Part shown: piece after piece, positions 1 to 64,000 of the stretch
How the letters are laid out: each line of letters starts with the position of its first letter
Position numbering within the stretch: position 1 is the first letter of the stretch
Assembly (NCBI GenBank): GCA_038230515.1
Contig: JBBRND010000015.1
Location: 13,694-77,693 of the forward strand
Reading direction: 5' to 3'
DNA length: 64,000 nt
Origin: Bacteroidia bacterium
Lineage (GTDB): Bacteria > Bacteroidota > Bacteroidia > AKYH767-A > 2013-40CM-41-45
Position numbers and translations under genes: made by a program
Notes under the pieces: model-generated
What the model was told of the DNA's origin: nothing
Databases searched by the model: none
What the model saw: only the letters and a program-made list of their open reading frames with translations

Positions 1-1223
1 ATGAAGTTGCCAGTTTGGCTGCGAAGCTTGGCATCGTGCATAATGATACTGATGATGTTTCACTTGACGGAAAGCATATTACCATTCGTGGCCAAAAACT
101 TTTGTTCTTCGGTTCCTGTGGGTATTTAGGATTGGAGCACGACCCACGATTAAAAGCTGCAGCGATGGAAGCTGCGGACAAATACGGAACACAATTTTCT
201 TCTTCGCGCGCGTATGTATCGTCCCGTTATTATAAAGAAGCGGAAGATTTGATGCGGAAAATGTTTAACCGACCATCTGTTATTGTGCAGTCGCTTACTG
301 TTGGTCATATGTCGAATATCCCAGTTCTTGTTGGCGACAGCGATGCAGTAATTATGGATGCGCAAGTTCACGACAGTGTGCAAACGGCAGTGCAACTTTT
401 GAAAACAAGAAATATTCGTGTTGAGTTAGTGCGTCACAACCGCATTGATATGCTTGAGCAGCGCATCAAAGCACTCAAAGACAGCTATCGCAAGATATGG
501 TACATGGCTGATGGAGTTTATTCTATGCAGGGAGACTTTGCTCCGATAAAAGATTTGTATAAACTTCTTGATCGCTATGAGCAACTCAACCTATACATTG
601 ATGACATACACGGCATGAGTTGGACAGGACCGCACGGAACCGGTTATGTAATGAGTCAAGTTGATTATCATCATCGCCTTTATCTTTCTACCGGATTGAC
701 AAAAGCATTTGGAGTTGCAGGTGGTTTGTTGATTTATCCGGAAGAAGAAAATCTTCAACTTATCCGTAACACAAGCAAGGCATTTATCTTTTCCATTCAA
801 ATGCCTCCAATGGTTTTGGGAGCTGTAATTGCTTCTGCAAAGATTCATCTCACTGATGAAATCTACACAATGCAAGGTGATCTGAAGAAAAAAATAGAAT
901 ACTTCAATTCAAAAGCAAAGGAACTTCAACTGCCTCTCATTAACGAATGCGACTCTCCGATCATGTTTATCGGAGTAGGTAAACCAGATACAGGATACAA
1001 CATGGTGCGCAGGTTGATGAATGCAGGGTACTACATCAACATTTCAGTTTTCCCAAGTGTTGCCTACAACAACACTGGTTTGCGCATTCCGCTCAACAAT
1101 AAACTTTCCATTGAAGACATTAACGGAATCCTGAATACCATTGCAGAACAACTGCCGCTGGCTCTCGCTGATTCTAACGCTTCAATGAATGACGTTTACA
1201 AATCATTCCGACTCGTAGCGTAG
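1..1223 (+). CDS. PLP-dependent alpha-oxoamine synthase family acyltransferase (8-amino-7-oxononanoate synthase / serine palmitoyltransferase / KBL-like). Probably 5'-partial: the reading frame is open back to the window start.
   Basis: The ORF track lists a 402-aa ORF. It has the class-II aminotransferase architecture with a lysine in a TKAFGVAGG-type motif. The reading frame shows no stop upstream to position 3. Confidence 0.65.
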   Translation, partial: EVASLAAKLGIVHNDTDDVSLDGKHITIRGQKLLFFGSCGYLGLEHDPRLKAAAMEAADKYGTQFSSSRAYVSSRYYKEAEDLMRKMFNRPSVIVQSLTVGHMSNIPVLVGDSDAVIMDAQVHDSVQTAVQLLKTRNIRVELVRHNRIDMLEQRIKALKDSYRKIWYMADGVYSMQGDFAPIKDLYKLLDRYEQLNLYIDDIHGMSWTGPHGTGYVMSQVDYHHRLYLSTGLTKAFGVAGGLLIYPEEENLQLIRNTSKAFIFSIQMPPMVLGAVIASAKIHLTDEIYTMQGDLKKKIEYFNSKAKELQLPLINECDSPIMFIGVGKPDTGYNMVRRLMNAGYYINISVFPSVAYNNTGLRIPLNNKLSIEDINGILNTIAEQLPLALADSNASMNDVYKSFRLVA

Positions 1224-1247
1224 GTTCAAAAAAGTTTCTCCTAAAAG

Positions 1248-1278
1248 AAAACCCCGACAAAACTGCCGGGGTTTTTTA
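1248..1278. terminator. Rho-independent terminator-like hairpin (ccccg...cgggg followed by a T-run) between convergent genes.
   Basis: A GC stem and a T6 tract sit directly after the stop at 1223 and before the minus-strand gene that ends at 1303. Confidence 0.45.
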
Positions 1279-1302
1279 TTCGAGTCAATAGTTTGTTTTT
1301 TG

Positions 1303-1734
1303 TTATTGCGGATAAGCACAGATTTTCCAGAAACCGTTTAGTTGCGCAACCGCAACAACAAAGTTTTCGAACGTAACTGGCTTGATGATGTATCCTGCAA
1401 CATTCATATTGAATGCTTCCATGCGGTCTTTATCGTCATTGCTTGTAGTGAGTACAAAAACGCTTGCACCTTTATGTTCATTATCATTTCTTAACTCATG
1501 CAGGAACTCAAGTCCGTTCATCTGCGGCATGTTTATGTCGAGAAGAATAATGCGTGGAGAAGGAACAACTTTTTCCACACCATTTGTTCCGCGAAGAAGA
1601 TCAAGCGCTTCAAGACCGTTGTGCGCAATGCAAAGCGGGTTCTGAATATTGTTTCTCTTGAAGGCGCGCTGAAGAGTCATGATATCAATATCATCATCGT
1701 CAACGAGCATAATGTTAAGCAGGTTATCACTCAT
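1303..1734 (-). CDS. Single-domain response regulator (CheY-like receiver).
   Basis: Contains an N-terminal acidic pocket (MLVDDDDID), an LLDINMP phospho-acceptor region and a K-containing KP motif. It is 143 aa with no output domain. Confidence 0.8.
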   Translation of the reverse strand: MSDNLLNIMLVDDDDIDIMTLQRAFKRNNIQNPLCIAHNGLEALDLLRGTNGVEKVVPSPRIILLDINMPQMNGLEFLHELRNDNEHKGASVFVLTTSNDDKDRMEAFNMNVAGYIIKPVTFENFVVAVAQLNGFWKICAYPQ

Positions 1735-1919
1735 AATATCAGTAATTACGACTTATGATTTTAAAGGTTGCAAAATGAATGAACCAAAACTTATTGAGGT
1801 TCGCTTTTTCATTTTATCAGGAGAAGGAAAAGAATCTGTTTGTAAAATAATCATATTTCTTACACATCAGAATCATTGCTGTAGCTTTATCGTTTAGAAA
1901 GTCACATTAAAAAATAACT

Positions 1920-3308
1920 ATGAAAGCGATCTTAAGAAAACTGGCAAAGAAGGATGTGTACGACAGCATTCCGTACGATGATTTGATACTGAAACAGCGT
2001 TTCGCACTGTTCCGCATCTTCACCTTCACAGGTTTCCTTGCCAGCGTTGCCGTTGCCACACAAATCTTAACTGCATTTGAAGGATCAGGTTCAGGCCTCA
2101 TTGCATACCTTCTCTTTGGATTGGCAGGAGTGATGGTAATCAATTATTTCATGGTGCGCGATTACCTAAAATTACCGATAGCATACATGATTACGTTGAT
2201 GGCTGCATTCCTCATGCTGCATTTTCAATCGTACACTTCAGGTGGAATACGAAACTCAGGAACGATGTATCTTGCTGTGGTGATGTTGTCGGCATTTATG
2301 ATGTTGGGAACAAAGGCAGCGAAATGGTTTACGGCATTGGTGCTTGTTCACTTTGTTTATTTATTCTGCATTACTGAATATACAGATTGGACTTCTTATA
2401 GTTTATTTCAGAATGACGGACATCTGATCAATCAGGACTTTCTTACTACTGCAATTCTTGCCTTCTTCCTTATCGCTGCACAAAGTAATTATCTGCATAG
2501 TGGGAAGAATGTGGTGATCGAGCGCATCACTGAGCAAAAGGATGCACTTGAAATAAGTAACAGACGCTTGCAGGAATATACTACTACACTTGAGAAAACA
2601 AATAAAGAACTCGACAAGTTTGCATCCATTGTATCGCATGATCTGAAAGCTCCACTGCGTGCAATTGGTAACCTTGCTGACTGGATTGAGGAAGATGGTG
2701 GACCAACATTTACTCCTGAAGTACGCACAAACTTCAACATGATTAAGCAACGGATTAAACGGATGGAAGATTTGATTCAGGCGATTCTTGATTACTCAAA
2801 AGCGGATAAGCGCATGGGTGATGAAGTTAAAGTTGACACAAATGAGTTGGTGAAAGAAACTGCTGACTTTATTGGTTTGCCTGCACATGCAAAACTTCAC
2901 ATCGCAGAAAACATGCCTAACATGGTAACTGATAAAACTCGTTTGAGCCAGGTGTTCTCTAACCTTATTGGAAACGGTGTAAAATATAATGACAAGGAAA
3001 TTCCTGAAGTGACAGTATCATCTGAGACGCATGACAATGGTTGGACATTCTCTGTTAAAGATAACGGTCCGGGTATTGATCCGAAGTTTCATGAAAAGGT
3101 TTTCGTGATTTTCCAAACACTTAACCGTAGAGATGATGTGGAGAGCACAGGCGTTGGTCTTGCCATTGTAAAGAAAATTATAGAAGACCAGGGCGGCAGT
3201 ATTTGGATTGAAAGTGAACCGGGACAGGGCGCGGATTTTAAATTCTTTTGGCCTAAAGTGAAAAAGGTAAAAGATTCTGCATTAATCGCAGCTTTGCTTA
3301 TCGTGTAA
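1920..3308 (+). CDS. Membrane-anchored sensor histidine kinase.
   Basis: The N-terminus is hydrophobic with multiple TM segments. It has an H-box (FASIVSHDLKAPLRAI) and an HATPase region (GNGVKYN, DNGPGID, GVGLAIVK). Confidence 0.85.
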   Translation: MKAILRKLAKKDVYDSIPYDDLILKQRFALFRIFTFTGFLASVAVATQILTAFEGSGSGLIAYLLFGLAGVMVINYFMVRDYLKLPIAYMITLMAAFLMLHFQSYTSGGIRNSGTMYLAVVMLSAFMMLGTKAAKWFTALVLVHFVYLFCITEYTDWTSYSLFQNDGHLINQDFLTTAILAFFLIAAQSNYLHSGKNVVIERITEQKDALEISNRRLQEYTTTLEKTNKELDKFASIVSHDLKAPLRAIGNLADWIEEDGGPTFTPEVRTNFNMIKQRIKRMEDLIQAILDYSKADKRMGDEVKVDTNELVKETADFIGLPAHAKLHIAENMPNMVTDKTRLSQVFSNLIGNGVKYNDKEIPEVTVSSETHDNGWTFSVKDNGPGIDPKFHEKVFVIFQTLNRRDDVESTGVGLAIVKKIIEDQGGSIWIESEPGQGADFKFFWPKVKKVKDSALIAALLIV

Positions 3309-3380
3309 GAAACTGACCATAATTGCATAAACTTAGCATTCGATCTTTAGTAAAATTGTATAAATAAAAACAGATCGAAA

Positions 3381-3719
3381 ATGTTTACCGGAAAAAATAT
3401 CACTACGTCAGAGCGTGCACCGCTTACCATCGTTCAAAATTCTCACACGAAAAACATTGAACGCGAAGTGGACAGTTATGTAAAAAGCATTCGCGTGCTT
3501 ATTGCAAAGCTTACCCCGACAGAACGTCAGAAGTATTACAATGGCTTGCTTGCCTTCATCCTGAACGAACAGATTGACATGAACAGCACTGCCAATGAAA
3601 AGAAAATTGATGAAAGCGATTTCACAAAACTTTCTGCGCATGAGTTAGGTTTGCTCGAAGAACTGTCCATGCAGATGCAGAAACTTTATCGAACCATCGG
3701 TCACGATACAGAATCGTAA
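3381..3719 (+). CDS. Hypothetical protein.
   Basis: A 112-aa ORF in an intergenic context. No recognisable motif. Confidence 0.35.
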   Translation: MFTGKNITTSERAPLTIVQNSHTKNIEREVDSYVKSIRVLIAKLTPTERQKYYNGLLAFILNEQIDMNSTANEKKIDESDFTKLSAHELGLLEELSMQMQKLYRTIGHDTES

Positions 3720-3900
3720 AAATATTGTTGCAGCTTGCCTAAAAGGCGTAATGATTTTTCATTGCGCCTTTTTTTTATTTTCATCTGCGAAATATGAATT
3801 AGTACGAAATACGAATGTTGCTATTGAATAAAGAAAATTTTTCGAATAACCGATAGCCAATAACGATTAACTTCTTTCTATCTTTCGGAACTTTTTTCAG

Positions 3901-4620
3901 ATGAAAAAAATAGAAAAGAAACATCCACTTGCTATCCGCTGGTTTCACTGGATAAATTTTCCGGTGCTGTTCGTAATGATCTACAGTGGCATTCTTATTT
4001 ACTGGGCAAACGATGTTTATTCCATCCAGGCGGGACAGAAAGTATTCTTCAAGTTCTTCCCCGAAGGTTTTTACAAAACACTTGGCATTCCGTTTCGTCT
4101 TGCTGAAGGTATGGCGTTGCACTTTTTATTTATGTGGATCTTTTTTCTGAACGGATTGGCATACATCACCTACACACTTGTATCAGGAGAATGGAGATGT
4201 CTTTTTCCGAACCGCCATTCGTTTAAGGAAGCGTGGTTTGTGTTGCTGCATGATTTGCATTTGAGTAAACGAAAACTTCCCATTAAAAAATTTAATGGTG
4301 CGCAGCAGATTGCTTACACCGGCATCATCATCATGGGCATTGGTTCAATTCTAACTGGGTTGACGGTTTACAAACCGACACAGTTTTGGTGGCTCACAAA
4401 AATACTTGGAGGATATGAGTGGGCGAGGGGAGAGCATTTCATTCTCACTATCGGGTATGTTTTATTTTTCTGCGTTCACATTGCGCAGGTGGTGCGGGCG
4501 GGGTGGAATAATTTTCGCGCCATTGTTACGGGTTGGGAAGTGGTGGAAGAAAAGAAAGAGGAGGAAACTATTTTGATTGACGGTAGAAGAGAAACAGTAA
4601 ACACTGAAGACAATGAGTGA
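3901..4620 (+). CDS. Di-haem cytochrome b-like membrane subunit (MsrQ/YedZ or PhsC/cyt b561-like).
   Basis: Contains the RWFHWINFPVLFVMIYSGILIY motif, several TM helices and conserved His residues. It overlaps the start of the downstream molybdoenzyme by 8 nt. Confidence 0.55.
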   Translation: MKKIEKKHPLAIRWFHWINFPVLFVMIYSGILIYWANDVYSIQAGQKVFFKFFPEGFYKTLGIPFRLAEGMALHFLFMWIFFLNGLAYITYTLVSGEWRCLFPNRHSFKEAWFVLLHDLHLSKRKLPIKKFNGAQQIAYTGIIIMGIGSILTGLTVYKPTQFWWLTKILGGYEWARGEHFILTIGYVLFFCVHIAQVVRAGWNNFRAIVTGWEVVEEKKEEETILIDGRRETVNTEDNE

Positions 4621-5419
4621 AGAAAATTTTTCAGAAAAAGACTTTAAGCGAACAGTGCGGAAAAAAACACTGACTTCCTTCCTGTGGTTTTTCTTTTTCT
4701 TTTGTTTCCTGGCTTTCGCGTGGAAGTGGCTGCATCGCCAGCCGCAGGATTCGGGTGCATTGAAACCGTTGCGCGCTGCGATGAACACGAATGAGAAAAT
4801 CTTCTCGAAAGTTTTCAGCGATTCACACCTGGAACATGAGTATCCGAAATCTTCTGCAACAGCAAGTGTGAGAGTGAATGGAGATTATGGGATGGATAGT
4901 GAACTTGATACTGGTGCATGGAAGCTTCTCGTTGTGCGCAATGCTGATGTTACTCCGATTGCAGACACTGTTGTTATCACTCTTGACGAACTGAAAAAAC
5001 TTCCGAAGACAGAAATTATTTTCAACTTTAAATGTATTGAGGGATGGAGCCAAGTTACCTGGTGGGGTGGTGTACGGTTTTCTGATGTTGCAGAGCATTT
5101 TCATCTGGGAACAAAATCGGGCAACGTGCCTGACAAGAAAAACATGGGCGATCTTTTTAAGTATGCAGGGCTGCGCACGCCTGATGGTGAGTATTACGTG
5201 GGCATTGACATGGCAAGCATGCTTCATCCTCAAACTATTTTATGTTACGAAATGAATGGGCAACCGCTGCCGATGAATCAAGGCGCGCCATTGCGGTTAA
5301 TAATTCCTGTTAAGTACGGGGTGAAACACTTGAAGCGAATCGGCACGTTGTTTTTTTCTGATTCTCCTCCGCCTGATTATTGGTATGAGCAGGGGTATGA
5401 TTATTATGCGGGGCTTTGA
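4613..5419 (+). CDS. Molybdopterin-dependent oxidoreductase, sulfite-oxidase/YedY(MsrP)-like catalytic subunit with an N-terminal TM anchor.
   Basis: Shows family-typical segments: EGWSQVTWWGGVRFSDV, GAPLRLIIPVKYGVKHLKRIGTLFFSD and DYWYEQGYDYYAG. Confidence 0.65.
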   Translation: MSEENFSEKDFKRTVRKKTLTSFLWFFFFFCFLAFAWKWLHRQPQDSGALKPLRAAMNTNEKIFSKVFSDSHLEHEYPKSSATASVRVNGDYGMDSELDTGAWKLLVVRNADVTPIADTVVITLDELKKLPKTEIIFNFKCIEGWSQVTWWGGVRFSDVAEHFHLGTKSGNVPDKKNMGDLFKYAGLRTPDGEYYVGIDMASMLHPQTILCYEMNGQPLPMNQGAPLRLIIPVKYGVKHLKRIGTLFFSDSPPPDYWYEQGYDYYAGL

Positions 5420-5464
5420 GGAGCGTTGAATAACTAATCGAACTTCCGATCGTATATTTGTAAA

Positions 5465-5701
5465 ATGAAAACACTTGTAATAGATATTGACAAAGATTCA
5501 TCGCTTAAAAAATTGCTTGAGCTGGCAAAAAAACTCCGGCTTAAAACCAAAGTTGTTGATGTAAAAAAAGAGGATCAAGAGAGAGAGGATTGGATGCGGA
5601 TGGGAGTGCAGAATATTTCGAGCGCATATAGCAATGATGAGCCGGACATTAGCGGACTGACATTAATGGAGCCCAATCCGAAATATAAGCCATCTGTATG
5701 A
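5465..5701 (+). CDS. Putative antitoxin (partner of the MazF/PemK-like toxin).
   Basis: A 78-aa protein whose stop overlaps the downstream start (ATGA). The assignment rests on position only. Confidence 0.4.
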   Translation: MKTLVIDIDKDSSLKKLLELAKKLRLKTKVVDVKKEDQEREDWMRMGVQNISSAYSNDEPDISGLTLMEPNPKYKPSV

Positions 5702-6033
5702 AAGAGGGCAATGTAATTCGCTTTGCTCTGCAGCAAAATGACGGCAGATTTGTTCCTCGTCCTGCTGTGGTTTTGAAAGTATTATCTCCTTATAATGATT
5801 GTATAGTTTGCGGAATTAGTAAAAGCATGGGGCTTGAAATAAAAGGACTTGATTTTGTTATTTCAGAAGGCGATCATGATTTCAAAACGTGGGGATTGAA
5901 CTATGCAGGAGTTATTCGCGCTGGATTTTTATTTACCGTATCAACAAAATATATTGAAGGGTCACTTGGCAGTTTGAGTAAAGAAACTCACCGTCAACTT
6001 TTAGAAAATCTCAGCATTTTTCTTCTCAAATAA
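5698..6033 (+). CDS. Type II toxin of the PemK/MazF family (endoribonuclease toxin).
   Basis: Has the motifs GNVIRFAL, RPAVVLKVLS, IVCGISKS and a C-terminal GSLSKE...L. Size (111 aa) and the 4-nt overlap with the upstream small ORF fit a TA module. Confidence 0.65.
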   Translation: MKEGNVIRFALQQNDGRFVPRPAVVLKVLSPYNDCIVCGISKSMGLEIKGLDFVISEGDHDFKTWGLNYAGVIRAGFLFTVSTKYIEGSLGSLSKETHRQLLENLSIFLLK

Positions 6034-6067
6034 GTTTTAGAATACAAAGTTTTTATTCCTGAACCCA

Positions 6068-6478
6068 ATGCCCTCCGGCTACTCCGGCACTCCTCTTCTC
6101 CAAAAACTCGGCATCCATGCCGATCATAAAATATCCATCATCAATGCGCCTGAAAATTATTTTCAACTGCTGCAAATGCCGGTGCAGCTTACTGATTCAA
6201 GCGGTGGAGATAAGTTTGATTTCATTCATTGCTTTGTGAAAGAGGAAAGCGAACTGAAAAGGATTTTGCCGAAGATTAAGAAAGAACTTGAGCAGGATGG
6301 CATGATCTGGATTTCGTGGTATAAGAAGTCAGCAAAGATGAATACTGATGTTACGGAAGATGCCATTCGCAACCTCGCGCTCTCCATCGGATTGGTGGAT
6401 GTAAAAGTGTGCGCCATTGATGAGCAATGGAGCGGCTTGAAGCTGGTGATACCGCTGAAAGACAGAACCGGAAAATAA
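6068..6478 (+). CDS. Hypothetical protein.
   Basis: A 136-aa ORF with no recognised motif. Confidence 0.35.
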   Translation: MPSGYSGTPLLQKLGIHADHKISIINAPENYFQLLQMPVQLTDSSGGDKFDFIHCFVKEESELKRILPKIKKELEQDGMIWISWYKKSAKMNTDVTEDAIRNLALSIGLVDVKVCAIDEQWSGLKLVIPLKDRTGK

Positions 6479-6504
6479 AAACTAGCTTTCTCCTTTCACT
6501 CAAA

Positions 6505-6930
6505 CTACTTGTTGTCTATTCCTGCGGTAGCTCCCATCTGAACAAGTCGAATTGGTTTTGTTTGCTTCTTCGTTTTTGAGTTGAGCAGTTGTACAGAAAC
6601 AATGGAGTCCGTTACCCATTTGTAAGATGCCTGGTTGTAGCTGGTGGTATCGCTAATCAGTAGCAAATAATTTTTTAGATGCCCCTGGTAATTTTTAAAG
6701 AAGTGAACGTTGTACAAGTCGAGTGAGTCATGTCTTGCATTTACTCCATCTCCTTGTCCTGTCACTCGGTTTATTATTACCTCGCCTAAGTAATGCCCTG
6801 TAGTGGCGGTATCAATGGAATAATTAAATCCAAGTGCGCGCATATCATGTATATCAATAAATGTTTCTCCGTGCTGAAAGGCGCATGCAATGGATGCAAT
6901 AAGAATCAATGACAGGAAATTCTTTTTCAT
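6505..6930 (-). CDS. Secreted/lipoprotein-like hypothetical protein.
   Basis: Has an N-terminal signal peptide (MKKNFLSLILIASIACA). It lies downstream of the 317-aa gene on the same strand. Confidence 0.45.
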   Translation of the reverse strand: MKKNFLSLILIASIACAFQHGETFIDIHDMRALGFNYSIDTATTGHYLGEVIINRVTGQGDGVNARHDSLDLYNVHFFKNYQGHLKNYLLLISDTTSYNQASYKWVTDSIVSVQLLNSKTKKQTKPIRLVQMGATAGIDNK

Positions 6931-7062
6931 AATGTTTCATTTTAGATTTTGAAAACTATTTCTTCTCAACAAACGTCTGTATTTTTTTTTCATCTCCCAC
7001 AAAAAAACGCTCCGGAAAAAACTCTCCGAAGCGTTTGGATATAATTCAACAAATTAAAATTC

Positions 7063-8016
7063 TTACAGCAGCTCTATGGTGAAGTGCCCATCCACTGTGC
7101 CATCGGGATTGTAAACTTTGAAATACGTGGCTGTATCTACATCGCGCATCGTATTTATCTCCACAATTTCTTCTTCCAGTCCCTGCACCGTTACTTTTTT
7201 AGTGCCGGGTTTGTCGTTCTTCTCATCAGCCACATAAAAATCGAGCGCCTTGTCGCTAAGCACAATCAGTTTTGCTTTTTTGGTACCTTCCAAAGTGCGC
7301 TTAAAAATATTTTTATCTTCCAAAGCAGTCACAGTTCCGGTCTTTAGGGTTTGTTCATGCGAGCGCAATAGCTGCATGTCGAATGTGGGTTCAAGCACGG
7401 TAGCATCGGCAGAAAACTGTGCAATGCCGCTGCCTAATATTTTGTAAAGCCCCGTCATGGCTACAACCATGGCTGCTTTTGCATCATCGCTTCCGGTGCC
7501 GGTGCCGCTTATGTTTGCATTTTGAAGGGTGCGCGCGTTTTCCAAACTCGCGAAATAATTATCTACTTCAAGTTTTAGCGCTGCCAGTGCAACGATGCCT
7601 GTGAGCGCACCGCCCAGCGCACCTACGGCATTTATCTTTGAATCTTTATCTCCGGTTTGAAACGGCTTGTGACCTTGTGGAAATATTGCAACGTAGGCAC
7701 CGCTTCCCTTGGGAATGCCGGCAAACTGTACAGCCAGATCCCAGGCGTTTATTTTTTCGTTGGAGAGTTTTTCAAGCAGTACATCCAACGAAGTGGTGCT
7801 GCCTTTCTGCGTACCCCTTTGGGTAGTCCATGCATTGTATTCTGCAACCAGAGCATCATGCAAGGGTTTGTAAAAAGTGTATAGCGGTCCCCAAAATGCA
7901 TCGGCTTGATTGCCGCTTAAAAATCCATACGTGAAGGTGGAAAGTGCTACCGCTTCTTTCAGGTTTCTTGAACCGATTACCAAAAACGGGTTAGTGAAAT
8001 AAGACCATGTTTTCAT
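7063..8016 (-). CDS. Hypothetical protein.
   Basis: A long 317-aa ORF with coding-like composition. No family recognised. Confidence 0.45.
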   Translation of the reverse strand: MKTWSYFTNPFLVIGSRNLKEAVALSTFTYGFLSGNQADAFWGPLYTFYKPLHDALVAEYNAWTTQRGTQKGSTTSLDVLLEKLSNEKINAWDLAVQFAGIPKGSGAYVAIFPQGHKPFQTGDKDSKINAVGALGGALTGIVALAALKLEVDNYFASLENARTLQNANISGTGTGSDDAKAAMVVAMTGLYKILGSGIAQFSADATVLEPTFDMQLLRSHEQTLKTGTVTALEDKNIFKRTLEGTKKAKLIVLSDKALDFYVADEKNDKPGTKKVTVQGLEEEIVEINTMRDVDTATYFKVYNPDGTVDGHFTIELL

Positions 8017-8178
8017 CTTAATAGTTTTTTTAAATTTTAAATGATAAGTGATTTATGAATTAGCGCTGTAAATCTAAAAATAAATCATTTTCACTTTTAC
8101 AAATGTTGATAAATATTTTTTGATGAAACTGTGGCTATAAGCAGAAAAAGGTTTTTATCAAGCCATGGGAATACACAG

Positions 8179-8405
8179 CTATGCAGATAGGCAAAACACT
8201 TGCTTTTATCATCTGCACGGCTATGCAGGCAGGCAAAACACTTGCTTTTATCATCTGCACGGCTGTGCAGGTAGGCAAAACACTTGCTTTTATCATCTGC
8301 ACGGCTGTGCAGGCAAGCAAAACACTTGCTTTTATCGTCTGCACGGCTGTGCAGGCAAGCAAAACACTTGCTTTTATCGTCTGCACGGCTGTGCAGGCAG
8401 GCAAA
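8179..8405. repeat. Tandem array A: about 5.4 copies of a 42-bp unit (ctgtgcaggcaggcaaaacacttgcttttatcatctgcacgg). Each unit is internally near-palindromic (gtgcag...ctgcac, gcaa...ttgc).
   Basis: Direct reading gives unit boundaries at 8179, 8221, 8263, 8305, 8347 and 8389. Several overlapping ORFs are open in multiple frames, which is typical of non-coding repeats. The array sits in a divergent intergenic region. Confidence 0.9.
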
Positions 8406-8684
8406 TAGCCAAATTTTAATTTTTTATGGGGTGAGAAGAGAGGAAACTACCAAAAACAGAAATGCCGCTAAAACCAATAAGCGGCATTTCTGAAAAAACA
8501 ATGTGTACTAAACAATGTGTATCGTCATCTTATACAAAATATGATTGCCAGAGGTTACAGGTTTATTCATATCAGCCATCTCAAAATAAAAATCGGGTAA
8601 CCCATTCTAATGCCGGGTTCAAAATTATTTGTCGCTACGGAATAGCTTTTTACATTTGCCGCTCAAACCCAAAATAATATTAAA

Positions 8685-9317
8685 ATGAAAAAAGTAAATG
8701 CACTCTTAATTGCCTGCATCATTGCGCTGTCAGGCACTGTGGCAAACGCACAGAAATACACCGAAGGCGATAAGACACTGTCTTTTCTTGCCGGAGAAAA
8801 ACTTATCAATATTGAATACAACTACGACAACATGATGGTTGGTAAGAAAACTGAAGAAGAATATAAAAAGGGAAAGATGGCTGACTTCGATAAAAAAGTT
8901 CCGGGCAAGGGAGACAAGTGGGCAAAGAAATGGGTGGATAGCCGCCAGAGTGTTTATGAGCCAATGTTCGAAGAGCTGATAAATAAAATGCTTGCAAAAG
9001 CGAAGATGGATGTAAAATTGGGAACCGGACAAACCACTGCCAAATACACACTGTTTGTGCATACAACAATGACAGAGCCGGGCTTCACCATTCCGATGGT
9101 AATGAAAGTGAATCCGTCATGCAATTTCGAATTTTCATGGATCGAAAATTCATCAAAGAAAGTAATGGCAAAAGGTCAACTGAACAAAGTTGCCGGAGTA
9201 GTAATGAACGATAACGACTGGGAATTTGATCCTTCAAACAGAATAAAAGAATGTTATGCAAAGGCAGGCAAAGTAGTAGGCGTTACCATGTCGAAAGCAT
9301 TAAAAGCGAAGAAGTAA
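8685..9317 (+). CDS. Secreted hypothetical protein.
   Basis: Has a signal peptide (MKKVNALLIACIIALSGTVANAQ). It is followed by a strong terminator. Confidence 0.5.
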   Translation: MKKVNALLIACIIALSGTVANAQKYTEGDKTLSFLAGEKLINIEYNYDNMMVGKKTEEEYKKGKMADFDKKVPGKGDKWAKKWVDSRQSVYEPMFEELINKMLAKAKMDVKLGTGQTTAKYTLFVHTTMTEPGFTIPMVMKVNPSCNFEFSWIENSSKKVMAKGQLNKVAGVVMNDNDWEFDPSNRIKECYAKAGKVVGVTMSKALKAKK

Positions 9318-9332
9318 AATAAACTTCTGAGT

Positions 9333-9373
9333 AAAAAAAAATCCCCCGATATGTATCGGGGGATTTTTTTTGT
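9333..9373. terminator. Bidirectional rho-independent terminator (A-run, atcccccgata/tatcgggggat stem, T-run).
   Basis: A perfect 11-bp stem is flanked by A8 and T8. It lies between the convergent genes ending at 9317 (+) and 9381 (-). Confidence 0.8.
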
Positions 9374-9380
9374 AGCTATT

Positions 9381-11975
9381 CTACTCCTCTTTCTTCTTCC
9401 GCGTTCCTCCTGTTTTTGCCGGTGGAGGAGGTGGTGGTGTGGCTTTCACCACAGTTATCACCAACTCATTTTTCTCTTTATCGAAGTCAGCCATTATGGT
9501 ATCGCCTTCGCCCATTTCTGCTTTAATTATTTCTTCAGCCATTGGGTCTTCCAGATACTTTTGAATGGCGCGTTTCAATGGGCGCGCACCAAAGCTGCTG
9601 TCGAATCCTTTGTCAGAAATATAATCCTTCGCTTCATCACTCAACTGAATTTTGTATCCAAGTTCAGTAACGCGCTTGTAGAGATGCACCAGTTCCACAT
9701 CAATAATTTTGTGAATGTTTTCTTTGGTAAGAGAATTGAACATCACCACATCATCAATACGGTTTAGGAACTCCGGAGCAAATGCTTTCTTCAATGCATT
9801 TTCAATAACACCTTTAGAATGATCTTCCGAGCCCGACATTTTAGTAGCCGTTGCAAACCCAACACCTTGTCCGAAATCCTTCAACTGGCGCGAGCCAATG
9901 TTAGAAGTCATAATAAGAATAGAGTTTTTGAAATCAACTTTTCTTCCCAAGCTATCAGTCAGCGTTCCTTCATCAAGAACCTGAAGAAGCAAGTTGAAAA
10001 TATCAGGATGTGCTTTTTCAATTTCATCAAGCAGCACAACAGCATAAGGTTTGCGTCTCACTTTCTCAGTAAGCTGTCCGCCTTCTTCATAACCCACATA
10101 TCCCGGAGGCGCACCGATGAGGCGGCTAACCGCAAACTTCTCCATGTACTCGCTCATGTCAATACGCACGAGTGCCTCTTCAGTGTCGAATAAATATTTA
10201 GCCAACACTTTTGCAAGTTCAGTTTTACCAACACCTGTAGGTCCGAGGAAAATAAAAGTACCAATCGGTTTATTCGGATCCTTCAATCCAGCTCTGTTCC
10301 GTTGAATCGCCTTTACTACTTTATTGATCGCCTGATCCTGACCAATTACTTTTCCTTTCAACTGATCGCCCATACTAATGAGGCGCGAACTTTCTGTTTG
10401 CGCAACGCGCGTAACCGGAATGCCGGTCATCATGGCAACCACTTCAGCAACGTTTGTTTCATTCACTGTGTAGCGATGGCTCTTGGTTTCTTCTTCCCAC
10501 TGCTTTTTCGCTGCATCTAATTGTTCGAGCAATTGCTTTTCAGTATCGCGGAGTTTTGCTGCCTCTTCATACTTCTGACTGCGCACAACTTTATTCTTCT
10601 CCACTTTTATATCAGCAACTTTCCCTTCAAGATCAAGAATGTTTTTCGGCACATGAATATTTGTGAGATGAACACGGGAACCCGATTCATCCAGCGCGTC
10701 AATTGCTTTATCAGGAAGAAAACGATCGGTGATGTATCGAGCAGTAAGAGTTACACATGCCTTGATTGCTTCAGGAGTGTAATTCACATTGTGATGTTCT
10801 TCATAACGGTCTTTGATGTTATTAAGAATCTCAATACTCTCATCAATAGTTGCCGGTTCAATAAGTACACGCTGAAAACGCCTGTCCAACGCTCCGTCTT
10901 TTTCAATGTACTGACGGTACTCATCAAGAGTAGTAGCACCAATGCATTGAATTTCTCCGCGCGCAAGCGCGGGCTTGAACATGTTCGAAGCATCCAGAGA
11001 ACCTGAAGCACCGCCTGCACCAATGATGGTATGAATTTCATCAATGAATAGAATTACGTCAGGAGATTTTTCCAGTTCATTCATTACTGCTTTCATCCTC
11101 TCCTCGAATTGTCCGCGGTACTTTGTTCCTGCAACGAGTGAAGCAAGATCGAGCGTAACAATTCGTTTATTGAAAAGGACACGCGATACTTTTCGTTGAA
11201 TAATCCGAAGCGCCAAACCTTCTGCAATGGCGCTCTTCCCAACTCCGGGTTCACCAATCAATATCGGGTTGTTCTTTTTTCTGCGCGAAAGAATTTGTGA
11301 TACGCGCTCTATTTCTTTTTCTCTTCCTACAATGGGATCGAGGCGGCCGTCTTCTGCTGCCTTCGTTAAATCGCGGCCGAAGTTATCGAGCACCGGAGTT
11401 TTAGATTTGCTGTCGCTTCCGCCTTTCTTCGTTCCACCACCGCTACCCAGACCGCCTGCGCCACCACCCGCACCACCTTCATCATCTTTTGCATACGGAT
11501 CATCTTCTGCAGGATTGTGAGGTGCTTCACTTTTGAAATTTGATTTCAGCATTTCGAGTTCTTCTTTTACGATGTCGTAAGTAATTCCATACTGATTTAG
11601 AATTTGCGTTGCAATGTTGTCCTCATCTTTTAATATTGAAAGAAGAAGATGCTCCGTTCCGATTACATCGCTCTTGAAAACTTTTGCTTCGAGATAAGTT
11701 ATCTTGAGTGCTTTCTCTGCTTGTTTAGTAAGAGGAATGTTGCTGAGATTGCTCACCGAACCACCACCACCTTTCACGGAATTCTCCACGCTCTTGCGGA
11801 GTTCTGCGAGGTTGATGCCGAGCGAGCGAAGAATTTTCATCGCCATGCCTTCGCCTTCGCGGATAAGCCCTAGCAACAAATGTTCAGTACCGATGAAATC
11901 ATGTGTGAGCCGCAATGCTTCTTCTTTGCTAAATGCGATCACATCTTTTACGCGGGGGGAAAATTTGGCTTCCAT
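9381..11975 (-). CDS. clpC: Clp/Hsp100 AAA+ chaperone, ClpC-like (ATP-dependent Clp protease ATP-binding subunit). ClpB cannot be excluded.
   Basis: Has the Clp N-domain repeats (FIGTEHLLLGLIREGEG twice) and two Walker A motifs (GEPGVGKSA, GPTGVGKTE). A short UVR-like linker (KYEEAAKLRDTEKQL) is present rather than a long ClpB M-domain. Length is 864 aa. Confidence 0.85.
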   Translation of the reverse strand: MEAKFSPRVKDVIAFSKEEALRLTHDFIGTEHLLLGLIREGEGMAMKILRSLGINLAELRKSVENSVKGGGGSVSNLSNIPLTKQAEKALKITYLEAKVFKSDVIGTEHLLLSILKDEDNIATQILNQYGITYDIVKEELEMLKSNFKSEAPHNPAEDDPYAKDDEGGAGGGAGGLGSGGGTKKGGSDSKSKTPVLDNFGRDLTKAAEDGRLDPIVGREKEIERVSQILSRRKKNNPILIGEPGVGKSAIAEGLALRIIQRKVSRVLFNKRIVTLDLASLVAGTKYRGQFEERMKAVMNELEKSPDVILFIDEIHTIIGAGGASGSLDASNMFKPALARGEIQCIGATTLDEYRQYIEKDGALDRRFQRVLIEPATIDESIEILNNIKDRYEEHHNVNYTPEAIKACVTLTARYITDRFLPDKAIDALDESGSRVHLTNIHVPKNILDLEGKVADIKVEKNKVVRSQKYEEAAKLRDTEKQLLEQLDAAKKQWEEETKSHRYTVNETNVAEVVAMMTGIPVTRVAQTESSRLISMGDQLKGKVIGQDQAINKVVKAIQRNRAGLKDPNKPIGTFIFLGPTGVGKTELAKVLAKYLFDTEEALVRIDMSEYMEKFAVSRLIGAPPGYVGYEEGGQLTEKVRRKPYAVVLLDEIEKAHPDIFNLLLQVLDEGTLTDSLGRKVDFKNSILIMTSNIGSRQLKDFGQGVGFATATKMSGSEDHSKGVIENALKKAFAPEFLNRIDDVVMFNSLTKENIHKIIDVELVHLYKRVTELGYKIQLSDEAKDYISDKGFDSSFGARPLKRAIQKYLEDPMAEEIIKAEMGEGDTIMADFDKEKNELVITVVKATPPPPPPAKTGGTRKKKEE

Positions 11976-12326
11976 AAAGTTTCTCTTTTAAAAATTAAAA
12001 CGTTTAAGTTAAGTTATCAAGTGCTGTAATTTGTGTGCAAAGTTACGCAGGTTTTTGTGGTTTGCAATTACCGTACAATCACCTTCAATCTGCCGATCCG
12101 TCAGTTTTTATTTTCAACACAATTTTGTTGACGGTTGCATTCTCTTTTAATTAGTCGAGGAGATGAGAACTCTCTTTACTTTTTTGTGATAAAACCGTCA
12201 GTTAATTGAAGTGGATTGAGTACCTTCGTTCACTATTTTAATAGTACGAATAACGAATGGTTTCGCACTTACGAAACCCTCGAAAACTTCCAACTTAACT
12301 TTAAACATTAGACCTAAAACTTTGGC

Positions 12327-14909
12327 ATGGCTTCAGGAGAAAGAATAATTCCGATTAACATCGAGGAAGAAATGAAAACGGCTTACATTGATTATTCAAT
12401 GTCAGTCATTGTGTCGCGTGCGCTGCCCGATGTTCGCGATGGATTAAAACCTGTACACCGTAGAGTGCTTTACGGAATGCTCGACCTCGGAGTGTTGAGC
12501 AATCGTCCCTATAAAAAATCTGCAAGAATAGTTGGAGAGGTGCTTGGTAAGTATCATCCGCATGGAGACAGTTCTGTGTATGATGCCATGGTTCGAATGG
12601 CGCAGGAATGGAGTTTGCGCTATCCGCTTGTTGACGGACAGGGAAATTACGGAAGCATGGATGGCGATCCTCCGGCAGCAATGCGTTACACAGAGGCGCG
12701 CTTCAAAAAGATTGCGGAGGAAATGCTTAATGATATTGACAAAGATACCGTTGACATGGCGCTCAACTTTGATGATACATTAAAGGAGCCAACAGTTCTT
12801 CCTGCAAAAATTCCAAACCTTTTAATGAATGGTTCTTCAGGAATTGCAGTGGGAATGGCAACCAACATGCCTCCTCATAATCTTACCGAAGTTATTGACG
12901 GCATCATCGCATACATCGCGAATAAAGAAATTACAATTGATGAGTTGATGCAATTCATTAAAGCGCCCGACTTCCCTACTGCAGGAATTATTTACGGATA
13001 TGCAGGAGTTCAGGAAGCATTCAGAACTGGACGCGGAAGAATTGTTCTTCGTTCGCGCGCTGTCATTGAACAGCATAATGGTAGGGATAGAATTGTCGTT
13101 ACTGAAGTTCCTTACCAGGTTAACAAGGCGGAGATGATCAAGCGCACGGCTGATCTGGTGAATGAGAAAAAGATTGAAGGCATTACTGACATCCGTGATG
13201 AATCAGACCGCGAAGGTGTTCGCATTGTGTATGAATTAAGGCGCGATGCAATTTCAAATGTGGTGCTTAATAATCTTTACAAACAAACTTCTCTGCAATC
13301 GTCATTCAGTGTAAACAATATTGGATTGGTTCACGGCAGACCGATGACTCTTAATCTGAAAGACCTCATAGTGCATTTTGTAAATCACCGCCATGAAGTG
13401 GTGATCCGTAGAACACAATACGAATTAGCAGAAGCAGAAAAGCGTGCACACATTCTTGAAGGGTTGTTGATCGCTCTTGATCATCTTGACGAAGTGATTG
13501 CATTGATACGTGCTTCACAAACCCCCGACATTGCACGTGACGGATTGATGGTGAAATTCGGTCTCTCCGAAATTCAATCCAAAGCAATTCTTGAAATGCG
13601 TTTGCAACGTTTGACAGGACTTGAGCGCGATAAGATTAAAGCAGAATATAAAGAGTTGATGGAACTCATCGAATACTACCGCGACATACTTGCGAATGAG
13701 GATTTGAGAATGGACATCATCAAAGACGAACTTTTGGAAATAAAAGATAAGTACGGTGATGCGCGGAGAACAGAAATCGTTTATACAGGCGATGATATTT
13801 CCATGGAAGACATGATTGCTGACGAAGATGTGGTGATCACGATTTCTCATGCAGGTTATATCAAGCGCACTGCACTTACTGAATACCGGGCGCAGGGCAG
13901 GGGAGGGCGAGGAGCAAAAGGAAGCGCCACACGCGAAGAAGATTTTGTGGAACATATTTTTGTTGCATCTACTCACAACTACATTTTATATTTTACTGAA
14001 TTGGGCAAATGTTATTGGATGAAGGTGTATGAAATTCCCGAGGGAACAAAGACATCAAAGGGCAGAGCGATTCAGAATTTGATTTCACTTCCTGCTGATG
14101 ATAAAGTGAAAGCATTTATCAACGTGAAGAATTTGACGGACGAGGAATACATCAACAATAATTTCGTGGTGATGTGTACCAAGAATGGAACGATTAAGAA
14201 AACATCGCTCGAAGCATATTCACGTCCGCGGCTGGCGGGCATAAATGCCATAAACATTGAAGCAGGGGATGTTTTGCTTGAAGCCCGTCTCACGAATGGG
14301 AAAAATGAAATAATGGTAGCTACCAAAAAAGGAAAGGTAGTTCGCTTCAATGAAGAAACTGTTCGTGCTGTAGGAAGAAATTCAATTGGTGTGAGGGGAG
14401 TAACGCTTGATGGCGCTGATGATTTTGTAATCGGCATGGTCTGTGTGAATGATGTGTTGAAGGAAACCGTGCTTGTTGTTTCAGAAAAAGGATACGGTAA
14501 GCGAAGCGATGTAGAAGAGTACCGCAAAACAAATCGTGGAGGAAAAGGCGTAAAGACAATAAACATCACTGACAAAACAGGAAACCTTATCGCAATAAAA
14601 ATTGTTGACAACAACGATGACCTGATGATCATTAACAAATCCGGAATTACGATACGAATGAATGTGGATGAGCTTCGCGTAATGGGAAGAGCCACACAAG
14701 GTGTTCGACTTATAAAGCTGGATGATGATGATGAAATTGCATCGGTAGCAAAGGTGGAAGTGGTGGATGAAAAGAAAGCAGAAGACATTGAAACTGCTCT
14801 TCCGCCAATTGATTCTGCAACCGCTGCTCCCGCTCCTTCTCCTGATGAATCAGGTTCTGCCGAAGACCAGGATACAGAAAGCACAGATGAAAATAATCCT
14901 CAGGAATAA
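12327..14909 (+). CDS. gyrA: DNA gyrase subunit A.
   Basis: Contains the N-terminal [28 protein letters not shown] with the active-site Tyr region, and the QRL pinwheel repeats. The acidic C-terminal tail is typical of Bacteroidetes GyrA. Confidence 0.95.
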
Positions 14910-15016
14910 ATAATAATAAAAAGTACCATTAACGAATACAGATAGGGTCGAATCTACGAGTGAAAACAGATTCGTAAATTAGGTTGGATTCGTATTCGTT
15001 GATGAAACTCTAATAA

Positions 15017-16216
15017 ATGAATCATTGCATGAAAAAGATTCTTTCAATCACTCTTCTTCTCTGTTCCGTAACTTTTATTTCTTCTGCACAAAAAGCATTG
15101 GTGCAAAAGGCATACAACTATTACAAAGAACCTTATCAGCAATACGATGAGGCGAAGAAGGCGATTGACGAAGCTATGAACAGCGATGAGAACAAAGCCA
15201 ATGAAAAGTTCTGGTATTACCGCGGACTCATTTACCAGGCACTCTATAACAATGCAACTTACGGCAACCTTTGTAACAACTGTCTTGTGACTGCTTATGA
15301 GTCATTCACGAAAGCGAATGAAGTGAATCCAAAAAATGAATGGGCAGAGATTATCAAAGGACTTAACATGAATTTGCTCATGCGCGACTTCTTTAATAAA
15401 GGGGTAAATGATTTCAATCATTCAAAGTTTGTTGATGCGCTGACTTCTTTTGAATATGTGCAGAAGATAAATCCTTCTGATACTTCTTCCATTCTCAACT
15501 CTGCCTTTGCCGCAGATAAGGCAAACAATTACGAAAAGGCAATACTGTATTACAACCGCCTGATCAATATGAATTACAAGGATGACAAGATTTATCTCTC
15601 GCTTGCGAATATTTACAAGCAGCAAAAAGATTCTGCGCGCGCGTTAATGACCATCCAGGATGGACGGAAAGTTTTTCCTGATACTCTTACGCTGATGTTG
15701 ACGGAAATAAACCTGTTGCTTGCTGCGGGAAGAAATAAGGATGCTACTACAGTGATGGAAACTGCTATTACAAAAGACCCGAAAAACCAGAGCTTGTACC
15801 TCGCACTTGGCAGCGCCAATGACCAGATGGCAAACCCACGCGATGCCCAGGGAAATGATTTGCCGAAGCCAATAAATTATTCTGAGTGCATGACCAAAGC
15901 CGAGCAGGCATACCAGAAAGGATTGCAAATAAACGCCAATAACTTCGAGTTGAATTACAACCTGGGTGCAATTTATTTTAACCAGGGTGCTGAGATGGCG
16001 AATGCAGCAAACAACATCAAGAGCACTGAAGAATTTGAAAAAGCAAAAGTGAAATACAATGCAAAGTTTAAGGACTCTGAACCCTATCTTGAAAAAGCAT
16101 TTGAACTGAATCCTACCGATAAAGCGACACTCACCTCTCTCAAATTATTGTACGCCCGCACGGGTGAAACGGATAAGTACAATAAGGTAAAAGGTATTCT
16201 GGATAGTATGAAGTAG
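15017..16216 (+). CDS. Tetratricopeptide-repeat protein with signal peptide.
   Basis: Has a signal peptide and repeated A/Y/L-rich TPR-like helices (YYRGLIYQALYNNA, ILYYNRLINMNY). A conserved TPR gene lies downstream of gyrA in Bacteroidetes. Confidence 0.65.
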   Translation: MNHCMKKILSITLLLCSVTFISSAQKALVQKAYNYYKEPYQQYDEAKKAIDEAMNSDENKANEKFWYYRGLIYQALYNNATYGNLCNNCLVTAYESFTKANEVNPKNEWAEIIKGLNMNLLMRDFFNKGVNDFNHSKFVDALTSFEYVQKINPSDTSSILNSAFAADKANNYEKAILYYNRLINMNYKDDKIYLSLANIYKQQKDSARALMTIQDGRKVFPDTLTLMLTEINLLLAAGRNKDATTVMETAITKDPKNQSLYLALGSANDQMANPRDAQGNDLPKPINYSECMTKAEQAYQKGLQINANNFELNYNLGAIYFNQGAEMANAANNIKSTEEFEKAKVKYNAKFKDSEPYLEKAFELNPTDKATLTSLKLLYARTGETDKYNKVKGILDSMK

Positions 16217-16457
16217 AAAAGTTATTAGTTTTCGTAAGCAAACTAAAACCCAAATTTCGATAAAATTAATTTTCATACTAATCTGCGCACTTTTTATTTT
16301 TTCATCGTTAAGTTCTCAGGTAAGAAGCTATGTTTTTTTTCATAAAGAATGTTTTGAATTAATTACAAATAAGACTTTGTAAGGTTCTTTATGCAAATAT
16401 CAAATGAGTACTGATTTTTTACGGATATGATTGGCGGTATTCTAATGTAATCAGCAA

Positions 16458-17321
16458 TTATACACTTACCATTGTTGCCGCCTGAGCCCCGGGAAAATTT
16501 TGAATGCCAATTGATGCATCAGCTACAACTGCCCAAGCAAAGGACTTATTAAAAACATCCAAATAATACGATGATAAAAAAGTAACAATTGGATAGGGTG
16601 ATCCGTTGTTTAACGCAGCTAGTTTTAAAAAGGAAGCATAATCAAATTTTTTAAAGTTACCAATGAACATAATATTTAATGCCAGTCCTGTTACTGCGGT
16701 AATGGCACCTTGAAAAATACAGATATTCATTTCTCCGCTTTTAAAATTAGAAATATCAAAATTGTAAGTGTCTCTCCCATTCATGCCATGCAGCATTGAA
16801 TTGGAACTAGTTGAACTTTGTAATGCATCCAGATTAGAACCCTTAGCTCCTGAACTTATCACGGAGTAAATTTTACCTTTTACCCAACTTGCAATTTTGC
16901 TTGCAGCTACGAGATAGAATCTATTTGCAAGAGCTTCTGACCCTTTTAAAGCCCATGATGTTATTTTTCCACCTATGACATCCGGCATGTTAAAGGCTTT
17001 ATTTTTCGAAAGAAAGCTTAAACTAATATTTGCAAGGATAATATCTTTGGAAATGGGCACTCCTTTTCCCCAAAATTTTCTTTGAAAAGGAGATGGAAGA
17101 CCTGAGTAATACTTGTCATAAAATTTTTCATTAAAATCAGAGTCTGTAACGGGCGACTCCGGTTTGCCTCCTAATGCATTTTTAATATTGGCTTCCGTAA
17201 ACTCTAATGGTACAATGGGAAAAGTTGCTTTACCGATACCTCCACCAATAATAATGTTAATTGAATTGGTAGCTGTCAAACTTTCACCTGGTTCAAATCC
17301 AAGTATGAGTGGTGTTCTCAT
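16458..17321 (-). CDS. Hypothetical protein, a possible effector-like cargo next to the Hcp-like gene.
   Basis: A 287-aa ORF with no signal peptide and no recognised motif. It sits in an AT-rich islet flanked by long AT-rich spacers. Confidence 0.4.
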   Translation of the reverse strand: MRTPLILGFEPGESLTATNSINIIIGGGIGKATFPIVPLEFTEANIKNALGGKPESPVTDSDFNEKFYDKYYSGLPSPFQRKFWGKGVPISKDIILANISLSFLSKNKAFNMPDVIGGKITSWALKGSEALANRFYLVAASKIASWVKGKIYSVISSGAKGSNLDALQSSTSSNSMLHGMNGRDTYNFDISNFKSGEMNICIFQGAITAVTGLALNIMFIGNFKKFDYASFLKLAALNNGSPYPIVTFLSSYYLDVFNKSFAWAVVADASIGIQNFPGAQAATMVSV

Positions 17322-17466
17322 GATTTATAGAATTAGCAATTTGAATTTTTTAAAATGAGCACTGGCGTTTTTCTACAATTTTATTTAAGATGAAAGATAA
17401 AATTGATTTCGGGGTTGTCGAAGGTAGAGAGGAAATTAAGCAAAGGCATATGAATTCTTTTTAAAA

Positions 17467-17497
17467 TAAAACATGCGACCTTGAAGGTCGCATGTTT
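17467..17497. terminator. Bidirectional terminator (aaaacatgcgacc-ttgaa-ggtcgcatgtttt).
   Basis: A perfect 13-bp inverted repeat with A4/T4 flanks lies 22 nt downstream of the stop of the Hcp-like gene. Confidence 0.75.
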
Positions 17498-17518
17498 TGA
17501 ATTAGAATAAGAACCTGA

Positions 17519-17917
17519 TTACGTGTTAGCAGGCCAAGGATTCTCGTGCTCTGCAGTACCCATCTTGATCTTCTTTGCAGAGATCGTGAAGCGTGTAGTC
17601 ATCGGGTTGCTGCCAACCGTGTCAATACTCTCGCCAAACTGAATGATGTACGATTCTTCGAATTCAAGCGTCTTCAAAGCAGCAGAATCACTGCGTTTGT
17701 AGAAAGTAATTTTTCCGTTTTTTACTTTGTGCGGATCAGCCATCCACTCAAGGATGCTGTTGTCTTCGGTAGCTTCAACTTCACATTGAATAGTACCACC
17801 ATAAAGAACAGAAGAAGGGCGACCTGATGCATCAGTATCTCTGCGAAGAGCGTAGTCGCAATGGAGGAGATTAATTTCATCTCCGCCATCAATGCTAAGG
17901 GTTGATTTGAAAGCCAT
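17519..17917 (-). CDS. Hcp/TssD-like tube protein (Bacteroidetes T6SS-iii type or contractile-injection tube protein).
   Basis: A 132-aa protein beginning MAFKSTLSIDGGDEINLLHCDYALRRDTDASGRPSS...GGTIQCEVEATED. Size, N-terminal pattern and layout are reminiscent of Bacteroidetes TssD. Monocistronic with its own strong terminator. Confidence 0.5.
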   Translation of the reverse strand: MAFKSTLSIDGGDEINLLHCDYALRRDTDASGRPSSVLYGGTIQCEVEATEDNSILEWMADPHKVKNGKITFYKRSDSAALKTLEFEESYIIQFGESIDTVGSNPMTTRFTISAKKIKMGTAEHENPWPANT

Positions 17918-18227
17918 TTTTTTTTTTGGTTTTTAAAGATTAAATTATTTGTTTGATTTATGATGCAAATAAACGAGAAACGGGAAGTTGCGTCAATGCG
18001 CACTTAGCAGTTGGCTGAGTTACTCGGACAATTAGCATCTGGGGAATGTGGATTGCAATGAGATTGAATTAAAGATTGTAAAGCGTATGCTTTTTTAGTT
18101 CACTCATCTCCTTATAGGATAATGAGAGAAAATATTTTTTTATGATATTCCGGTTATTGATGTTGATTTAATTTTTTTTTTAATCATCACGAAATATAAT
18201 GGGGCTTTATTTGTAAAACTTTTTAAA

Positions 18228-18587
18228 ATGAAAATACATCTCTATCAACTCACAAAAACAGAAGCATTCCGGCTGAGTAAAAAAGCACTTACAAAAATGG
18301 GCTTCGTTATTCACCTTGCCGATGGCGAAAAAGGATTGATGAGTGGAAGCAGGAAATCAAACCACACTTCTCATGTTACTTTTTTTGATATTCAGTTTGC
18401 GCTGAATAGTTATATAACCATTTCGCTTATATCAGATATTTTTTCGAGCAGCACAGGAACCTTTATTGCTGATGCAGTGAGTGAAGAACTTTTTCTTGAA
18501 ACATTTCACGACCTTTTGCGCATTCAGCCGCCCGATAATGCTTTACGCTTGACATATGAGGATTATGCAATGGCGGTAGGTTTCTGA
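18228..18587 (+). CDS. Hypothetical protein.
   Basis: A 119-aa ORF divergent from the Hcp-like gene. No motif recognised. Confidence 0.35.
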   Translation: MKIHLYQLTKTEAFRLSKKALTKMGFVIHLADGEKGLMSGSRKSNHTSHVTFFDIQFALNSYITISLISDIFSSSTGTFIADAVSEELFLETFHDLLRIQPPDNALRLTYEDYAMAVGF

Positions 18588-18711
18588 AGCAGTAGTGGAA
18601 TACCGATAACGTACATCTTCGCAATTCTAAGACTTACCACTTAACATAAATTTTACACTTCATTAATCATGCGTTTACATGAGAAGTGGATTTTCGTGCA
18701 AATAAAAGATC

Positions 18712-19098
18712 ATGGTGAACAAACCTCTTAAAGTGCTTGTGGTAGATGATGAACCGGATGTAGTTGAAATTCTCTCTTACAATTTAACGAAAGAAAATTT
18801 TGAAGTGTTCAAAGCATACAACGGCAATGAAGCGATTTCCGCAGCAATAGAAGTTCTTCCTGATCTTATCATTATGGACATACGAATGCCGGAGCTTAAC
18901 GGCATTGAAGCCTGCCGCATCATTAAGAAAAATGAAACACTCAAAAACATTCCGATACTTTTTCTTACTTCAGATAATGACGAATACACTTCGCTGAGTG
19001 CAGTGGAGGCTGGGGGAGATCATTATGTAACAAAGCCAATTCGGCCTGCCATTCTTATGGGAATGATTACTGAACTGATAAGAGGTGCTGTGAAATGA
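18712..19098 (+). CDS. Stand-alone response-regulator receiver domain.
   Basis: Contains VLVVDDEPD, IIMDIRMPELNG and a T...K motif (TSDND...VTKP). Its stop overlaps the start of the next gene (ATGA). Confidence 0.8.
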   Translation: MVNKPLKVLVVDDEPDVVEILSYNLTKENFEVFKAYNGNEAISAAIEVLPDLIIMDIRMPELNGIEACRIIKKNETLKNIPILFLTSDNDEYTSLSAVEAGGDHYVTKPIRPAILMGMITELIRGAVK

Positions 19099-19796
19099 TA
19101 ACCCATTCTCGATACAACCAGGGCAGGCACATTTTAATTTTTGCCCAAAAGAACAGGGAGCAAAAAGAACTTTCCGATCATCTTGAACTGGAAAACTATG
19201 TTGTGCACCATGTGAGCAAGCTGAATGACGCACTTGCTAATCTTAAAAATTCGAAAACGGAAGTTATTCTGATGGACACTTCTCACAATGAAGTTGCTTG
19301 CCTTGAATTGTGTCATGTTATCAAATCTAATTTGAGTTCGAGAAAAAAGGTGGTCATTATTACTTCTGATAATCAAGATGAATCGTGTGAAGTGGCTGCC
19401 TTCCGTGCGGGTGCTGATGACTATATTACAAAGCCGGTGAAGCCCGTTGCTCTTATCGAACGGCTAAAAACAAGATTGGGAGAACCGAAAGATACCATCA
19501 TCGTTCATCCTGAACTGAACGGACATTCAAGCATTCATATTGACCGCGAATCTTATACTGTGTTTGTTGACAACAAGGCATTGAATCTTTCGCGCAAAGA
19601 ATTTGAGTTGCTTTATCTTCTCGCAAGCGCCCCCGGAAAAATTTTCAGGCGCGAAGAAGTTTTTGAAAAAGTATGGAAGAAAAAATTCGAGGAGCCGAAC
19701 CGCACAATTGATGTACACATTCTCCGGCTTCGGAAAAAACTTGGCAGAGATTACATACAGACTCAGAAGGGTGTTGGGTATCGGTTCACTGCTTAA
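19095..19796 (+). CDS. OmpR/PhoB-family winged-helix transcriptional regulator with an atypical receiver domain that lacks the N-terminal acidic pair.
   Basis: The C-terminus is RKEFELLYLLASAPGKIFRREE...RTIDVHILRLRKKL...GVGYRF (trans_reg_C). The N-terminal receiver-like fold has ILIFAQ in place of the acidic DD residues, though the LMD Asp is retained. Confidence 0.7.
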   Translation: MITHSRYNQGRHILIFAQKNREQKELSDHLELENYVVHHVSKLNDALANLKNSKTEVILMDTSHNEVACLELCHVIKSNLSSRKKVVIITSDNQDESCEVAAFRAGADDYITKPVKPVALIERLKTRLGEPKDTIIVHPELNGHSSIHIDRESYTVFVDNKALNLSRKEFELLYLLASAPGKIFRREEVFEKVWKKKFEEPNRTIDVHILRLRKKLGRDYIQTQKGVGYRFTA

Positions 19797-19814
19797 AGGT
19801 AGTCGCGAAGTGGA

Positions 19815-20798
19815 CTACGATTTTTTGTTCTTCAAATAAATTCGCTGTCCCGGTCTTACTTCGGCATTTTCAGAAAGATTGTTCCACTTTAAAAGCAACC
19901 GTAGTTTTACTCCTTGTTCCTGCGCTACATCATGCAGCGTTTGTCCTTGCTTAAGAGTGTAAAATGTGCGGTCGCCTGTTCTTTTCTTTGGCTTCAGATA
20001 AATTTTTTCTCCTTCATCAAGAGGAGTGCTCTTGCTGACTTCGTTGTATTTTAAGATTTGCCATTCTCCCATTTCAAATTCATCGGCAATGGTGCGGTAG
20101 TTGTCGCCATCTTTGGCTATTACGTAAGGGGTTTCATTCGTATAAAAAACCTGGTGACCTCCGAATGGATTAATCACATCCGTAGTGGGAACAAAAATGC
20201 GCTCCGTAGTTTTCCGCACAGGGGGTTCCGGCTTTGCTGATGCTACGGGTTCATATATTTCTTTCGGCAGTTCTCCACCGCGATCCAACTCGTACAGTTT
20301 AAAGTCTTCAATAATTTTTATGATTCGCCCTGCATACTGCGGGTTAGTTGCATAGCCGGCTTTTTTCAATCCATAAGCCCATCCTTTGTAATCGGTAGCG
20401 TCAAGCAGGAACAGTTCTGCATAGCGGGGTCGGGTTCTTAAAAAATTAGAATGATCATCATAGGATTCGAGCGCGCCTTTGTATTTGCGGAAACATTCAT
20501 TGCGCCTGTCGTCATCCTGTACGTAGGTATCCCCGTTCCAGTCAGCACATTTTATTCCGAAGTGATTGTTGGCTTCTATCGCCAGGGGGCTGTTTCCATC
20601 CTGCGATTCGAGGCATGCCTGCGCCATCGTAATGCTTGCGGGTACACCGGTTTTTTTCATATCGCGAACGGCATCGCTTTTATATTTTGCAATGTATTCT
20701 TCGCGAGTCATCTTTCCATCGGCTGCAAATGCAGGGGGCGATGGCAGCAGGTAGGATGCGATTGCAAAAACAAATAAGGTGGGAATGGTGGTTTTCAT
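19815..20798 (-). CDS. Peptidoglycan hydrolase: a glucosaminidase (FlgJ/mannosyl-glycoprotein endo-beta-N-acetylglucosaminidase-like) domain plus C-terminal LysM repeats.
   Basis: Has a signal peptide and the family motif ITMAQACLESQDGNSPLAIEANNHFGIK. There are two C-terminal LysM-like segments (YTLKQGQTLHDVAQEQGV..., RVKRGDTLWSI-type). Confidence 0.7.
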   Translation of the reverse strand: MKTTIPTLFVFAIASYLLPSPPAFAADGKMTREEYIAKYKSDAVRDMKKTGVPASITMAQACLESQDGNSPLAIEANNHFGIKCADWNGDTYVQDDDRRNECFRKYKGALESYDDHSNFLRTRPRYAELFLLDATDYKGWAYGLKKAGYATNPQYAGRIIKIIEDFKLYELDRGGELPKEIYEPVASAKPEPPVRKTTERIFVPTTDVINPFGGHQVFYTNETPYVIAKDGDNYRTIADEFEMGEWQILKYNEVSKSTPLDEGEKIYLKPKKRTGDRTFYTLKQGQTLHDVAQEQGVKLRLLLKWNNLSENAEVRPGQRIYLKNKKS

Positions 20799-21024
20799 AG
20801 ATTGCTATAAAATGAATAACGGAGTTTTTGGGGATTTATTTTAACGCACAAAGGTTTTGTAAGGTTTTGCTTAAAATAAAATTAGTTTAACTTTTCGGCT
20901 TTCATCTCTTTTCATGCAATTATTAAACTCAGCATGGCTGATTTCTGAAGCACGCGGCACATCAAAAACAAAAACCGCCCAGGTTTCCCGGAGCGGCTTT
21001 TGAAAAGACATGATAAAAGAAAGA

Positions 21025-22029
21025 CTACTTCGAAACTTTTGCCGTTTGCGGCTGACTTTGCGGTGCGGGTATGTTTTCGAAACTTGGCGCGCAGATGCAT
21101 GTTGCAAGTACTGCTTTGCCTTTTTGAAAATTATACGGACCGAAAGTTTTTGATTTTACTCCATTGCCTGATATGGTGATGGTGCGGATTCCCGGAAAGA
21201 ATGCTTTTACTGATACAAATCCGTTTTCATCAGTGATTCCGCTTACGGCTTTGTAACTATTGCCGGTTTCAGGATCAGTGAATGCATCAACGGTAACTTT
21301 TGCATAGATGAATGGTTTGCTCAGTTCGTCTATTACCAGCACGTCTGCACGGGTATGGCGTTTTGCTGCGGTGTCTGTAAGCTCGCGCTGGCTGCGGTAG
21401 CCGATGTAGTATGCAGATTGCGTCTGCATTAATCTTGCTACGAGTCCATCAATTTGATTGCGCACAAGATTCATTGCATCGGTGATGGCTTGTGAATATT
21501 CTGCACCTGTAGATTTGCGTTGCTTAATGGCTTCGGTTGGCAGATTGAGCACACCATTGTATGCAGCCAACTGAGTTTGCCAGTCTGTGATGGTTGCAGC
21601 GGTGATGTTGTAGCTACTTAAAGAAGCAACTACTGCATCGGTTGCGGTGATGGCATTGGCAATGGTTGTTGCCAGTTTAACAAACGCCATGCGCTGGAGT
21701 GAACTCAAATTGAATTTCACTTTTGCGGCAAGCGTAGGGTTTGGCGATGATGGTTGCGTTGCAAAAGCATACACACTTTTCATAATGGTGTAGCTGAAGT
21801 TAGCAAGATCTAACCGCGACTGCCTGCGCAGGTTGGTTATGCCGGTAATAACAGCGTGGTACTGATCAAACAGACTTGTGCAATTACTTTGCTTAGTATT
21901 AAGTAATGCAAATGCTGCCTCGAGTGCTGCAACGCTATTGGTGATTGATACCCTTGAAGGGTCTTGAGAATACGAATTGATTCGCATAATCATTTGTAGC
22001 TGGGCTACTGTGTAATAAGGTATGAACAT
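21025..22029 (-). CDS. Hypothetical protein.
   Basis: A 334-aa ORF with no signal peptide. The C-terminal part is beta-rich. A weak terminator lies downstream. Confidence 0.4.
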   Translation of the reverse strand: MFIPYYTVAQLQMIMRINSYSQDPSRVSITNSVAALEAAFALLNTKQSNCTSLFDQYHAVITGITNLRRQSRLDLANFSYTIMKSVYAFATQPSSPNPTLAAKVKFNLSSLQRMAFVKLATTIANAITATDAVVASLSSYNITAATITDWQTQLAAYNGVLNLPTEAIKQRKSTGAEYSQAITDAMNLVRNQIDGLVARLMQTQSAYYIGYRSQRELTDTAAKRHTRADVLVIDELSKPFIYAKVTVDAFTDPETGNSYKAVSGITDENGFVSVKAFFPGIRTITISGNGVKSKTFGPYNFQKGKAVLATCICAPSFENIPAPQSQPQTAKVSK

Positions 22030-22337
22030 TGTTTTTAAAATTTATATTGTTTAATTAATAGTTGTTACACGAGAAAAAAACCACTGATGTTTAAAGGTTT
22101 TGATGGAAACCTTACAGTTTTTGTGTGGAAGGGGAAGAAAGTGCTGCGAGTTCTCTAACTTAGACTATAAAGAAAAAACTGTTGCGCTTGTTGAATGGCT
22201 GGTCTAGCTGTGCGCACAAGAAATTCTGCGAGAGATGACTGGCTGGCAATGAAACTACCTAAACTCTACAGGAACAAAATTAATTTGTTCAATATTTCGC
22301 TTTTCATACGTTTGCAATTCACTTTAAAACCACTCGT

Positions 22338-23006
22338 ATGAAAAAGCGACTATTATTCTCCGCCACAATTTTCTTAACAGTATGTGCACTCTATGTAAAA
22401 GGGCAAAGCCCGATGGCGGAAACCAATAGTGATGGATCATCTCCCAATAAACAAACCGTTTATCCCGAAGGAGGGTATGATAACTTTGAAGATTTAAACA
22501 GCAAAAAACCATCAGCGAAAGTTAAATACGGAATCAGAGAACGCCCAGACAAGGAAATAGAAAAAATTGGAGGAAACGATTACGATGCAGAGTTCCTGGA
22601 TGAAAAAACCGGAAAATGGCATAGAGAAAGAGAAGTATTTGCAATTTCGGACGGAAAAAAATTATACCTCAACGGCCGGTCGTTCAATCTTCCTATAGGA
22701 TTTATGGAAGTAATTGAGGAAGGATATTACCTTGTTTTTTTATGTTCTACTCCTTCTGCGAGCAGAACAAACGTTTCGGAATTAGGAGCAGTATCAGTTA
22801 ATCAAGACATCGGGCGTGTGCGCAAAAAAATCTATTACTGCCTCGATACTTCTACGGGCAAAGCGAAAATGTTTAATAAGCTGCTTTTAAGACAACTATT
22901 AAACAATCATTCCGATTTAGCCAATCGGTTTGAGAGCGAACCTGAAAATACGAAAATAGAAGTAGAGATGGAATATCTCAGGCTGCTTAATGCTGCAATA
23001 AAATAA
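22338..23006 (+). CDS. Secreted hypothetical protein.
   Basis: Has a signal peptide (MKKRLLFSATIFLTVCALYVKG). Confidence 0.45.
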   Translation: MKKRLLFSATIFLTVCALYVKGQSPMAETNSDGSSPNKQTVYPEGGYDNFEDLNSKKPSAKVKYGIRERPDKEIEKIGGNDYDAEFLDEKTGKWHREREVFAISDGKKLYLNGRSFNLPIGFMEVIEEGYYLVFLCSTPSASRTNVSELGAVSVNQDIGRVRKKIYYCLDTSTGKAKMFNKLLLRQLLNNHSDLANRFESEPENTKIEVEMEYLRLLNAAIK

Positions 23007-23078
23007 ACAACACTAAGAATGGAGGCACCTGACACGAGAAAAAACTACGTGTCAGGAGGTGGGTTCAGGAAATTTTAT

Positions 23079-24020
23079 TTATTTATTTATTGTAGGTTTA
23101 TAATCATAACGAAAAAGAAAAGGTTCCGCATCGACATTCCCTTGTGTAAGCGCTGGCTTTATATTTTCAAATATTGATTGCACAACCTTGAATTGAGATG
23201 TTTCAATTAACCCAAAACCTACTAGCATAGTATATGATCTAATTGATAAACTATCATCCATTTCATTATAGCATGGAGCATCTACATATATAAGACATCC
23301 AATAGTTTTTTCGTTTCGCTTTGCATCCCAACCGGATTTATGCTTCTTAAAGAATTCTTCTGCAAAGAATCGTAATTGAGAATCCAATGACGTATTATTG
23401 GGAGCGCGAAGTGTATAATGATCTTTATTAACCAATTTACTAATTGAAATTGCAACTAGACCATAACCTTTTGCATCAGATGAATATCTTTTGTCTAATT
23501 GGCTGTAAGCTTTAGCAACATTGCTTGAAATCTGCTTTTCGCTGGATGGACGTTTGCACTCTATATAATAATTACCATCTAAAGTTTGATACTCCAAGTC
23601 ACTTTCATTGCCGAAAACAATGTCGTATCCTCCCATTAACAATGTTGCCCCTAAAAATAGTTCAAATCCAATATCACGTGGATTATTTGTTGATTTCAGA
23701 GGATTCTCATCATCAATATTTATTGGGCCATTGATATAAGTCTTTAACCTTCCTATAAGATTTTCTGAAATGTTTGTTTTAGTTAGTCCCGAATAAATGC
23801 TAACAAGTTGATTTATCTCATAAAAAGCCTTCCCGAAATTATTATATTCTTCTGTTTCTTGTAAACTCTTATGTGTTCCGTTTTGAATGGCGGAAATGTA
23901 TCCGGCTAAGTATTTTCTATGATTATGTATTCGTGTATTAGATTCTATTCCCAAAGATTTAAGCATGGCAATAAATGAATCTAAATTAGCCAACTGGACA
24001 TTTAAATTATCAGTATACAT
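23079..24020 (-). CDS. Hypothetical protein with a PD-(D/E)xK nuclease-like core, a candidate restriction endonuclease.
   Basis: Middle region reads DIGFELFLGATLLMGGYDIVFGNESDLEYQTLDGNYYIECKRP, giving E...D...ExK with canonical spacing. It lies 75 bp downstream of the DUF262-HNH gene on the same strand, and the region is AT-rich. Confidence 0.35.
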   Translation of the reverse strand: MYTDNLNVQLANLDSFIAMLKSLGIESNTRIHNHRKYLAGYISAIQNGTHKSLQETEEYNNFGKAFYEINQLVSIYSGLTKTNISENLIGRLKTYINGPINIDDENPLKSTNNPRDIGFELFLGATLLMGGYDIVFGNESDLEYQTLDGNYYIECKRPSSEKQISSNVAKAYSQLDKRYSSDAKGYGLVAISISKLVNKDHYTLRAPNNTSLDSQLRFFAEEFFKKHKSGWDAKRNEKTIGCLIYVDAPCYNEMDDSLSIRSYTMLVGFGLIETSQFKVVQSIFENIKPALTQGNVDAEPFLFRYDYKPTINK

Positions 24021-24095
24021 TGGGACAGATCATTTTTATGAGTGTTATACCTTTATTCAACTCTCCAAAGTATCTTCTGGACTTACAGAAAACTA

Positions 24096-25259
24096 TTACC
24101 GATTTCCTTTTGCCCGATTGTGTGTCTTGCATAACATCTGACAGTTTTTAGAATCAGTAGCGCCACCTTTGCTCCATGCTGCTACATGGTCGGCATCCAT
24201 TTCTACCAGCTTATAAATCTTACCCTTGTTGGCATCATTTCCAAGGGCACAAAGCGGACAGTTTGATTCATCTTTAGTTTCAGCAGTTTTAGTTTGCGTT
24301 GAATAAACAGATTTTTTAGTTGCATCATCAAACACGCGCACTTCCAACAACTTTGTGTCCACCGAGCCGCCAAGGATGAATTCAAAAACACCCTTTCGGT
24401 TTTTGATATACGGATCACCGTAGAGCTTTTTTACTTCGGCTGATACCTTCTTAGGATCATACGCTGTGTTATGATATTCTTCATAGAGGCGACCCCATTC
24501 TAATCCGCACATTTCGCTTTCTACATCTATAAATGTGGTTGAAACCCAATCAATCACTGTGTTGAAATAGGTTTTTAATTCTTTGATGTTTTTGTCTTTG
24601 CGATGGCGGCTCATGTATTCATCAATGCCGCCTTTACTTACCCAGTCTAAGGCGCGTTCTAAAAACGCCTGCCTGTTGGCGCTGCCCTTTATATAGGCGC
24701 TCCATTTTTGGATGTTAGAATTTTGGCTGTTGCTAAACTCCTCTTTGCCGAGTGTGACAAACGGACCGGAATAAATTGAGTTGAGCAATTCCTGATGACT
24801 GAGCGGAACACCTGCAATGTTGATGGTTTTGAACCACTCTTTTATCTCGCTCTCTTCGCCTTCACATTCATAAATGAGAATTTGAGTTTTATAAATCATA
24901 GCCCTTTTATCATCCGCAATACCGTCAAAGTATTGCTCCATGCCGTTTTCATCTTTCACGGCAAATTTGTTGGTGACATAGCGCCCGAAGCTGGTGATGC
25001 GCTGTTGCCCGTCTAACACTTCAAATTTATCGTCACTCACTTTTACGAAATAGATCAAGCCCAAGGGGTAGCCCTTGAGGATAGATTCAATAACCGCTAC
25101 ATCTCTTTTGCCATCGGCATAGATATAGTTACGCTGATACTCCGGCTGTATGGTGAGTTTGCCGCTCAAGCCAAACAGCCCTTTGCCTTCCAATTCATTA
25201 TACTGAAAGCCCTCGCAAATATCTTTGACAGTGATGTTGGTTATTAGTGTTGTTTTCAT
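24096..25259 (-). CDS. DUF262 (ParB/Srx-like, DGQQR motif) N-terminal domain fused to a C-terminal HNH endonuclease. This is the GmrSD/BrxU/SspE-like architecture.
   Basis: The N-terminus has [10 protein letters not shown]...[10 protein letters not shown]. The C-terminus has CPLCALG...[32 protein letters not shown], an HNH His-Me finger with CxxC...C pairs. Its start overlaps the MTase stop by 4 nt. Confidence 0.6.
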
Positions 25260-26356
25260 TTGGTTGTTTTCTTGTGCTTGATAAGTATTCGAGTATAAAG
25301 CCTTTTGTTATTTACATACCCCCTATCTAACTTGCCTTTCCACTTAGAGTTAACTAATTCAGGTAGAAGTCCATCTTTGACATAATAATCGCTTCCAACA
25401 ATTTCAAACTGCTCAGGAGAATATTTATCAAGAAAGCTAATCGGCACACCCATCACACCATCAAAATCACTTGGGATGTATTTGACAAATGGCACTTCAA
25501 TTGCATCATAGTTATCATATTTTTCAAACGGTTTTTTAGTACCAAATTTTATTAGGTCCTCCTTGTTCATTAATGCCAACGGTTGATGACGTCTTCCATG
25601 GTCTATGTTGGTGAACCAACATGAATTTCCAAGTCTTGTATAATCCCCTACATATCCAAGTCGAGCTGCTTTCTGTCGGTCTTTTTCATCAACTTCTGTC
25701 CCTTTTGGAACAGCAAAGACCATGTCGTTAACAAAACCCGTTGCTCCCAACCAAATTTTATTTTCTTTTATCAATGGAAAAACTTCTGTGTAAGTTATAG
25801 CATTTATACTACCAATTATCACAAACTGCTTATTAGCCTCTATAACCCACCCTAAAAAATCACGAAACATTGAGAAAGGCGGATTGGTGATGATGATGTC
25901 GGCTTCATCGCGCAGCTTTTTTATTTCTTTACTATTAAAATCACCATCGCCTTTTAAATAATGCCACTCTAAGTCATCTACATCTATTTTTCCATCACCG
26001 GTGTTGTCGCGGGTGAGGGTGAAAATCTTTCCGTGTTTGGTGGTTTTCTTTTTATCGTATTGCGGAGCGCGTTCTTCAAACAGCGAGGGCTGGTAACCGC
26101 TTTTGTATTTTTTACTTTCGGCAGCATAGCTGGTGCTGATGAGTTTTTTCAAGCCAATGCGCTGAAAGTTTTGAGCAAAAAATTTAGTGAAGTTGCTCCA
26201 CTCCGGGTCATCGCAGGGCAGCAGCACCGTTTTACCACGAAACACTTTAGGGTTGTAATCCAAGTAGGCATTGATCTCTTTTTCTATATCGTGGTATTGC
26301 GTGTAGAACTCATCGTTCTTTGCCTTTTTTGCGTTGGTGAGATTACTGTTTGCCAT
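25256..26356 (-). CDS. N6-adenine DNA methyltransferase, EcoRI-methylase-like.
   Basis: The N-terminus [21 protein letters not shown] resembles the M.EcoRI family start. It has a catalytic IITNPPFS (NPPF) motif and an FxGxG-like AdoMet region. Confidence 0.65.
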
Positions 26357-26505
26357 ATTTGCTCAAAGAGAATTTAAGAACTCTGTGAAATTTTTCAGAA
26401 GCCGAAAGTCCACATTTCTCTTCTCCCCACCAAATTGAATTCTTCTCTTACAGAAACCTTACACTTTTCTTTAAACCTTCTAAATTTTAAAAATTTCTCG
26501 CAATA

Positions 26506-26950
26506 CCGTGAACTTTGCGGACTAAACAGCGAGCAATAATCTCTAAACATTGAACTTTGCGGGCTAAACCGTGAACAAGATTCTCTAAACACTGACCTTT
26601 GCGGGCTAAACCGTGAACAAGATTCTCTAAACACTGACCTTTGCGGGCTAAACCGTGAACAATTTTCTCTAAACACTGACCTTTGCGGGCTAAACCGTGA
26701 ACAAGATTCTCTAAACACTGACCTTTGCGGGCTAAACCGTGAACAAGATTCTCTAAACACTGACCTTTGCGGACTAAACCGTGAACAATTTTCTCTGAAC
26801 ACTGAACTTTGCGGACTAAACCGTGAACAATTTTCTCTGAACACTGAACTTTGCGGGCTAAACGGTGAACAAGTTTCTCTGAACGCTGAACTTTGCAGAC
26901 TAAACGGTGAACAAGTTTCTCTGAACGCTGAACTTTGCAGACTAAACAGC
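26506..26950. repeat. Tandem array B: about 10.5 copies of a 42-bp unit made of two 21-bp half-units (ctaaaccgtgaacaagattct + ctaaacactgacctttgcggg). The sequence drifts progressively along the array.
   Basis: Example units lie at 26564-26584 and 26585-26605. The array occupies almost the whole spacer between the smc stop (27182) and the MTase start (26356). The overlapping 191-aa ORF is a repeat artefact. Confidence 0.9.
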
Positions 26951-27181
26951 AATGTTACTTTTCCAAACATGAAACATGCTGCACATTACATGGTTGTTAT
27001 GAGGGTAGTGCACGAGGTTATAGCAGAAGAATTTTCCGCGTGTTTGCCCTGCTGCAAACTTTACACTTCAGACCTTAAATTAATCAGATTGATTTAAAAC
27101 GCTACCCGAGAAAAGTTCGGAGGCGTTTTATTTGCGTATTTACTTATTCGTAAATTCGAAACGATCAGCTATTCGCACAAC

Positions 27182-30100
27182 CTACGCTTCCTCCATCTCC
27201 GTCAAATCCACCGGCACCACCTGTGTAACGCCCAGCTCTGCCATCGTAATTCCGTAAATAATGTCAGTAGCAGTCATCGTGCGCTTGTTGTGAGTGATGA
27301 TGATGAACTGAGATTCCGAAGAAAATTTCTTGATGATGTTATTGAACTTGTCAATGTTCGTATCATCAAGCGGAGCATCCACCTCATCGAAGATGCAGAA
27401 CGGTGCGGGCTTGATAAGATAAATACCAAAGAGAAGCGCAATGGCAGTCAGCGTTTTTTCTCCACCGCTTAATTGAGAAATGCTCAACGGACGTTTTCCC
27501 TTTGGTTTTGCAATAATCTGAACATCGCTGTCAGTAGGGTTTGCAGGATCAAGGAGAATCAAATCACAATCATCATCCTCTGTAAACAGCGACCGGAAAA
27601 CCTTGATGAAGTTCGTGCGGATGTCCGTAAACGCCTTCATGAAATTTTCTTTCGCAGTAATTTCTATTTCTGCAATGGTTTGCAAGAGTGATTCTTTTGC
27701 TTTTGCCAGATCATCCTTTTGTTCAATAATAAAAGTGTGACGTTCTTCAATTTCGTTGTATGCCTCCACCGCCATCGGATTAATCGGTCCGTAGTTTTCA
27801 AGCTGCGAGCGTTGCTTCATCACTTTTTCGCGAAGCGTTTCTTCGGTCCAGTCAGGCGAAGGATCTTTTTCAATCAGCTCATTTATGTCAATGCTGAACT
27901 CAACGCTCAATCTTTCCTTCAAACTGTTCAGTTGCATTTTCAGTTCCATCGTTCGCTCCTTTACTTGCTGCGCAAGCTGATCGCTTTGTTCTTTGCGGTA
28001 ACGTAATTGGCGGATGGTGTTCTCCAGTTCATCAATTGAACCACGCGCTTTAAAATAAGTTGCTTCGAGAGTAGTCACTGTTTTTTCAAACTCTTCTTTA
28101 TCCGCATACAGTGCGATCAGGTGCGCGTCAAACTCCTCACTCGTGTTTATCAGTTCAGCAATCAACACCTGCACGTTTTCATACTCAGCCGTATTGGTGG
28201 TGATATTTTTTTGCAACGTTTCAAGAAGCGCGGTCTTGTAATTTAGATCGCGCACAATTGTTCCAATTTTATTCTGCTGCTGAATACACCGTATATTATG
28301 CTGATTAAATTCATTGCTCTGCTTTTCAAGTTCAGCAGATGCATCATTATACTGCGTTTGCAAAAGTGCCAGCCGCTCACTCAGCGTATTAAATTCCGAC
28401 TTCAATTGATCAAGATGTTGTTGGTGGCTCTCGCTGCTTTGCATAAACGAACCTTCCAGTGCATGCAATTGATTTTCGAGTTCACTCAAAACTTTTTTGT
28501 TGTTCTCGATTGCGGAAAATAAATGCTCCGCCTTGCTGCTGATGGAAGAAAACTCATGCGCTACTTTATTGAGTTCCTGTTGCAGTTTATTTTTTCCTAA
28601 AGCAACTCTTTCCCTGCGTTGTTTGGTTTCAGAAAGATCGCGCTGCATGCTGTCGCGAAGCGTTTTTACTTTTGAAAGAGAAACAGTAAGTTGTTCAATC
28701 TCCTTGCTCAATATTTCAAGGTGCTTTGCTCTGCCAATTCTCTTTCCGTCAAATAAACCTACAGAGCCACCGCTCAGCGCATGTTTCGTGCGGCAGTATT
28801 TTCCATTCTGAGAAATGAATACGAGTGATTTATTTTCATTCCTGAGATTCGGAGTGTTGTCCTGATCTTCCGTGACGATGTAAACATTGCGGAGAAGATA
28901 GCTGCACAACGGACGATACTTTTCTTCCACTTCAAGAATCTCCATGGCATGCACACATCCCGAAATTTTTTCGGGAGAAGAATTAGTTTCTCCTTCAAAA
29001 TTTTTCAGAATAAAAAAGTTCGCGCGCCCTTTTGAAGCTTCGCTGAGAAGATTTACCGCCTTGCTTGCTTCATCAATATCATCAATTACAAAATAGTTCA
29101 TGTACGGCTCCAGGAAAATTTCCAGTGCCGATTTGTATTCATTCCCCGCGCTCAGCACATCGCTGAACAAAGGCGCCTTCGCAGCTGGGGAAGCACTCTT
29201 TTTTATATACCGCAGCGATTCAGGATATCCTTCCAGGTTGTCAACTAAACTTTTTGTGAGCTTGTATTCATTTTCTTTTGAATCAAGTTTTCTGCCTTCG
29301 CCCATCAACTCATCAGTCAAACGTTTCAATTCGTCTTCCATGTGAATGATGCTCTCCGCTATCTGCTCTTCACTTTCAGCAAGCGATTGAAGTTCGGTTT
29401 CCTTTAACTCCTTTTCTGTTTTCGCTTCCGAAACTTTTGATGCAATCGTTTCATGCTCGGTTGACTTCAATTCAGTATCACTCTTCAAACGGTCAATCTC
29501 TTTATGCAAAGAATCTTTCCGCGCCTGTGCAACCGCATAACTTTTTTCTGATTCATGCATAGAAAGCTGAATCGCTTTCACTTCTTGCGAAACTAAATTC
29601 ACTTCACTCTTTAATGAATCATGATTCAGCCGCGCCTGATCAACTACCGTGCGCAAATCATTCAACTGTTGCTGAAGTTCAGTAAGCAGATTTTCCTCGT
29701 TGAACTTTTCTTCTTCAAGAAGTTTTATCTGATCCTGCGTTTGAACAAGATTTGTTTTATCAGAACTTAATTGCTGTGCGAGTTGTGTTTCTTTATCCTG
29801 CAGATGTTTCAGCTTTTCATTGCTGATCTTCTTATCATTCTCTTGCTGGCGGATGTGAGAGATTTTTTCGTTGAGTTGCTTTTGTGCTTCACTCAATTCT
29901 TTTTCAAGATCAAGGTTCGCAAGTTTATCTTTCTGAAGTGTTGCCTCTCCCTCTGCAACCTGCGCTTCAAGTGCAATGCGTTCTTCAATCTGTTTTGTCT
30001 CCTGAAGTTGCAATTCTTCGTATGTTACCTTGTTCGATGCAATGGTGAACAGCGCAAGTTCCTTACTCAACTCTTTGTATTGCTCTTTTAATTTATAGTA

Positions 30101-30742
30101 ACGTTCTGTTTTCTTTGCCTGGCTCTCTAATGTTTTTAAATTCTTTTCAATTTCAAAAAGAAGATCATTAACACGATTCAGATCAGCATCCGTTTCTTCA
30201 AGTTTGTTCAGCGTTTGTTTCTTGCGGATTTTATATTTCGAAATTCCTGCGGCTTCTTCAAACAAAAGTTTGATGGAATTATTTTTATCGTTCAGAATTT
30301 CATCCACCATTTTCAATTCAATGATGGCATACGAATCAGGACCGATACCCGTGTCCATAAACAAATCGGTAATGTCTTTCAAACGACACGTTACACTATT
30401 TAATAAGTATTCACTCTCGCCTGTGCGGTACAATCTTCGCGTGATGGTTACGTTCGAATATTCTGTAGGCAGAATATTTTTTGTGTTCTCAAATGTGATA
30501 CTCACCTCGGCAAGGTTCGCTGCCTTGCGCGCCTTTGTACCGTTGAAGATGATATTTTCCATCTTCTCACTGCGGAGCATTCGAGTCTTTTGTTCACCTA
30601 GCACCCAGCGCATTGCATCCACCACGTTGCTTTTTCCGCTGCCGTTCGGACCGACAACTGCGGTCACACCTTTGTCAAAATGAATGACGGTTTTCTCCGC
30701 AAAACTTTTGAATCCTTTAATCTCAAGAGAAGTTAAACGCAT
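27182..30742 (-). CDS. smc: Chromosome segregation protein SMC.
   Basis: Has the N-terminal Walker A (MRLTSLEIKGFKSF...VGPNGSGKSNV), a very long coiled coil with a hinge, and C-terminal signature and Walker B motifs (LSGGEKTLTAIALLFGIY...IFDEVDAPLD). Length is 1186 aa. Confidence 0.95.
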   Translation of the reverse strand: MRLTSLEIKGFKSFAEKTVIHFDKGVTAVVGPNGSGKSNVVDAMRWVLGEQKTRMLRSEKMENIIFNGTKARKAANLAEVSITFENTKNILPTEYSNVTITRRLYRTGESEYLLNSVTCRLKDITDLFMDTGIGPDSYAIIELKMVDEILNDKNNSIKLLFEEAAGISKYKIRKKQTLNKLEETDADLNRVNDLLFEIEKNLKTLESQAKKTERYYKLKEQYKELSKELALFTIASNKVTYEELQLQETKQIEERIALEAQVAEGEATLQKDKLANLDLEKELSEAQKQLNEKISHIRQQENDKKISNEKLKHLQDKETQLAQQLSSDKTNLVQTQDQIKLLEEEKFNEENLLTELQQQLNDLRTVVDQARLNHDSLKSEVNLVSQEVKAIQLSMHESEKSYAVAQARKDSLHKEIDRLKSDTELKSTEHETIASKVSEAKTEKELKETELQSLAESEEQIAESIIHMEDELKRLTDELMGEGRKLDSKENEYKLTKSLVDNLEGYPESLRYIKKSASPAAKAPLFSDVLSAGNEYKSALEIFLEPYMNYFVIDDIDEASKAVNLLSEASKGRANFFILKNFEGETNSSPEKISGCVHAMEILEVEEKYRPLCSYLLRNVYIVTEDQDNTPNLRNENKSLVFISQNGKYCRTKHALSGGSVGLFDGKRIGRAKHLEILSKEIEQLTVSLSKVKTLRDSMQRDLSETKQRRERVALGKNKLQQELNKVAHEFSSISSKAEHLFSAIENNKKVLSELENQLHALEGSFMQSSESHQQHLDQLKSEFNTLSERLALLQTQYNDASAELEKQSNEFNQHNIRCIQQQNKIGTIVRDLNYKTALLETLQKNITTNTAEYENVQVLIAELINTSEEFDAHLIALYADKEEFEKTVTTLEATYFKARGSIDELENTIRQLRYRKEQSDQLAQQVKERTMELKMQLNSLKERLSVEFSIDINELIEKDPSPDWTEETLREKVMKQRSQLENYGPINPMAVEAYNEIEERHTFIIEQKDDLAKAKESLLQTIAEIEITAKENFMKAFTDIRTNFIKVFRSLFTEDDDCDLILLDPANPTDSDVQIIAKPKGKRPLSISQLSGGEKTLTAIALLFGIYLIKPAPFCIFDEVDAPLDDTNIDKFNNIIKKFSSESQFIIITHNKRTMTATDIIYGITMAELGVTQVVPVDLTEMEEA

Positions 30743-31177
30743 AATTTGTTTTTAATTCGCGCGCAAAAATAATTTTTAAATCTCTGCAATGCGAGTTGTT
30801 GATAAGTTCCGAAGATAGAACCGAAAACCTTTATTGACGAAACGCTGACAAAAAACTTTTCAACGTTCCTCATCTTCGCAGAGGAAGTTCTCGGAGTGTA
30901 GATCATCGCTGTTGAAAGTACGCTGGTATTGGTTAGAGATGTATACAATTCAAGTAAAAAGATTTTGTAAAATATTTTAATGGTTGAATCTTTACACCAT
31001 CGTTTCAGATCAGAAAAGTAAACTAAAAGTAATGAGCCGCAAAGTAAGAAATCAATCATCCCTGAAAGCCTTACCAAATCAGTGCTTAAAAGAAAATGAA
31101 AACAATTTTTGTTTTTTATTATTCGATTTATACTTTTACCGCCTCCAAAAAAAGTTAACTTAATTTAACCTAACATT

Positions 31178-34100
31178 ATGGGACAAAAAATTTACCTCCC
31201 GCTCATTCTTTTCATTGCAAGTTTTTCAACTGCTTCTGCACAGTCAGGCGAAATTCGCGGACAGATAAAAGAGAAAGGTGGCAAAGACGGAGTTCCGTTT
31301 GCCAGCGTGGCAGCAACACAGAGTGGTGAGCAAGTCATTGCAACCTTAACTGACCTTGACGGTAACTACACATTGAAACCCCTTGGTCCGGGTAAATACG
31401 ATGTGAAAGTAACTTGCGTTGGTTATAGCCCCGCACAAACAAATGGTGTCTTAGTCACTGTTGATAAAATTTCTTTCGTAAATATCGAAGTAGGAAAAGG
31501 CGTTGAATTGAAAGAAGCGGAAGTTACAGATTACAAAGTACCTCTTCTTGATAAAGGACAAACAGCGGTTCAGAAGACAGCCACTTATGAAGAAATTCAG
31601 GCGGCACCTTTGCGTGATGTAAATTCGATAGCATCTCAGTCGGCAGGAGTTTTCCAGCGAGATGAAGGAAAAGAATTGAACGTTCGTGGTTCCCGTTCTG
31701 ACGGCACCGCCTATTATGTTGACGGTATTAAAGTAAGGGGTAATCCAAACATTTCCGCTAAGGGTGCAGAGCAGATTACTGTAATCACAGGTGGAATACC
31801 TGCTCAGTATGGAGATGCTACTGGAGGTATTGTTGCAATAACAACAAGAGGTCCGTCACCGGTTTTTAATTACGGACTGGAAGGAGAGAGTTCTCACTTT
31901 CTTGATGCGTTTGATAATAACCGTTTGTCTGCATCTTTTTCAGGACCAATTTTTGTTTCTCATGATTCCATCGGAAAGAAAACTACTGTTGCGGGATATT
32001 TTATTTCTGCTGACTGGTTATATGACAAAGATCCCAGCCCCTCTGCAATAGGGCAATGGGTAGTGAAAGACGATATTCAAAGGCGACTTGAATTATCCCC
32101 GCTTATTAAATCGTCTACAGGACAGGGTTTTGATAGGCGTGCTGATTTTCTTAGCTACGATAGTTTGGAACATCAGAATGAACGAAAAAATGTTGCACGT
32201 CATAAATACACCATCAACGGGAAACTTGATTTCAGGCCTTCGAAAAATTTCTACATCACTGTGGGGGGAACTTATGATCATGAAAAAAGGCACGACTTTA
32301 TCGATATTTATTCTTTGATGAACTCGTATAATAATAATCAGGTAACTGAGAATCAATATAGGGTATTTGGAAAAATTCAACAACGCTTCGGTGATGAAGA
32401 GTCACAAAAGAATAGTGCTTCGGTTGTAAAGCATGCCTACTACACCTTACAGGCGGATTACACAAAGAACACTAAAGAAGATGGCAACGATGTGCACAAT
32501 GATAAAATATTCCGCTACGGATATGTTGGAAAATTTACGACCCATTTGGAGGATTTTACTTTTCACAATACTCAATTTATAAATGGGGCCGATACCACTT
32601 ATCATGATTTAGTCCTTCAGGACGCAGCAATTACAGCTCCAGTTGATTATGTTCCGTATTCAGGAAGCGCTTACACTTCTGCTTATGCGACACAATTCTT
32701 TGATCTCGTTCCGAATAATTTTACAGAAGGACAGATTCTATCAAATAACGGAATCATTAATGGAGATAACCGGATCGCATTGAATACATACGGACTTTGG
32801 GCACTTCCAGGTCGGACAAGGAATGGGTATCAAAAAACAGAGAACAACCAGTTCCGCATTATTGCTTCGGGATCTGCAGATATAAAAAATCATAACATCG
32901 TTCTGGGATTTGAATATGAACAGCGCGAGGATCGTGGATATACTGTTTTCCCAAGCGGCTTGTGGTCTTTGATGAGAGGTCTTGCGAATTCCACTTTGAT
33001 CAATTACGAAGCTGCTCCTTATTGGACTGGGGTAGGGGCAGATTCTGTTGCAAACCTTCAGTTTATTTATACTCAGACAAAAAATCTCGCAGGTGAAAAT
33101 GCAAAAGGTTTTTATGAAAACGTGAGAGATAAGTTCGGGATTAATTATCACCGTTATGTTGACATTGATAATTATTCTCCCGATGATTATTCGCTTACTA
33201 TGTTTTCTACAGATGAATTGTTAAATAACGGAATTGTTAGTTATTACGGTTATGATGCGCTTGGCAATAAAACAATAAGCAACCCAAGCGTTACTGACTT
33301 TGTCAATAATAAAGATGCAACAAATAATTTTACCCGCTCTATCGGTGCTTTCCGCCCAATTTATGTAGCAGGATATATTCAGGATAAATTTACATTCAAC
33401 GATATTATTTTCAACATTGGCTTGCGTGTGGATCGCTTTGATGCAAACCAACATATATTAAAAGACAAATATCTTCTTTATCCTGCCTATACAGCTGGCT
33501 CACATGAAGTTAAAGACAGGTTCCCTTTCTATACTGTGCCAGGCAATATCAGTTCTGATGCGGTGGTGTATGTAAATGATGTGAAGAATCCTTCCGGAAG
33601 CGGACCCATTGGTTTCCGCGATGGAGACAAGTGGTACGATGCGCAGGGAAACTCAATTACTGATGTACAAAAATTAGCGGAGATAAGTGGCACGGGTATA
33701 GCACCTTTTGTTCAGGAAAAATATTTTGATGCACTGGACAAAAAATTGCTTACTGCTGATGCATTTGGTGACTACGAACCTCAAACTTCATTTATGCCTC
33801 GTATTGCTTTCTCCTTTCCGATTTCTGATGAAGCATTTTTCTCAGCTCATTATGATATTCTAACGCAACGACCCCAGAATGCAGAAGAAATTCGTTTCCG
33901 TCCTGAACTTTATTATTTACTGGCACAAGGAAATTCATTAACATCTCCTAACCCTTCGTTAAAGCCCGAGAAAACTACTGACTACGAGATTTCTTTCCAA
34001 CAAAAATTATCTCGTAGTTCCGCATTATCTCTTTCTGCATTTTACAAAGAGTTGAGAGATAATATTGAAATTACTAGCGTGCAATTTGCGTTCCCGATTG

Positions 34101-34873
34101 ATTATTATACTTATAGCAATATTGATTTTGGAACGGTGAAAGGATTGACATTATCGTATGATCTAAGGCGTACAGGAAATATTCGGATGAATGTAAGTTA
34201 CACCTTGCAATTTGCGGATGGAACAGGATCAAGTTCCGGATCAAATAGTCGCTTAATAGCCCAGCAGGGACAAACAAATTTACGGGAACCCAAACCATTG
34301 GATTTCGATCAGCGCCATCAACTTACTGCTTCATTAGATTACCATTATGGAAAAGGCAAGGATTATAATGGTCCGGTTTGGTTCAACAAACAAGTACTTT
34401 CTGAAACTGGTTTGAATCTGACATTCCGCGCTGGCTCAGGAACGCCTTATACCCGCAAGAAAAATATTACTCCGGAAGCCGACTTTACAACTGCAGCAAA
34501 CGGGCGATTCCAGTTAGACGGTCAGATAAATGGTTCACGTTTGCCTTGGCAATACCGCGTTGACTTAAAAGTTGACAAACATTTTGAATTGAAAACCGGA
34601 AAAAAACCAAACGGTGAAAAAAGAAGACCATATTCCATTGGAGTTTATGTGCAGGTACTCAACTTATTTGATGCACGAAATATTATCTCAGTATATTCTG
34701 CTACCGGCAGTCCGACTGATGACGGGTATCTCTCCTCTGCTGCTGCCCAAAACGACATTAACAACAAGTTGAGCGTTGCTTCTTACAAAGCACTTTATGA
34801 AATTGCAGACAACAATCAGGGAAGTTACAGTTTGCCAAGACGCATCCGCCTTGGATTACAACTTGATTTTTAA
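31178..34873 (+). CDS. TonB-dependent outer-membrane receptor-like protein with an N-terminal carboxypeptidase-regulatory-like domain.
   Basis: Has a signal peptide, a CarbopepD_reg-like stretch (GNYTLKPLGPGKYDVKV) and a plug-like region (NVRGSRSDGTAYYVDGIKV). The 1231-aa beta-rich body ends ...LGLQLDF, with a C-terminal aromatic residue. Confidence 0.6.
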   Translation: MGQKIYLPLILFIASFSTASAQSGEIRGQIKEKGGKDGVPFASVAATQSGEQVIATLTDLDGNYTLKPLGPGKYDVKVTCVGYSPAQTNGVLVTVDKISFVNIEVGKGVELKEAEVTDYKVPLLDKGQTAVQKTATYEEIQAAPLRDVNSIASQSAGVFQRDEGKELNVRGSRSDGTAYYVDGIKVRGNPNISAKGAEQITVITGGIPAQYGDATGGIVAITTRGPSPVFNYGLEGESSHFLDAFDNNRLSASFSGPIFVSHDSIGKKTTVAGYFISADWLYDKDPSPSAIGQWVVKDDIQRRLELSPLIKSSTGQGFDRRADFLSYDSLEHQNERKNVARHKYTINGKLDFRPSKNFYITVGGTYDHEKRHDFIDIYSLMNSYNNNQVTENQYRVFGKIQQRFGDEESQKNSASVVKHAYYTLQADYTKNTKEDGNDVHNDKIFRYGYVGKFTTHLEDFTFHNTQFINGADTTYHDLVLQDAAITAPVDYVPYSGSAYTSAYATQFFDLVPNNFTEGQILSNNGIINGDNRIALNTYGLWALPGRTRNGYQKTENNQFRIIASGSADIKNHNIVLGFEYEQREDRGYTVFPSGLWSLMRGLANSTLINYEAAPYWTGVGADSVANLQFIYTQTKNLAGENAKGFYENVRDKFGINYHRYVDIDNYSPDDYSLTMFSTDELLNNGIVSYYGYDALGNKTISNPSVTDFVNNKDATNNFTRSIGAFRPIYVAGYIQDKFTFNDIIFNIGLRVDRFDANQHILKDKYLLYPAYTAGSHEVKDRFPFYTVPGNISSDAVVYVNDVKNPSGSGPIGFRDGDKWYDAQGNSITDVQKLAEISGTGIAPFVQEKYFDALDKKLLTADAFGDYEPQTSFMPRIAFSFPISDEAFFSAHYDILTQRPQNAEEIRFRPELYYLLAQGNSLTSPNPSLKPEKTTDYEISFQQKLSRSSALSLSAFYKELRDNIEITSVQFAFPIDYYTYSNIDFGTVKGLTLSYDLRRTGNIRMNVSYTLQFADGTGSSSGSNSRLIAQQGQTNLREPKPLDFDQRHQLTASLDYHYGKGKDYNGPVWFNKQVLSETGLNLTFRAGSGTPYTRKKNITPEADFTTAANGRFQLDGQINGSRLPWQYRVDLKVDKHFELKTGKKPNGEKRRPYSIGVYVQVLNLFDARNIISVYSATGSPTDDGYLSSAAAQNDINNKLSVASYKALYEIADNNQGSYSLPRRIRLGLQLDF

Positions 34874-34884
34874 AAGAATATAAT

Positions 34885-37800
34885 TTGAAAACAGCTAAGA
34901 ACTCTATTCGCACCAATATGAAAAAAATTATCATAACATCTTTTTGCATCTTCTTTTCGTTCTATTCATTGCTTGCAAAAGAAAACGTAAATTCGGGATC
35001 CGGACATCGCAATGGACCCATAGGGGGCGATCATCCACTTGCTTCGTGCAATGCATCTACCGCACAAACTGATCTCGACATTAACAATGTCCGCACCAAA
35101 ATTTTTATCAATGGAGATATGTGGTGGGATCTTGTTGGTACTGCAACTTACGAAGTTCCGAAGGGCTCTGGAAAACATTCCTTATTTGCAGGAGCTGTTT
35201 GGGTCGGTGGATTTGATAACAACGGAAACTTAAGAGTTGCAGCTCAAACGTATCGTCAGTCGGGAAGTGATTTCTGGCCCGGTCCAATTGATACTCTCAC
35301 AACCGATGTGACACCCGATGTGTGTACTAAATTTGACCGGCATTTCCGCATTACCCGTGATGAAGTGCAGGAAGCAATTTCTCATTTCACTGTGCCAAAT
35401 GGATACCCTGCCGGGTACCTCCCTCCGCAGGTTATGCAAGATTGGCCCGGTAATGGAGATGATCCTGAGCATGGAGCAGGGCCTGGCTACACGCATTTCT
35501 TAGCTCCTTTTTTTGATCGCAATTCAGATGGCATTTATGATTGGCAGGATGGTGATTATCCCTGGTTTGAATTAACATCATCAACACCTGTGTGCGATGA
35601 TCGTCTGCTTGGGGATCAATCGTTGTGGTGGGTTTTTAATGACGTTGGAAATGTGCATCGCGAAACAGATAGTCCATCCCCAATCGGGTTGGAAATTCAA
35701 GCGCAGGCGTTTGCATTTGCAACCAATGATGAAATAAATAACATGACTTTTTACAAATACAAAATTATCAACAGGAATACTACCACAAATATTGATAGTT
35801 GCTTTTTTGGAGCATGGGTAGATCCTGATCTCGGAAATTACAACGATGACTATGTGGGCTGCGATGTAAAACGTGGATTTGGATATTGCTACAATGGGGA
35901 TGAGAATGATGAGGGTATTGCAGGATACGGATTTAATCCTCCTGCCGTAGGAGTTGATTTTTTTCAGGGACCCGCTGCTGATGTTGGTGATGGAATTGAC
36001 AATGATCGGGATAGTTGCATTGATTGTACATTTATTACGAATGCTCAGGGAGGAATTGATACTATTTCCGACACAATTAAACCGGAACTGATTATCATGT
36101 CAAAGTTTGTTTATTATAATAACGATTTCACTGTTGTTGGAAATCCTGTTGGTGCTCAAAATTATTATGGATATCTTAATGGGGTATGGAAAGATAATGT
36201 GCAAATGACATATGGAGGAAATGGAAAAGGAGCGGGTCCTGGAGCTACCACCGATAAGTGTGACTTTATGTTCCCTGGTAACTCTGATCCAAATCACTGG
36301 GGGACTAATGGTTTGCCAGAAGCTGATTGGGATGAGGTAACAGCCCAAAATCTTCCTGCCGATAGAAGATTTTTGCAATCATCGGGACCTTTTACATTAC
36401 TTCCAGGTGCTGTGAACTATATTACAACTGGTGCTGTGTGGGCAAGAGCTACAAATGGCGGTCGTCTCGCATCGGTTAGATTGGTTCGTCAGGCAGATGA
36501 CTATGCGCAGGCGCTTTTCAATAATTGCTTCAAAGTGGTTGATGGACCCGATGCCCCAGATATAACTATACGTGAATTAGACAAGGAATTAATTATGTCT
36601 ATTGATAACAACAAAATATCTAACAATTACAAAGAGAAGTACAGCGAAATTGATCCTAATACATCAGTAACAAGTTTCTATTCTTTTCAAGGCTATCAGA
36701 TATTTCAAACAGTAGATCCTTTTGTAACAGTATCCGATGTTCATAATCCTGATAAGTCACGCCTCGTTGTGCAGTGTGATATTAAAGATGGAATTTCTCA
36801 GATAGTAAACAATTATTTTGATCAAACCACTCAAGGTTGGAGTCCTGTTGAAGAAGTTAATGGAAGTGATGTTGGTTTAAAACATACATTTAGAATTACA
36901 ACTGATTTGTTTGCGCAAGGAGATCCCAGTTTAGTGAATCATAAAACGTATTACTTTATCGCTGTCGCTTATGCATACGATGCAGGTGAGTCTGCTGGAG
37001 ATCCTTACGTTCCTGCCGGAAGAAATCAGCCATATAAATCCGGAAGAAAAAATATTAAAATCTATACTGCGATTCCACATTCATCAGATCCCGAAAACAC
37101 TGGAACGGTTTTGAATGCTTCTTTTGGTGATGGTCCTGAAATTACACGTATTGAAGGAACAGGTAACGGATTCCAGTTGGGTGGGGACCGCGCTTCTCTT
37201 GATCTTAAAAATGATGCGGAGTATAGTAAATTGTTTTACTCTCCCTTTATGATTGATCACCCAACTTATGTTAAAGCCAGAGGCCCCGTAGATATCCGCA
37301 TTTATGATCCAATTGCTATTAAAGGAGGCAATTTTAATTTATGGGAGACGGCAAAGTTGGATACGTTTATTAATCCTGCCGATACCGTTGGATATGATTC
37401 TTTAGTAGGGACTTATTTCACAGTATTTAATACTGACACAACCTATCATTACGTTGTGTCCGATACAATATGGATATTAAAGGATTCAACTAGTGGTCAG
37501 ATTGATACTTCGCTTAAAACATTGGCTTCACCTTTTGATCAGTTATTTCCTGAGTTCGGTTTTTCTATCAACATGGCTCAAACCCTTCAACCGGGTGCAG
37601 ATGCAACTGGGGGAGCCGGATTTATTGAGTCCACGATAAGTTATGAAATACCCACGCAACGATGGTGGGGAGGTATTTATGATGATGATACAGATCCAGG
37701 TTTGGATTGGATAAAAAGTGGTAAAGAAAGTACAGATTATGCCTTTACGACCAACGGTTCTAAAGATGGTCAGCAAGTTTATGAAAAGATAGTTGGAGGG

Positions 37801-38988
37801 AGTTGGACCCCGTTTAAGTTTACATCATGGGAAAGCGGAAAAACAAGCCCTGGGTATAATACTCAGGCAAATGCTATCAATAAAATTTCTGATTTAGGAA
37901 GTATAGATGTAGTGATTACAACAGATAAAAGTAAATGGACAAAAGTTACTGTTATAGAAACTTCTTATGCAGATAGTTTGACTGTTGGGAATGGGAAACA
38001 CAGTTTTATTAGGCAAAGCCCTTCGCTGGACATAAATGGGAATGTTATTCCAGGCGATATTGGTCATAGTTATTTTCCGGGTTATGCTGTAAACGTGGAA
38101 ACCGGGCAACGCTTGAATATGGCATTCGGTGAAAATAGTTATTACGGTCCAAGTCATGGATATGCAAATGGAAATGGGGAGGATATGAAATGGAACCCAA
38201 ATTCGGACGTAACTGATACCGATGTTTATGGAAGATATATTCTTGGAGGTCGTCATGCTATTTATGTATTTAGCCCAAATACTTTTTATTATCCTAATGG
38301 TAATAGACTTGCTTACATAGGCCCCTATAATGATGCTGTTTATGAACTTGATTCAATAAAAGTGGCTGCGCAAACTAAATCTCTTTGGTCAAGTTGCATG
38401 TGGGTCGGATTTCCTGCTCTTACATCAGGAGAACAGTTGCCGGATTTTTATGGTACCGCAAATGGATATAAAAATGACGTTAAGATCAGGTTGAGAGTTA
38501 CCAAGCCATATTCGAAATACAATCCAAATTCTGTTGCTCTTAACGACAGTTTGCCATATTATAGTTTTTCAACATTTGATCTCGTTCCTCTAATTGAGAA
38601 TGCTGACAAAGCAAAGAGTGCGCTCGATTTAATTAACGTGGTTCCTAATCCTTACTATGCATATTCGCAGTATGAAAAGAACCAATTGGATTACCGAGTA
38701 AAGATTGTGAACTTACCACCGAAATGTAATGTTAGTATTTTTACACCTAGCGGAACATTGGTAAGAAAATACAAGCGCGATGTAGCAAGCGATAACAGTG
38801 GAGGTGGAATTTACGATCCTCGTTCCGATCTTAATCTTGAAACTTCCATTGATTGGGATTTGAAAAACACTACCGGAATTCCTGTGGCAAGTGGGCTTTA
38901 CATCATTCATGTTGAGGTTCCGAACGTTGGAGAAAAGGTTGTTAAATTCTTTGGTGTGCTTCGTCCAATTGACCTTGATACTTTCTAA
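34885..38988 (+). CDS. Large secreted protein with a T9SS C-terminal sorting domain, a candidate PorU-like T9SS C-terminal signal peptidase.
   Basis: Has a signal peptide. The last roughly 90 aa form a CTD-like beta-sandwich (NVSIFTPSGTLVRKY...GLYIIHVEV...KVVKFFGV). Its length (about 1350 aa) and position immediately upstream of a PorV-like gene match the porU-porV arrangement. The true start is probably at the internal MKKIIIT. Confidence 0.45.
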   Translation: MKTAKNSIRTNMKKIIITSFCIFFSFYSLLAKENVNSGSGHRNGPIGGDHPLASCNASTAQTDLDINNVRTKIFINGDMWWDLVGTATYEVPKGSGKHSLFAGAVWVGGFDNNGNLRVAAQTYRQSGSDFWPGPIDTLTTDVTPDVCTKFDRHFRITRDEVQEAISHFTVPNGYPAGYLPPQVMQDWPGNGDDPEHGAGPGYTHFLAPFFDRNSDGIYDWQDGDYPWFELTSSTPVCDDRLLGDQSLWWVFNDVGNVHRETDSPSPIGLEIQAQAFAFATNDEINNMTFYKYKIINRNTTTNIDSCFFGAWVDPDLGNYNDDYVGCDVKRGFGYCYNGDENDEGIAGYGFNPPAVGVDFFQGPAADVGDGIDNDRDSCIDCTFITNAQGGIDTISDTIKPELIIMSKFVYYNNDFTVVGNPVGAQNYYGYLNGVWKDNVQMTYGGNGKGAGPGATTDKCDFMFPGNSDPNHWGTNGLPEADWDEVTAQNLPADRRFLQSSGPFTLLPGAVNYITTGAVWARATNGGRLASVRLVRQADDYAQALFNNCFKVVDGPDAPDITIRELDKELIMSIDNNKISNNYKEKYSEIDPNTSVTSFYSFQGYQIFQTVDPFVTVSDVHNPDKSRLVVQCDIKDGISQIVNNYFDQTTQGWSPVEEVNGSDVGLKHTFRITTDLFAQGDPSLVNHKTYYFIAVAYAYDAGESAGDPYVPAGRNQPYKSGRKNIKIYTAIPHSSDPENTGTVLNASFGDGPEITRIEGTGNGFQLGGDRASLDLKNDAEYSKLFYSPFMIDHPTYVKARGPVDIRIYDPIAIKGGNFNLWETAKLDTFINPADTVGYDSLVGTYFTVFNTDTTYHYVVSDTIWILKDSTSGQIDTSLKTLASPFDQLFPEFGFSINMAQTLQPGADATGGAGFIESTISYEIPTQRWWGGIYDDDTDPGLDWIKSGKESTDYAFTTNGSKDGQQVYEKIVGGSWTPFKFTSWESGKTSPGYNTQANAINKISDLGSIDVVITTDKSKWTKVTVIETSYADSLTVGNGKHSFIRQSPSLDINGNVIPGDIGHSYFPGYAVNVETGQRLNMAFGENSYYGPSHGYANGNGEDMKWNPNSDVTDTDVYGRYILGGRHAIYVFSPNTFYYPNGNRLAYIGPYNDAVYELDSIKVAAQTKSLWSSCMWVGFPALTSGEQLPDFYGTANGYKNDVKIRLRVTKPYSKYNPNSVALNDSLPYYSFSTFDLVPLIENADKAKSALDLINVVPNPYYAYSQYEKNQLDYRVKIVNLPPKCNVSIFTPSGTLVRKYKRDVASDNSGGGIYDPRSDLNLETSIDWDLKNTTGIPVASGLYIIHVEVPNVGEKVVKFFGVLRPIDLDTF

Positions 38989-39007
38989 TTATTATCAAAC
39001 AGAACTT

Positions 39008-40078
39008 ATGAGAAAAGTATATAGACAAATATTTCAAATTGCTTTAGCAACGTCATTGTTGTTGATATCAGTAGTTTCTTATGCTGGAAATCCAGATCGT
39101 GCGGGGCAGGCAGGAGCTAGTGAATTGCTCATTAATCCATGGGCGCGTTCTTCCGGTTGGGGAGGCGTTAACCTCGGTAGCGTACATGGAGTGGAAGCTA
39201 TGTTTGGAAATGTGGCCGGAGTTGCGTTTACTAAAAAGACAGAAGTTGCTTTTGCACATTCCATTTGGTTGAAAGGAAGTGACATGAGTGTGAATGCAAT
39301 TGGGGTTACCCAGAAAGTTGGCGAAGGAAGTGTGCTTGGGTTATCTCTCATGTCATTCAGCTTTGGCGACATTCCTGTTACTACTGTTGATCAACCTGAA
39401 GGAGGATTGGGTAATTTCAATCCACAGTTTCTCAACATCTCTCTCTGCTATGCGAAAGCATTTTCCAATAGCATTTACGGTGGATTGAATGTGAAAGTAG
39501 TGAGCGAAAGTATTTCAAATGTGACTGCTACCGGAGTTGCTCTTGATGCGGGCATTCAGTATGTAACAGGTTTCAATGCCGACCGCGACAATTTCAAAAT
39601 TGGAATCTCGTTGAAAAATATAGGCACTCCAATGAAGTTTGGCGGTGATGGGCTTTCTTCGCGCGTAACCGTTACGAATGTTTCTCCATCTTATGAATAT
39701 ACGGTTGAACAGCGTGCAAATGGTTTTGAAATCCCTTCACTTCTGGGAATTGGTCTTACTTATGATGCAAAACTTGCGACTGATCATCGAGTAAGCATTG
39801 GTCTTGGTTTTACTTCCAATTCTTTTACTCAAGATAATTTTCAAGGCGGAATTGAGTATGCTTTCAAAGAATATTTTATGCTTCGCGGTGGATATGTTTA
39901 CGAGAAGAATATTTTTGATAGTGATCTTCGCACTACTGTATTTACAGGACCCTGTGCCGGATTGTCCATCCAGGTTCCGTTGGGTAAGAGTGGTAAACAA
40001 TTTGGTATTGACTATTCCTTCCGTGCCACGAATCCGTTTGACGGAACGCATACATTTGGTGTGCATTTTAGTTTGTAA
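39008..40078 (+). CDS. PorV/LptO-like outer-membrane beta-barrel protein (T9SS shuttle).
   Basis: Has a signal peptide and an N-terminal AGQAGASELLINPWARSSGWGG motif of the kind seen in PorV/LptO-type barrels. The sequence has alternating beta-strand character and is about 357 aa from the chosen start. Confidence 0.5.
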   Translation: MRKVYRQIFQIALATSLLLISVVSYAGNPDRAGQAGASELLINPWARSSGWGGVNLGSVHGVEAMFGNVAGVAFTKKTEVAFAHSIWLKGSDMSVNAIGVTQKVGEGSVLGLSLMSFSFGDIPVTTVDQPEGGLGNFNPQFLNISLCYAKAFSNSIYGGLNVKVVSESISNVTATGVALDAGIQYVTGFNADRDNFKIGISLKNIGTPMKFGGDGLSSRVTVTNVSPSYEYTVEQRANGFEIPSLLGIGLTYDAKLATDHRVSIGLGFTSNSFTQDNFQGGIEYAFKEYFMLRGGYVYEKNIFDSDLRTTVFTGPCAGLSIQVPLGKSGKQFGIDYSFRATNPFDGTHTFGVHFSL

Positions 40079-40155
40079 AAAACCATTTTTATATTTGCGC
40101 AGCAAACAATCCCGATACCAATCGGGATTGTTTTGTTTTAATAACCAATCGAACT

Positions 40156-40626
40156 ATGTCAGTTTCATATTATACAGAAGGTGGATTAAAAAAACTTCAG
40201 GAAGAACTCAACCAGATGAGGACAGTGGAGCGTCCACGCATATCGCAGCAGATTGCTGAAGCACGCGATAAGGGAGATTTGTCAGAGAATGCAGAATACG
40301 ATGCAGCCAAAGATGCACAGGGCATGTTGGAACTCCGCATTTCAAAGCTTGAAGAAGTAATTGCCAACGCGCGGCTTGTTGACGAAAGCAAACTTGATAA
40401 TTCAAAGGCGCTTGTTCTCTCAAAAGTAAAAATTAAAAACAAGGGTAATGGTCAAACGATGACTTATACGCTGGTGGCAGAGAACGAGGCTGATTTGAAG
40501 TCAGGAAAGATTTCTGTGAGTTCTCCAATTGGAAAAGGTTTGTTGGGAAAAAAGGTTGGTGATGTTGCAACGATCGAAGTTCCTTCGGGCAAATTTAAGT
40601 TTGAGATTGTTTCGATAAGCAGATAG
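40156..40626 (+). CDS. greA: Transcription elongation factor GreA.
   Basis: Contains the GreA/GreB signature LSENAEYDAAKDAQ. Length is 156 aa. Confidence 0.9.
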   Translation: MSVSYYTEGGLKKLQEELNQMRTVERPRISQQIAEARDKGDLSENAEYDAAKDAQGMLELRISKLEEVIANARLVDESKLDNSKALVLSKVKIKNKGNGQTMTYTLVAENEADLKSGKISVSSPIGKGLLGKKVGDVATIEVPSGKFKFEIVSISR

Positions 40627-40656
40627 TTACTTGCTTTGCTTTAATTACTTCAAACA

Positions 40657-41055
40657 TTGGCTTCAATTTTTTCCAAAATAATTTCAGGAGAAATTCCCTG
40701 CTACAAAATTGCAGAGAGCGAAAGTTGTTTTGCTTTTCTTGATATTTCCCCGCTTGCAAAAGGGCATACTTTAGTTGTTCCTAAAAAAGAAGTGGATTAT
40801 ATTTTCGACATTGAAGATGAGCTGCACAAAGAGCTTTGGGATTTTGCAAAAAAGGTTTCCCATGCTGTTAAGAAATCTGTTTCATGCAAACGTATTGGTG
40901 TTGCTGTGATCGGGCTTGAGGTGCCTCATGCGCACATTCACCTTATACCGATGAACCGCGTTAGCGATTTGAACTTTGCGATGCCGAAACTTTCTTTTTC
41001 TAAAGAAGAACTGGAAGGAACAGCGGAGGCGATCAGGAAAAATTTTACTGAATAG
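40657..41055 (+). CDS. HIT-family (histidine triad) nucleotide hydrolase.
   Basis: Has the HxHxHxx motif (PHAHIHLIP). Length is 132 aa. Confidence 0.85.
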   Translation: MASIFSKIISGEIPCYKIAESESCFAFLDISPLAKGHTLVVPKKEVDYIFDIEDELHKELWDFAKKVSHAVKKSVSCKRIGVAVIGLEVPHAHIHLIPMNRVSDLNFAMPKLSFSKEELEGTAEAIRKNFTE

Positions 41056-41125
41056 TTAATTCCTGAGTCATTAAAAATAACTCATAAGGTTTCTTTTTGG
41101 AAGGGTTGGATAAATTTTTTTAGCT

Positions 41126-41899
41126 CTATTGATTATTGTCTTCCAGAAATACTTCTGAAATTTTTGAAGTAAGTGTTTTGACTTTTTGCAAGGGAAGAAT
41201 AACTGAGGTTGCAAGCGGTTGCTGTTTTTGGGTTTTCTCTTTGCGAACATATTTTCTTCTGCGGCCGGGAACATTGTTAAGCTGGCGATCTATGAAATAT
41301 GAAACTCCGAGTTTTTCGTTTGCTTGAATTATGGTCATGAGCGGATCGAGTTGTTTTTGAATAATGGTGAGGCATTGATCTAACTGCGATTTAACCATGC
41401 GGGCTTGTTGTGCCTGCTCTTTAACGTTTTGAACCGGAATATTTTTGAATTGATTGTAGTGCTTCAGCTCAACTTCCAATATATTTATGATTTCAGGAGT
41501 TAAGCCGTAATGATCCGGATTTTTTATTTTACGTGCTGCGTTGAGTACCTGGCGACAACGACCGAGCGTGGTTTCTTCCTGAGGGCGATAGAAATCGCTG
41601 AAAGAATAACAAACATCATTTTTGAGAACCTTGTTGCCGGTAATTTGTGCGTAAGCATATACTCCGCAGCTAAGGTGATATGCGGCTTGTGAAAGTTTTC
41701 TTCTCATCTGCTTTTTGAAAGCTGATTTGGGTTCCATCGGTTGCCAATAAACACCTTTTACTTTATCCATGTGCTTACGGATGGATGCAATAACGGGAAT
41801 GAGCGCGGGGTATTTCTCAGCGAGCTTTTGCTCTTCGAGATTGCGAAGAATAAGATTGTAGCTGGAGATGCGGCTTTCTAATTTTTTTGAATCGGGCAT
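41126..41899 (-). CDS. Hypothetical protein.
   Basis: A 257-aa ORF with no recognised motif. Confidence 0.4.
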   Translation of the reverse strand: MPDSKKLESRISSYNLILRNLEEQKLAEKYPALIPVIASIRKHMDKVKGVYWQPMEPKSAFKKQMRRKLSQAAYHLSCGVYAYAQITGNKVLKNDVCYSFSDFYRPQEETTLGRCRQVLNAARKIKNPDHYGLTPEIINILEVELKHYNQFKNIPVQNVKEQAQQARMVKSQLDQCLTIIQKQLDPLMTIIQANEKLGVSYFIDRQLNNVPGRRRKYVRKEKTQKQQPLATSVILPLQKVKTLTSKISEVFLEDNNQ

Positions 41900-42673
41900 G
41901 GCAGATAAAGTTTGGTTTTGGTACGTAAATATTTTGTGCGTGTTTTAAAATTGTAAGATTTGCATTAAAAAAATCTTTAGCAAAGATGTTTTTAGCCAAT
42001 GTGGTGCTGCAAATGTGTTGTGCAGAAATGGAAGAAGTTGTTGCAGCAATGAGAAAAGGTGTTGCACAGCGATAAATTTTTTATGCAACAATATGAATCT
42101 TCATTGCCTGAAATGATATGGTAAAAATGAAGTACCCTCCCTGATTTTTGGATTGACGGATGAGATAAAATATAAAGAGGATGGTATTTTTGCCAAGATG
42201 CAATTGATTACTTCTGACGAGTACTTATTTCCTGCACTGATGCGTGAATTTAATGCTAGACTGTAAGTGAAAAGAGAGATGATGGATAAGAATAAAGGGA
42301 AAAAGTATGTTGTAAATTATAAAAGGGATGTTGAGAGAAAGAGATGTCGCGCCTTGCATGATGAAGTGGTGGAATTATCAGGAAGAGGGAAATAGTTTAT
42401 TACTCAAGCCGCATGCTGGGTTGGGTAAGGGCGGTTCGAAAAAAGGGCGCTGGCGCACAGCGATTTTTGGCTGCTTGAAATAGTTGCTACAAAGCGAGTA
42501 CTGATTAAGCTAAACCCGATTGAAAGGAAAAGCCCGCGCTAACGAAGTACTTGCTTAGAAGAGAGGGATGCCGAAACAAGTTCGACATGACAGGGTGAAG
42601 TGAGGCGCGGCTTTGGGATGAAAGCGGGAGGGCAGGGAATTAAAAGCTGGGGAGTGTCTTTTCTAAAAAAAAA

Positions 42674-43243
42674 TTATTGCGTGACGAGACGCGAAGGGTT
42701 GTCGGTGAGGAATGCTTTCCAACCGCCACTCAATTTGGTTTTTGTTGCACCTGATTTATTGTGCTGAAAAAAATGACAGACGGAGGCGGCTAGCCCGTCA
42801 GTAGCATCTAATTTTTTTGGGAGTTCTTTTATGTTTAAAAGAGTTTGCAGCATGGATGCGACTTGTTCTTTGGATGCGTTTCCATTTCCGGTGATGGATT
42901 GTTTTATTTTTTTGGGAGAGTATTCGAAAATGGGAATAGTTCGGAACAGGCCTGCTGCCATTGCTACACCTTGCGCTCTACCGAGCTTTAACATGGACTG
43001 AACATTTTTTCCGAAGAAGGGGGCTTCGATTGCTAGATCATCGGGTTTGTATTTATCAATGAGTGAAAGGGTGTACTCAAAAATTGTTTTGAGTTTGAGG
43101 GCGTGGTCATTCAGTTTGTTGAGGTAAAGTACGCCAAGGTCAATTAACTCCATGTGGTTTCCTTTTACTGCAATTAGCCCGTAGCCCATAATGGTTGTGC
43201 CGGGGTCAATGCCAAGAATAATTTTATCTGCAGCGGGCTTCAC
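42674..43243 (-). CDS. ruvC: Crossover junction endodeoxyribonuclease RuvC.
   Basis: Has the N-terminal [16 protein letters not shown] and further acidic catalytic residues. Length is 189 aa. Confidence 0.9.
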
Positions 43244-43318
43244 TTTTATTTATTAAAAGCTGGTGTGGTTAAAATGGAAGTGTAGTTTACTTATTACGAA
43301 TAACTTTGTGTTATCCTT

Positions 43319-44317
43319 GTGACGAGTATGCAGCAAAGTAATAGAAATAAGTTCAACCGATACGGGTCGGGTGTGATCAAGTTATTGATAGCTGTGGTTG
43401 CTTTTATTTTTATTTACAAGGAGGTAATAAGGAAAGAGGATTTTTCGAGTGTTGTAAATGAATACAGGAATATTCTGAGTATTCCTGAAAGCAAGCCCGA
43501 GTTTGTTTTCGTTTTTGTGTTGATGTTTGCGAATTGGTCGCTTGAAGCGGTGAAATGGAAATGGATGATGCGAAGGTTGGAGGTGATTTCGTTTCCGCGC
43601 TCGCTTGCTGCGATTTTTTCCGGACTGACGGTTAGTTTTTTTACTCCCAACCGTATCGGGGAGTACGCGGGGAGGGTATTTCACCTTCGTACTGCTGACC
43701 GCATTAAAGCAACTCTAATTACGATTCTTGAAAATTTGAGTCAACTTATAATTACGGTATTGGTTGGTTGCATCAGTTTGATTTTTTATTTGAATGAGTA
43801 CGTGGAGTTGCATGAATATATTTTATGGGTAATCGGAGTTTTGATGATAATTTTTTCAGGAGTTCTCCTTCTTCTTTTCTTTGAGGTTCCCCTACTTGAT
43901 GCGTCCATCCTTAAAATAAAAAGGTTGAGCCGGTTCCGTAAGTATCTCGAAATTCTTTCAGGATACAGAAAGTCTGAACTATTTGTTTTGCTCAACCTTG
44001 CTCTTCTTCGCTACATTGTTTTTACACTTCAGTTTTTTCTTCTGCTGAAAATTTTCGGAATAGAATCAACGATCGGAACATCTGTTCTTCTCATCAACAT
44101 GATTTTTTTTGTGATGACTCTTGTTCCTACATTTGCATTAAGCGAACTGGGGGTTCGCGGAGCGGTGGCAACTTATTTTCTTTCCAAAATTTCTTCTGAC
44201 TCTCTTGCAATTCTGAATGCATCGGTTTCGCTTTGGATCATTAACCTGGTGATTCCAGCTTTGATTGGAATCGTGTTTATTTTTCAGTTTCGTTTTAACC
44301 GGGAAATTCCATCGTGA
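43319..44317 (+). CDS. Lysylphosphatidylglycerol-synthase-TM-like / flippase-like membrane protein (UPF0104).
   Basis: A polytopic membrane protein. It is translationally coupled (TGATGG overlap) to the downstream family-2 glycosyltransferase, an arrangement typical of this family. Confidence 0.5.
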   Translation: MTSMQQSNRNKFNRYGSGVIKLLIAVVAFIFIYKEVIRKEDFSSVVNEYRNILSIPESKPEFVFVFVLMFANWSLEAVKWKWMMRRLEVISFPRSLAAIFSGLTVSFFTPNRIGEYAGRVFHLRTADRIKATLITILENLSQLIITVLVGCISLIFYLNEYVELHEYILWVIGVLMIIFSGVLLLLFFEVPLLDASILKIKRLSRFRKYLEILSGYRKSELFVLLNLALLRYIVFTLQFFLLLKIFGIESTIGTSVLLINMIFFVMTLVPTFALSELGVRGAVATYFLSKISSDSLAILNASVSLWIINLVIPALIGIVFIFQFRFNREIPS

Positions 44318-45453
44318 TGGAGTTGCTTGGATATTTAATAATTCTGCTTTCAGTTGCATATGCATCTTTTCTATTTTGGTGTTTTATTGGATGGAATAAA
44401 CTAAAAAGTTATTTGTCGCTTGAAACCACGTCACAAACTTTTGTTTCAGTAATTATTCCCTGCAGAAATGAAGAAGACCACATCGAAAATTGCTTGCGGG
44501 ATTTCATTCAACAGAATTACCCGAAAAATCTTTTTGAGATCATTGTTGCGGATGATCATTCAACAGATCTGACAACTCAAGCAATTGAAAAATTCATTCA
44601 TGATTTTCCCGAAATGAACATCCGGTTGATCAAAATGAAAGAAATGGATGAAAAAAAAATGTACAAGAAGCAGGCAATTACAGAAGCTATAAAAATTTCG
44701 AAAGGGGAACTCATCATTACAACAGATGCAGATTGCAGAAAGGGTGTGAACTGGATAACTTCTTTGGCGAGTTATTATGAAACGTATCATCCGGAAATGA
44801 TGAGCGCGCCAGTAGTTTTTGAGAATGAAAGGAGTTTGCTTGAAAAAGTTCAATCGCTTGAATTTCTGGGACTGATTGGAATTGGAGCTTCTGCAATTAA
44901 AAATAGAAAACCGTTTCTCTGTAATGGTGCCAATCTTGCATTCACAAGAAAAGTTTTTGATGAAGTGGGGGGGTATCAGTCAGTAAAAAATATTTCTAGT
45001 GGTGACGACACGCAACTGATGTTGAAAATTGCCGAGCTTAGCAATAGTACTATTCACTTTGTGAAATCGCTTGATGCAAAAGTTTCCACTACTGCTAAAA
45101 GTACAATTTCAGAATTGTTTCATCAGCGTAAACGTTGGGCTTCAAAAATCACTGTACAGATGAATAGTTTCACAATTCTTATTGCCACAGTGGCGTATCT
45201 TCTTCATACAGGGCTTTTACTGTGTTGCTTTTTTATTTTTTCAGGAAAGAGTATTCCATTTTTAATATTTGCAATTTCCTTAAAAATAATTCCGGAGTTC
45301 ATGTTGCTGAAAAGTGTTACCAAGTTCTTTCGAAAACAGAATCTATTGTGGCTATTTTTGCCCGCTGAAATTATTTATCCAGTATATATTTTCACAGTCG
45401 GTCTTTCCTCTATCTTCGGTACGTACGAATGGAAAGGAAGGAGAGTCAATTAA
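44314..45453 (+). CDS. Family 2 glycosyltransferase with a C-terminal membrane domain.
   Basis: Contains VIIPCRNEEDHIENCL and a DAD motif (ITTDADC), with C-terminal TM helices. Confidence 0.75.
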   Translation: MMELLGYLIILLSVAYASFLFWCFIGWNKLKSYLSLETTSQTFVSVIIPCRNEEDHIENCLRDFIQQNYPKNLFEIIVADDHSTDLTTQAIEKFIHDFPEMNIRLIKMKEMDEKKMYKKQAITEAIKISKGELIITTDADCRKGVNWITSLASYYETYHPEMMSAPVVFENERSLLEKVQSLEFLGLIGIGASAIKNRKPFLCNGANLAFTRKVFDEVGGYQSVKNISSGDDTQLMLKIAELSNSTIHFVKSLDAKVSTTAKSTISELFHQRKRWASKITVQMNSFTILIATVAYLLHTGLLLCCFFIFSGKSIPFLIFAISLKIIPEFMLLKSVTKFFRKQNLLWLFLPAEIIYPVYIFTVGLSSIFGTYEWKGRRVN

Positions 45454-45471
45454 TTTTATTTTTATGCTTAC

Positions 45472-46689
45472 ATGAAAACGAGGAACGAGTCAGGGTCAAA
45501 GAAAGCATGGCGAAGGTTTAGAAAAAACCGGTTGGCAATAATTGGATTGTTCTTTATTATTTTGATTTCTCTTGTTGCCACTTTTTGTTATGTAATAATT
45601 CCCGACCGCACTCCTGAAGCGGGTAGGATATGCTTGCCGATAAGTAATGAGCCACCCGGATTTCATGTAACTATGCTTCATGTAATGGGAAATAAAACCA
45701 TTTTGATACCGGATTTCGTTTCAAAAGTTTTCCTGGGCGTGCCTGCCAATGATATTTACCTTCCTATAAGCAGCTACCGCTTTGAAGGAACCGATATTGT
45801 TGTGAAGGAGTTTTCAAGTGCTGGCGATTCAAGTCTAGAAAGCCGCTTCAATATTGCCAATGTTGTATATTCAATTCGCCCCGAGAAAAAAATTATTGAG
45901 CGCAATGGTGGACTTTTTTTTGAAACTTCAAGTGGGGAAGTAGCGGAAGAATCAATAAATGATATGCAAAAGATTATTGAGGGTCAGTACCTGGTTGAGA
46001 AGAAATTTATTCTTGGAACAGATCGCTTCGGACGCGATGTATTTAGCCGTTTACTTACCGGAACTCGTGTTACAATGTTAGTGGGTGTGATCTCAGTTCT
46101 TATTTCATTGATTATTGGATTTTTTGTTGGCTTTCTTGCCGGTATTTTCAGAGGAAAAATTGATCAATTTATTTTATGGATTATTAATGTTGCATGGTCG
46201 GTTCCCGCCTTCCTGCTAGTCATTGTCATCAGCATTGTGTTTGGGAAGGGATTCATTCAAACGTTTATTGCAGTCGGGTGTACTTTATGGGTGCCAGTTG
46301 CTCAGATTGTAAGAGCTAAGATATTGAACACTTATGAAAAGGAGTATATTAGTTCAGCACATGAACTAGGCATCTCAAAAGTCACAATTTTTTTCAGGCA
46401 TATTCTTCCGCCTGGTTTCGCCCCCGTACTTATAGTTGCTGTAGCAAATTTTTCAGCAAGCATTCTAATTGAAAGCGGACTTGATTTTCTCAGCATCGGG
46501 GTGCAATCGGTTGTGCCAACCTGGGGCGGAATGATCAAAGAAAATTTCGGGTACATTATGACTTCAGGTTCCGCTTACCTCACCATACTCCCTGGACTTG
46601 CCATCATCCTTGTATCAATGGCATTAACTTTTGTCGGAAATGGGTTGCGCACTGCTTTTGATTCGCAGCAACAAGTCAGCGTTCAGTAA
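45472..46689 (+). CDS. ABC transporter permease (DppC/OppC-type, with an N-terminal extension).
   Basis: Has a BPD_transp_1-like core (GTDRFGRDVFSRLL ... EAA-like loop SSAHELGISKVTIFFRHILP). Length is 405 aa. Confidence 0.7.
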   Translation: MKTRNESGSKKAWRRFRKNRLAIIGLFFIILISLVATFCYVIIPDRTPEAGRICLPISNEPPGFHVTMLHVMGNKTILIPDFVSKVFLGVPANDIYLPISSYRFEGTDIVVKEFSSAGDSSLESRFNIANVVYSIRPEKKIIERNGGLFFETSSGEVAEESINDMQKIIEGQYLVEKKFILGTDRFGRDVFSRLLTGTRVTMLVGVISVLISLIIGFFVGFLAGIFRGKIDQFILWIINVAWSVPAFLLVIVISIVFGKGFIQTFIAVGCTLWVPVAQIVRAKILNTYEKEYISSAHELGISKVTIFFRHILPPGFAPVLIVAVANFSASILIESGLDFLSIGVQSVVPTWGGMIKENFGYIMTSGSAYLTILPGLAIILVSMALTFVGNGLRTAFDSQQQVSVQ

Positions 46690-46693
46690 AAAA

Positions 46694-47446
46694 TCAGAGC
46701 GAGGAGTTTTTTATGCCTTGCGATACAACTTTCGACAAATGTTTTTCTTTCACACAGCGCTGCATGGCTTCCATGTGGCGGATGCCATGCATATCGCTGC
46801 CAATAAAATCAATCATGTTTTCATTTATCATCCGCTGTCCGATTTTTTTTGCTTCCGGTCCGTAATAACCTTCTAAGGAATTTGTGTTGAGTTGTAGAAG
46901 CACACCAGCTTCTTTAAACTTATGATATTCTTCAAACTTATTGTACCAATAAGGATAACGTTCAGGATGTGCGAGAACAGGAGTAAAGCCCGCAATCTGA
47001 ATATCGAAAATAACCTGGCTTATATTATCAGGTGGATTGATATAAGAAACTTCAAACAGAACATATTTTTTATTTATAGTGAGAAGTTTTTTCTCCCTGA
47101 TAAATTTTCTGAAATCCTCATCAAAATAATACTCGGCTGCCGCTTCGATCTCGACATTTAATCCTTCTGCTTTTGCTGCTGCTCTTAGCTTATCTAATCC
47201 GCCTAAAATGATTTCAGGAGTATTACGAAATGCATCGCTCATGATGTGCGGAGTGGTGATCAATTTTTTAAATCCAAGAGCGATGTATTGTTTAATGAGG
47301 TCAATGGATTCTTGCATCGTCTTGCTTCCGTCATCAATTCCCGGAATGAGATGCGAATGCATATCAACAGTAACAGAAGAATAATCGGCTAGTGCCGGAT
47401 AGTTGAGGTCTTCTTTTTTGCCGAATATGTTTTTTATAAATGACAT
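46694..47446 (-). CDS. CpsB/YwqE-type PHP-family protein-tyrosine phosphatase (capsular polysaccharide biosynthesis).
   Basis: Contains VDMHSHLIPGIDDGSK and later HPERY motifs. The start was chosen at the internal MSFIKN to avoid overlap with the upstream epimerase gene. Confidence 0.75.
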   Translation of the reverse strand: MSFIKNIFGKKEDLNYPALADYSSVTVDMHSHLIPGIDDGSKTMQESIDLIKQYIALGFKKLITTPHIMSDAFRNTPEIILGGLDKLRAAAKAEGLNVEIEAAAEYYFDEDFRKFIREKKLLTINKKYVLFEVSYINPPDNISQVIFDIQIAGFTPVLAHPERYPYWYNKFEEYHKFKEAGVLLQLNTNSLEGYYGPEAKKIGQRMINENMIDFIGSDMHGIRHMEAMQRCVKEKHLSKVVSQGIKNSSL

Positions 47447-47468
47447 TCGTGAAATTGATTCCGAAATC

Positions 47469-48458
47469 TTATTTGTTGTTCTTTTTGTACCACTCAAACG
47501 CAATCTTCAATCCTTCTTTTACAAATACTGTTGGGTTGTACCCAACAAGATTTTTTGTTTTTGAAATGTCAGCCAAGGAATTTCGAATATCTCCTGCGCG
47601 GGTTTCTCGATGAGTTGGCTTTACGGTTGAGCCACCGATTTCCGCAATGATATTATACAGTTCATTTACGGAAATTTTTTCTCCAACCGCAACGTTGTAA
47701 ATCTGATTGAGAGCTTCTTTTTTCTCTGCAAAGAATGATTTGATGTTTGCCTGAACTGCATTCTCCACAAAAGTAAAATCGCGTGTCTGCTCACCGTCAC
47801 CATCAATGAATGGTGCAGTTTTATTTATAGCTGACTGCATGAAGAGAGGTATAACTGCTGCATAAGCGCCTTCAGGACTTTGATTCGGACCGAACACATT
47901 GAAGTAGCGCAGCCCGAGGATTTCCATGTTGTAAGTTGTAGCGAATACTCTTGCATACAACTCATTTGTTTTTTTTGTGACCGCATAAGGTGATAAGGGA
48001 TTGCCCGTTTCATCTTCTTTTTTCGGAAGAACAGGGTGATCTCCATACACGGATGATGAACTCGCATACACAAACCGTTTTGCCTTTGCATCACGCGTAG
48101 CAACAAGCATGTTCAAAAAACCTGTTGCATTTACTGAGTGAGTTGCAATAGGATCCTTTACTGAGCGTGGTACAGATCCCAATGCTGCCTGATGATTTAC
48201 ATAATCAATTTCCTTGCAAACAGCATGACATGTATTCAGGCTAGTAATGTCTCCTTGAATAAATTCAAAATTTTTAAGAGACAAAAATGGTTCAATATTT
48301 TTCTTAGAGCTTGTCGAGAGATTATCAAGCACGCGGACTTTTCCCGCACTATGTTTTAACAGATACTCAACAATATTGCTTCCGATAAATCCGCAGCCAC
48401 CGGTAACGAGAAAAGATAGATTCGATAAATCGGCTTTATGAAAAGGTGTTTCGTACAT
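47469..48458 (-). CDS. NAD-dependent nucleotide-sugar 4-epimerase (WbpP/TviC-like).
   Basis: Has an N-terminal Rossmann motif (TGGCGFIGSN), a YxxxK motif (YAVTK) and the SDR extended-family layout. Confidence 0.75.
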   Translation of the reverse strand: MYETPFHKADLSNLSFLVTGGCGFIGSNIVEYLLKHSAGKVRVLDNLSTSSKKNIEPFLSLKNFEFIQGDITSLNTCHAVCKEIDYVNHQAALGSVPRSVKDPIATHSVNATGFLNMLVATRDAKAKRFVYASSSSVYGDHPVLPKKEDETGNPLSPYAVTKKTNELYARVFATTYNMEILGLRYFNVFGPNQSPEGAYAAVIPLFMQSAINKTAPFIDGDGEQTRDFTFVENAVQANIKSFFAEKKEALNQIYNVAVGEKISVNELYNIIAEIGGSTVKPTHRETRAGDIRNSLADISKTKNLVGYNPTVFVKEGLKIAFEWYKKNNK

Positions 48459-48499
48459 ACTTCTTTTACTATTTTTTTCGAATAACTAATAACCAACAA

Positions 48500-49579
48500 C
48501 TATCTGTGTGTGTATTGCTTCTCGTAGTAATTCAAATAATCTCCTGATGTCACCTGCTTCAGCCATTCCTGGTTTGCGAGATACCAGTCAACAGTTTTTT
48601 CAAGACCTTCTTCAAACTGAAGTGAAGGAGTCCAACCAAGTTCGCGTTGGAACTTTGAAGAGTCAATTGCATAGCGCAAGTCATGACCTGCACGGTCTTT
48701 CACAAAGGTGATCAACTTCATTGATGTTCCTTCTTCACGTTTTAGTTTTTTATCCATGATCTTGCAGAGTAGTTGAATGAGATCGATGTTTGTCCATTCA
48801 TTGTGTCCACCAATGTTGTAAGTATCACCAACTTTTCCTTTGTGAAAAATGGTATCAATAGCCCGCGCATGGTCTTCAACAAACAACCAGTCACGAATGT
48901 TTTCTCCCTTGCCATACACCGGAACAGGAATTAAATTGAGGATATTATGAATGGTAAGCGGAATTAGTTTCTCAGGAAAGTGGAACGAACCGTAATTATT
49001 AGAGCAGTTTGAAATAACGGTTGGCAAACCAAACGTATCATGATATGCTCTCACAAAATGATCACTGCTTGCTTTGGAAGCAGAGTAGGGGCTGTGTGGA
49101 TCATAGGAGGTTTCCTCTGTAAAGAATCCTACCTGATCAAGAGAGCCATACACCTCATCGGTACTCACATGGTAAAATAAATTCCGATTTCCATTTTGCG
49201 AACTGCGAACTGCGAACTGCCAATTTTTTTTAGCTGAGTTCAATAAATTCACTGTACCAATTACATTGGTCATTACAAAATCAATCGGGTTCGAAATACT
49301 ACGGTCAACGTGGCTTTCTGCTGCAAGATGGATGACAGAATCAAATTTGTACTCAGAGAAAAGTTCTTGCAGAAAATTGCCATCAACGATATTCCCTTTT
49401 ACGAATTCGTAGTTTGCTTTATCTTCAATGTCGCGCAGGTTTGCAAGATTCCCTGCATACGTTAGTGCATCAAGATTCACAATTTTGTAATCTGGATATT
49501 TGTTGACAAACAAACGTACAACATGCGACCCGATGAATCCTGCACCTCCCGTTATTAATATATTTTTATTCATCTTCAA
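48500..49579 (-). CDS. rfbB: dTDP-glucose 4,6-dehydratase.
   Basis: Contains ILITGGAGFIGSHVVR, the TDEVYG segment and a YSASKA motif. Confidence 0.85.
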   Translation of the reverse strand: MKMNKNILITGGAGFIGSHVVRLFVNKYPDYKIVNLDALTYAGNLANLRDIEDKANYEFVKGNIVDGNFLQELFSEYKFDSVIHLAAESHVDRSISNPIDFVMTNVIGTVNLLNSAKKNWQFAVRSSQNGNRNLFYHVSTDEVYGSLDQVGFFTEETSYDPHSPYSASKASSDHFVRAYHDTFGLPTVISNCSNNYGSFHFPEKLIPLTIHNILNLIPVPVYGKGENIRDWLFVEDHARAIDTIFHKGKVGDTYNIGGHNEWTNIDLIQLLCKIMDKKLKREEGTSMKLITFVKDRAGHDLRYAIDSSKFQRELGWTPSLQFEEGLEKTVDWYLANQEWLKQVTSGDYLNYYEKQYTHR

Positions 49580-49583
49580 ATTT

Positions 49584-50606
49584 TCAAATCACTAAATCAG
49601 CCAATCGGTTTTCCCATTTCCATGCGCTCCGCATAATATCTTCCAAAGATAATTCTGCTTTCCATCCTAATTCAAAATTGGCAAGTTTTGTATCAGCCCA
49701 AACTTTTACAACATCACCGGCACGCCTTTCGCCAATCTTGTAATTAACTTTTACATCGTTCACGTTTTCGAACGCATTAATAGCTTGCAACACAGTATTA
49801 CCAGTTCCTGTTCCGAGATTAAAAATTTCAAACTTTTTTTTATTTTTTTTATTAAGTAAGCGCTCTACGGCAACGATGTGCGCCTTTGCAATATCAACCA
49901 CATGAATGTAATCACGGATGCAGGAACCATCGGGTGTGTCGTAGTCACTTCCAAACACAGTAATACTCTCCCTCTTGCCAATTGCTGTTTGTGTAATTAC
50001 CGGAACTAAATTATTCGGTGGACTCAATGGATATTCTCCAATCAATGCGCTTTCATGTGCACCTGCCGGATTGAAATAACGTAACGCAATTCCTGAAAAT
50101 TTATTTACACGACTCGCATCAGTTAAAATTTCTTCCCCGATTTGTTTTGTATTTCCGTAAGGCGACTCAGCTTTTGCAAGCGGAGCAGATTCATCAATCG
50201 GTAATTTGGTTTGATCGCCATACACGGAGCAACTTGATGAGAATAAAAAGTTGTCGAGTTTTTTTTCTTTGTAAACGTCAAGAAGATTTATTAGGGAGAG
50301 AAGGTTGTTCCGGTAGTACATCAACGGATTCTCTACAGATTCTCCCACTGCCTTGAAAGCCGCGAAGTGAATGGTAGCATCAATTTTATTCTCGTTGAAA
50401 AAACGATTTACTTTTTCCTTATCGCATAAATCGAATTGATGAAAAGCGGGTTTCTTTCCTGTGATCTTTTCAATTGAATTCAATACTTCAACCCGCGAGT
50501 TGCTTAAGTTGTCAATAATAAAAACGTCATAACCCTTCGCCAGCAACTCAACGGTTGTGTGAGAGCCGATATAACCTGTACCGCCTGTGACAAGAATACT
50601 TTTCAC
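49584..50606 (-). CDS. galE: UDP-glucose 4-epimerase.
   Basis: Contains ILVTGGTGYIGSHT and YGNTK. Length is 340 aa. Confidence 0.85.
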   Translation of the reverse strand: MKSILVTGGTGYIGSHTTVELLAKGYDVFIIDNLSNSRVEVLNSIEKITGKKPAFHQFDLCDKEKVNRFFNENKIDATIHFAAFKAVGESVENPLMYYRNNLLSLINLLDVYKEKKLDNFLFSSSCSVYGDQTKLPIDESAPLAKAESPYGNTKQIGEEILTDASRVNKFSGIALRYFNPAGAHESALIGEYPLSPPNNLVPVITQTAIGKRESITVFGSDYDTPDGSCIRDYIHVVDIAKAHIVAVERLLNKKNKKKFEIFNLGTGTGNTVLQAINAFENVNDVKVNYKIGERRAGDVVKVWADTKLANFELGWKAELSLEDIMRSAWKWENRLADLVI

Positions 50607-50708
50607 TCCAGTATTTTTTCTATTGTTCGAATTGTAAATGGTTTTGAATTTACGAATGAATAAATCAGGGAATGGATTCGTAAATTCGGATACATTCGTT
50701 ATTCGTAC

Positions 50709-51998
50709 CTATAAACTCCAGTATGTAATCTCTTTCAACTTCCCTTTGTAAATTCCTTTCAGATCAACAATAAGTGCGTCTTTGCTTGTAATGGATTTGA
50801 AATATGCCTCATCAAAATTTGCATACTCATTGTGATTTACTGCAACGATAACTGCGTCATAATTTTTCCCGATATCGGGAACTAGTTCAAATCCATATTC
50901 ATGTTTAAGATGTGCACTGTCGGCTTTAGGATCGGTGACTTCAACACTTACTCCATAACTTAAAAGTTCTTTCACTACGTCAGCAACCTTTGAATTGCGT
51001 ATGTCTTCTACATTTTCTTTAAATGTAGCGCCCATCACCAACACTCTTGCTTTAGATAAATCTTTTCCTGTAGCAACAATTTTTTTTACGGTTTGCTTCG
51101 CGACATAAAATCCCATGCTGTCATTTACATAACGCCCGCTATTGATTACCTGCGCATGATAACCAAGTTCCTGAGCTTTGTAGGTCAGGTAATACGGATC
51201 AACACCAATACAATGTCCGCCAACAAGTCCCGGTTGGAAGCGCATGAAATTCCATTTTGTTCCGGCAGCGGCAAGCACATCGTATGTGTTTATTCCCATC
51301 TTGTTAAAAATGATAGAGAGTTCATTCATCAACGCAATGTTGACATCGCGCTGTGTGTTCTCAATAATTTTTGCCGCCTCTGCAACCTTGATGGATTGTG
51401 CTTTGTGAACGCCCGCCTTCACAATAATCTCGTACGTATTTGCAATTTCATTCAACGATTCTTCATCACATCCGGAAACTACTTTCAGAATTTTCGAAAT
51501 GGTATGCTCGTGATCCCCGGGATTGATGCGTTCTGGAGAGTATCCGACTTTAAAATCAGTTTTAAATTTTAATCCTGATAATTCTTCGAGAACAGGAATG
51601 CAATCTTCTTCAGTGCATCCCGGATACACTGTAGATTCATACACCACATAATCACCTTTCTTCAAAACTTTACCGATGAAACGCGTTGCTCCGAGTATCG
51701 GCTTCAAATCAGGAAGATTGTGTTCATCAATTGGAGTGGGAACAGTAACAATGTAAAAATTTGCTTCACGAAGCTTTTCTGACGATGATGTAAATTCAAT
51801 ATCGCATCCTTCAAACGCGCTTGATTCAAGTTCACCGCTTGGATCAATTTTATTTTTCATTTTCTCCACACGAGGGTCGCTGATGTCGAAACCGATTACT
51901 TTTATTTTTTTTGCAAATTCTAGAGCTATTGGCAACCCTACGTAGCCCAATCCTAATACTGCTAGTTTACTTTTCTTGTGAATTAATTCCTGGTACAT
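50709..51998 (-). CDS. UDP-N-acetyl-hexosamine 6-dehydrogenase (nucleotide-sugar dehydrogenase, WbpA/WbpO/TviB/WecC-like).
   Basis: Has the N-terminal GLGYVGLP and catalytic Cys region (GGHCIGVDP). Length is 429 aa. Confidence 0.8.
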   Translation of the reverse strand: MYQELIHKKSKLAVLGLGYVGLPIALEFAKKIKVIGFDISDPRVEKMKNKIDPSGELESSAFEGCDIEFTSSSEKLREANFYIVTVPTPIDEHNLPDLKPILGATRFIGKVLKKGDYVVYESTVYPGCTEEDCIPVLEELSGLKFKTDFKVGYSPERINPGDHEHTISKILKVVSGCDEESLNEIANTYEIIVKAGVHKAQSIKVAEAAKIIENTQRDVNIALMNELSIIFNKMGINTYDVLAAAGTKWNFMRFQPGLVGGHCIGVDPYYLTYKAQELGYHAQVINSGRYVNDSMGFYVAKQTVKKIVATGKDLSKARVLVMGATFKENVEDIRNSKVADVVKELLSYGVSVEVTDPKADSAHLKHEYGFELVPDIGKNYDAVIVAVNHNEYANFDEAYFKSITSKDALIVDLKGIYKGKLKEITYWSL

Positions 51999-52027
51999 TT
52001 TTTAAGTTATACGTTAATAGGTATCTG

Positions 52028-53089
52028 TTATTGGATAACAGTCAATTCATTTTTTATTTTTTTCAAATCGCGCAATGCATAGATGCGCTCGATGATGTCA
52101 ACCACTTTCATTCCTTCCATTGCATTGGTGGTTGCGCTGGTTCTTCCTTTCAATGTGTCAATTACATTTTCCATAATGAAATGATGATTGGCTGCTGAAC
52201 CTTTGTAAGCACCATAATCATTCGCGGGGCTGGCGGGCGCGAGCTGCGGCTTCGAATAATTTTTAATGTGACAATATTCTACTTCATTCATATACTGTCC
52301 TCCAATCTTAACGCTTCCATTTTCTCCGATGACGGTAATGCTGCTTTCCAGATTTTTATCCCAAACGGAAGTTGAATAATTCAAACTTCCCATTGCGCCA
52401 TTTGGAAAATTGAAGGAAACAAAACCTGAATCCTCGAATGACGTAAGTGAATGATGATTGAAGTCGGAAAATTTTCCTTGCAAATCGGTGATGTCGCCAA
52501 AAAGCCAGTACATAATGTCAATGAAGTGAGAGAACTGAGTAAACAATGTTCCTCCATCGAGATCAGCAGAACCCTTCCAGTTTTTTCCGTTGTAATATCT
52601 TTCATCACGGTTCCAGTAACAGTTGAGCTGAACCATGAAGATTTTTCCGAGAAGCTTTTTCTGCACTACTTCTTTTATCCAGGCAGATGGAGGAGAGTAG
52701 CGGTTCTGCATCACACAAAATACATGACGCGAAACCTGAAGCGATTTGAAAATTATTTTTTCGCAGTCAGCCACGGTCAATGCCATCGGTTTCTCAACAA
52801 CAACATGCTTTTTAGTTTCAAGTGCTTTCAGGCAATGTTCTGCATGAAGCCCGTTTGGCGTGCAAACATTCAGTACATCAAACTCAATGGATGAACGGAG
52901 TAATTCATCAATAGATTGGAAGAATGGAATATCATCATGCAAATCCAATTTTTCTCTTGGTTGAATATCGCACATGGCAACCAACTGCGCTTCGGAATTT
53001 CTGCGAATCATTTCGGCATGTCTCTTGCCGATGTGTCCGCTTCCGACCACAGCTATTTTTATGCGTTGATTATTTTCAATGACTACCAT
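52028..53089 (-). CDS. Gfo/Idh/MocA-family oxidoreductase (WbpB-like nucleotide-sugar 3-oxidase).
   Basis: Contains IAVVGSGHIGKRH and EKP motifs. It sits next to acetyltransferase and aminotransferase genes, the WbpB/E/D pathway logic. Confidence 0.7.
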   Translation of the reverse strand: MVVIENNQRIKIAVVGSGHIGKRHAEMIRRNSEAQLVAMCDIQPREKLDLHDDIPFFQSIDELLRSSIEFDVLNVCTPNGLHAEHCLKALETKKHVVVEKPMALTVADCEKIIFKSLQVSRHVFCVMQNRYSPPSAWIKEVVQKKLLGKIFMVQLNCYWNRDERYYNGKNWKGSADLDGGTLFTQFSHFIDIMYWLFGDITDLQGKFSDFNHHSLTSFEDSGFVSFNFPNGAMGSLNYSTSVWDKNLESSITVIGENGSVKIGGQYMNEVEYCHIKNYSKPQLAPASPANDYGAYKGSAANHHFIMENVIDTLKGRTSATTNAMEGMKVVDIIERIYALRDLKKIKNELTVIQ

Positions 53090-53149
53090 GTTATACAGTT
53101 CGCAGAAATACAGATTGAGTTTTTCATTCTACAATCTACAATTTAAATT

Positions 53150-53734
53150 TTACAATATTCTTGTCACTTTTTTTCCTTCCAGTTTATACTCCTGTTTACT
53201 TTCAGGGCAAACTGCAATTCCGTTCGCATCAAACTTTAAACGATGCCCGTACTCACTCATCCATCCGGTTTGCTTTGCAGGATTTCCAACAACTAATGCA
53301 AATGGCGGAACATCTTTTGTAACCACTGCTCCTGCACCGATAAAAGCATATTCACCAATAGTATGCCCGCAAACAACTGTTGCATTCGCTCCAATGGTTG
53401 CACCTTTTTTTATCAACGTTCTTAAATATTGCCCTTTACGGATCACAGCACTCCGCGGATTATTGATATTTGTAAAAACCATTGAAGGACCTAGAAACAC
53501 ATCGTCTTCACATACCACACCGGTGTAAATGCTCACATTGTTTTGCACTTTCACGTTGCGACCAAGTTTTACTTCAGGAGAAATCACTACGTTCTGTCCG
53601 ATGTTACAATCATCTCCAAGTTCGCAACCACTCATGATGTGAGTGAAGTGCCACACCTTCGTGCCTTTACCGATTTTGGCTCCCTGATCAATCACGGCAG
53701 TTTTATCAGCAGAGTATTCTTTATTGATTTCCAT
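53150..53734 (-). CDS. Hexapeptide-repeat N-acetyltransferase (WbpD-like).
   Basis: Left-handed beta-helix repeats are visible throughout ([LIV]G..xxI). Length is 194 aa. Confidence 0.75.
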
Positions 53735-53736
53735 TT

Positions 53737-54699
53737 TTACAAGTGAGTTGATTTGTAGAGTTCTTCTTTTGGCAGATTCCTGAAATATTCAAGCGTGGTT
53801 TTCAATCCTTCCGCGCGTGAAATTTTAGGTTCCCATCCTAGAATTTTTTTCGCCCGAGTAATATCGGGCTGCCGTTGCTTAGGATCATCCTGTGGCAACG
53901 GTTTGTAAATTATTTTTTGAGAAGTACCTGTGAGTTTGATAATTTCTTCAGCAAATTCTCTAATAGTTATTTCATCCGGATTACCGATGTTCATCGGCAT
54001 GTGATAATCGCTCAACAGCAAACGATAAATTCCTTCTACCAAATCATCCACAAAACAAAATGAGCGTGTCTGACTTCCATCTCCGAAAACAGTTAAGTCC
54101 TCTCCACGCAATGCTTGCCCTATAAAGGCAGGCAACGCGCGACCATCGTTTAATCTCATACGTGGACCATACGTATTAAAGATACGTATGATGCGTGTTT
54201 CAATTCCATGCACGTTGTGATACGCCATTGTCATCGCTTCCTGAAAACGTTTTGCTTCATCGTAAACTCCTCGCGGTCCAACAGGATTTACATTTCCCCA
54301 GTAGTCCTCATTTTGAGGATGCACCTGTGGATCGCCATACACTTCACTTGTGGAAGCAACAAGGATGCGTGCTTTTTTTGCGACAGCAAGTCCAAGAAGA
54401 TTGTGTGTGCCAAGAGACCCCACTTTCAAAGTCGGAATCGGAATTTTTAAATAATCAATAGGGCTGGCGGGTGATGCGAAATGAAGAATGTAATCAAGAT
54501 GCCCCGGTACGTTTACAAATTTTGAAACATCATGATGATAGAATTCAAACTCTTTAAGTTTGAAAAGATGTTCGATATTTTTCATTGAACCAGTGATGAG
54601 GTTATCCATACCGATCACTTGATAACCTGCATTGATAAAACGATCGCACAAATTTGATCCGAGAAAACCTGCAGCGCCTGTAATTAAAATTCGTTTCAT
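53737..54699 (-). CDS. UDP-glucuronate decarboxylase (UDP-xylose synthase).
   Basis: Contains [23 protein letters not shown] and YDEAKR. Length is 320 aa. Confidence 0.8.
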
Positions 54700-54707
54700 A
54701 GTTTTCC

Positions 54708-56018
54708 TTATCCGATTACTGCGCGACCGACACTGTTGTAATAAAAGCCAAGTTCTTTCATCTGATTGAGATCATATAAATTTCTTCCATCAAAGATTAC
54801 AGGTTGTTTCATCAGCGATTTCATTTTTTCAAATTCAGGTGTGCGGAATAAGCTCCACTCTGTGGCGATTATGAGTGCATCTGCATCTTTCAGGATTTCA
54901 TACTCGTCTTTTCCATACTGAATTTTATCTCCGACAATTAGTTTAATATTTTTTATCGCTTCCGGATCGAAGACAGAAACAATTGCTCCGTGATTCAATA
55001 GATCTTCAATGATATACAGAGCAGGAGCTTCGCGAATATCATCTGTGTCCGGTTTAAATGCCAATCCCCATAAAGCAATTTTTTTTCCTTTCAGATCACC
55101 GCCAAAATATTTTTTGAGTTTCTCGACAATGCTTCGCTTTTGTTTTTCGTTTACCTCCATCACACTTTTTAGTGTGGTGAAATCGTACTTGTAATCTTTC
55201 GAAGTTTTTACAAGTGCCTGCACATCTTTCGGGAAACAACTTCCGCCATACCCGATTCCAGCAAACAAAAATCTTTTTCCGATTCGCGCATCCGACCCGA
55301 TTCCTATTCTCACGCTGTCAACATTTGCTCCGGTGAGTTCACAAAGATTTGCAATCTCATTCATGAAGGTAATTTTCATCGCAAGAAATGAATTGGCAGC
55401 GTACTTGGTAAGTTCGCTCGAACGTTCATCCATAAAGTAAACCGGATTACCCGAACGAACGAACGGAGCATACAATTCATTCATCATTTTTTTTGCACGC
55501 TCAGATGTTGTGCCAATCACCACGCGATCAGGTTTCATAAAATCATCCACTGCAAATCCTTCGCGAAGAAATTCGGGATTACTCACTACATCAAATTCTA
55601 TTTTGCAGTTCTTCGCAATCGCAGCATGAACTTTTTCTGCCGTGCCAACAGGAACGGTACTCTTATTTACAATGATTTTGTAATCGGTGAGAAGATGACC
55701 TAGTTGATCAGCAACCTGTAGAATATATTTCAGATCAGCAGAACCGTCCTCGCCTGGAGGGGTTGGCAGTGCAAGAAAAATAATTTTTGCATCTGTGATT
55801 CCTTCAGCAAGATTGGTGGTAAATGTTAATCGTCCTTGCTTGATGTTGCGGTCAAAAAGTAAATCAAGATGTGGTTCGTAGATGGGAACCTCACCGCGCT
55901 TCAACTGGGCTACTTTGTCTTCATTAATGTCAACACAGGTAACATGGTTTCCTGTTTCAGCAAAACAGGTTCCGGTTACTAATCCTACATAACCCGTTCC
56001 AACAACTGCTATTTTCAT
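54708..56018 (-). CDS. ugd: UDP-glucose 6-dehydrogenase.
   Basis: Contains [14 protein letters not shown] and GGSCFPKD. Length is 436 aa. Confidence 0.85.
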
Positions 56019-56084
56019 AAATATGATTTGAAGATTTGTTGGTTTGGAAATTTGAAGATGCTATTTGTGTTCATCTTCAAATTA

Positions 56085-57233
56085 TCAAACTTTCAAATCA
56101 GCTAATTGAGTTAATGATTCAAGAACCGATTCAGTAATGTATTTCAATGTTTCTTCTTTCATCTCCGTGTGTATCGGTAGTGAAATTACGGTTGCACAAA
56201 GATGTTCGGTTACCGGAAAATCTCCCTGCTTGTACCGCGCATCGCGATATGCTTTCTGCATGTGAAGCGGCACCGGATAATAAATCATGGAAGGAATTTC
56301 CTTTGACGCAAGATGCTCGCGCAGTTTATTCCTGTCAGCATCTTTCAACACCAACGTATATTGATGAAACACATGCTCTGAGTTTTTTGTTCGTGCCGGA
56401 GTTATAATCTTTGGATTGTTTGCAAATGCGTTGTCATAATAATCAGCAACACTTCTTCTTGCTGCTGCATATTCATCAAGATGTTTCAGTTTGATGCGAA
56501 GTATTGCTGCCTGTATGCTGTCCAATCTTGAATTGACTCCGATTTCATCATGATAATATAAAACACTTTGACCATGATTGGCAACCATGCGCATCTTCTT
56601 TGCGAGGTCATCATCATTAGTAAAGATTGCTCCGCCATCTCCATAACATCCTAGGTTTTTTGAAGGGAAGAAAGAAGTACAGCCAATTGTGCCGATGGTT
56701 CCTGCTTTCTTTTTGTTTCCGTCTTTCAGAAAATAATCTGCACCGATTGCCTGCGCTACGTCTTCAATCACAAAAAGATTGTTGCGTTTTGCAATGTCCA
56801 TCATCGCATCCATATCAGCACATTGTCCGAAGAGATGGACGGGAACAATTGCTTTAGTTTTCGGAGTAATAGCGCGCTCCACCGCTTTCGGATCAATCAG
56901 AAAAGTATCCGGAAGCACATCTACCAAAACGGGTTTCAGTTGGAGCAATGCAATAACCTCTGCAGTTGCTACATAAGTGAAGGATGCAGTAATTACTTCA
57001 TCGCCCGGCTTCAAACCGAGCGCCATCATGGCAATCTGCAACGCATCCGTGCCGTTTGCACACGGTATTACATGCTTTACGCCAAGGTATTTTTCAAGTT
57101 CCTGCTGAAATGACTTTACCTCCGGTCCATTGATGTAAGCCGATGAACGCACCACATCCAACACCGCCTTGTCAATCTCCGGCTGTATTTTTTCGTACTG
57201 ACCAATGAGGTCCACCATCTGAATTTTTGCCAT
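56085..57233 (-). CDS. DegT/DnrJ/EryC1/StrS-family aminotransferase (WbpE-like).
   Basis: Has the PLP-enzyme fold with ANGTDALQIAM and an FxxxK lysine (FFPSKNLG). Confidence 0.85.
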   Translation of the reverse strand: MAKIQMVDLIGQYEKIQPEIDKAVLDVVRSSAYINGPEVKSFQQELEKYLGVKHVIPCANGTDALQIAMMALGLKPGDEVITASFTYVATAEVIALLQLKPVLVDVLPDTFLIDPKAVERAITPKTKAIVPVHLFGQCADMDAMMDIAKRNNLFVIEDVAQAIGADYFLKDGNKKKAGTIGTIGCTSFFPSKNLGCYGDGGAIFTNDDDLAKKMRMVANHGQSVLYYHDEIGVNSRLDSIQAAILRIKLKHLDEYAAARRSVADYYDNAFANNPKIITPARTKNSEHVFHQYTLVLKDADRNKLREHLASKEIPSMIYYPVPLHMQKAYRDARYKQGDFPVTEHLCATVISLPIHTEMKEETLKYITESVLESLTQLADLKV

Positions 57234-57340
57234 AATTCTTTAAAAAAAGAACGCGAAGATAGCGAAGTTATTCGTTATGGCTTATTCATTATCGCAATTC
57301 AATTTGTCAAATCAAACTAACTTGCGCGCAAAATATCATC

Positions 57341-58300
57341 ATGAAAAAAATCGCATTTCTCATTCTTGTTTTTGTTTCCTGCAATTCTTCTCCTGAAAAA
57401 AAAGCAGAAGCAAAAATTCCCGTTGTTGCATTTCTTGATCTGTTACAAGATGAAACATTGGCTCAGGCAAAAAAGGGGTTTTTCGTTGCGCTGAACGACA
57501 GCGGTTTTAAAGAAGCCGATTCAACCCTGCACATCATCTACCGCAATGCGCAGGGCGACCAACCCACGCTTCTGCAGGCATGCGATTATCTGATTTCGCA
57601 AAAACCTGATTTGATTGCAACCAACCCCACGCTTTCAACCATCACTGCAGTTCAACGCACAAAAGATATTCCTGTCTTCATGATGGTTTCTCCGCGACCT
57701 GATCTTGCAAAACTAACCGATGCAAAAGGCAGCGCCCCGCAAAATCTTTATGGCACGTATGAAACACTTGAATACATTGACACTTCAGTAATGCTGATCA
57801 AATCCATTCTTCCCGGTGCAAAAAAAATCGGAACCATCTATAACCAATCCGAGCCGCAAAGTGTGGATGCATTGAACCGGATTGAAAGCGAATGTTCAAA
57901 GCTTGGTTTAACGTTGGAAAAACTTCCTGTCAATAATTCGAATGAAGCGCAGTTGGTTGTTCAGGCATTATTGCGAAAAAAGATTGATGCCTTTTTCGCC
58001 TTGCCCGACAACACCGTTTTTTCTTCCATGGAAGTAATCGTAAAAAGCTGTGATGATTCTAAAGTTCCCGTATTCACCAGCGAGGAAGGATTGGTGAAGC
58101 GCGGAGCAGTTGCCGCTTTCGGTGCCGACATGTATCAATGGGGCTATCAAAGCGGGGCGCAGGCGGCTACCTTTCTGAAAAACAAATCAACCCAAGGATT
58201 GCAGCCGGAAATGGTGAGAGTGAGGAGAAGAGTTTGTAATGAGAAGAAAGCAAAACAGTATGGATTGAAGTTTAATGAAACGTTTGTAGAGGTGAAGTAG
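57341..58300 (+). CDS. ABC transporter substrate-binding lipoprotein (PF04392-like ABC_sub_bind family).
   Basis: Has a lipoprotein signal (LILVFVSC). Shows the family pattern VVAFLDLLQDETLAQAKKGF...NAQGD...DLIATNPT. The cognate permease and ATPase lie downstream at 60780-62431. Confidence 0.65.
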   Translation: MKKIAFLILVFVSCNSSPEKKAEAKIPVVAFLDLLQDETLAQAKKGFFVALNDSGFKEADSTLHIIYRNAQGDQPTLLQACDYLISQKPDLIATNPTLSTITAVQRTKDIPVFMMVSPRPDLAKLTDAKGSAPQNLYGTYETLEYIDTSVMLIKSILPGAKKIGTIYNQSEPQSVDALNRIESECSKLGLTLEKLPVNNSNEAQLVVQALLRKKIDAFFALPDNTVFSSMEVIVKSCDDSKVPVFTSEEGLVKRGAVAAFGADMYQWGYQSGAQAATFLKNKSTQGLQPEMVRVRRRVCNEKKAKQYGLKFNETFVEVK

Positions 58301-58384
58301 AAAATTTTCTGCATCCCTCGCCCTCGCGCAATAAAAAAGTTCCGGAACCGCTTCGGGGTTAGTTTCAGTTTAACTTCGCTATCT

Positions 58385-60046
58385 TTGATGCATAGTACGA
58401 ACCCCATGCGCCTTAAGTATCTTTTTGCATTGCTCATTATTTTTTCGGGAGAGGCGAGAGCGCAGGCGCCAACTATCGAGTGGCAAACTTGTCTCGGTGG
58501 CACCCAGACAGAAGGATTTTTGACCTTCATAAATGGTTTGCAACAAACAATTGATGGAGGATATATAATTGGCTCTAGAACTAATTCCAATGATGGGAAT
58601 GTCTCCGGAAATCATGGAGGAAATTGCGGAGCGGCTTGTAATGATGGATGGGTAGTAAAATTGGATAGTGGAGGGATTATCCAATGGCAAAAATGCTTAG
58701 GTGGAACAAGCGAAGATGTCTTCTCAGCAATTCATGAGACTTTTGATGGTGGCATTATTGTCGCTGGTCAAACAAATTCAAATGATGGAGATGTAAGTGG
58801 TTTGCATTCCGGAACAGGAGGTGATTTTTGGGTTTGTAAATTGGGCAACGTTGGTAATTTACAATGGCAAAAATGTCTTGGTGGTACTGATGACGACTTT
58901 GCATTATCTATTGTCTTATCTCCAGATAGTGGATATCTAATAGCTGGTCAAACAAGCTCAAATGATGGTGATGTAAGTGGAAACCCATTTCCGGGTTCTC
59001 CATTTGCATGGATAACAAGACTTAATGGCAGTGGCAACGTTATATGGCAAAAATGTTTGCCAAATACTTATAATCCAGGAAATGTTTCTGCAACGCATAC
59101 AATTGATGGAGGTTATATAGTAGCATGCACCGGTGGAGGTTTATTGTATCACAACAACTCAAAAGAATACTGTATGTCAAAAGTGGACAGCATGGGAAAT
59201 TTGCAATGGCAAAAATTTTATGGCGGAAATGATAATGATCAACCTAATTGTATCCGGCAAACTCGTGACGGAGGTTTTGTTATGGCGGGTTACACCGATT
59301 CGCACGATGGAGATGTAACTTTTAACCATCGCGATACCACTCTTGGAAGTTTACTTTGGCATGATGAATACTGGATAATAAAAACTGACAGCTCGGGTAA
59401 TTTGCAGTTTCAGAAATCATTAGGAGGTAACTGGAATGACATAGCATATTCAATTGAACAATGTCTGGATGGGGGATACATAATTTCTGGTCAAGCGATG
59501 TCAAATGATGGTGATATTAACAATGGTCTTCATGGGGGAGGAACCTTCGGTGGTCCAGGAGATTGTTGGATTGTAAAATTAGATTCTGCTTTCGGCTTGC
59601 AATGGCAGAAATGTTTTGGTGGTTTTGGCGATGATATTGGCGAAGTAATAAGTCAAACTAGTGATCAAGGGTTTATTCTTAAATCATCCTCATTCTCAAA
59701 TGATGGAGATGTGAGTGGTAATCATGGAAATGGAGACATCTGGATTGTTAAGCTTTCTCCCTCCTCTACAGGATTAACAACTATCAATAACCCAATAACA
59801 GATTTCACCGCTTGCCTAAACAGAACCAATAGAAGTTTAGATTTAAACTTTTACGCCAACGGCAACGAGCATACACAAGTACAACTCTTAGATATAACCG
59901 GCAGAGTGCTGCTCTCGCAACCCCTTGCAGTAACAGCGGGTTTTAATAAACAAGAAGTGCAGGCAGGTCAGCTTGCTGGCGGGGTGTATGTGGTAAGGTT
60001 GGTAACAGAGGGCGGGAGTGTGGTAAAGAAGTTAATTAAGAATTAG
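58385..60046 (+). CDS. Secreted SBBP (beta-propeller)-repeat protein with a T9SS C-terminal sorting domain.
   Basis: Has a signal peptide and about eight repeats of roughly 47 aa (WQKCLGGT..D....DGGYIIAGQT.SNDGDVSGNHG..D.W). The C-terminus is a typical CTD (GRVLLSQPL...AGGVYVVRLVTEGGSVVKKLIKN). Confidence 0.7.
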   Translation: MMHSTNPMRLKYLFALLIIFSGEARAQAPTIEWQTCLGGTQTEGFLTFINGLQQTIDGGYIIGSRTNSNDGNVSGNHGGNCGAACNDGWVVKLDSGGIIQWQKCLGGTSEDVFSAIHETFDGGIIVAGQTNSNDGDVSGLHSGTGGDFWVCKLGNVGNLQWQKCLGGTDDDFALSIVLSPDSGYLIAGQTSSNDGDVSGNPFPGSPFAWITRLNGSGNVIWQKCLPNTYNPGNVSATHTIDGGYIVACTGGGLLYHNNSKEYCMSKVDSMGNLQWQKFYGGNDNDQPNCIRQTRDGGFVMAGYTDSHDGDVTFNHRDTTLGSLLWHDEYWIIKTDSSGNLQFQKSLGGNWNDIAYSIEQCLDGGYIISGQAMSNDGDINNGLHGGGTFGGPGDCWIVKLDSAFGLQWQKCFGGFGDDIGEVISQTSDQGFILKSSSFSNDGDVSGNHGNGDIWIVKLSPSSTGLTTINNPITDFTACLNRTNRSLDLNFYANGNEHTQVQLLDITGRVLLSQPLAVTAGFNKQEVQAGQLAGGVYVVRLVTEGGSVVKKLIKN

Positions 60047-60245
60047 AAATGTTGGCAGCTGTTTCTAAAGCCGGGTGAGCGCGCACAGGCAAACGCGCAA
60101 CACCTGTTGGCACGAAAATCTTCCTTTTATTTGAAACCTAGCAGCGGCTGTGCGAGCTTCCTAACGGAAGGTAGGCAAAACGTCATTTTTTCTTACAACC
60201 TTCGAAATTTGCGAATTTACCTGTAAATCCCGCGATTGATTTTAG

Positions 60246-60655
60246 TTCTCCCGCCATTGTTAGCGACTAAACCACGACTGTTCCCGACCAAACCACGATT
60301 GCTACCTGCAAAACCACGACCGTTGTCGACTAAACCACGACTGTTCCCGACCAAACCACGATTGCTACCTGCAAAACCACGACCGTTGTCGACTAAACCA
60401 CGACTGTTTCCGACCAAACCACGATTGCTACCTGCAAAACCACGACCGTTGTCGACTAAACCACGACTGTTCCCGACCAAACCACGATTGCTATCTGCAA
60501 AACCACGACTGTTGTCGACTAAACCACGATTGTTCCCGACCAAACCACGATTGCTATCTGCAAAACCACGACTGTTGCCGACCAAACATGAATTGTTGGC
60601 GATAAAACATGGAATGTTGACGATCAAACAACGAGTGATTTTTATTAATCCGCAA
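60246..60655. repeat. Tandem array C: about 19 phased 21-bp units with a 63-bp super-period (ctaaaccacgactgttcccga / ccaaaccacgattgctacctg / caaaaccacgaccgttgtcga), degenerating at the 3' end.
   Basis: Direct reading gives units at 60267, 60288, 60309, 60330 and onward. All frames on both strands are open, so the ORFs 60236..60724 and 60217..60627 are repeat artefacts. Confidence 0.9.
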
Positions 60656-60779
60656 TTGTTCCCAGGGGCTTCAGTTGGTTTGTGCGTAGTTATGCATAAC
60701 TCAACTGACGTTTCAATTCTTTAAACTTTTCCCGCATTCACATTCGAACTAATTTCGCTCATCATTTTTCTCAATCAAC

Positions 60780-61685
60780 ATGCAATCAACAGGCGGCATT
60801 CTTACCTTTGATGCCTGCTTCATGAACTTCTACCTCACCGCCATACTTCTCGGTCTCGGGTTTGCATCGCTTGCACTTGGCATTTTTATTTCCATGCGCA
60901 TCTTCAACATTCCTGATATTACTACCGATGGAAGTTTTACGCTCGGTGGTGCAGTCACCGCAGTGCTGCTTTCGCACCAATATTCCTTGCCTGTCATTTT
61001 AATTCTCGCATTTCTTTCGGGCGCAGTTGCGGGTTCGCTCACAGGAATCATTCATACCAAACTAAAAGTGAATGCGCTTCTTGCGGGTATCCTGGTTATG
61101 ACTGCATTGTATTCCGTCAATCTTGCATTAATGGGGCGATCAAACATTCCGCTCATCGGCATCACCACCATTTTCTCCATCGGAAGTTTTTTTGCAAATG
61201 AATCCTCTCAGCAGATTTTCGTTCTCATTCTTTTTCCGGCAATCATCTGGCTCATTATTTCGAAGCTTCTTAAAACTGACTTCGGTCTTGCCATGCGCGC
61301 AACAGGAAATAATGAAAACATGATTCGTGCGTTGGGTGTCAATACAGACCGCATGAAAATAATCGGGCTTGCCCTTGCAAACGGACTCACCGCACTCAGC
61401 GGATTTCTTATCACACAGATACAGGGTTTTGCCGACATCAATATGGGAATAGGAATTGTCATTCTCGGATTAGGTTCAGTCATGATCGGAGAAATTTTCT
61501 CAAAAACATTTCGGATTAAAAATATTTCTATTCAGTTGCTCACTGTTATTGCCGGCAGCATTCTTTTCAGATTGATACTTGCCTTTGCACTATCCATCGG
61601 CATTGATCCGCTGTATCTGAAACTTGTAGTCGCAGTTTTTGTTTTGATCGTTGTAAGCATCCCTAATTTGAAGCGAGCCGAATGA
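60780..61685 (+). CDS. ABC transporter permease (BPD_transp_2-like, partner of the PF04392 binding protein).
   Basis: A polytopic membrane protein of 301 aa. It is translationally coupled (ATGA) to the downstream ATPase. Confidence 0.7.
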   Translation: MQSTGGILTFDACFMNFYLTAILLGLGFASLALGIFISMRIFNIPDITTDGSFTLGGAVTAVLLSHQYSLPVILILAFLSGAVAGSLTGIIHTKLKVNALLAGILVMTALYSVNLALMGRSNIPLIGITTIFSIGSFFANESSQQIFVLILFPAIIWLIISKLLKTDFGLAMRATGNNENMIRALGVNTDRMKIIGLALANGLTALSGFLITQIQGFADINMGIGIVILGLGSVMIGEIFSKTFRIKNISIQLLTVIAGSILFRLILAFALSIGIDPLYLKLVVAVFVLIVVSIPNLKRAE

Positions 61686-62431
61686 TTGAGTTGAAACATA
61701 TCAGCAAAACATTTAACCGCAACACAAGCGATCCCGTTGTTGCTCTGCGGGATTTAAGTTTGACAATTGCTGAAAAAAGTTTTGTAGTAGTAGTCGGATC
61801 AAACGGTTCGGGCAAGTCAACCCTGCTCAATGCACTTGCAGGAACAATTCGTGTTGATGAAGGAGAAATTCTTATTGATGGCATTGACATCACAAAGCTA
61901 AGCGACTATCAGCGCAGCAAATGGGTTGCGCGCGTATTTCAAAACCCGATGACAGGAACTGCTCCTGAACTTACCGTGCTTGAAAACTTTCGTCTCGCTT
62001 CTTTACGTACTCAATCAAAAGGTTTCCGCATTGGCACCGGAGAGAAGTTTAAGCAACTGGTAAAGGAAAAAATTTATATGCTCAATCTTGGGTTGGAAAA
62101 TAAAATAACTCAACCCATGGGAACCCTCTCAGGCGGACAGCGGCAAGCACTCACATTGTTGATGGCAGTTATGGACGAAACGAAAATTCTTTTAATGGAT
62201 GAACCCACCGCTGCGCTCGATCCTAAAACATCAGAACTTATTCTTCAGCTAGCCGGTAAAATCATTCGCGAGTTTCATCTCACGGTTTTGTTTGTAACGC
62301 ATCAGCTTAAAGATGCCCTGCATTATGGCGATCGCATAATCAGGATGAACGAAGGAAGCATTGCAGAAGATTTAAGCAACGAATCAAAATCGAAGTTGAA
62401 GATTGATGAAGTTTATCGTTGGTTTGAATGA
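61682..62431 (+). CDS. ABC transporter ATP-binding protein.
   Basis: Has a Walker A (GSNGSGKST), an ABC signature (LSGGQRQAL) and a Walker B (LLMDEPTAALD). Confidence 0.9.
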   Translation: MIELKHISKTFNRNTSDPVVALRDLSLTIAEKSFVVVVGSNGSGKSTLLNALAGTIRVDEGEILIDGIDITKLSDYQRSKWVARVFQNPMTGTAPELTVLENFRLASLRTQSKGFRIGTGEKFKQLVKEKIYMLNLGLENKITQPMGTLSGGQRQALTLLMAVMDETKILLMDEPTAALDPKTSELILQLAGKIIREFHLTVLFVTHQLKDALHYGDRIIRMNEGSIAEDLSNESKSKLKIDEVYRWFE

Positions 62432-62520
62432 TTTAGTTAGTATTCCGTTAAACAAGCGATGCTTCCATCCTATATTCATGATTATTCTTTAATTTGCAGC
62501 TTATTCAATTAGAAAACTTT

Positions 62521-64000
62521 GATGAGAAAATTCGTAGCCCTCTTTGCACTCTTGTTTGTCTTTGCAAATTTTTCTTTTGCGCAAATGCTGAATCCAGTGA
62601 AGTGGACGTACAGCATGGAGCAAAATGGAGATGGAGTTACACTTACTTTCAAGGCAAACATTCAGAATGAATGGCACATCTATTCCCAATTTACACCTGA
62701 TGGCGGTCCGCTGCCAATGACATTTACCTTCGATAAAAAAAGTTGTTATGAATTGATTGGAAAAGTTACTGAGCCGAAGCCGCACGAGGAATTTGATTCT
62801 ACCTTCGGAGTAAAAGTGCTCACGTTTACAGGCAGCAACACGTTCACACAAAAAATAAAACTCAGCGGAACTGCCTGCAAGATTACAGGTCATATTGACG
62901 GGCAAGTGTGTAAAGAATCATGCATCCTGTTCGACTCTACATTTGTGTTCGATATTGGATCAAAAGAAAAAGGCAGTTTAGAAAAGGGAAGTAAAGCAGT
63001 TCTAGAAGCATCAACAGCCGGTATGCACGATACCGTAACTTCTTCTGCCCCCGCAAAAATTCCTGTTGATACTTCTGCTTCTTCTTCTGGTGCTGCTGTT
63101 ACTACTTCATCCGTATCAGGCAGTGGAACGCTCGAGGAAGGTTGCGGCATCTCCGAGGATGGTTCAGGCGCAACCACCGATAAATCATTCTGGGGAATTT
63201 TTATTGCAGGAATGCTTGGCGGATTTCTTGCGCTCCTTACACCATGCGTATTTCCGATGATACCGATGACAGTTAGTTTTTTTACCAAGCGAAGCGGCAG
63301 TCGTAAAAAAGGAATTATGAATGCGTTGATTTATGCTGCTTCTATCATCATCATTTATGTAGTGCTTGGATTACTTGTTACTGTTTCCTTCGGCAGCGAT
63401 GCGCTCAACGATCTTGCAAGCAATGGTTTTTTCAACATGCTCTTCTTTGTCATCTTCATTATTTTCGCTATTTCATTTTTCGGAGCGTTCGAAATTGTAC
63501 TGCCAAGCTCAATCATTAACAAAGCAGACAAGGCAAGCGATAGGGGAGGGCTGATCGGAATTTTCTTTATGGCGTTCACGCTCTCGCTCGTTTCTTTCTC
63601 TTGCACAGGTCCCATCATCGGCACTTTATTGGTGGAGGCAGCGCATGGTAGAAGTTACATCGGTCCCGTGGCAGGCATGTTTGGATTTTCGTTTGCGCTT
63701 GCAATTCCGTTTGCAATCTTCGCCATGTTTCCCGGTTTGCTTCATGCAATGCCAAAGTCTGGCGGCTGGTTGAATACTGTAAAAGTTTGTCTCGGATTTA
63801 TTGAACTGGCACTCGCATTAAAGTTCCTCAGCAATGTTGACCTTGCTTATCACTGGGGATTTTTAAAAAGAGAAATTTTTATTGTGCTCTGGATTATCAT
63901 CTTCGCCATGATGGGTTTTTATCTGCTCGGCAAACTTCGTTTCTCTCATGACAGCGAAGTTGAAATTATATCCATCGGACGATTGATCTTTGCAATTATG
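62521..64000 (+). CDS. dsbD: Thiol:disulfide interchange protein DsbD-like (protein-disulfide reductase). 3'-partial, as it runs off the window end.
   Basis: The ORF track omits it because there is no in-window stop. Translation by hand gives a signal peptide, an N-terminal periplasmic domain, and then a cytochrome-c-biogenesis-type TM core (LTPCVFPMIPMTVSFF ... SFSCTGPIIGTLL) with the conserved Cys pairs. Confidence 0.75.

What the first reader, a model, noticed from the sequence alone, without database searches (positions are those of the whole stretch)
8179..60655. Three unrelated loci carry arrays with identical 21-bp phasing and an AAAC-containing core, a possible uncharacterised dispersed repeat family
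Arrays A (42 bp), B (2 x 21 bp) and C (3 x 21 bp) all have periods that are exact multiples of 21 bp. Their cores (c/t)(a/t)aaac(a/c) are similar: caaaacac, ctaaacac/ctaaaccg and ctaaacca/ccaaacca. All are intergenic and sit next to accessory-looking genes (an unknown secreted pair, the defence module, a T9SS cargo gene). Three such arrays in 64 kb is a high density. The pattern suggests a family of phased protein-binding repeats or a mobile minisatellite class that has not been described for this lineage, as far as can be judged without searches.
Basis: inference. Interest (0 to 1): 0.6.

Follow-up and report, generated by a model that had tools for sequence, protein, structure and literature searches.

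The report
Species-specific intergenic minisatellites at synteny breakpoints
Three real, non-coding tandem-repeat arrays in an uncultured Bacteroidota genome are linked by shared flanking sequence (not by the proposed AAAC core) and sit where this genome's gene order departs from its relatives; they look like a lineage-specific minisatellite family of a kind already seen in Porphyromonas, with no function shown.

Summary
The three arrays are real: A 8174-8405 (42 bp x5.5), B 26509-26947 (42 bp x10.5) and C 60264-60587 (63 bp x5.1, with a degenerate tail to about 60641). All are intergenic. They have no credible coding frame, no Rfam match and no plasmid or phage match.

The two proposed signatures do not hold up. 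A has no 21-bp substructure. The AAAC core is a post-hoc motif, and unit-to-unit similarity between arrays is at chance level. Periods that are multiples of 7 or 21 are common among tandem repeats in 874 kb of related Bacteroidota DNA.

The loci are nevertheless related through their flanks. B and C share a 23-nt upstream motif in the same orientation. The C leader contains about 1.3 copies of the A unit.

Each array lies where synteny with relatives ends. C and a T9SS cargo gene are inserted inside an ABC-transporter operon. B replaces the conserved SMC-IspD junction. A lies just beyond the conserved GyrA-ClpC block. Relatives at 84-93% amino-acid identity lack the arrays.

Best reading: a species-specific, BrickBuilt-like family of intergenic minisatellites in variable DNA. 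They are helically phased and predicted to be curved. A also carries a 16-nt palindrome in each unit. Function is not shown. Interest is modest.

The parts
8174..8405 (+). Array A: 5.5 copies of a 42-bp unit, CACGGCTGTGCAGGCAGGCAAAACACTTGCTTTTATCATCTG. Each unit holds a 16-nt near-palindrome, CTGCACGGCTGTGCAG, and a small hairpin, AAGCAA-AACAC-TTGCTT. There is no 21-bp sub-period.
   Evidence: TRF; register print; autocorrelation; RNA fold z -5.6 for two units and -9.9 for the array with its flank
8457..8492 (.). Perfect 13-bp-stem hairpin, CAGAAATGCCGCT-N10-AGCGGCATTTCTG, 50 bp beyond array A. It is terminator-like, with the T-run on the minus strand.
   Evidence: the repeat finder (I5); sequence
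8621..8658 (+). Canonical Bacteroidetes-type promoter match (TTTG, 19 nt, TACATTTG) for the 210-aa secreted-protein gene. It lies outside array A.
   Evidence: Consensus scan (the consensus was recalled from memory)
26465..26487 (+). Leader motif of array B, TTTTCTTTAAACCTTCTAAATTT. It is shared with the C leader (20/23 identical).
26509..26947 (+). Array B: 10.5 copies of a 42-bp unit, TGAACTTTGCGGGCTAAACCGTGAACAAGATTCTCTAAACAC. It is made of two diverged 21-mers, with a weak 7/14-bp sub-period. Degenerate first units begin at about 26497.
   Evidence: TRF; RNA fold not significant
27052..27072 (-). Inverted, diverged copy of a B unit (16/21) in the tail, 111 bp beyond the array
   Evidence: the repeat finder (I1, I2)
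27096..27129 (.). Hairpin flanked by an A-run and a T-run just downstream of the SMC gene; a likely bidirectional terminator
   Evidence: Read from the sequence; inference
58301..60821 (+). Segment inserted between the substrate-binding and permease genes of an ABC operon. It comprises the T9SS cargo gene 58385-60046 and the array C region. In relatives the two ABC genes abut or overlap.
   Evidence: tblastn on 80 related loci, with SBP and permease adjacent in nearly all; L133 is syntenic at 70-93% aa identity over window 49.6-62.4 kb without the insert; sequences
60133..60183 (+). A-unit-like module in the C leader, CGGCTGTGC[GAGCTTCCTAACGGA]AGGTAGGCAAAAC. The gapped alignment starts at about 60108.
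60188..60210 (+). Leader motif of array C, TTTTCTTACAACCTTCGAAATTT
60264..60641 (+). Array C: 5.1 copies of a 63-bp unit made of three 21-mers (CGACTAAACCACGACTGTTCC, CGACCAAACCACGATTGCTAC, CTGCAAAACCACGACCGTTGT). Three degenerate 21-mers follow from 60579.
   Evidence: TRF; RNA fold not significant
60671..60708 (.). Imperfect hairpin in the C tail containing the 14-nt palindrome AGTTATGCATAACT, upstream of the permease gene
   Evidence: the repeat finder (I1 of the third region)

Best explanation
The three arrays are non-coding minisatellites (variable-number-type tandem repeats) specific to this species-level lineage of an uncultured Bacteroidota bacterium.

They lie in unconstrained intergenic DNA at the borders between conserved core gene blocks and lineage-specific or rearranged DNA. 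They are connected by descent through their flanks, not through a common repeat core. A short module, about 1.3 copies of which sit in the C leader, has been amplified into array A. B and C share a leader motif followed by arrays of diverged 21-mers. The architecture (leader, then a spacer-less tandem array, then a tail; several intergenic copies; narrow host range) is that of the BrickBuilt minisatellite elements of Porphyromonas gingivalis. The terminal inverted repeats of BrickBuilt are absent, and each locus has its own unit.

Inferred mechanism: the arrays grow and shrink by replication slippage or unequal recombination. Periods of 42 and 63 bp follow the general 7n/21n bias of tandem repeats in this phylum. 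Because 21 bp is two helical turns, each array is predicted to be a coherently curved stretch of DNA. Dispersed related sequences of this kind can also act as substrates for the rearrangements seen at their positions.

Shown: the arrays exist, they are non-coding, they share flank homology, they lie at synteny breakpoints, and they are absent from relatives. Inferred: slippage origin, curvature, and any effect on neighbouring genes or on recombination.
For: - Arrays and periods.
- No coding signal: ORFs through the arrays exist only because the units lack stop codons, and their translations have no homologue among 5.8 billion proteins.
- No RNA or mobile-DNA match: no Rfam family at gathering or permissive thresholds, no tRNA, no plasmid or phage match.
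- Flank homology: the B/C leader motif is 20/23 identical, z 5.8, and gives the only two hits in the window. The A unit occurs in the C leader with 22 identical bases split by a 15-nt insert, 0.00 expected.
- Synteny at C: about 50 relatives, including L133 (70-93% aa identity over 13 kb), have the SBP and permease genes adjacent.
- Synteny at B: four relatives have SMC-IspD-QueA-TruB, and synteny with the window stops exactly at the SMC 3' end.
- Synteny at A: one relative shares the TPR-GyrA-ClpC block, and synteny stops after ClpC.
- Lineage specificity: no related unit or leader in about 0.9 Mb from relatives.
- Period bias: 7n/21n periods are over-represented in relatives. The heptanucleotide bias of prokaryotic repeats is attributed to Mrazek et al. 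2007 in PMC4679880.
- Curvature: predicted curvature depends on the in-phase period.
- BrickBuilt description: PMC4596501.
Against: - Only 64 kb of this genome could be examined, so 'family' rests on three loci and two pairwise flank similarities. A and B are linked only through C.
- The units themselves are unrelated at the sequence level. A single ancestral element is therefore not demonstrated, and the shared modules could be small independent dispersed elements that happen to sit next to arrays.
- No terminal inverted repeats or target-site duplications were found.
- Copy number could not be verified, because short-read contigs break inside the arrays.
- The curvature parameters were recalled from memory. 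Random units repeated at the same period are almost as curved.
- The density comparison with relatives uses heterogeneous metagenome contigs.
Confidence: 0.55

Rival explanations
1. The arrays are three independent, unrelated tandem duplications that share nothing but the phylum-wide preference for 7n/21n periods. On this view the flank similarities are small generic intergenic motifs (terminator or promoter pieces, REP-like elements), not evidence of a family.
For: Unit-to-unit similarity between arrays is at chance level. A has no 21-bp substructure. Periods of 21n are common in relatives. Other small dispersed intergenic repeats exist in the window. A 21-bp-phased pattern scan returned more than 119 unrelated arrays across many phyla.
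Against: The exact 9+13-nt match between the A unit and the C leader has 0.00 chance expectation in shuffles, and the alignment extends over about 55 nt. The B/C leader motif lies at the same side, orientation and similar distance from both arrays. Three strong arrays in 64 kb is about 6-fold above relatives.
Confidence: 0.2
2. The arrays are functional, helically phased protein-binding arrays, comparable to operator, iteron or centromere arrays. A regulator, nucleoid-associated protein or partition-type protein would coat them, organising or silencing the adjacent acquired genes or marking recombination sites.
For: All periods are whole numbers of helical turns (4 or 6). Array A carries one 16-nt palindrome, CTGCAC-GGCT-GTGCAG, per 42 bp, an architecture like the 43-bp sopC repeats of plasmid F (comparison from my own knowledge; palindrome shown). 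B and C keep an 11-nt pattern, CHAAACMNYGA, in every 21-mer, while it occurs once elsewhere in the window. Curvature is predicted to be strong. The arrays lie next to accessory genes.
Against: No rep, par, or DNA-binding gene is adjacent. The loci are chromosomal, with no plasmid or phage similarity. The units differ between loci, so one protein could not bind all three. Conservation within an array is what recent duplication gives anyway. The arrays are absent from close relatives.
Confidence: 0.13
3. One or more arrays encode a non-coding RNA built of repeated modules, for example a sponge-type or scaffold RNA, transcribed from the leader.
For: Array A folds far better than shuffles on the plus strand (z -5.6 and -9.9) and is followed by a strong hairpin. 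The B/C leader motif contains near-consensus -7 boxes, TAAATTTT and GAAATTTG, pointing into the arrays (read from the sequence). BrickBuilt has promoter activity (PMC4596501).
Against: B and C are unstructured on both strands (z -1.5 to +2.3). There is no exact Bacteroidetes promoter consensus in or before the arrays and no Rfam match. The apparent structure of A comes from a DNA palindrome repeated in tandem. No covariation test is possible because no homologues exist.
Confidence: 0.07
4. The arrays are protein-coding repeats (7, 14 or 21 residues per unit), decayed genes, or assembly artefacts.
For: All periods are multiples of 3. Open frames run through each array, for example a 191-aa ATG-initiated ORF on the minus strand of B directly upstream of the methylase gene.
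Against: Several frames are open at once in A and C, as expected for stop-free units. The peptides are Cys/Arg/Phe-rich nonsense with no homologue in 5.8 billion proteins, and they were not called as genes in any source. Two independent read sets give identical array edges.
Confidence: 0.05

Closest known systems
BrickBuilt minisatellite/MITE of Porphyromonas gingivalis (Klein et al. 2015, PMC4596501)
   Same: Both are in the phylum Bacteroidota. Both are spacer-less tandem direct repeats of about two helical turns (23 nt there; 21-nt based in B and C here). Both are always intergenic, have a 'leader' sequence shared between copies, occur as several copies per genome and have a narrow host range. 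In both, copies lie next to T9SS-cargo genes, and one BrickBuilt copy lies next to clpB.
   Different: BrickBuilt has one conserved 23-nt unit in all 19 copies, leader and tail segments up to about 300 nt, and small terminal inverted repeats. Here each locus has its own unit (42, 42 and 63 bp), only short modules are shared, no common tail and no TIRs were found, and there is no sequence similarity to anything outside this organism. Promoter activity, shown for BrickBuilt, is untested here.
Heptanucleotide-based simple repeats of prokaryotes (Mrazek et al. 2007 as cited in PMC4679880; TAACTGA repeats of Beggiatoaceae, Cyanobacteria and Bacteroidetes; cyanobacterial STRR)
   Same: Both are intergenic tandem repeats whose periods are multiples of 7. 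The same bias is seen in relatives of this genome. Array B keeps a weak 7/14-bp sub-period.
   Different: Units here are 42-63 bp, not 7. A and C show no heptamer substructure. No TAACTGA is present.
Plasmid iterons and sopC-type centromere arrays (F plasmid sopC: 12 x 43 bp, each with a 16-bp inverted repeat; from my own knowledge)
   Same: Both have tandem direct repeats in helical phase. The 42-bp unit of array A, with one 16-nt palindrome, closely mimics sopC architecture.
   Different: The context here is chromosomal. No rep, par or sop genes are nearby, and there is no plasmid similarity. B and C have no palindrome.
REP/BIME clusters of enterobacteria (from my own knowledge)
   Same: Both are short palindromic intergenic modules that are dispersed and locally clustered, often at gene 3' ends and at rearrangement points. 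The A-type module exists both as a solo copy (C leader) and as a cluster (array A).
   Different: REPs in BIMEs alternate in orientation and are associated with RAYT transposases. The units of array A are strictly head-to-tail, and no RAYT-like gene is present in the window.

Membership tests
BrickBuilt-type leader-minisatellite-tail element (PMC4596501) | Spacer-less tandem direct repeats located strictly between genes | tested here: met
   TRF; ORF map; Pfam annotation of neighbours
BrickBuilt-type leader-minisatellite-tail element (PMC4596501) | The same repeat unit consensus (23 nt) in all genomic copies | tested here: not met
   Units are 42, 42 and 63 bp, and similarity between loci is at chance level (10-13 of 21)
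BrickBuilt-type leader-minisatellite-tail element (PMC4596501) | Homologous leader and tail segments flanking the repeats in different copies | tested here: inconclusive
   A 23-nt leader motif is shared by B and C. An A-unit module occurs in the C leader. No shared tail was detected.
BrickBuilt-type leader-minisatellite-tail element (PMC4596501) | Small terminal inverted repeats at the element ends (MITE character) | tested here: not met
   Only short, chance-level inverted pairs flank the arrays
BrickBuilt-type leader-minisatellite-tail element (PMC4596501) | Many dispersed copies in one genome | not testable with these tools
   Only the 64-kb window of this genome is available. It holds three copies. 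The NCBI contig could not be fetched.
BrickBuilt-type leader-minisatellite-tail element (PMC4596501) | Promoter activity of element segments | not testable with these tools
   The consensus scan finds no canonical promoter inside the arrays. Activity would need reporter assays or dRNA-seq.
Iteron / centromere-like binding arrays | Direct repeats in helical phase | tested here: met
   Periods are 42, 42 and 63 bp, that is 4, 4 and 6 turns. Predicted curvature is lost when the unit is lengthened by 5 nt.
Iteron / centromere-like binding arrays | Cognate rep or par gene adjacent, on a plasmid, phage or integrative element | tested here: not met
   No such domains in neighbours. Chromosomal core genes flank the arrays. 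No plasmid or phage match.
Iteron / centromere-like binding arrays | Specific protein binding to the repeat | not testable with these tools
   Needs EMSA, pull-down or ChIP
CRISPR array | Identical repeats separated by unique spacers of similar length | tested here: not met
   Units are contiguous, with no spacers
Heptanucleotide SSR / STRR-type repeats | 7-nt unit repeated head to tail | tested here: not met
   Self-match at shifts 7 and 14 is 7/42 and 7/42 for A, 13/63 and 12/63 for C, and weakly raised for B only (15/42 and 17/42)
Any described RNA family (Rfam 15) | Covariance-model match at the gathering score | tested here: not met
   Only sub-threshold hairpin-like miRNA matches on array A.

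The most novel reading that the evidence does not exclude
The arrays are not neutral minisatellites. On this reading they are a family of helically phased, curved-DNA or protein-binding modules with shared leader sequences, which mark or create the sites where this Bacteroidota lineage inserts accessory genes and rearranges its chromosome. That would make them a recombination or insulation element class so far undescribed. The general 21n bias of non-coding repeats in the phylum would be its wider footprint.
Probability: 0.1. Interest if true: 0.6.

Novelty: new member of a known kind. Interest (0 to 1): 0.3.

Why it matters
If the family reading holds genome-wide, this uncultured Bacteroidota lineage would be a second example, after BrickBuilt in P. 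gingivalis, of leader-bearing intergenic minisatellites sitting next to accessory and T9SS-cargo genes. Here there is the added observation that every copy seen lies at a synteny breakpoint. That would make the arrays useful markers of genome plasticity and of strain variation (VNTR typing), and possible substrates for rearrangement.

There is also a practical point. These arrays break short-read assemblies at the borders of variable regions, so islands in related MAGs will often be missed.

The excess of 7n/21n periods among tandem repeats in related Bacteroidota DNA is a small general observation that deserves a proper genome-wide test.

As it stands, no function is shown, and the finding is ordinary repeat biology.

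Tried and rejected
- **AAAC core as a family signature.** Rejected. Unit comparisons are at chance level and the motif is post hoc.
- **Hairpin-loop display of AAAC in an RNA.** Rejected for B and C, which are unstructured.
- **Coding repeats.** No homologue for any array ORF.
- **MITE.** No TIRs or target duplications.
- **Promoter arrays.** No sigma-70-like or Bacteroidetes consensus in the units.
- **Plasmid or phage origin.** blastn in distant mode found nothing. Viral contig scans for the leader motif gave 8 hits, and TRF output checked for the first three (the rest was cut off) showed no array next to the motif; I treat all eight as chance. The scan for the A module gave none.
- **GTDB-wide scan for three CHAAACNNNGA cores at 21-bp spacing**. 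These turned out to be unrelated 21-bp or 7-bp arrays from many phyla, and none carried the leader motif. The scan therefore neither found the source genome nor defined a family.
- **Fetching the rest of the source contig** (98,293 bp in NCBI, per P0001 and P0121). This failed: look-ups returned only short Logan contigs.
- **Inverted repeat 22032-22062 / 26463-26493 as island ends** (I6). AT-rich and no better than many other pairs, so not pursued.


Full report
**Observation**

Tandem Repeats Finder confirms three strong arrays:
- A at 8174-8405: period 42, 5.5 copies, 95% matches.
- B at 26509-26947: period 42, 10.5 copies, 94% matches.
- C at 60258-60630: period 63, 5.1 copies, 97% matches, built from 21-mers, with three degenerate 21-mers at the 3' end.

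Printing the arrays in register shows contiguous units without spacers. All three lie between genes:
- A lies between a 317-aa gene (7063-8016, minus strand) and a 210-aa signal-peptide protein gene (8685-9317, plus strand), next to ClpC and GyrA.
- B lies between an EcoRI-like methylase with a GmrSD/HNH restriction enzyme (24096-26356, minus strand) and the 3' end of SMC (27182-30742, minus strand).
- C lies between a T9SS-tailed 553-aa gene (58385-60046) and an ABC permease gene (annotated start 60780).

Short-read contigs from two SRA runs are 100% identical to the window and terminate 30-75 nt inside each array. The repeats are therefore real. Their copy numbers are not independently verified.

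**What does not hold**

- *A has no 21-bp substructure.* Its circular self-match at shift 21 is 10/42, which is background. B gives 22/42 and C gives 45/63. 'Identical 21-bp phasing' is thus true of B and C. For A it is only arithmetic.
- *The units are not similar between arrays.* The best circular match is 10-13 of 21. Random 21-mers from the window reach this with p between 0.02 and 0.55.
- *The AAAC core is post hoc.* The degenerate core (c/t)(a/t)aaac(a/c) was fitted after the fact. By my own estimate, motifs of that information content are expected to be shared by three units of this size. All five 21-mer types of B and C do fit CHAAACMNYGA, which occurs only once elsewhere in the window. 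However, the 21-mers within an array are related by descent, so this amounts to a single B-versus-C comparison. My rough estimate for it is p of about 0.1.
- *Multiples of 21 are not distinctive in this lineage.* In 874 kb of related Bacteroidota contigs, 8 of 34 non-coding arrays with period 10 or more have periods that are multiples of 21. Across all arrays, 45 of 135 have periods that are multiples of 7, against 14% expected (binomial p 2e-8). Peaks fall at 7, 14, 21, 42 and 63. A bias of prokaryotic simple repeats towards heptanucleotides, attributed to polymerase slippage, is reported from Mrazek et al. 2007 in PMC4679880.
- *The GTDB scan found no family.* A scan of GTDB genomes for three cores at 21-bp spacing returned more than 119 loci from many phyla, about 40% of them Bacteroidota. 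All were 21-bp or 7-bp arrays with unrelated units.

**What links the loci**

The flanks are related even though the units are not.
- B and C each have the motif TTTTCTT..AACCTTC.AAATTT (26465-26487 and 60188-60210) on the same strand, 22 and 54 bp upstream of the array. The two copies are 20/23 identical, with local-alignment z 5.8. With up to three mismatches they are the only hits in 64 kb, against 0.05 expected.
- Immediately upstream of that motif, the C leader contains CGGCTGTGC, a 15-nt hairpin-forming insert, then AGGTAGGCAAAAC (60145-60181). This is the A unit (8260-8281). Shuffles expect 0.00 such matches. A gapped alignment extends the similarity to about 1.3 A units.

So A is a local amplification of a module that also exists as a near-single copy beside C, and B and C share a leader. 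This supports a family in the sense of shared modules. A and B are linked only through C.

**Context**

*Array C.* Eighty related loci were fetched through the permease protein. In nearly all of them the substrate-binding and permease genes are adjacent or overlapping. The closest, L133, is syntenic with window 49.6-62.4 kb at 70-93% amino-acid identity and has no cargo gene and no array. The segment 58301-60821, comprising the cargo gene and the array C region, is therefore an insertion inside an ABC operon. The conserved permease start corresponds to the ATG at 60822.

*Array B.* Four relatives with 84-86% identical SMC have SMC-IspD-QueA-TruB. Synteny with the window (27.2-41 kb) ends exactly at the SMC 3' end, where array B begins. 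IspD, QueA and TruB are absent from the window.

*Array A.* A relative with 88% identical ClpC shares the TPR-GyrA-ClpC block, and synteny ends after ClpC.

None of these relatives has a comparable array. No unit, leader motif or A module occurs in about 0.9 Mb of related sequence. Every array seen therefore sits at a border between conserved core and lineage-specific arrangement.

**Nature of the sequences**

- *No coding signal.* Open frames through the arrays reflect stop-free units. A concatenate of their translations has no homologue in 5.8 billion proteins.
- *No RNA family.* No Rfam family matches at gathering or permissive thresholds. Array A gives only sub-threshold hairpin-type hits.
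- *Single-strand structure.* B and C are unstructured as single strands (z -1.5 to +2.3). A is strongly self-complementary (z -5.6 for two units, -9.9 for the array with its flank), because each unit carries the 16-nt near-palindrome CTGCACGGCTGTGCAG and a small hairpin.
- *Flanking features.* A perfect 13-bp-stem hairpin follows A. An inverted, diverged B unit lies 111 bp beyond B.
- *No MITE or mobility marks.* No terminal inverted repeats above chance, no transposase, integrase, rep or par gene, and no plasmid or phage similarity.
- *No promoter in the units.* No canonical promoter lies within the arrays. The 210-aa gene has its own consensus promoter beyond A.
- *Predicted curvature.* A dinucleotide wedge model, with parameters recalled from memory, predicts that all three arrays are strongly curved relative to genomic segments of the same length (lowest 0.3-1.3%). 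Curvature vanishes if the unit is lengthened by 5 nt. Random units repeated at the same periods are nearly as curved, so this is a property of the phase and not of the sequence.

**Interpretation**

The best-supported reading is a species-specific set of intergenic minisatellites that share flanking modules and occupy variable junctions of the chromosome. The closest described parallel is BrickBuilt of P. gingivalis, which has a leader, a spacer-less 23-nt array and a tail, occurs in 19 intergenic copies often beside T9SS-cargo genes, and has promoter activity.

Membership in that family is not claimed, because two defining features fail: one common unit, and terminal inverted repeats.

The likely mechanism is expansion by slippage or unequal exchange in unconstrained DNA, with the period shaped by the 7n/21n bias. 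Any role in curvature, protein binding, transcription of neighbouring genes or recombination is inference.

The rivals and my confidence in each:
- independent arrays with coincidental flank motifs, 0.2;
- functional phased binding arrays, most plausible for A, 0.13;
- repeat-built non-coding RNA, 0.07;
- coding repeats or assembly artefact, 0.05.

**Verdict**

This is a new member of a known kind, of modest interest. The decisive test is a whole-genome scan of the source assembly for further copies, together with long-read or population data on copy-number variation.

Noticed in passing
window 58301-60821: A T9SS cargo gene (553 aa, internal repeats of about 190 bp) together with array C is inserted between the substrate-binding and permease genes of an ABC transporter operon. 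These two genes are contiguous in about 50 relatives. The conserved permease start corresponds to the ATG at 60822, not 60780.
   Followed up: yes
window 26948-27181 versus L214, L218, L219 at about 13561-13615: Relatives have SMC followed convergently by IspD-QueA-TruB. In the window that junction is replaced by array B, a type II restriction-modification pair and about 10 kb of other genes. IspD, QueA and TruB are not in the window, so this is a rearrangement breakpoint and not a simple island.
   Followed up: partly
window 12237-12278, 27138-27180, 50623-50665, 50674-50715: A dispersed, partly palindromic intergenic element of about 40 nt, ATTCGTAAATTCG...ATTCGTAC, which is REP-like. One copy lies between SMC and array B.
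   Followed up: no
window 49561-49606, 56015-56117: A conserved motif of about 45 nt, CATCTTCAAATTTTCAAATC..AAATCAGC.AAT, overlaps the starts of minus-strand genes at 49579 and 56018 and forms an inverted pair at 56015-56117. It may be a shared regulatory or 5'-UTR element of the polysaccharide-type gene cluster.
   Followed up: no
window 41900-42673: A long (about 770 bp), purine-rich intergenic region contains a weak 21-bp tandem repeat at 42017-42066 (2.4 copies). It has no Rfam match and its content is unknown.
   Followed up: no
L133-L212, L214, L217 (874 kb of related Bacteroidota contigs): Tandem-repeat periods show a strong excess of multiples of 7: 45 of 135 arrays (p 2e-8), with peaks at 7, 14, 21, 42 and 63. 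Many are short heptamer runs in intergenic DNA.
   Followed up: partly
L051, L052, L089, L106, L108, L110, L124 (Spirochaetaceae MAG Pc512_bin84): Seven different contigs of one termite-gut-type spirochaete MAG carry arrays of the same 21-bp unit, GGCAAAACATTGATGTTCTGA, which contains the palindrome AACAT..ATGTT. This is a clear dispersed single-unit 21-bp array family in another phylum. Similar multi-contig cases occur in Flavobacteriaceae SJ88 (L044, L102), a Bacteroides fragilis-labelled MAG (L069, L103) and several Nostoc genomes.
   Followed up: no
window 17519-17917; 5698-6033; 24096-26356: Accessory genes in the variable stretches: an orphan Hcp/TssD gene, a PemK-like toxin gene, and an EcoRI-like methylase with a GmrSD_N/HNH restriction enzyme (PADLOC MTase_II and REase_II).
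   Followed up: partly
L161 4070-4253; L149 7085-7293; L136 8615-8772: More distant relatives carry their own non-coding arrays with periods of 21, 42 or 63 and unrelated units. In L161 the array lies about 150 bp upstream of the orthologous substrate-binding gene.
   Followed up: no

Follow-up and report, generated by a model that had tools for sequence, protein, structure and literature searches.

The tssD-X locus

The stretch of DNA analysed (64 kb; the window) carries a tssD (hcp) gene, a second gene on the same strand, X, that begins 197 bp downstream of it, and a divergent open reading frame, orf119 (Table 1). All three ORFs were recovered as listed in the first-pass annotation, including the N-terminus that it had quoted for tssD.

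Table 1. Features of the tssD-X locus, in window coordinates
Feature	Position	Strand	Description
AT-rich spacer, X stop to convergent TPR gene	16217..16457		Synteny breakpoint at left edge
X	16458..17321	-	287 aa, 30.9 kDa; undescribed T6SS-iii-linked family, predicted beta-barrel
Intrinsic-terminator-like hairpin after tssD	17463..17498	-	14-bp stem, 3-nt loop, then ATTTT
tssD (hcp)	17519..17917	-	T6SS-iii inner-tube protein, 132 aa; major/structural type as judged by sequence
Conserved 5' region of tssD	17918..18061	-	Presumed promoter/leader
orf119	18228..18587	+	Divergent, 119 aa, coding-like; candidate module member only

The TssD product aligned with all 128 positions of the Pfam profile PF17642 (E = 2.7e-46; score 157 bits, curated cut-off 25.8), and its residues 1-129 matched solved T6SS-iii Hcp rings (7yw0, 8gra and 9qwl, E ∼6e-35; 6bdc, 6e-30), while the minor Hcp2 and Hcp3 proteins of B. 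fragilis were much weaker matches (4.5e-9 and 8e-6). By these profile and sequence matches the protein is a genuine, full-length T6SS-iii TssD/Hcp, as had been proposed, and of the major, structural type rather than a minor recognition Hcp. The codon score of tssD (0.39) lies within the range of housekeeping genes, and its GC content is 0.449, against a window mean of 0.405. Of the 79 differences from the homologue at locus L015, 56 fall in the third position of a codon, which indicates purifying selection on tssD. The best match in a TssD scan of the contigs of GTDB representative genomes (58% identity) was the tssD of locus L004, at a clpV-tssB-tssC-tssD position, and a metagenome scan with TssD gave a single locus (L017, 36% identity). 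In organisms whose TssD is at least 89% identical to that of the window the gene order is tssD-vgrG, and thus the wider lineage has T6SS parts. The protein P0050 is a member of the 90% cluster of TssD.

The 5' region of tssD is 66% identical in nucleotide sequence to its counterpart in L015 and L016, and the identity is about 35-38% further upstream and downstream. An exact Bacteroidetes -7 box (TAnnTTTG) was sought upstream of tssD, X and orf119 and is absent from all three. Downstream of tssD, the hairpin letters AAAACATGCGACCT-TCA-AGGTCGCATGTTTT (17468-17498, minus strand; also inverted repeat I1) are followed by ATTTT, and the 66-nt segment that holds them has a minimum free energy of -21.7 kcal/mol (ViennaRNA); a simple consensus terminator scanner did not have this hairpin among its calls. 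The perfect stem, first described as 13 bp, folds as 14 bp. The AT-rich flanks that had been noted are also real, with a spacer GC content of 0.31-0.34 against the window mean. In the reading adopted here, tssD would be transcribed and terminated separately, and X would be transcribed independently of it.

Genomic surroundings

To the left of the locus lies a clpC-gyrA-TPR block that is shared with relatives. Nucleotide and amino acid homology with one of these (L020) stops at about 16208, and synteny breaks entirely at the stop codon of the TPR gene: relatives with the same block have no tssD-X pair, and the genes that follow their TPR gene are absent from the window. The neighbouring regulators are a 128-aa receiver-only protein and a 233-aa OmpR-type regulator, so what had been called a two-component pair is two response regulators with no histidine kinase. 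This pair is not a conserved neighbour; the left flank alone is conserved. Of the signs of mobility, there are no meaningful direct or inverted repeats, no tRNA gene in the window and no integrase or transposase domain. The earlier picture of an islet inserted between conserved neighbours therefore stands in so far as relatives lack the pair, and is unsupported in that the right flank is not conserved and repeats and mobile-element genes are missing; the site is a synteny breakpoint, not a demonstrable insertion.

Pfam searches with every large ORF of the window found no T6SS gene besides tssD: tssB, tssC, tssE, tssF, tssG, tssK, tssN-R, clpV and vgrG are all absent from the 64 kb. When every ORF of nine T6SS-iii loci was compared with the window by tblastn, the matches were tssD, X and a housekeeping ClpC paralogue only, in agreement with the first-pass statement that no other T6SS genes lie nearby. 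The paralogue, an 864-aa Clp ATPase, was considered as a ClpV and rejected: it has a UVR motif and shares 92% identity with the gyrA-adjacent clpC of a relative, but only 34-40% with the ClpVs of T6SS loci. An Rfam scan of the window gave no matches. The codon score of orf119 is 0.31 (reference 0.34 ± 0.07), and its product is a singleton at 90% identity with no match in Pfam, NCBIfam, PADLOC or PHROGs. It was rejected as an immunity or partner gene, as it matches no family and the fetched T6SS loci contain no homologue of it, and it is left unassigned.

Protein X

The X gene has a GC content of 0.360 and a GC3 of 0.26. The N-terminus of the protein (MRTPLILGFEPGES), read by eye, has no signal peptide, and searches of Pfam, NCBIfam, PADLOC and PHROGs gave zero matches; on both points the initial description of X is upheld. 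No recognisable toxin domain was found in X or in 29 family members with the same four collections. A profile of X had no match at E ≤ 10 among PDB sequences, the Bte1 complexes included, a tblastn search of a plasmid collection gave no match, and a metagenome scan with alignment A1 gave no relative. The family is small, with 36 matches at E ≤ 0.001, X itself counted, among 1.84 billion cluster representatives at 50% identity. A 1192-aa protein that matched the X profile (P0035) was rejected as a member, being an RTX-repeat protein that matches the GxNGxDTYN motif only.

An AlphaFold model of X built on a 33-sequence alignment (pLDDT 80.5) gave a confident prediction for the structure that the first-pass annotation had proposed to model: a beta-barrel of ∼8 strands with variable helical inserts. 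It supersedes an AF2 run on a 4-sequence alignment, which was unusable (pLDDT 45). Foldseek searches of the model against PDB and BFVD returned nothing at E < 0.05 or TM > 0.25, and the modelled fold appears to resemble solved structures only generically. X was also considered as a divergent Hcp and rejected, since hhalign against the TssD alignment gave a probability of 0.1%. The protein is a single domain with conservation along its whole length, and its N-terminal 41 residues, a predicted beta-hairpin, are among the best-conserved parts. Gly, Asn, Pro and aromatic residues predominate in the conserved columns, and no conserved catalytic-type residues were found in the family alignment. One family member has a PG_binding_1 domain fused N-terminally.

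All family-conserved positions are present in the X of the window, which bears on whether the pair has a function at all. A tssD-X pair isolated at a synteny breakpoint, in 64 kb with no other T6SS gene, could be what is left of a T6SS locus that was lost or rearranged, in decay and with no current function, the more so as relatives with closely similar TssD have vgrG after tssD instead. We consider decay very improbable, as neither ORF is truncated or disrupted, both have gene-like codon scores, tssD shows the purifying selection described above, and its upstream region and terminator are preserved.

Homologues of X and their gene context

All six homologues of X with readable context, on nine contigs, lie inside T6SS-iii clusters. 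They are found either directly after tssD, as in tssC-tssD-X (L002) and tssC-tssD-X-vgrG-147aa-tssE-tssF (L003), or closing a vgrG-DUF4123-PAAR-effector cassette directly before clpV, as in tssD-vgrG-DUF4123-PAAR-∼660aa-X-clpV-tssB-hcp2-tssC (L009 and L011-L014); in L008 the order is X-clpV. An HMM of X found no occurrence in the fetched loci beyond these positions. No copy of X lies within 10 kb of tssD in three Spirosoma T6SS-iii loci or in L004, and X is missing from the fetched Spirosoma and Flavobacteriales T6SS-iii loci. It is thus not universal in T6SS-iii loci, and no Pfam Tss model matches it as a core component.

In three lineages X lies 15-20 bp upstream of clpV, and these copies of X are only 45-57% identical, compared with 90-95% for TssC and 81-88% for ClpV across the loci; X diverges faster than all core genes except TssG. 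A position so fixed in three divergent lineages gives X an operonic, core-like look rather than a cargo-like one. In L009, a gene with a metzincin motif is inserted just before X, which marks the X site as a variable cargo region. The similarity patterns of X and TssD disagree for the window, and divergence in X tracks that in TssD only weakly (Spearman 0.49, p = 0.065, from non-independent pairs). The low GC3 of X, together with a tree at odds with that of TssD, suggests exchange, and X probably arrived independently of the resident tssD.

No immunity gene was found beside the homologues, where clpV or vgrG follows 15-62 bp after X, and the window has no immunity-sized ORF after X, with no credible ORF of at least 20 aa. 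The proposal that the locus is an effector module, possibly with immunity, holds for the T6SS linkage of the neighbour gene, seen in all six readable homologues. Its immunity part is unsupported, as nothing of the kind follows X in the window or the homologous loci and orf119 has no counterpart in T6SS loci, and the lack of conserved catalytic-type residues speaks against the effector part.

X might instead itself be an immunity protein against the upstream ∼660-aa or metzincin-like effector, in which case the window copy would be an orphan immunity gene against T6SS attacks by neighbours. Bacteroidales are well known to have orphan immunity genes, X directly follows putative effectors in the cassettes of L009 and L011-L014, and it looks non-enzymatic, like a binding protein, and evolves fast. 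Yet in L002 and L003 X directly follows tssD with no effector upstream, and it is present in both L009 and L011/L013 despite the extra effector in L009. A length of 250-290 aa is large for an immunity protein, and the N-terminal peptidoglycan-binding domain of one member would be odd for a cytoplasmic one. We regard such a role as improbable.

Possible function of the tssD-X pair

We conclude that the locus is probably an auxiliary ('orphan') T6SS-iii module made up of tssD and its partner X. Hexamers of this major-type TssD would form the inner tube of a T6SS-iii; the genes for its sheath, baseplate and membrane complex would lie elsewhere in the genome, and X would work with that machine. 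The minimal two-gene arrangement suggests that TssD and X are a functionally coupled pair. The module and a cargo role for X draw on the fast divergence of X, the L009 insertion, its low GC3, its discord with TssD and the PG_binding_1 fusion. Counting against them are the position of tssD as the sole T6SS core gene within 64 kb, the weak correlation of X and TssD divergence, the want of a toxin domain or conserved catalytic residues in X, and the want of an immunity-like gene in every context, which is atypical for antibacterial effectors.

By the usual marks of an effector, X and its homologues show adjacency to hcp, vgrG or PAAR genes; an adjacent immunity gene and a toxin domain or catalytic residues are not seen. 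A classical antibacterial toxin is unlikely, because no candidate immunity gene lies beside the homologues and no catalytic-type residue is conserved. The most likely role for X is that of a non-enzymatic substrate, loaded in the Hcp ring via its conserved N-terminal beta-hairpin and fired with the tube. We put this forward tentatively, at somewhat short of an even chance; the binding to Hcp, the secretion of X and the distant T6SS are all what we infer. In Bacteroidales T6SS-iii, the gene beside hcp encodes the cognate effector, which is bound inside the Hcp ring via an N-terminal pair of antiparallel beta-strands, and one such effector, Bte1 (33.9 kDa), is close in size to X (PMC13035841, PMC13213661).

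As an alternative to a substrate, X may serve as an accessory or assembly factor of T6SS-iii ('Tag') that is not secreted and acts at the tube or ClpV stage. Such a factor might help in tube polymerization or capping, or in ClpV-linked recycling, and replace TssA; T6SS-iii has no TssA, and several of its tag genes are uncharacterized (PMC13584744). The window would then keep X with tssD because the two act together. An accessory factor fits the position of X, which just precedes clpV in three lineages and in a further one is flanked by tssD and vgrG. It also fits the lack of an immunity partner and of catalytic residues, and a single domain conserved over its full length, unlike a modular polymorphic toxin. 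Against it, X is patchy, being absent from the Spirosoma loci and L004 as described, its family numbers only 36 among 1.84e9 cluster representatives, it diverges faster than nearly all core genes, and its GC3 and tree suggest exchange. On balance an accessory role is possible but doubtful.

A bolder reading, which we think rather unlikely, is that X founds an unrecognized class of T6SS-iii component, a small beta-barrel that needs no immunity and either accompanies the Hcp tube or acts upon it. If so, X would be either a secreted, ligand-binding or membrane-active 'non-toxic' substrate or the TssA-like factor for tube assembly that is missing from some Bacteroidota lineages, and the tube-plus-partner cassette seen here would be exchangeable independently of the machine.

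Orphan hcp modules are ordinary, and the locus itself adds little to them. What is new is the partner family, which has no Pfam model or solved relative, a confidently predicted barrel, T6SS-iii contexts only and no immunity partner. T6SS-iii beyond gut Bacteroidales is poorly characterized and has no known TssA equivalent, and it was not until 2026 that the rules for Hcp cargo loading in T6SS-iii were described. Being tied to both tssD and clpV, the X family is a concrete candidate for a new class of non-toxic substrate or for a lineage-specific assembly factor.

Comparison with known systems

Islands in which an orphan hcp serves a T6SS encoded at a distance are commonplace (PMC13098142). 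The tssD-X locus resembles orphan hcp and hcp-vgrG islands such as the auxiliary clusters of Vibrio cholerae (PMC13098142) in having hcp/tssD outside the main cluster with a T6SS-linked gene next to it, and the module is likewise thought to serve a T6SS encoded elsewhere. It differs in being of the T6SS-iii (Bacteroidota) type, in having no vgrG, PAAR, adaptor or immunity gene, and in its partner, which lacks a toxin domain and comes from a family not described before.

The hcp-effector cassettes of the Bacteroidales GA3 systems (Hcp2/Hcp3 with Bte1, Bfe1 or LysM) are similar in that the gene immediately 3' of hcp encodes a protein of ∼31-34 kDa with no signal peptide and with an N-terminal beta-strand pair, in X a possible loading region. 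In contrast to them, the TssD of the window is of the major type and not Hcp2/Hcp3-like, no immunity gene follows X, and X consists of a single conserved barrel domain, not of a loading module joined to a variable toxin. A profile search of PDB chains, with the Bte1 complexes among them, gave no match to X.

Small 8-stranded barrels, namely the Vap proteins of Rhodococcus equi, PagL, the OmpA barrel and avidins, are 3-12% identical to X in sequence, with an empty Foldseek result; X is ∼three times longer than these and has large helical inserts. The likeness is one of generic fold, and no functional inference is drawn from it.

Finally, tagA, tagB and tagC of Bacteroidales (PMC13584744) resemble X in being lineage-restricted genes kept inside T6SS-iii loci. 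Their descriptions set them apart from X, as TagA and TagB are helical repeat proteins of the TPR/PPR-like kind (PMC13584744), whereas X is predicted to be a beta-barrel.

TssD is a T6SS-iii tube protein

The three ORFs proposed by the first-pass annotation are present as described (see table). Its assignment of the 132-aa protein to Hcp/TssD held up well: PF17642 (TssD, Pfam) matches over its whole length (157 bits, E = 2.7e-46) and the solved Bacteroidales TssD proteins 7yw0, 8gra and 9qwl match at E ~6e-35. Judged by sequence, this is a real T6SS-iii tube protein. Hcp1 (6bdc) matches at 6e-30, the B. fragilis minor Hcp2 and Hcp3 match weakly (4.5e-9 and 8e-6), and identity is 58% to the tssD that stands in the canonical order clpV-tssB-tssC-tssD in a Flavobacteriales MAG (L004). 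From these similarities, we infer that the window TssD is probably of the major, tube-building Hcp type and not a specialised recognition Hcp.

The TssD cluster (90% identity, 15 billion proteins) has five other members, and the two that could be read, at loci L015 and L016, show the gene order deaD-tssD-vgrG. Between the window and this type, the tssD coding sequence is 80% identical in nucleotides (56 of the 79 differences fall in the third position of a codon), the 144 bp upstream are 66% identical, and homology ends at the tssD stop codon. GyrA, the TPR protein, both response regulators, the LysM glucosaminidase, X (the 287-aa neighbour) and orf119 are all singletons in this clustering; among these organisms TssD, with its five co-members, is thus better conserved than gyrase A. 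A TTTATTTG(C/T)A-like motif (direct repeat D2) recurs downstream of X and upstream of tssD and orf119. The copy at tssD falls within the part preserved in L015/L016, and the motif could be a promoter element particular to the lineage; no exact TAnnTTTG box was found upstream of any of the three ORFs.

Features of the window and of T6SS-iii loci fetched from other genomes
Feature	Position	Strand	Description
Window
gyrA	12327-14909		
D2, copy 1	16376-16399		downstream of X
X	16458-17321	-	287 aa
hairpin	17463-17498		AAAACATGCGACCT-TCA-AGGTCGCATGTTTT, then ATTTT; within tssD-X spacer
tssD	17519-17917	-	132 aa
D2, copy 2	17948-17971		upstream of tssD
D2, copy 3	about 18200-18215		upstream of orf119
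orf119	18228-18587	+	119 aa, divergent
313-aa gene	23079-24020		GC 0.32, no known domain
restriction-modification pair	24096-26356	-	type II, genes overlap 4 bp
191-aa ORF	26395-26970	-	weak phrog_30105 match (1.7e-6)
trio of ORFs	31178-40078	+	TonB/SusC-like 1231-aa receptor, 1367-aa ORF without Pfam domain, weakly PorV-like 395-aa ORF
Other loci
L002, two genes	5908-7468		between clpV and tssB
L005-L007 (Spirosoma), tssD paralogues	about 10001-13100		three within 3 kb, 31-42% identity to window TssD
L009, 328-aa gene	8984-9970		between ~660-aa protein and X
L009, second Hcp	13837-14325		between tssB and tssC
L011, second Hcp	14034-14528		between tssB and tssC
L013, second Hcp	13985-14518		between tssB and tssC

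The spacer between tssD and X is 197 bp long and contains a hairpin, which a simple terminator scanner did not report; the 66-nt segment carrying it has an MFE of -21.7 kcal/mol (ViennaRNA). The spacers are AT-rich (GC 0.31-0.34 versus a window mean of 0.405). GC is 0.449 for tssD and 0.360 for X, with a GC3 of just 0.26, and the codon-usage scores of tssD, X and orf119 all lie inside the range spanned by housekeeping genes of the window.

Genomic setting of the pair

All large ORFs of the 64-kb window were surveyed with Pfam, which gave housekeeping, polysaccharide-synthesis, transporter, restriction-modification and TonB/T9SS-type genes and no T6SS gene besides tssD. Independently of Pfam, all ORFs of at least 90 aa from nine fetched T6SS-iii loci were compared with the window by tblastn, and matches were limited to tssD, X and an 864-aa Clp ATPase. 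The latter was rejected as ClpV: it carries a UVR motif, shares 92% identity with the gyrA-adjacent clpC of a relative and only 34-40% with ClpVs, and is a housekeeping ClpC. Both approaches thus agree with the earlier statement that no further T6SS genes lie nearby.

Relatives found through the TPR protein (78-82% identity; GyrA 90%, ClpC 92%) share clpC-gyrA-TPR with the window, and homology stops at about 16208. In the relatives, TPR is followed by pentapeptide, Por_Secre_tail, M16 peptidase, TPR, DUF1702 and FAD genes, none of which is in the window. The proposal of an inserted islet was borne out insofar as these relatives lack tssD-X; however, the response-regulator pair is likewise missing from that position in them, and neither repeats flanking the locus nor a tRNA gene or mobility genes were found. 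The locus is therefore a synteny breakpoint, with no demonstrable clean insertion.

The region between about 16 and 27 kb looks variable, given tssD-X, the restriction-modification pair and the low-GC 313-aa gene adjoining it. The pair comprises a GmrSD_N+HNH endonuclease (PADLOC REase_II, 2.3e-84) and an EcoRI-like adenine methyltransferase (Pfam, 2e-124). The 191-aa ORF has a codon-usage score of -0.40 (reference 0.34±0.07) and could be foreign or miscalled. Further along, the trio that starts at 31 kb could form an uncharacterised set of outer-membrane or T9SS-related genes.

X belongs to a rare, T6SS-iii-linked family

Pfam, NCBIfam, PADLOC and PHROGs contain no match to X. Among 5.8 billion proteins, a word-indexed search returned only three other clusters; when 1.84 billion cluster representatives were searched exhaustively with a profile, 36 matches including X came back (E≤0.001), mostly of 240-290 aa. 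Among 29 members, the only Pfam domain was an N-terminal PG_binding_1 extension on one; in P0025 (363 aa) this domain (1.4e-14) is fused to the X barrel, while P0020 (323 aa) has an acidic low-complexity N-terminal extension of ~65 residues. The family tolerates N-terminal additions. A match of the X profile to an RTX protein was discarded as spurious, because the conserved motif LxGxNGxDTYN resembles the RTX calcium-binding nonapeptide.

The AlphaFold model of X (33-sequence alignment) is a confident prediction (pLDDT 80.5, pTM 0.76), with eight long β-strands and several helices. The conserved parts (residues 1-41, 88-104, 171-225 and 260-287) are modelled as strands, and variable helical inserts, of lower confidence, occupy residues 105-170 and 226-259. 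Conserved residues are chiefly Gly, Asn, Pro and aromatic, and so give no sign of a catalytic centre.

Context could be read for six family members besides X, on nine contigs, and in all six the homologue lies in a T6SS-iii cluster. The arrangements are clpV ... tssB-tssC-tssD-X (L002), tssC-tssD-X-vgrG-147aa-tssE-tssF (L003), X-clpV (L008) and, in the three lineages of L009 and L011-L014, tssO-?-tssN-tssG followed by divergent tssD-vgrG-DUF4123-PAAR-~660aa-X-clpV-tssB-hcp2-tssC. The family HMM found no further copy elsewhere in the fetched loci, and X is missing from L004 and three Spirosoma T6SS-iii loci; X is therefore tied to T6SS-iii but confined to some lineages. The Spirosoma loci L005-L007 carry several Hcps and no X homologue. 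In L002, two candidate cell-wall amidase effectors are set among core genes: a 343-aa protein whose NlpC/P60 match is weak, and a 151-aa protein with a CHAP/AIM3-BBC1 cysteine-peptidase-fold match (2e-17).

Among L009, L011 and L013, identity is 90-95% for TssC, 81-88% for ClpV, 61-68% for VgrG and 45-57% for X; between L002 and L003 it is 90% for TssC, 97% for TssD and 79% for X. In L009, an additional gene carrying an HExxHxxGxxH motif is inserted just before X and marks that region as variable cargo. This 328-aa gene (HEIGHRLGLPH, metzincin type), seen in the L009/L010 lineage alone, encodes a candidate T6SS-iii metalloprotease effector. The second Hcp of L009, L011 and L013 is a fast-evolving minor Hcp with a serine-rich C-terminal tail, 31-35% identical between loci (TssC, 90-95%).

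The window X is nearest to the L002/L003 type (39-40%), whereas its TssD is 30% identical to that type, 36-40% to the L009/L011/L013 type and 58% to L004. On these similarities, X and tssD of the window do not have one common history. This discordance, with the low GC3 of X, suggests that X came separately, beside a tssD already resident.

Function of the tssD-X pair

The immunity gene that had been suggested was not recovered: no candidate lies beside X in any context read, clpV or vgrG starts 15-62 bp after X in the homologous loci, and the 240-bp spacer after X in the window holds no credible ORF. That X is itself an immunity protein is improbable, and that the pair is a remnant slightly more so. 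An accessory factor, for which the constant place of X just before clpV speaks, is a less favoured but serious reading. Taking this fixed position together with the cargo-like traits of X and the two effector hallmarks that it fails, we consider tssD-X to be, quite probably, an auxiliary T6SS-iii tube-plus-partner module. Within such a module, the leading though tentative role for X is that of a non-enzymatic substrate loaded into Hcp.

Orphan hcp islands feeding a distant T6SS are common (PMC13098142), and T6SS-iii is without TssA, with some of its tag genes uncharacterised (PMC13584744). In Bacteroidales T6SS-iii, the hcp-adjacent gene encodes the cognate effector of that Hcp, which binds the ring interior through an N-terminal antiparallel β-strand pair; Bte1, of 33.9 kDa, fits the ring by refolding (PMC13035841, PMC13213661). 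The effector-cargo module first envisaged stands in part: although X lacks an immunity gene and toxin-like residues, it resembles the Bacteroidales hcp-linked effectors in its position, its size (30.9 kDa), its lack of an apparent signal peptide and its conserved N-terminal hairpin.

Follow-up and report, generated by a model that had tools for sequence, protein, structure and literature searches.

A gene for a predicted adenine methyltransferase (MTase) of the EcoRI family followed by a gene for a DUF262-HNH nuclease makes up a conserved, usually translationally coupled, mobile two-gene cassette, which hundreds of genomes across many phyla contain and which is also found on plasmids and in phages. 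The best explanation of this arrangement, to which we give a probability of roughly one half, is that the cassette is a restriction-modification (R-M) system in which the nuclease lacks a matching specificity of its own. DUF262 nucleases such as GmrSD, BrxU and SspE are currently seen as sensors of modified DNA; here a nuclease of this kind is the obligate partner of a predicted m6A MTase.

The window, i.e. the whole stretch of 64,000 nucleotides that was analysed, has three ORFs on the minus strand within positions 23079-26356: the MTase gene (25256..26356, 366 aa), the nuclease gene (24096..25259, 387 aa) and a gene for a 313-aa protein (23079..24020). The stop of the MTase gene and the start of the nuclease gene share 4 nt (ATGA), and a 75-nt gap separates the nuclease stop from the start of the 313-aa gene. 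The ORFs, the overlap and the spacing had been described in a first-pass annotation of this DNA and are borne out by the ORF coordinates, and the motifs quoted there were all located in the three proteins. The same annotation placed the three genes in an AT-rich patch between a peptidoglycan hydrolase gene and smc, which is correct in part. The AT-richness is confined to the 313-aa gene (GC 0.33); the values for the MTase and nuclease genes, 0.36-0.42, are in line with the ~0.40 of the window as a whole. The hydrolase gene (glucosaminidase/LysM, 19815-20798) is separated from the module by two further genes, one a 334-aa ORF and the other of the DUF6563 type. The intergenic region between smc and the MTase gene, just upstream of the cassette, contains a 42-bp tandem repeat of 10.5 copies (26509..26947, no strand assigned; TRF score 640, 94% matches). 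The repeat has a single occurrence in the window and was not found at related loci in a DNA comparison; the repetitive ORF at 26395-26970 is spurious because it is produced by this repeat. A search for direct or inverted repeats flanking the island, which would be a transposon-like mark, gave none that was convincing, and a scan for sigma-70 promoters gave matches at chance level only.

The first gene of the cassette is predicted to encode an N6-adenine DNA MTase of the EcoRI_methylase family. The match to Pfam PF13651 (2e-124; 415.8 bits against a cut-off of 26.4) extends over aa 5-362 of 366 and confirms the family call made at first pass, and the PADLOC profile MTase_II matches at 1.4e-94. 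KNDEFYTQ is found at aa 13-20 and motif IV, NPPF, at aa 158-161; in an alignment of MTases including M.EcoRI, N158, P160 and F161 are invariant and P159 nearly so. Sequence and profile searches of the PDB gave no match for the MTase, and no solved structure of the family was detectable. The cassette resembles the EcoRI system in having an MTase of the same family with the same motif, which shares 41-45% identity with the M.EcoRI encoded on E. coli plasmids. It differs in the partner, which is a DUF262-HNH protein where EcoRI has the PD-(D/E)xK enzyme R.EcoRI, and in the gene order, which is M then R with an overlap in the cassette and R then M in EcoRI. The first-pass annotation had considered that the MTase might be widespread without these neighbours. 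This is partly true of the EcoRI_methylase family overall, in which M.EcoRI is paired with R.EcoRI and other members look orphan, but not of the sub-clade found here.

The 387-aa nuclease has two domains, both proposed earlier from the letters and now supported by Pfam profiles. The N-terminal DUF262/GmrSD_N domain (24771..25154, minus strand; 1.5e-21, aa 36-163) is ParB/Srx-like and has a ten-residue motif at aa 38-47 containing QR (aa 42-43), followed by DGQQR at aa 83-87. The C-terminal domain is an HNH His-Me finger (24099..24260, minus strand; PF01844, 1e-6, aa 349-387) with a CxxC...CxxxC zinc-finger signature, in which we find CPLC at 334-337, DHVAAW at 357-362, and the residues C334, C337, C373, C377, D357-H358, N372 and H380-N381. 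PF01844 HNH and PF14279 HNH_5 are the only Pfam matches at this end of the protein, no match to DUF1524 being reported at E up to 0.1, and the Pfam and PADLOC profiles revealed no helicase domain, only DUF262 and HNH. The nuclease has more than 8000 homologues. Across homologues of 38% to 89% identity the residues P39, Q42, R43, D83-R87, C334, D357-H358, N372, C377 and N381 are invariant, and all four cysteines are invariant or near-invariant. The invariant QR and DGQQR point to a retained nucleotide pocket, and the nuclease may use NTP. Weak profile matches were found between the DUF262 stretch and the BrxU structure 7P9K, and between the HNH part and the Gme HNH structure 4H9D and McrA 6GHC; an AlphaFold model of the nuclease, made from a shallow alignment, had a pLDDT of 52 and is too poor for a structural argument on a DNA-reading domain. 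A match to the NCBIfam IscB model (E 0.015) scored 14.5 bits where the cut-off is 175 and was set aside, as it reflects only the common HNH motif. A reading of the HNH protein as a homing endonuclease was likewise rejected, as conserved flanks and a target gene are absent and the linkage to the MTase is obligate.

The cassette was found in at least 586 of the ~186,000 species genomes scanned, and the carriers include bacteria, CPR lineages, archaea, plasmids (resistance plasmids among them) and phages. The MTase gene lies directly upstream of the nuclease gene in nearly all of 80 genome loci, mostly with a gap of -4 to +4 nt, and the two are paired in 35 of 37 viral loci (IMG/VR). In the relatives, too, the two genes are usually coupled in translation. 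The first-pass annotation stated that DUF262/His-Me nucleases do not share a transcript with a methyltransferase, which is incorrect for this family. Plasmids from Moraxella, Enterococcus and Pediococcus carry such pairs, as does the Flavobacterium phage laban6-1, and plasmid pairs are still found where nuclease identity is as low as 36-40%. Homology at the DNA level with related loci ends exactly at the MTase start and the nuclease stop, and the limits of the cassette are those of the two ORFs; for this pair the suggestion of a restriction/defence-type module of mobile origin has gained support. At some loci a Bro-N, RhuM or DUF2130 gene lies between the two cassette genes. Insertions of such genes between M and R also occur in Type I loci. 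Intact nuclease genes with no MTase nearby were found at four loci (L120, L129, L025 and L077), which suggests that the nuclease alone is tolerated; an MTase encoded at another place in the genome could, however, protect such copies.

The MTase has a mosaic structure: set into a conserved core are two recombining hypervariable modules. These are V1 (25616..25756, minus strand, aa ~201-247) and V2 (25289..25396, minus strand, aa ~321-356), both putative target-recognition modules. Identity to the window MTase falls to 0.11-0.38 in V1, against 0.7-0.9 in the surrounding core. V1 comes in 11 discrete types, with an identity of 80% within and 25% between types, and V2 in 23 discrete types, with 72% and 23%, respectively; core identity across the V1/V2 types is 68%. 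The modules shuffle freely, giving 43 combinations in 61 cassettes. One V1 type is shared with M.EcoRI, whose corresponding segment is 60-65% identical to it; this is a further likeness to the EcoRI system, but the variable segments of the cassette MTases are longer than those of EcoRI and are shuffled. Since conservation within a type at least equals that of the core, V1 and V2 appear to be functional recognition modules and not drifting loops, and they would set the target specificity.

The nuclease, on the other hand, is ~79% identical throughout and does not co-vary with the V1/V2 types, in a sample of 80 genome loci which are the best nuclease matches and in which nuclease diversity is therefore narrowed. 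Nucleases from cassettes that agree in both modules are 80.1% identical and those from cassettes that agree in neither 79.1%, and the maximum AMI between nuclease columns and module type is 0.14, to be compared with a 95th percentile of 0.13-0.15 for the permutation null. At larger distances the nuclease and the MTase have diverged about equally. As the nuclease is constant and shows no co-variation with V1 and V2, it is most likely without a matching sequence specificity of its own.

A classical Type IIP/IIS pair would consist of a nuclease which is itself sequence-specific and an MTase which independently protects the same sequence; the variable segments of the MTase would then be specificity-neutral surface loops, or the nucleases would be subtly co-adapted. 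The pair is in fact already captured by the PADLOC Type II R-M profiles MTase_II and REase_II, which match full length (REase_II PDLC03418 at 2.3e-84 for the nuclease). The MTase and the REase-type protein are encoded by separate adjacent genes, the MTase family includes M.EcoRI, which works in this way with R.EcoRI, and the tight M-R linkage and the occurrence on small plasmids are in keeping with an addictive module of Type II. As the nuclease is classed with the Type II REases in PADLOC, a characterised and independently specific relative may exist in REBASE. The origin of the REase_II profile is not stated in the PADLOC papers, and literature searches found no published biochemical characterisation of, or paper on, the MTase/DUF262-HNH family. 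The combination of a mosaic MTase and a constant nuclease argues against such a pair: nucleases ~80% identical to each other stand beside MTases with dozens of combinations of unrelated modules, no nuclease position tracks the module type, and the conservation of the modules within types is that of recognition modules. In addition, intact nuclease copies exist without an MTase, and the nuclease has an invariant NTP-pocket-type motif, which classical Type II enzymes are not known to have. We regard a classical Type II pair as rather unlikely.

In the R-M cassette with a nuclease of no matching specificity, the EcoRI-family MTase would mark the host DNA by m6A methylation, and the translationally coupled protein, with its NTP-binding domain of the ParB/Srx type and its HNH domain, would be the nuclease arm directed against unmarked DNA. 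The two recombining modules of the MTase would be the target-recognition elements. The probable option is that the MTase acts as the specificity subunit for the nuclease, following the logic of Type I, Type III and Type IIG systems with a mod-then-res order; alternatively, the DUF262 domain of the nuclease might read the methylation state generically, as SspE reads phosphorothioate. The HNH domain would cut or nick under either option. Judged from the sequences, the nuclease is likely to depend on the MTase or on methylation, and the cassette presumably serves in defence.

The likeness to Type III systems (and to Type I and IIG) lies in the mod-then-res order, the tight coupling, the variable MTase modules and the conserved nuclease, and it is an organisational analogy only. 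Movement of domains of this kind in H. pylori MTases is described in an earlier study (PMC3983042). Unlike Type III systems the cassette has no SF2 helicase/translocase, and the candidate NTP-binding part is the ParB/Srx-type DUF262 domain. Its nuclease is an HNH protein, where a Res subunit has an SF2 helicase/ATPase together with PD-(D/E)xK; the MTase is of the EcoRI type and not a Type III Mod, and an HsdS-like subunit as in Type I is absent. A further and more tentative proposal, about which some doubt is in order, is that these cassettes form a distinct and very widespread R-M class, in which a constant NTP-switch nuclease of the ParB/Srx type, lacking any specificity, is targeted or licensed by an MTase with freely recombining modules. 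Such a helicase-free logic of the Type III kind would account for one nuclease serving dozens of specificities in bacteria, CPR lineages, archaea, plasmids and phages. If the nuclease borrows its specificity from the modular MTase, the cassette would be a new architectural solution for R-M and a natural system in which one nuclease could be re-targeted by swaps of MTase modules, and annotation pipelines which label it as ordinary "Type II" may conceal another mechanism. Should it instead prove to be an ordinary Type II pair, the finding would be routine.

Another explanation sees in the DUF262-HNH protein a Type IV-like nuclease which, as GmrSD and BrxU do, depends on modification, and ascribes another purpose to the MTase; it might shield the DNA of the element itself from host restriction, or it might silence or counteract the nuclease. 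The characterised DUF262-His-Me enzymes GmrSD, BrxU and SspE sense modified DNA, and the cassette nuclease shares with them the N-terminal DUF262 domain with the invariant QR and DGQQR followed by a C-terminal His-Me nuclease; SspE, moreover, likewise functions next to a modification module. Among the carriers of the pair are phages and plasmids, on which orphan MTases are common. At variance with this explanation is the near-obligate, coupled M-then-R operon, which is kept down to 36% identity and is unexpected for a Type IV enzyme. The cassette nuclease also differs from GmrSD, BrxU and SspE in being shorter (387 aa), in being obligately linked to an MTase instead of encoded by a stand-alone gene, and in having a classical zinc-finger HNH (PF01844) in place of a DUF1524-type domain, for which Pfam reported no match. 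An m6A-dependent nuclease would be toxic to its own cell if it shared its sites with the m6A MTase next to it. The PADLOC models for Type IV-like DUF262 proteins (HEC-05, HEC-06 and Orf5) match the nuclease at 1e-5 or weaker, against 2e-84 for REase_II. A Type IV-like function of the nuclease is considered improbable.

The DUF262 part of the nuclease also matches the PADLOC models for NsnA of Menshen (1.4e-26) and for PD-T4-2_A (6e-13). The paper on Menshen puts forward the possibility that ParB-DUF262 domains located beside methylases target non-modified DNA (PMC12065111). The likeness to Menshen and PD-T4-2 is restricted to the DUF262 domain; NsnB and NsnC are absent, and the architecture and the partner genes differ.

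The 313-aa protein is a neighbour which we place outside the cassette. It consists of an N-terminal helical domain and a C-terminal restriction-endonuclease-like alpha/beta core with the PD-(D/E)xK fold. The fold is assigned with confidence, in agreement with the earlier PD-(D/E)xK-like call, and makes the protein a putative nuclease. The core is E120/D141/E154-x-K156, of which E120, D141 and K156 are shared by all homologues and E154 by 60 of 61. The first-pass annotation had built this core from GFELF (118-122), GYDIVF (131-136) and YIECK (152-156). The E and the ExK stand, but the acidic D is D141 in ESDLEY, which is present in 61/61 homologues; the D of GYDIVF is retained in only 14/61. 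The closest PD-(D/E)xK comparison is with NucC, CdiA-CT and Type II REases; the 313-aa protein differs by its extra helical domain of ~110 aa and in having no cognate MTase in the contexts seen. Pfam, PADLOC, NCBIfam and PHROGs gave no sequence-level family match for it. Its relatives number roughly 1000.

The three genes could together be one system, the PD-(D/E)xK protein being a second effector or a specificity partner of the pair. Its gene follows closely on the same strand, a strong terminator was not seen in the 75 nt between it and the nuclease gene, and the protein combines the restriction-endonuclease-like fold with an intact catalytic-type motif. However, tblastn found the protein at none of ~130 other nuclease-carrying loci, and beyond the nuclease stop codon related loci are no longer homologous. 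The slot downstream of the nuclease gene is occupied by 62 different gene clusters in 68 loci, and the GC content of the 313-aa gene departs from the ~0.40 of its surroundings. Relatives of the protein occur without the pair, beside an HsdS/nSTAND gene, a phage capsid gene and an SNF2/DUF1156 cluster. We find a system of three genes very improbable, and the inclusion of the 313-aa gene in the module is not upheld. A search for relatives on plasmids gave no match, and a word-based profile search for the family gave 10 members. The protein is probably a separately acquired, independent nuclease (putative) of a defence island.

The first-pass annotation described three minus-strand reading frames in 23079-26356, and the ORF calls agree with it in number and coordinates; every motif which it quoted is found, and its domain calls for the first two proteins are borne out in profile searches. 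The MTase (366 aa, 25256-26356) belongs to the EcoRI methylase family and matches EcoRI_methylase (PF13651) over its full length at 2e-124. The nuclease (387 aa, 24096-25259) carries a GmrSD_N/DUF262 domain (1.5e-21, aa 36-163) and an HNH domain (1e-6, aa 349-387), and its start shares an ATGA overlap with the MTase stop. The third ORF (313 aa, 23079-24020), spaced 75 nt from the nuclease gene, has no profile match. In the nuclease, the QR and DGQQR motifs (a ParB/Srx-type pocket) are invariant in proteins spanning 38% to 89% identity, as are the HNH catalytic and zinc-finger residues, which shows that both nuclease domains are under constraint. The nuclease presumably uses NTP; its AlphaFold model has low confidence (pLDDT 52). 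The NCBI annotation pipeline labels its relatives ‘DUF262 domain-containing protein’ and nothing further, and our literature searches did not find a paper characterising the MTase/DUF262-HNH family, which apparently is uncharacterised.

The cassette of two genes is real and extremely widespread, and existing profiles detect it. More than 8000 nuclease homologues are found in the protein collection, and at least 586 nuclease loci were confirmed in the scan of species genomes. The best 80 of these loci have nuclease identities of 78-84% and come from Bacteroidota, Chloroflexota, many CPR/Patescibacteria lineages, Proteobacteria, Verrucomicrobia, Planctomycetes and one Pacearchaeota MAG. The nuclease is also present on 97 plasmids (among them a 9-kb Moraxella plasmid, optrA/erm(A) plasmids of Enterococcus faecium, small Pediococcus and Lactobacillus plasmids and actinobacterial plasmids), in the Flavobacterium phage laban6-1 and on 42 IMG/VR contigs. 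In nearly all loci with sufficient flank an EcoRI-family MTase lies directly 5' of the nuclease on the same strand, typically with a gap of -4, -1, 0 or +1 nt; this arrangement is seen in 35 of 37 viral loci, and the pairing is kept in plasmid relatives of only 36-40% identity. Other loci are homologous to the window at the DNA level only from the MTase start codon to the nuclease stop codon, and the unit is therefore exactly two genes.

An alignment of 61 cassettes (the window and 60 loci) shows that the MTase has a conserved core (aa 1-200 and 248-320) and that identity collapses in two segments, V1 (about aa 201-247) and V2 (about aa 321-356). These are not noisy loops but are sorted into discrete types: delimited at 50% single linkage, there are 11 types of V1 and 23 of V2. 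Identity within and between types is 80% and 25% for V1 and 72% and 23% for V2, while the core in the same pairs is about 70-72% and about 68% identical. V1 and V2 types are freely combined, giving 43 combinations in the 61 cassettes, and a single V2 type is paired with at least seven V1 types. By analogy this pattern would be the signature of exchangeable target-recognition modules of the kind reported from Type I, III and IIG methylases (PMC3983042). V1 and V2 probably set the specificity; searches of the PDB gave no structure of the MTase family. E. coli plasmids yielded M.EcoRI itself, adjoining R.EcoRI; one copy, at 2718-3698 of the E. coli plasmid locus L094, was compared with the loci L076, L061, L084 and L080. 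The stretch of M.EcoRI that follows motif VIII (GFIVPEHYELYGTEARIDSNGNRIISPNNCLW) shares 60-65% identity with one V1 type of the cassettes, against an overall identity of only 44-54%, which suggests an exchange of modules between EcoRI-type and DUF262-linked systems.

The nuclease is 80.1% identical where cassettes share both modules and 79.1% where they share neither, although it should be noted that nuclease similarity was the criterion by which the 80 genome loci were picked, so that the diversity of the nuclease is limited. No association beyond the permutation null was found between nuclease alignment columns and module type; MTase core columns beside V1 show the expected linkage (AMI up to 0.45). 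In the viral set, which is less biased, the divergence of the nuclease at larger distances is about the same as that of the MTase. From these comparisons an essentially constant nuclease appears to serve dozens of module combinations. The nuclease of a classical Type IIP system must itself recognise the site of the methylase, and nucleases which are 80% identical would be expected to have partner methylases of a single specificity. A defence-annotation pipeline would report a plain Type II pair here, since the methylase matches the PADLOC model MTase_II (1.4e-94) and the DUF262-HNH protein matches REase_II (PDLC03418) end to end (2.3e-84), against 1e-5 or weaker for the PADLOC DUF262 Type IV-like models; with one nuclease for so many modules we consider such a pair rather unlikely.

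We prefer to regard the pair as an R-M cassette in which the nuclease lacks an independent matching specificity. The probability of this is put at about 0.5 because the sample was selected by the nuclease, the role of V1 and V2 is putative, and REBASE may include a characterised relative that has a specificity of its own. The most economical account of the constant nuclease is methylase dependence or sequence-independent sensing of methylation. In the first form the nuclease would rely on the methylase for its choice of target following the logic of Type I, III and IIG systems, which is in keeping with the mod-then-res order and the translational coupling; in organisation the cassette is similar to Type III systems but has no helicase. 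In the second form the DUF262 domain would sense the methylation status independently of sequence, much as SspE senses phosphorothioate. The DUF262 domain is common to the nuclease and GmrSD, BrxU and SspE, and the nuclease could be imagined as Type IV-like, with the MTase as an accessory; however, a DUF1524-type nuclease domain and a stand-alone gene, both features of that family, are missing here, and we find this alternative improbable. The modular methylase with a constant nuclease sets the cassette apart as a variant.

Some loci depart from the usual arrangement. An intact nuclease gene has no family MTase within 3-4 kb in L025 and L077, and in two IMG/VR contigs of a gut mobile element (L120 and L129) a repressor-like gene replaces the MTase region; in L120 this is, by eye, an S24/LexA-type repressor-like ORF where the near-identical element L125 has the MTase. 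Such copies fit a nuclease which is harmless alone, or the MTase may be elsewhere in the genome. Variovorax sp. SRS16 plasmid 2 (L091, 1267-5104) has two tandem EcoRI-family MTases followed by one DUF262-HNH gene. A minority of loci (L022, L025, L032, L053, L062, L065, L067, L078, L079, L082, L125) have genes between MTase and nuclease: Bro-N-like, RhuM, DUF2130, an AAA-type ATPase-like ORF (by eye) and a D12 MTase with a ParB-like gene. Most inserts stop within a few nt of the nuclease start, so that coupling is kept. On a small Enterococcus dispar plasmid (L093, NZ_CP116586.1) the linezolid/phenicol resistance gene optrA lies between MTase and nuclease, and on large E. faecium plasmids (L002, NZ_CP142416.1) it lies with erm(A) a few kb from the cassette, which may help to maintain these resistance plasmids.

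The 313-aa protein was originally included in a three-gene non-canonical module; the MTase/nuclease part of that proposal stands, but the third gene has no part in the cassette. The protein had been guessed to be PD-(D/E)xK-like, and conserved residues and a confident AlphaFold model (pLDDT 92) bear this out, although the aspartate that is conserved is D141 of ESDLEY rather than the D of GYDIVF. An exhaustive HMMER search gave a family of about 1040 cluster representatives of roughly 300 aa each, in which R115, E120, D141, K156, R157 and Q174 do not vary and 60 of 61 homologues have E154. The protein has no match in Pfam, PADLOC, NCBIfam, PHROGs or PDB sequences, and tblastn found none at the other nuclease loci. 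Its sole close relative (47% identity) and the distant ones lie beside an HTH gene, a phage capsid gene, a Type I HsdS gene with an nSTAND NTPase (L087, 3468-6829) and a SNF2/NOV_C helicase with a DUF1156 methylase-like gene (L088, 3663-10934); the last two contexts suggest that this unnamed family is a defence-island component. The slot directly downstream of the nuclease holds 62 gene clusters in 68 loci, and those which can be identified are of the defence-island type (PDDEXK_1, YhcG/DUF1016, RelA_SpoT, Hypoth_Ymh, Trypsin_2, DUF2130). A true three-gene system, in which this protein would act with the cassette, is on these grounds very unlikely in spite of the 75-nt spacing. We read the gene as an independent, uncharacterised nuclease-fold gene which by chance occupies the variable slot. 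The AT-rich patch reported for the three genes holds for this one (GC 0.33) but not for the cassette, which is like the window at about 0.40.

The module had been placed between a peptidoglycan hydrolase gene and smc. It does not abut the former, as two genes in 21025-23006 separate the module from the glucosaminidase/LysM gene: a 334-aa ORF which has no more than weak CarboxypepD_reg-like matches, and a gene for a DUF6563 protein (22338-23006, 4.7e-22). A 42-bp tandem repeat (26509-26947; 10.5 copies with 94% matches) fills the intergenic region between smc and the MTase gene and creates a spurious repetitive ORF of 191 aa (26395-26970); it has no second copy in the window and does not occur upstream of the cassette at other loci. 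Between the convergent 313-aa and DUF6563 genes a 9-bp inverted repeat (CCTGACACG ... CGTGTCAGG, 23028-23056), uncalled by the scan because its 11-nt loop exceeds 8 nt, may be a bidirectional terminator.

What the first reader, a model, noticed from the sequence alone, without database searches (positions are those of the whole stretch)
26506..26950. A 445-bp tandem array phased at 21/42 bp fills the promoter region of the MTase/nuclease operon
About 21 alternating 21-bp half-units (ctaaaccgtgaacaagattct / ctaaacactgacctttgcggg) fill nearly the whole spacer between the smc stop and the MTase start. The shared core is ctaaacNNtgaMc, and the 21-bp phasing equals two helical turns, which puts the cores on one face of the DNA. 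This looks like an iteron or operator array for a DNA-binding protein, and the adjacent DUF262 domain is ParB-like. It could also be a copy-number-variable element that modulates expression of the defence operon. Units drift gradually (ctaaac to ctgaac, gcggg to gcaga) across the array, which suggests ongoing expansion and contraction.
Basis: seen in the sequence. Interest (0 to 1): 0.6.

Follow-up and report, generated by a model that had tools for sequence, protein, structure and literature searches.

The report
Heptamer-derived 42-bp minisatellite beside R-M operon
The 440-bp tandem repeat between smc and a restriction-modification operon is real, but it looks like one of many fast-evolving intergenic minisatellites built from 7-bp and 21-bp units in this Bacteroidota lineage, not a dedicated protein-binding array.

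Summary
Window 26509-26947 holds 10.5 copies of a 42-bp unit (94% match) made of two alternating 21-bp half-units. They share the core CTRAACNNTGAMC, which occurs 19 times at exact 21-bp spacing and nowhere else in the window. The array fills about 56% of the 825-bp smc-to-MTase spacer, not nearly all of it.

It is not specific to this locus in kind. The same 64 kb holds two more large intergenic arrays with unrelated sequences and periods of 42 and 21/63 bp. In 1.33 Mb from 82 related Bacteroidota loci, 31 of 65 tandem arrays have periods that are multiples of 7, and 12 are multiples of 21.

The core of array 2 is two heptamers of the widespread (CTGAACN)n type. The edges are degenerate and neighbouring units are the most alike, as expected from slippage or unequal recombination. 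The five closest relatives have smc followed directly by ispD, with no array and no MTase.

The Type II R-M cassette is mobile. Its homology to other copies starts at the ATG, so the array is not part of it.

I found no dyad symmetry, no parS or DnaA boxes, no RNA structure and no coding signal. The ParB-like or iteron idea is unsupported. A role in tuning the promoter remains open.

The parts
26522..26941 (.). Well-conserved body of the array: 20 half-units of 21 bp (10 x 42 bp), with A-type CTAAACCGTGAACAAGATTCT alternating with B-type CTAAACACTGACCTTTGCGGG
   Evidence: TRF; core pattern at exact 21-bp steps; units listed in register
26480..26521 (.). Two degenerate in-phase units at the MTase-side edge (CTAAATTTTAAAAATTTCTCG, CAATACCGTGAACTTTGCGGA)
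   Evidence: Register listing; the repeat finder family D2 reaches 26456 at 79%
26942..26983 (.). Two degenerate in-phase units at the smc-side edge (CTAAACAGCAATGTTACTTTT, CCAAACATGAAACATGCTGCA)
   Evidence: Register listing
26357..26479 (-). Unique spacer between the array and the MTase ATG, the presumed promoter and 5' UTR. It holds a Bacteroidota -7-like box TCAATTTG (26431-26438, - strand) that overlaps the GAATTC site at 26437-26442. The promoter is inferred, not mapped.
   Evidence: Motif scan; GAATTC positions; no significant RNA structure (z -0.75)
27096..27129 (-). Terminator-like hairpin followed by a U-run, 53 nt after the smc stop. It probably ends the smc transcript before the array.
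   Evidence: RNA fold of 27085-27181(-): hairpin AAAACGCC...GCGUUUU, z -2.0
25256..26356 (-). EcoRI-family N6-adenine methyltransferase, the first gene of the mobile Type II R-M pair
   Evidence: Pfam PF13651 2e-124; PADLOC MTase_II 1e-94; homology to other cassettes starts at the ATG
24096..25259 (-). GmrSD_N (DUF262) + HNH nuclease, the second gene. Its start overlaps the MTase stop by 4 bp.
   Evidence: Pfam; PADLOC REase_II 2e-84 over the full length
27182..30742 (-). smc, the last gene of the block that is syntenic with relatives. Synteny ends at its stop codon.
   Evidence: Pfam; tblastx against L123 and L124; gene lists of five relatives
8174..8405 (.). Sister array 1: 42 bp x 5.5 with an unrelated unit that carries two hairpins. 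It lies between divergent genes of unknown function.
   Evidence: TRF; sequence; fold z -6.2; no similarity to array 2 beyond chance
60259..60636 (.). Sister array 3: 18 units of 21 bp in a 63-bp super-unit, each unit with the core AAACCACGA. It lies between a gene for a T9SS-sorted protein and an ABC permease gene.
   Evidence: TRF

Best explanation
Array 2 is a hypermutable intergenic minisatellite with no dedicated binding protein. It most likely grew from a short heptamer tract of the common (CTGAACN)n type. A 21-bp super-unit of two heptamers plus a third, unrelated heptamer formed first, then a 42-bp super-unit. The array was amplified and is continually reshuffled by replication slippage and unequal recombination between neighbouring units, while its outermost units decay. 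It belongs to a population of such arrays in this uncultured Bacteroidota lineage, where repeat periods are strongly quantised in multiples of 7 bp and especially 21 bp. It sits in the dispensable DNA between the smc terminator and the promoter of a horizontally acquired Type II R-M gene pair, at a lineage-specific synteny break. Because 21 bp is two helical turns, the array is predicted to be coherently curved. That follows automatically from the period and is not evidence of design. Any effect on R-M expression is a side effect that selection could exploit. Shown here: the anatomy, the period statistics, the absence from relatives, and the absence of operator, RNA and coding signals. Inferred: the slippage mechanism, the heptamer origin and the curvature.
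For: (1) Three large arrays with periods of 42, 42 and 21/63 bp lie in 64 kb, plus small 7-, 14- and 21-bp arrays. Their sequences and flanks are unrelated.
(2) In 1.33 Mb from 82 related loci, 31 of 65 arrays have periods that are multiples of 7 (p 1e-9) and 12 of 65 are multiples of 21 (p 4e-5). No other modulus is enriched. Among multiples of 7 at or above 21 bp there are nine of 21, two of 42 and one of 63, against one of 28.
(3) Array 2 has 7-bp sub-periodicity: self-match is 0.37-0.49 at lags 7, 14, 21, 28 and 35 against about 0.2 background. Its right-hand B units read CTGAACA CTGAACT TTGCGGA.
(4) A scan meant for the core instead hit more than 120 (CTGAACN)n heptamer tracts in many phyla, several with a 21-bp 'H H x' super-unit. 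The only 'homologues' of the ORF across the array are singleton translations of such repeats, for example CSVFSVQ, which I back-translated by hand as (TGTTCAG)3, and one from a mosquito genome.
(5) Blocks of identical neighbours, a variant gradient and degenerate edges are present.
(6) The five closest relatives (SMC 84-86% identical) have smc directly followed by convergent ispD, a gap of 1-283 bp, with no array and no MTase.
(7) Close relatives carry different heptamer arrays or none at one orthologous spot: (GGTAGTA)8.6 in L220, (GTTGGTA)3 plus others in L124, GTAATTA-type in L123 and none in L219.
(8) Cassette homology starts at the MTase ATG and ends at the nuclease stop.
(9) Published background: heptanucleotide repeats are the commonest long simple-sequence-repeat class in most prokaryotic genomes (Mrazek 2007, as summarised in PMC4679880), and Bacteroidota have a high short-tandem-repeat density (PMC12699852).
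Against: The two half-units are identical at 11 of 13 core positions and at 0 of 8 tail positions (Fisher p 2e-4). That split is sharper than uniform neutral divergence of a duplicated 21-mer would give. The heptamer-dimer origin explains it only partly.

Five arrays from three genomes end 139-157 bp upstream of a start codon.

An unrelated 41-bp x 5.3 array sits 143 bp upstream of an 84%-identical copy of the same R-M cassette in a different genomic context.

The preference for 21, 42 and 63 bp over 28, 35 and 49 bp is not explained by heptamer slippage alone.

Copy-number variation at this locus itself could not be observed.
Confidence: 0.6

Rival explanations
1. The array is a selected architectural cis-element. 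Helically phased (21n-bp) repeats placed about 145 bp upstream of a start codon would form curved or wrapped DNA, or a platform for a nucleoid-associated protein. This would insulate the R-M promoter from smc read-through or set its strength, with copy number as a tunable and heritable dial.
For: Five arrays end 139-157 bp upstream of an ATG. Two unrelated arrays of 41 and 42 bp period lie at the same distance (143-144 bp) upstream of orthologous R-M cassettes in different contexts. Periods of 21, 42 and 63 bp are favoured over other multiples of 7. The wedge model predicts strong compaction (end-to-end/contour 0.27-0.60, against 0.86-0.92 for random genomic segments), and the compaction is lost if the period is changed by 3-4 bp. 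Different heptamer arrays recur at one orthologous divergent-promoter spot in relatives.
Against: Real units are not consistently more curved than dinucleotide-shuffled units of the same period (fractions 0.07, 0.14, 0.013, 0.29, 0.71, 0.46 and 0.095). The 41-bp L205 array is predicted to be nearly straight (0.80). Two of the three L138 arrays lie between convergent genes, where there is no promoter. Putative -7 boxes lie at variable distances from the array edge. Five other contexts of the same cassette have no upstream array within the sequence available. The wedge parameters were recalled from memory, and no promoter has been mapped.
Confidence: 0.2
2. One reading: the array is an iteron, operator or centromere-like set of about 21 sites for a sequence-specific DNA-binding protein, possibly the adjacent ParB-like DUF262-HNH protein.
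For: The 13-bp core is shared by both half-units while their tails are unrelated (11/13 vs 0/8). The strict 21-bp spacing puts the cores on one face of the helix. Tandem direct repeats of about 20 or 43 bp are typical of plasmid iterons and of the F-plasmid sopC centromere (my own knowledge).
Against: No core site exists elsewhere in 64 kb, even with one mismatch. There is no dyad symmetry. No parS-like or DnaA-box sites lie near the array. No rep, par, C-protein or HTH gene is adjacent. Within a unit type the core varies as much as the tail. The DUF262-HNH protein is a full-length match to a Type II REase profile. In ParB, sequence recognition lies in the HTH domain, not in the ParB/Srx-like domain that DUF262 resembles (established knowledge). 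The cassette occurs in at least six other contexts without this array. The array has no match in plasmids, phages or viral contigs. The two sister arrays lack any DUF262 neighbour.
Confidence: 0.05
3. The copy number, or even the smc|R-M junction, is an assembly artefact. The array coincides with a synteny break, and short-read contigs stop at both of its edges.
For: The Logan contigs L121 and L122 end 31 and about 85 bp into the array. Synteny with all five relatives ends at the smc stop.
Against: The two edges carry different unit variants that are linked by a stepwise gradient across the array. The unit family occurs nowhere else in the window or in 218 fetched loci, so a chimeric join would need a second, unseen array of the same family. 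The longest exact internal repeat is only 92 bp.
Confidence: 0.05
4. The array is expressed, either as the 191-aa repeat protein (ORF 26395-26970, - strand) or as a structured or CRISPR-like RNA.
For: An ATG-initiated ORF spans the array, and the period is a multiple of 3.
Against: The ORF has no Pfam family. Nearly every nucleotide variant between units changes the amino acid: L/P, S/R, A/V/M, T/N/S, P/R. The HMMER hits are singleton, repeat-driven ORFs from unrelated sources, including a mosquito genome. A stop-free frame in a 42-bp unit is expected about half the time by chance. There is no Rfam hit even at E<=1. The RNA folds no better than shuffles on either strand (z -0.75 and +2.2). There are no unique spacers and no cas genes.
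Confidence: 0.03

Closest known systems
Long simple sequence repeats of heptanucleotides in prokaryotes (Mrazek et al. 2007, as summarised in PMC4679880)
   Same: It is intergenic and slippage-prone. It has a 7-bp sub-period, and its core equals two CTGAACN heptamers. The lineage shows a strong excess of periods of 7n bp.
   Different: The repeating unit is now 42 bp, a higher-order repeat of 2 x 21 bp, with one heptamer in three unrelated to the others. At about 440 bp the array is far longer than typical heptamer tracts.
TAACTGA heptamer direct repeats of Beggiatoaceae, Cyanobacteria and some Bacteroidetes (MacGregor 2015, PMC4679880)
   Same: Heptamer-based intergenic arrays upstream of genes. 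They are reported to reach 43 copies in some Bacteroidetes, and close relatives lack them at the same locus.
   Different: Those repeats share one sequence genome-wide and mostly lie a few nucleotides upstream of start codons, which suggested translational control. Here each array has its own sequence and ends about 145 bp upstream.
VNTR or minisatellite loci of bacteria, as used for MLVA typing (my own knowledge)
   Same: Head-to-tail units of tens of bp, neighbour-unit homogenisation, degenerate edges, and breaks in short-read assemblies.
   Different: Copy-number polymorphism has not been shown for this locus. The quantisation of periods at 21n bp is not a described property of VNTRs.
F-plasmid sopC centromere (12 x 43 bp) and plasmid iterons (17-22 bp) (my own knowledge)
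   Same: Similar unit length and copy number, with direct repeats in helical phase.
   Different: There is no inverted repeat inside the unit, no adjacent partition or Rep gene, no AT-rich unwinding element or DnaA boxes, and the location is chromosomal next to unrelated genes.
Heptamer repeats upstream of the H. influenzae hmw1A/hmw2A promoters, which grade expression by copy number (my own knowledge)
   Same: Tandem repeats upstream of a promoter whose number could tune transcription without switching it off.
   Different: The unit there is 7 bp and the effect has been shown experimentally. Here the unit is 42 bp and no expression data exist.
Tandem repeats of Borg elements (PMC9879509; known here only from the abstract shown)
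   Same: The abstract describes them as recently formed, rapidly evolving, independently arising arrays that are absent from related genomes.
   Different: Borg elements are archaeal extrachromosomal elements, and many of their repeats lie within genes and create disordered protein regions (from the abstract). The array here lies in a bacterial chromosome, is imperfect (94% unit match), and lies between genes.

Membership tests
Bacterial minisatellite / VNTR | Head-to-tail copies of a unit of 10 bp or more, at high identity and without unique spacers | tested here: met
   42 bp x 10.5, 94% match, 0% indels
Bacterial minisatellite / VNTR | Signs of slippage or unequal exchange: neighbouring units most alike, degenerate edges | tested here: met
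   Runs of identical neighbours, a variant gradient and decayed in-phase units at both ends
Bacterial minisatellite / VNTR | Copy number differs between strains | not testable with these tools
   Only one genome of this organism is available. At another locus, relatives differ in heptamer copy number and sequence.
Heptanucleotide long SSR | Repeat unit of 7 nt | tested here: inconclusive
   The present unit is 42 bp. A 7-bp sub-period is detectable (lags 7-35) and the core equals two CTGAACN heptamers. The array is derived from such a repeat but is not a member.
Plasmid or replicon iterons | Adjacent Rep initiator gene, AT-rich unwinding element and DnaA boxes | tested here: not met
   The neighbours are SMC, an MTase and a nuclease. 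No DnaA box lies between 14671 and 28098. No plasmid match.
Partition centromere (parS, sopC or parC type) | Adjacent parAB/parMR genes, and a palindromic site or inverted repeat in each unit | tested here: not met
   No par genes among the neighbouring genes scanned (24096-30742). No parS-like site with 3 or fewer mismatches in or next to the array. No inverted repeat inside the array.
C-protein-controlled R-M operator (C-box) | Small HTH controller gene and palindromic C-boxes upstream of the R-M genes | tested here: not met
   Apart from the ends of two ORFs that lie mostly inside the MTase gene (26033-26377, 26334-26438) and the repeat-spanning ORF 26395-26970, the spacer holds only ORFs of 34-47 aa that lie in or next to the repeat. 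No dyad symmetry.
Phase-variable SSR contingency locus of an R-M system (phasevarion) | Repeat inside the ORF, or between the promoter hexamers, so that unit changes switch expression on and off | tested here: not met
   The array ends 144 bp upstream of the ATG and its unit is 42 bp. The promoter itself has not been mapped.
CRISPR array | Repeats separated by unique spacers, with cas genes or a leader | tested here: not met
   Both 21-bp half-units are themselves repeated. No Rfam hit. No cas domains in the neighbours.
Type II R-M system (context genes) | An MTase plus a cognate nuclease in one operon | tested here: met
   PADLOC MTase_II 1e-94 and REase_II 2e-84. The pair is conserved as a unit in at least 7 contexts. 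Specificity was not tested. GAATTC is under-represented, 11 observed vs 32.6 expected.

The most novel reading that the evidence does not exclude
In this Bacteroidota clade, tandem arrays with periods locked to two helical turns (21, 42 and 63 bp) would be a selected, sequence-independent architectural element placed about 145 bp upstream of start codons. They would arise repeatedly and independently, including twice upstream of the same mobile Type II R-M cassette. They would act as curved DNA or insulator modules whose copy number heritably tunes the expression of newly acquired genes.
Probability: 0.12. Interest if true: 0.6.

Novelty: new member of a known kind. Interest (0 to 1): 0.3.

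Why it matters
As a single locus it matters little: it is a minisatellite next to a restriction-modification operon. Three broader points are worth keeping. First, repeat periods in this lineage are quantised at 7 bp and especially 21 bp. This hints at an interaction between the 7-nt slippage unit and the 10.5-bp helical repeat that has not been explained. Second, arrays of this kind break short-read assemblies exactly at their edges, so they are systematically missing from metagenome-assembled genomes and their abundance is underestimated. Third, if copy number does tune the promoter of a freshly acquired R-M cassette, this would be a simple, mutable control for a toxic gene pair that lacks a controller protein.

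Tried and rejected
(1) I scanned genome contigs with the degenerate two-core pattern to find the source genome and sister arrays. It returned only (CTGAACN)n heptamer tracts from many phyla, because the core is itself two heptamers.

(2) A shared motif among the three window arrays (AAAC..): best cyclic matches of 12/21 are reached by 21-46% of shuffles. Rejected.

(3) Array plus flanks as a mobile element: the flanks of the different arrays show no significant similarity. Rejected.

(4) Selection for intrinsic curvature: compaction follows from the period. Real units are not consistently more curved than dinucleotide-shuffled units. Not supported. The wedge parameters were recalled from memory.

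(5) RNA element: no Rfam hit at gathering threshold or at E<=1, and no fold signal for arrays 2 and 3.

(6) Coding repeat protein: no Pfam family, and only repeat-driven singleton hits.

(7) parS or an SMC-loading site, suggested by the resemblance of CCGTGAACA to a parS half-site: no parS-like site with 3 or fewer mismatches in or next to the array, and the window-wide count is at chance level.

(8) DnaA boxes or a replication origin: none nearby.

(9) Similar DNA in plasmids, phages, viral contigs or the 218 fetched loci: none except contigs of the same genome.

(10) A candidate regulator among the neighbouring proteins of unknown function: no family hits in Pfam at E<=1 or in NCBIfam.

(11) The array as part of the R-M cassette: homology starts at the ATG, and five other contexts lack an upstream array.

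(12) Literature searches for 21-bp or helically phased arrays in Bacteroidota, or for arrays upstream of R-M systems, found nothing on point.

Full report
**Observation.** The sequence at 26480-26983 is a tandem array. TRF reports 26509-26947 with period 42, 10.5 copies, 94% matches and no indels. Allowing one mismatch adds no site anywhere else in the 64 kb. In 21-bp register, A-type units (CTAAACCGTGAACAAGATTCT) alternate with B-type units (CTAAACACTGACCTTTGCGGG). The variants come in blocks of neighbours and form a gradient from the MTase side (ctaaac, gcggg, aagattct) to the smc side (ctgaac, gcaga, aagtttct). Two degenerate in-phase units flank each end. The well-kept part covers 462 of the 825 bp between the smc stop and the MTase ATG, leaving 144 bp and 219 bp of unique DNA, so it does not fill nearly the whole spacer. 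The gene assignments are correct: SMC, an EcoRI-family MTase and a GmrSD_N(DUF262)+HNH protein, all on the minus strand.

**Is it an artefact?** A Logan short-read assembly of the same organism reproduces both flanks and then stops 31 and about 85 bp into the array. The edges are therefore independently confirmed, but the copy number is not. The two edges carry different variants joined by a stepwise gradient. The unit family occurs nowhere else in the window or in 218 fetched loci. The longest exact internal repeat is 92 bp. A chimeric join is unlikely.

**The locus is one of several.** The same window contains two more large intergenic arrays. One is at 8174-8405 (42 bp x 5.5). The other is at 60259-60636 (18 units of 21 bp in a 63-bp super-unit, core AAACCACGA). 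They lie next to unrelated genes: proteins of unknown function for the first, and a T9SS-sorted protein and an ABC permease for the second. The three arrays are no more alike than shuffled units, and their flanks are unrelated. Array 1 is made of hairpins (z -6.2), whereas arrays 2 and 3 have no RNA structure on either strand. What they share is the period: 42, 42 and 63 bp.

**Lineage-wide period quantisation.** The organism is an uncultured Bacteroidota. Its SMC is found at 100% identity only in one NCBI contig and the Logan run, and the nearest relatives are 84-86% identical. I fetched 82 SMC-bearing loci of relatives, 1.33 Mb in total, and ran TRF on them.
- 31 of 65 arrays have periods that are multiples of 7 (16% expected, p 1e-9).
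- 12 of 65 are multiples of 21 (p 4e-5).
- Multiples of 5, 6, 8, 9, 10, 11 and 12 are not enriched.
- Among multiples of 7 at or above 21 bp there are nine of 21, two of 42 and one of 63, against a single 28.
- One distant relative (L138) has three arrays of 42, 63 and 42 bp in 15.5 kb.

The uniform null is crude, but the other moduli serve as internal controls. Short-read assemblies cannot span long arrays, so the scarcity of arrays over 200 bp in these loci is biased.

**Heptamer ancestry.** Array 2 has a 7-bp sub-period. Self-match is 0.37, 0.42, 0.49, 0.42 and 0.36 at lags 7-35, against about 0.2 background. The smc-side B units read CTGAACA CTGAACT TTGCGGA, which is two heptamers plus a third, unrelated one. 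My one genome-collection scan with the degenerate core hit only (CTGAACN)n heptamer tracts. There were more than 120, in Acidobacteriota, Planctomycetota, Verrucomicrobiota, Bacteroidota and other phyla, several with a 21-bp 'H H x' super-unit. The scan was biased towards that architecture, so it shows only that the seed is common. A full HMMER search with the 191-aa ORF across the array found only singleton ORFs that translate such repeats. Examples are CSVFSVQ, which I back-translated by hand as (TGTTCAG)3, 14-aa periods equal to 42 bp, and one from Culex. Published background agrees: heptanucleotides are the most abundant long simple-sequence-repeat class in most prokaryotic genomes, and polymerase slippage has been proposed as the cause (Mrazek 2007 as summarised in PMC4679880). 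Bacteroidota have a high short-tandem-repeat density (PMC12699852).

**Age and turnover.** Synteny with relatives runs from greA through the SusC-like gene to smc and stops at the smc stop codon. All five closest relatives have convergent ispD 1-283 bp after smc, with no array and no MTase. The array and the R-M pair are therefore younger than that split. At another orthologous intergenic spot (455-aa gene / SdiA-regulated-domain gene), four relatives carry four different states:
- L220 has (GGTAGTA)8.6.
- L124 has (GTTGGTA)3 plus AATAGAC and AAGAAAG runs.
- L123 has GTAATTA-type repeats.
- L219 has nothing.

The flanks of L124 and L220 are nearly identical. This is direct evidence that arrays of this kind are hypervariable, though at another locus.

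**Relation to the R-M cassette.** PADLOC calls the pair MTase_II (1e-94) and REase_II (2e-84, full length). The pair occurs in at least seven unrelated contexts, next to IS3-type transposases, AbiGi, a LytTR gene and another MTase. DNA and protein homology to the window starts within 4 bp of the MTase ATG and ends at the nuclease stop. The array and the 144-bp spacer are thus not part of the conserved unit. Five contexts show no upstream array within the sequence available. One (L205-207, MTase 84% identical) has an unrelated 41-bp x 5.3 array ending 143 bp upstream of the ATG. That coincidence, together with five arrays ending 139-157 bp from an ATG, is the main observation the neutral reading does not explain. 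Against a promoter role, two L138 arrays lie between convergent genes, and -7-like boxes lie at variable distances from the array edges.

**Tests of the operator/iteron idea.**
- The half-units are identical at 11 of 13 core positions and 0 of 8 tail positions (p 2e-4). This favours a constrained core or a heptamer-dimer origin.
- Within a unit type, however, the core varies as often as the tail (5/26 vs 4/16, p 0.71).
- There is no dyad symmetry.
- There is no parS-like site and no DnaA box nearby.
- There is no rep, par, C-protein or HTH gene.
- There is no match in plasmids, phages or viral contigs.
- DUF262 resembles the ParB/Srx nucleotide-binding domain, not the HTH domain that reads parS (established knowledge), and here it belongs to a restriction enzyme.

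**Physical consequence.** A Bolshoy-Trifonov wedge model, with parameters recalled from memory, predicts that all three arrays are strongly compacted. End-to-end/contour is 0.27-0.60 against 0.86-0.92 for random genomic segments, which places them in the lowest 1%. Altering the period by 3-4 bp straightens them to above 0.9. Dinucleotide-shuffled units at the same period are often as curved. Curvature is thus a consequence of the 21n-bp period and is not evidence of selection on the units.

**Verdict.** The array is a real, lineage-specific, heptamer-derived 42-bp minisatellite in the dispensable DNA between the smc terminator (hairpin at 27096-27129) and the presumed promoter of an acquired Type II R-M pair. 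The most likely mechanism is replication slippage and unequal exchange (confidence 0.6). A selected architectural or regulatory role is possible (0.2). The specific iteron or ParB-like reading is unlikely (0.05). It is a new member of a known kind. The 21-bp quantisation and the recurring distance of about 145 bp are worth a genome-wide test in long-read assemblies.

Noticed in passing
window 8174-8405: A second large intergenic array, 42 bp x 5.5 at 95% match. Each unit holds two hairpins (CTGCAC-GGCT-GTGCAG and a terminator-like GCAAG-CAAAACA-CTTGC followed by TTTTAT); RNA fold z -6.2. A single-copy relative of part of the unit (CGGCTGTGC...GGCAAAAC) lies at about 60140-60185, downstream of another gene.
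   Followed up: partly
window 60259-60636: A third array: 18 units of 21 bp in a 63-bp super-unit, each with AAACCACGA. It is bracketed by imperfect 21-bp direct repeats (GATTTTAGTTCTCCCGCCATT and GATTTTTATTAATCCGCAATT). It splits an ABC-transporter gene cluster between a gene for a T9SS-sorted protein and the permease gene.
   Followed up: partly
L001-L120 (genome contigs): (CTGAACN)n heptamer tracts occur in more than 120 genomes of many phyla (Acidobacteriota, Planctomycetota, Verrucomicrobiota, Bacteroidota, Proteobacteria and others). Several show 21-bp 'two heptamers plus a variant' super-units.
   Followed up: partly
L205 5674-5892 (also L206 167-385 and L207 148-366): An unrelated 41-bp x 5.3 array, whose unit contains the palindrome CTACAccTGTAG, ends 143 bp upstream of an 84%-identical copy of the same MTase+nuclease cassette in a different genomic context. 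It is identical in three metagenome samples.
   Followed up: partly
L123 18070-18129; L124 18036-18119; L220 17796-17862; L219 8897-9115: One orthologous divergent intergenic spot carries different heptamer arrays in three close relatives and none in a fourth. The L220 contig ends in its array.
   Followed up: partly
window 26437-26442 and the whole window: GAATTC is under-represented (11 sites vs 32.6 expected; every shuffle has at least as many). One site overlaps the -7-like box upstream of the EcoRI-family MTase. This could mean self-methylation of its own promoter.
   Followed up: no
window 24095-26360 vs L205, L208, L209, L210, L211 and L216: Homology between copies of the MTase+DUF262-HNH cassette begins within 4 bp of the MTase ATG and ends at the nuclease stop. 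The unit that is conserved is the two ORFs only, with no shared regulatory DNA.
   Followed up: yes
window 23079-24020 (-): A 313-aa protein with no family hit and low GC (0.33-0.35) lies directly downstream of the nuclease. By eye it has a PD-(D/E)xK-like motif (D...ECK). It may be another nuclease of a small defence island.
   Followed up: no
window 27146-27178, 50676-50708 and 14969-14993; L123 19055-19090: A short dispersed motif (GATTCGTAAATTCG...) recurs just downstream of stop codons of unrelated genes (smc, gyrA and another) and also in a relative.
   Followed up: no
window 27182 (the smc stop): Synteny with all five closest relatives (greA...SusC-like...smc) ends exactly here. The relatives continue with ispD-queA-truB, none of which is in the window.
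   Followed up: yes
L138 259-369, 9053-9245 and 14394-14487: A distant relative (SMC 53% identical) has three arrays of 42, 63 and 42 bp in 15.5 kb. Two of them lie between convergent genes.
   Followed up: partly
window 17519-17917 (-) and 58553-59718: There is an isolated Hcp/TssD (T6SS) gene. Separately, the 553-aa T9SS-sorted protein contains about 190-nt internal coding repeats.
   Followed up: no
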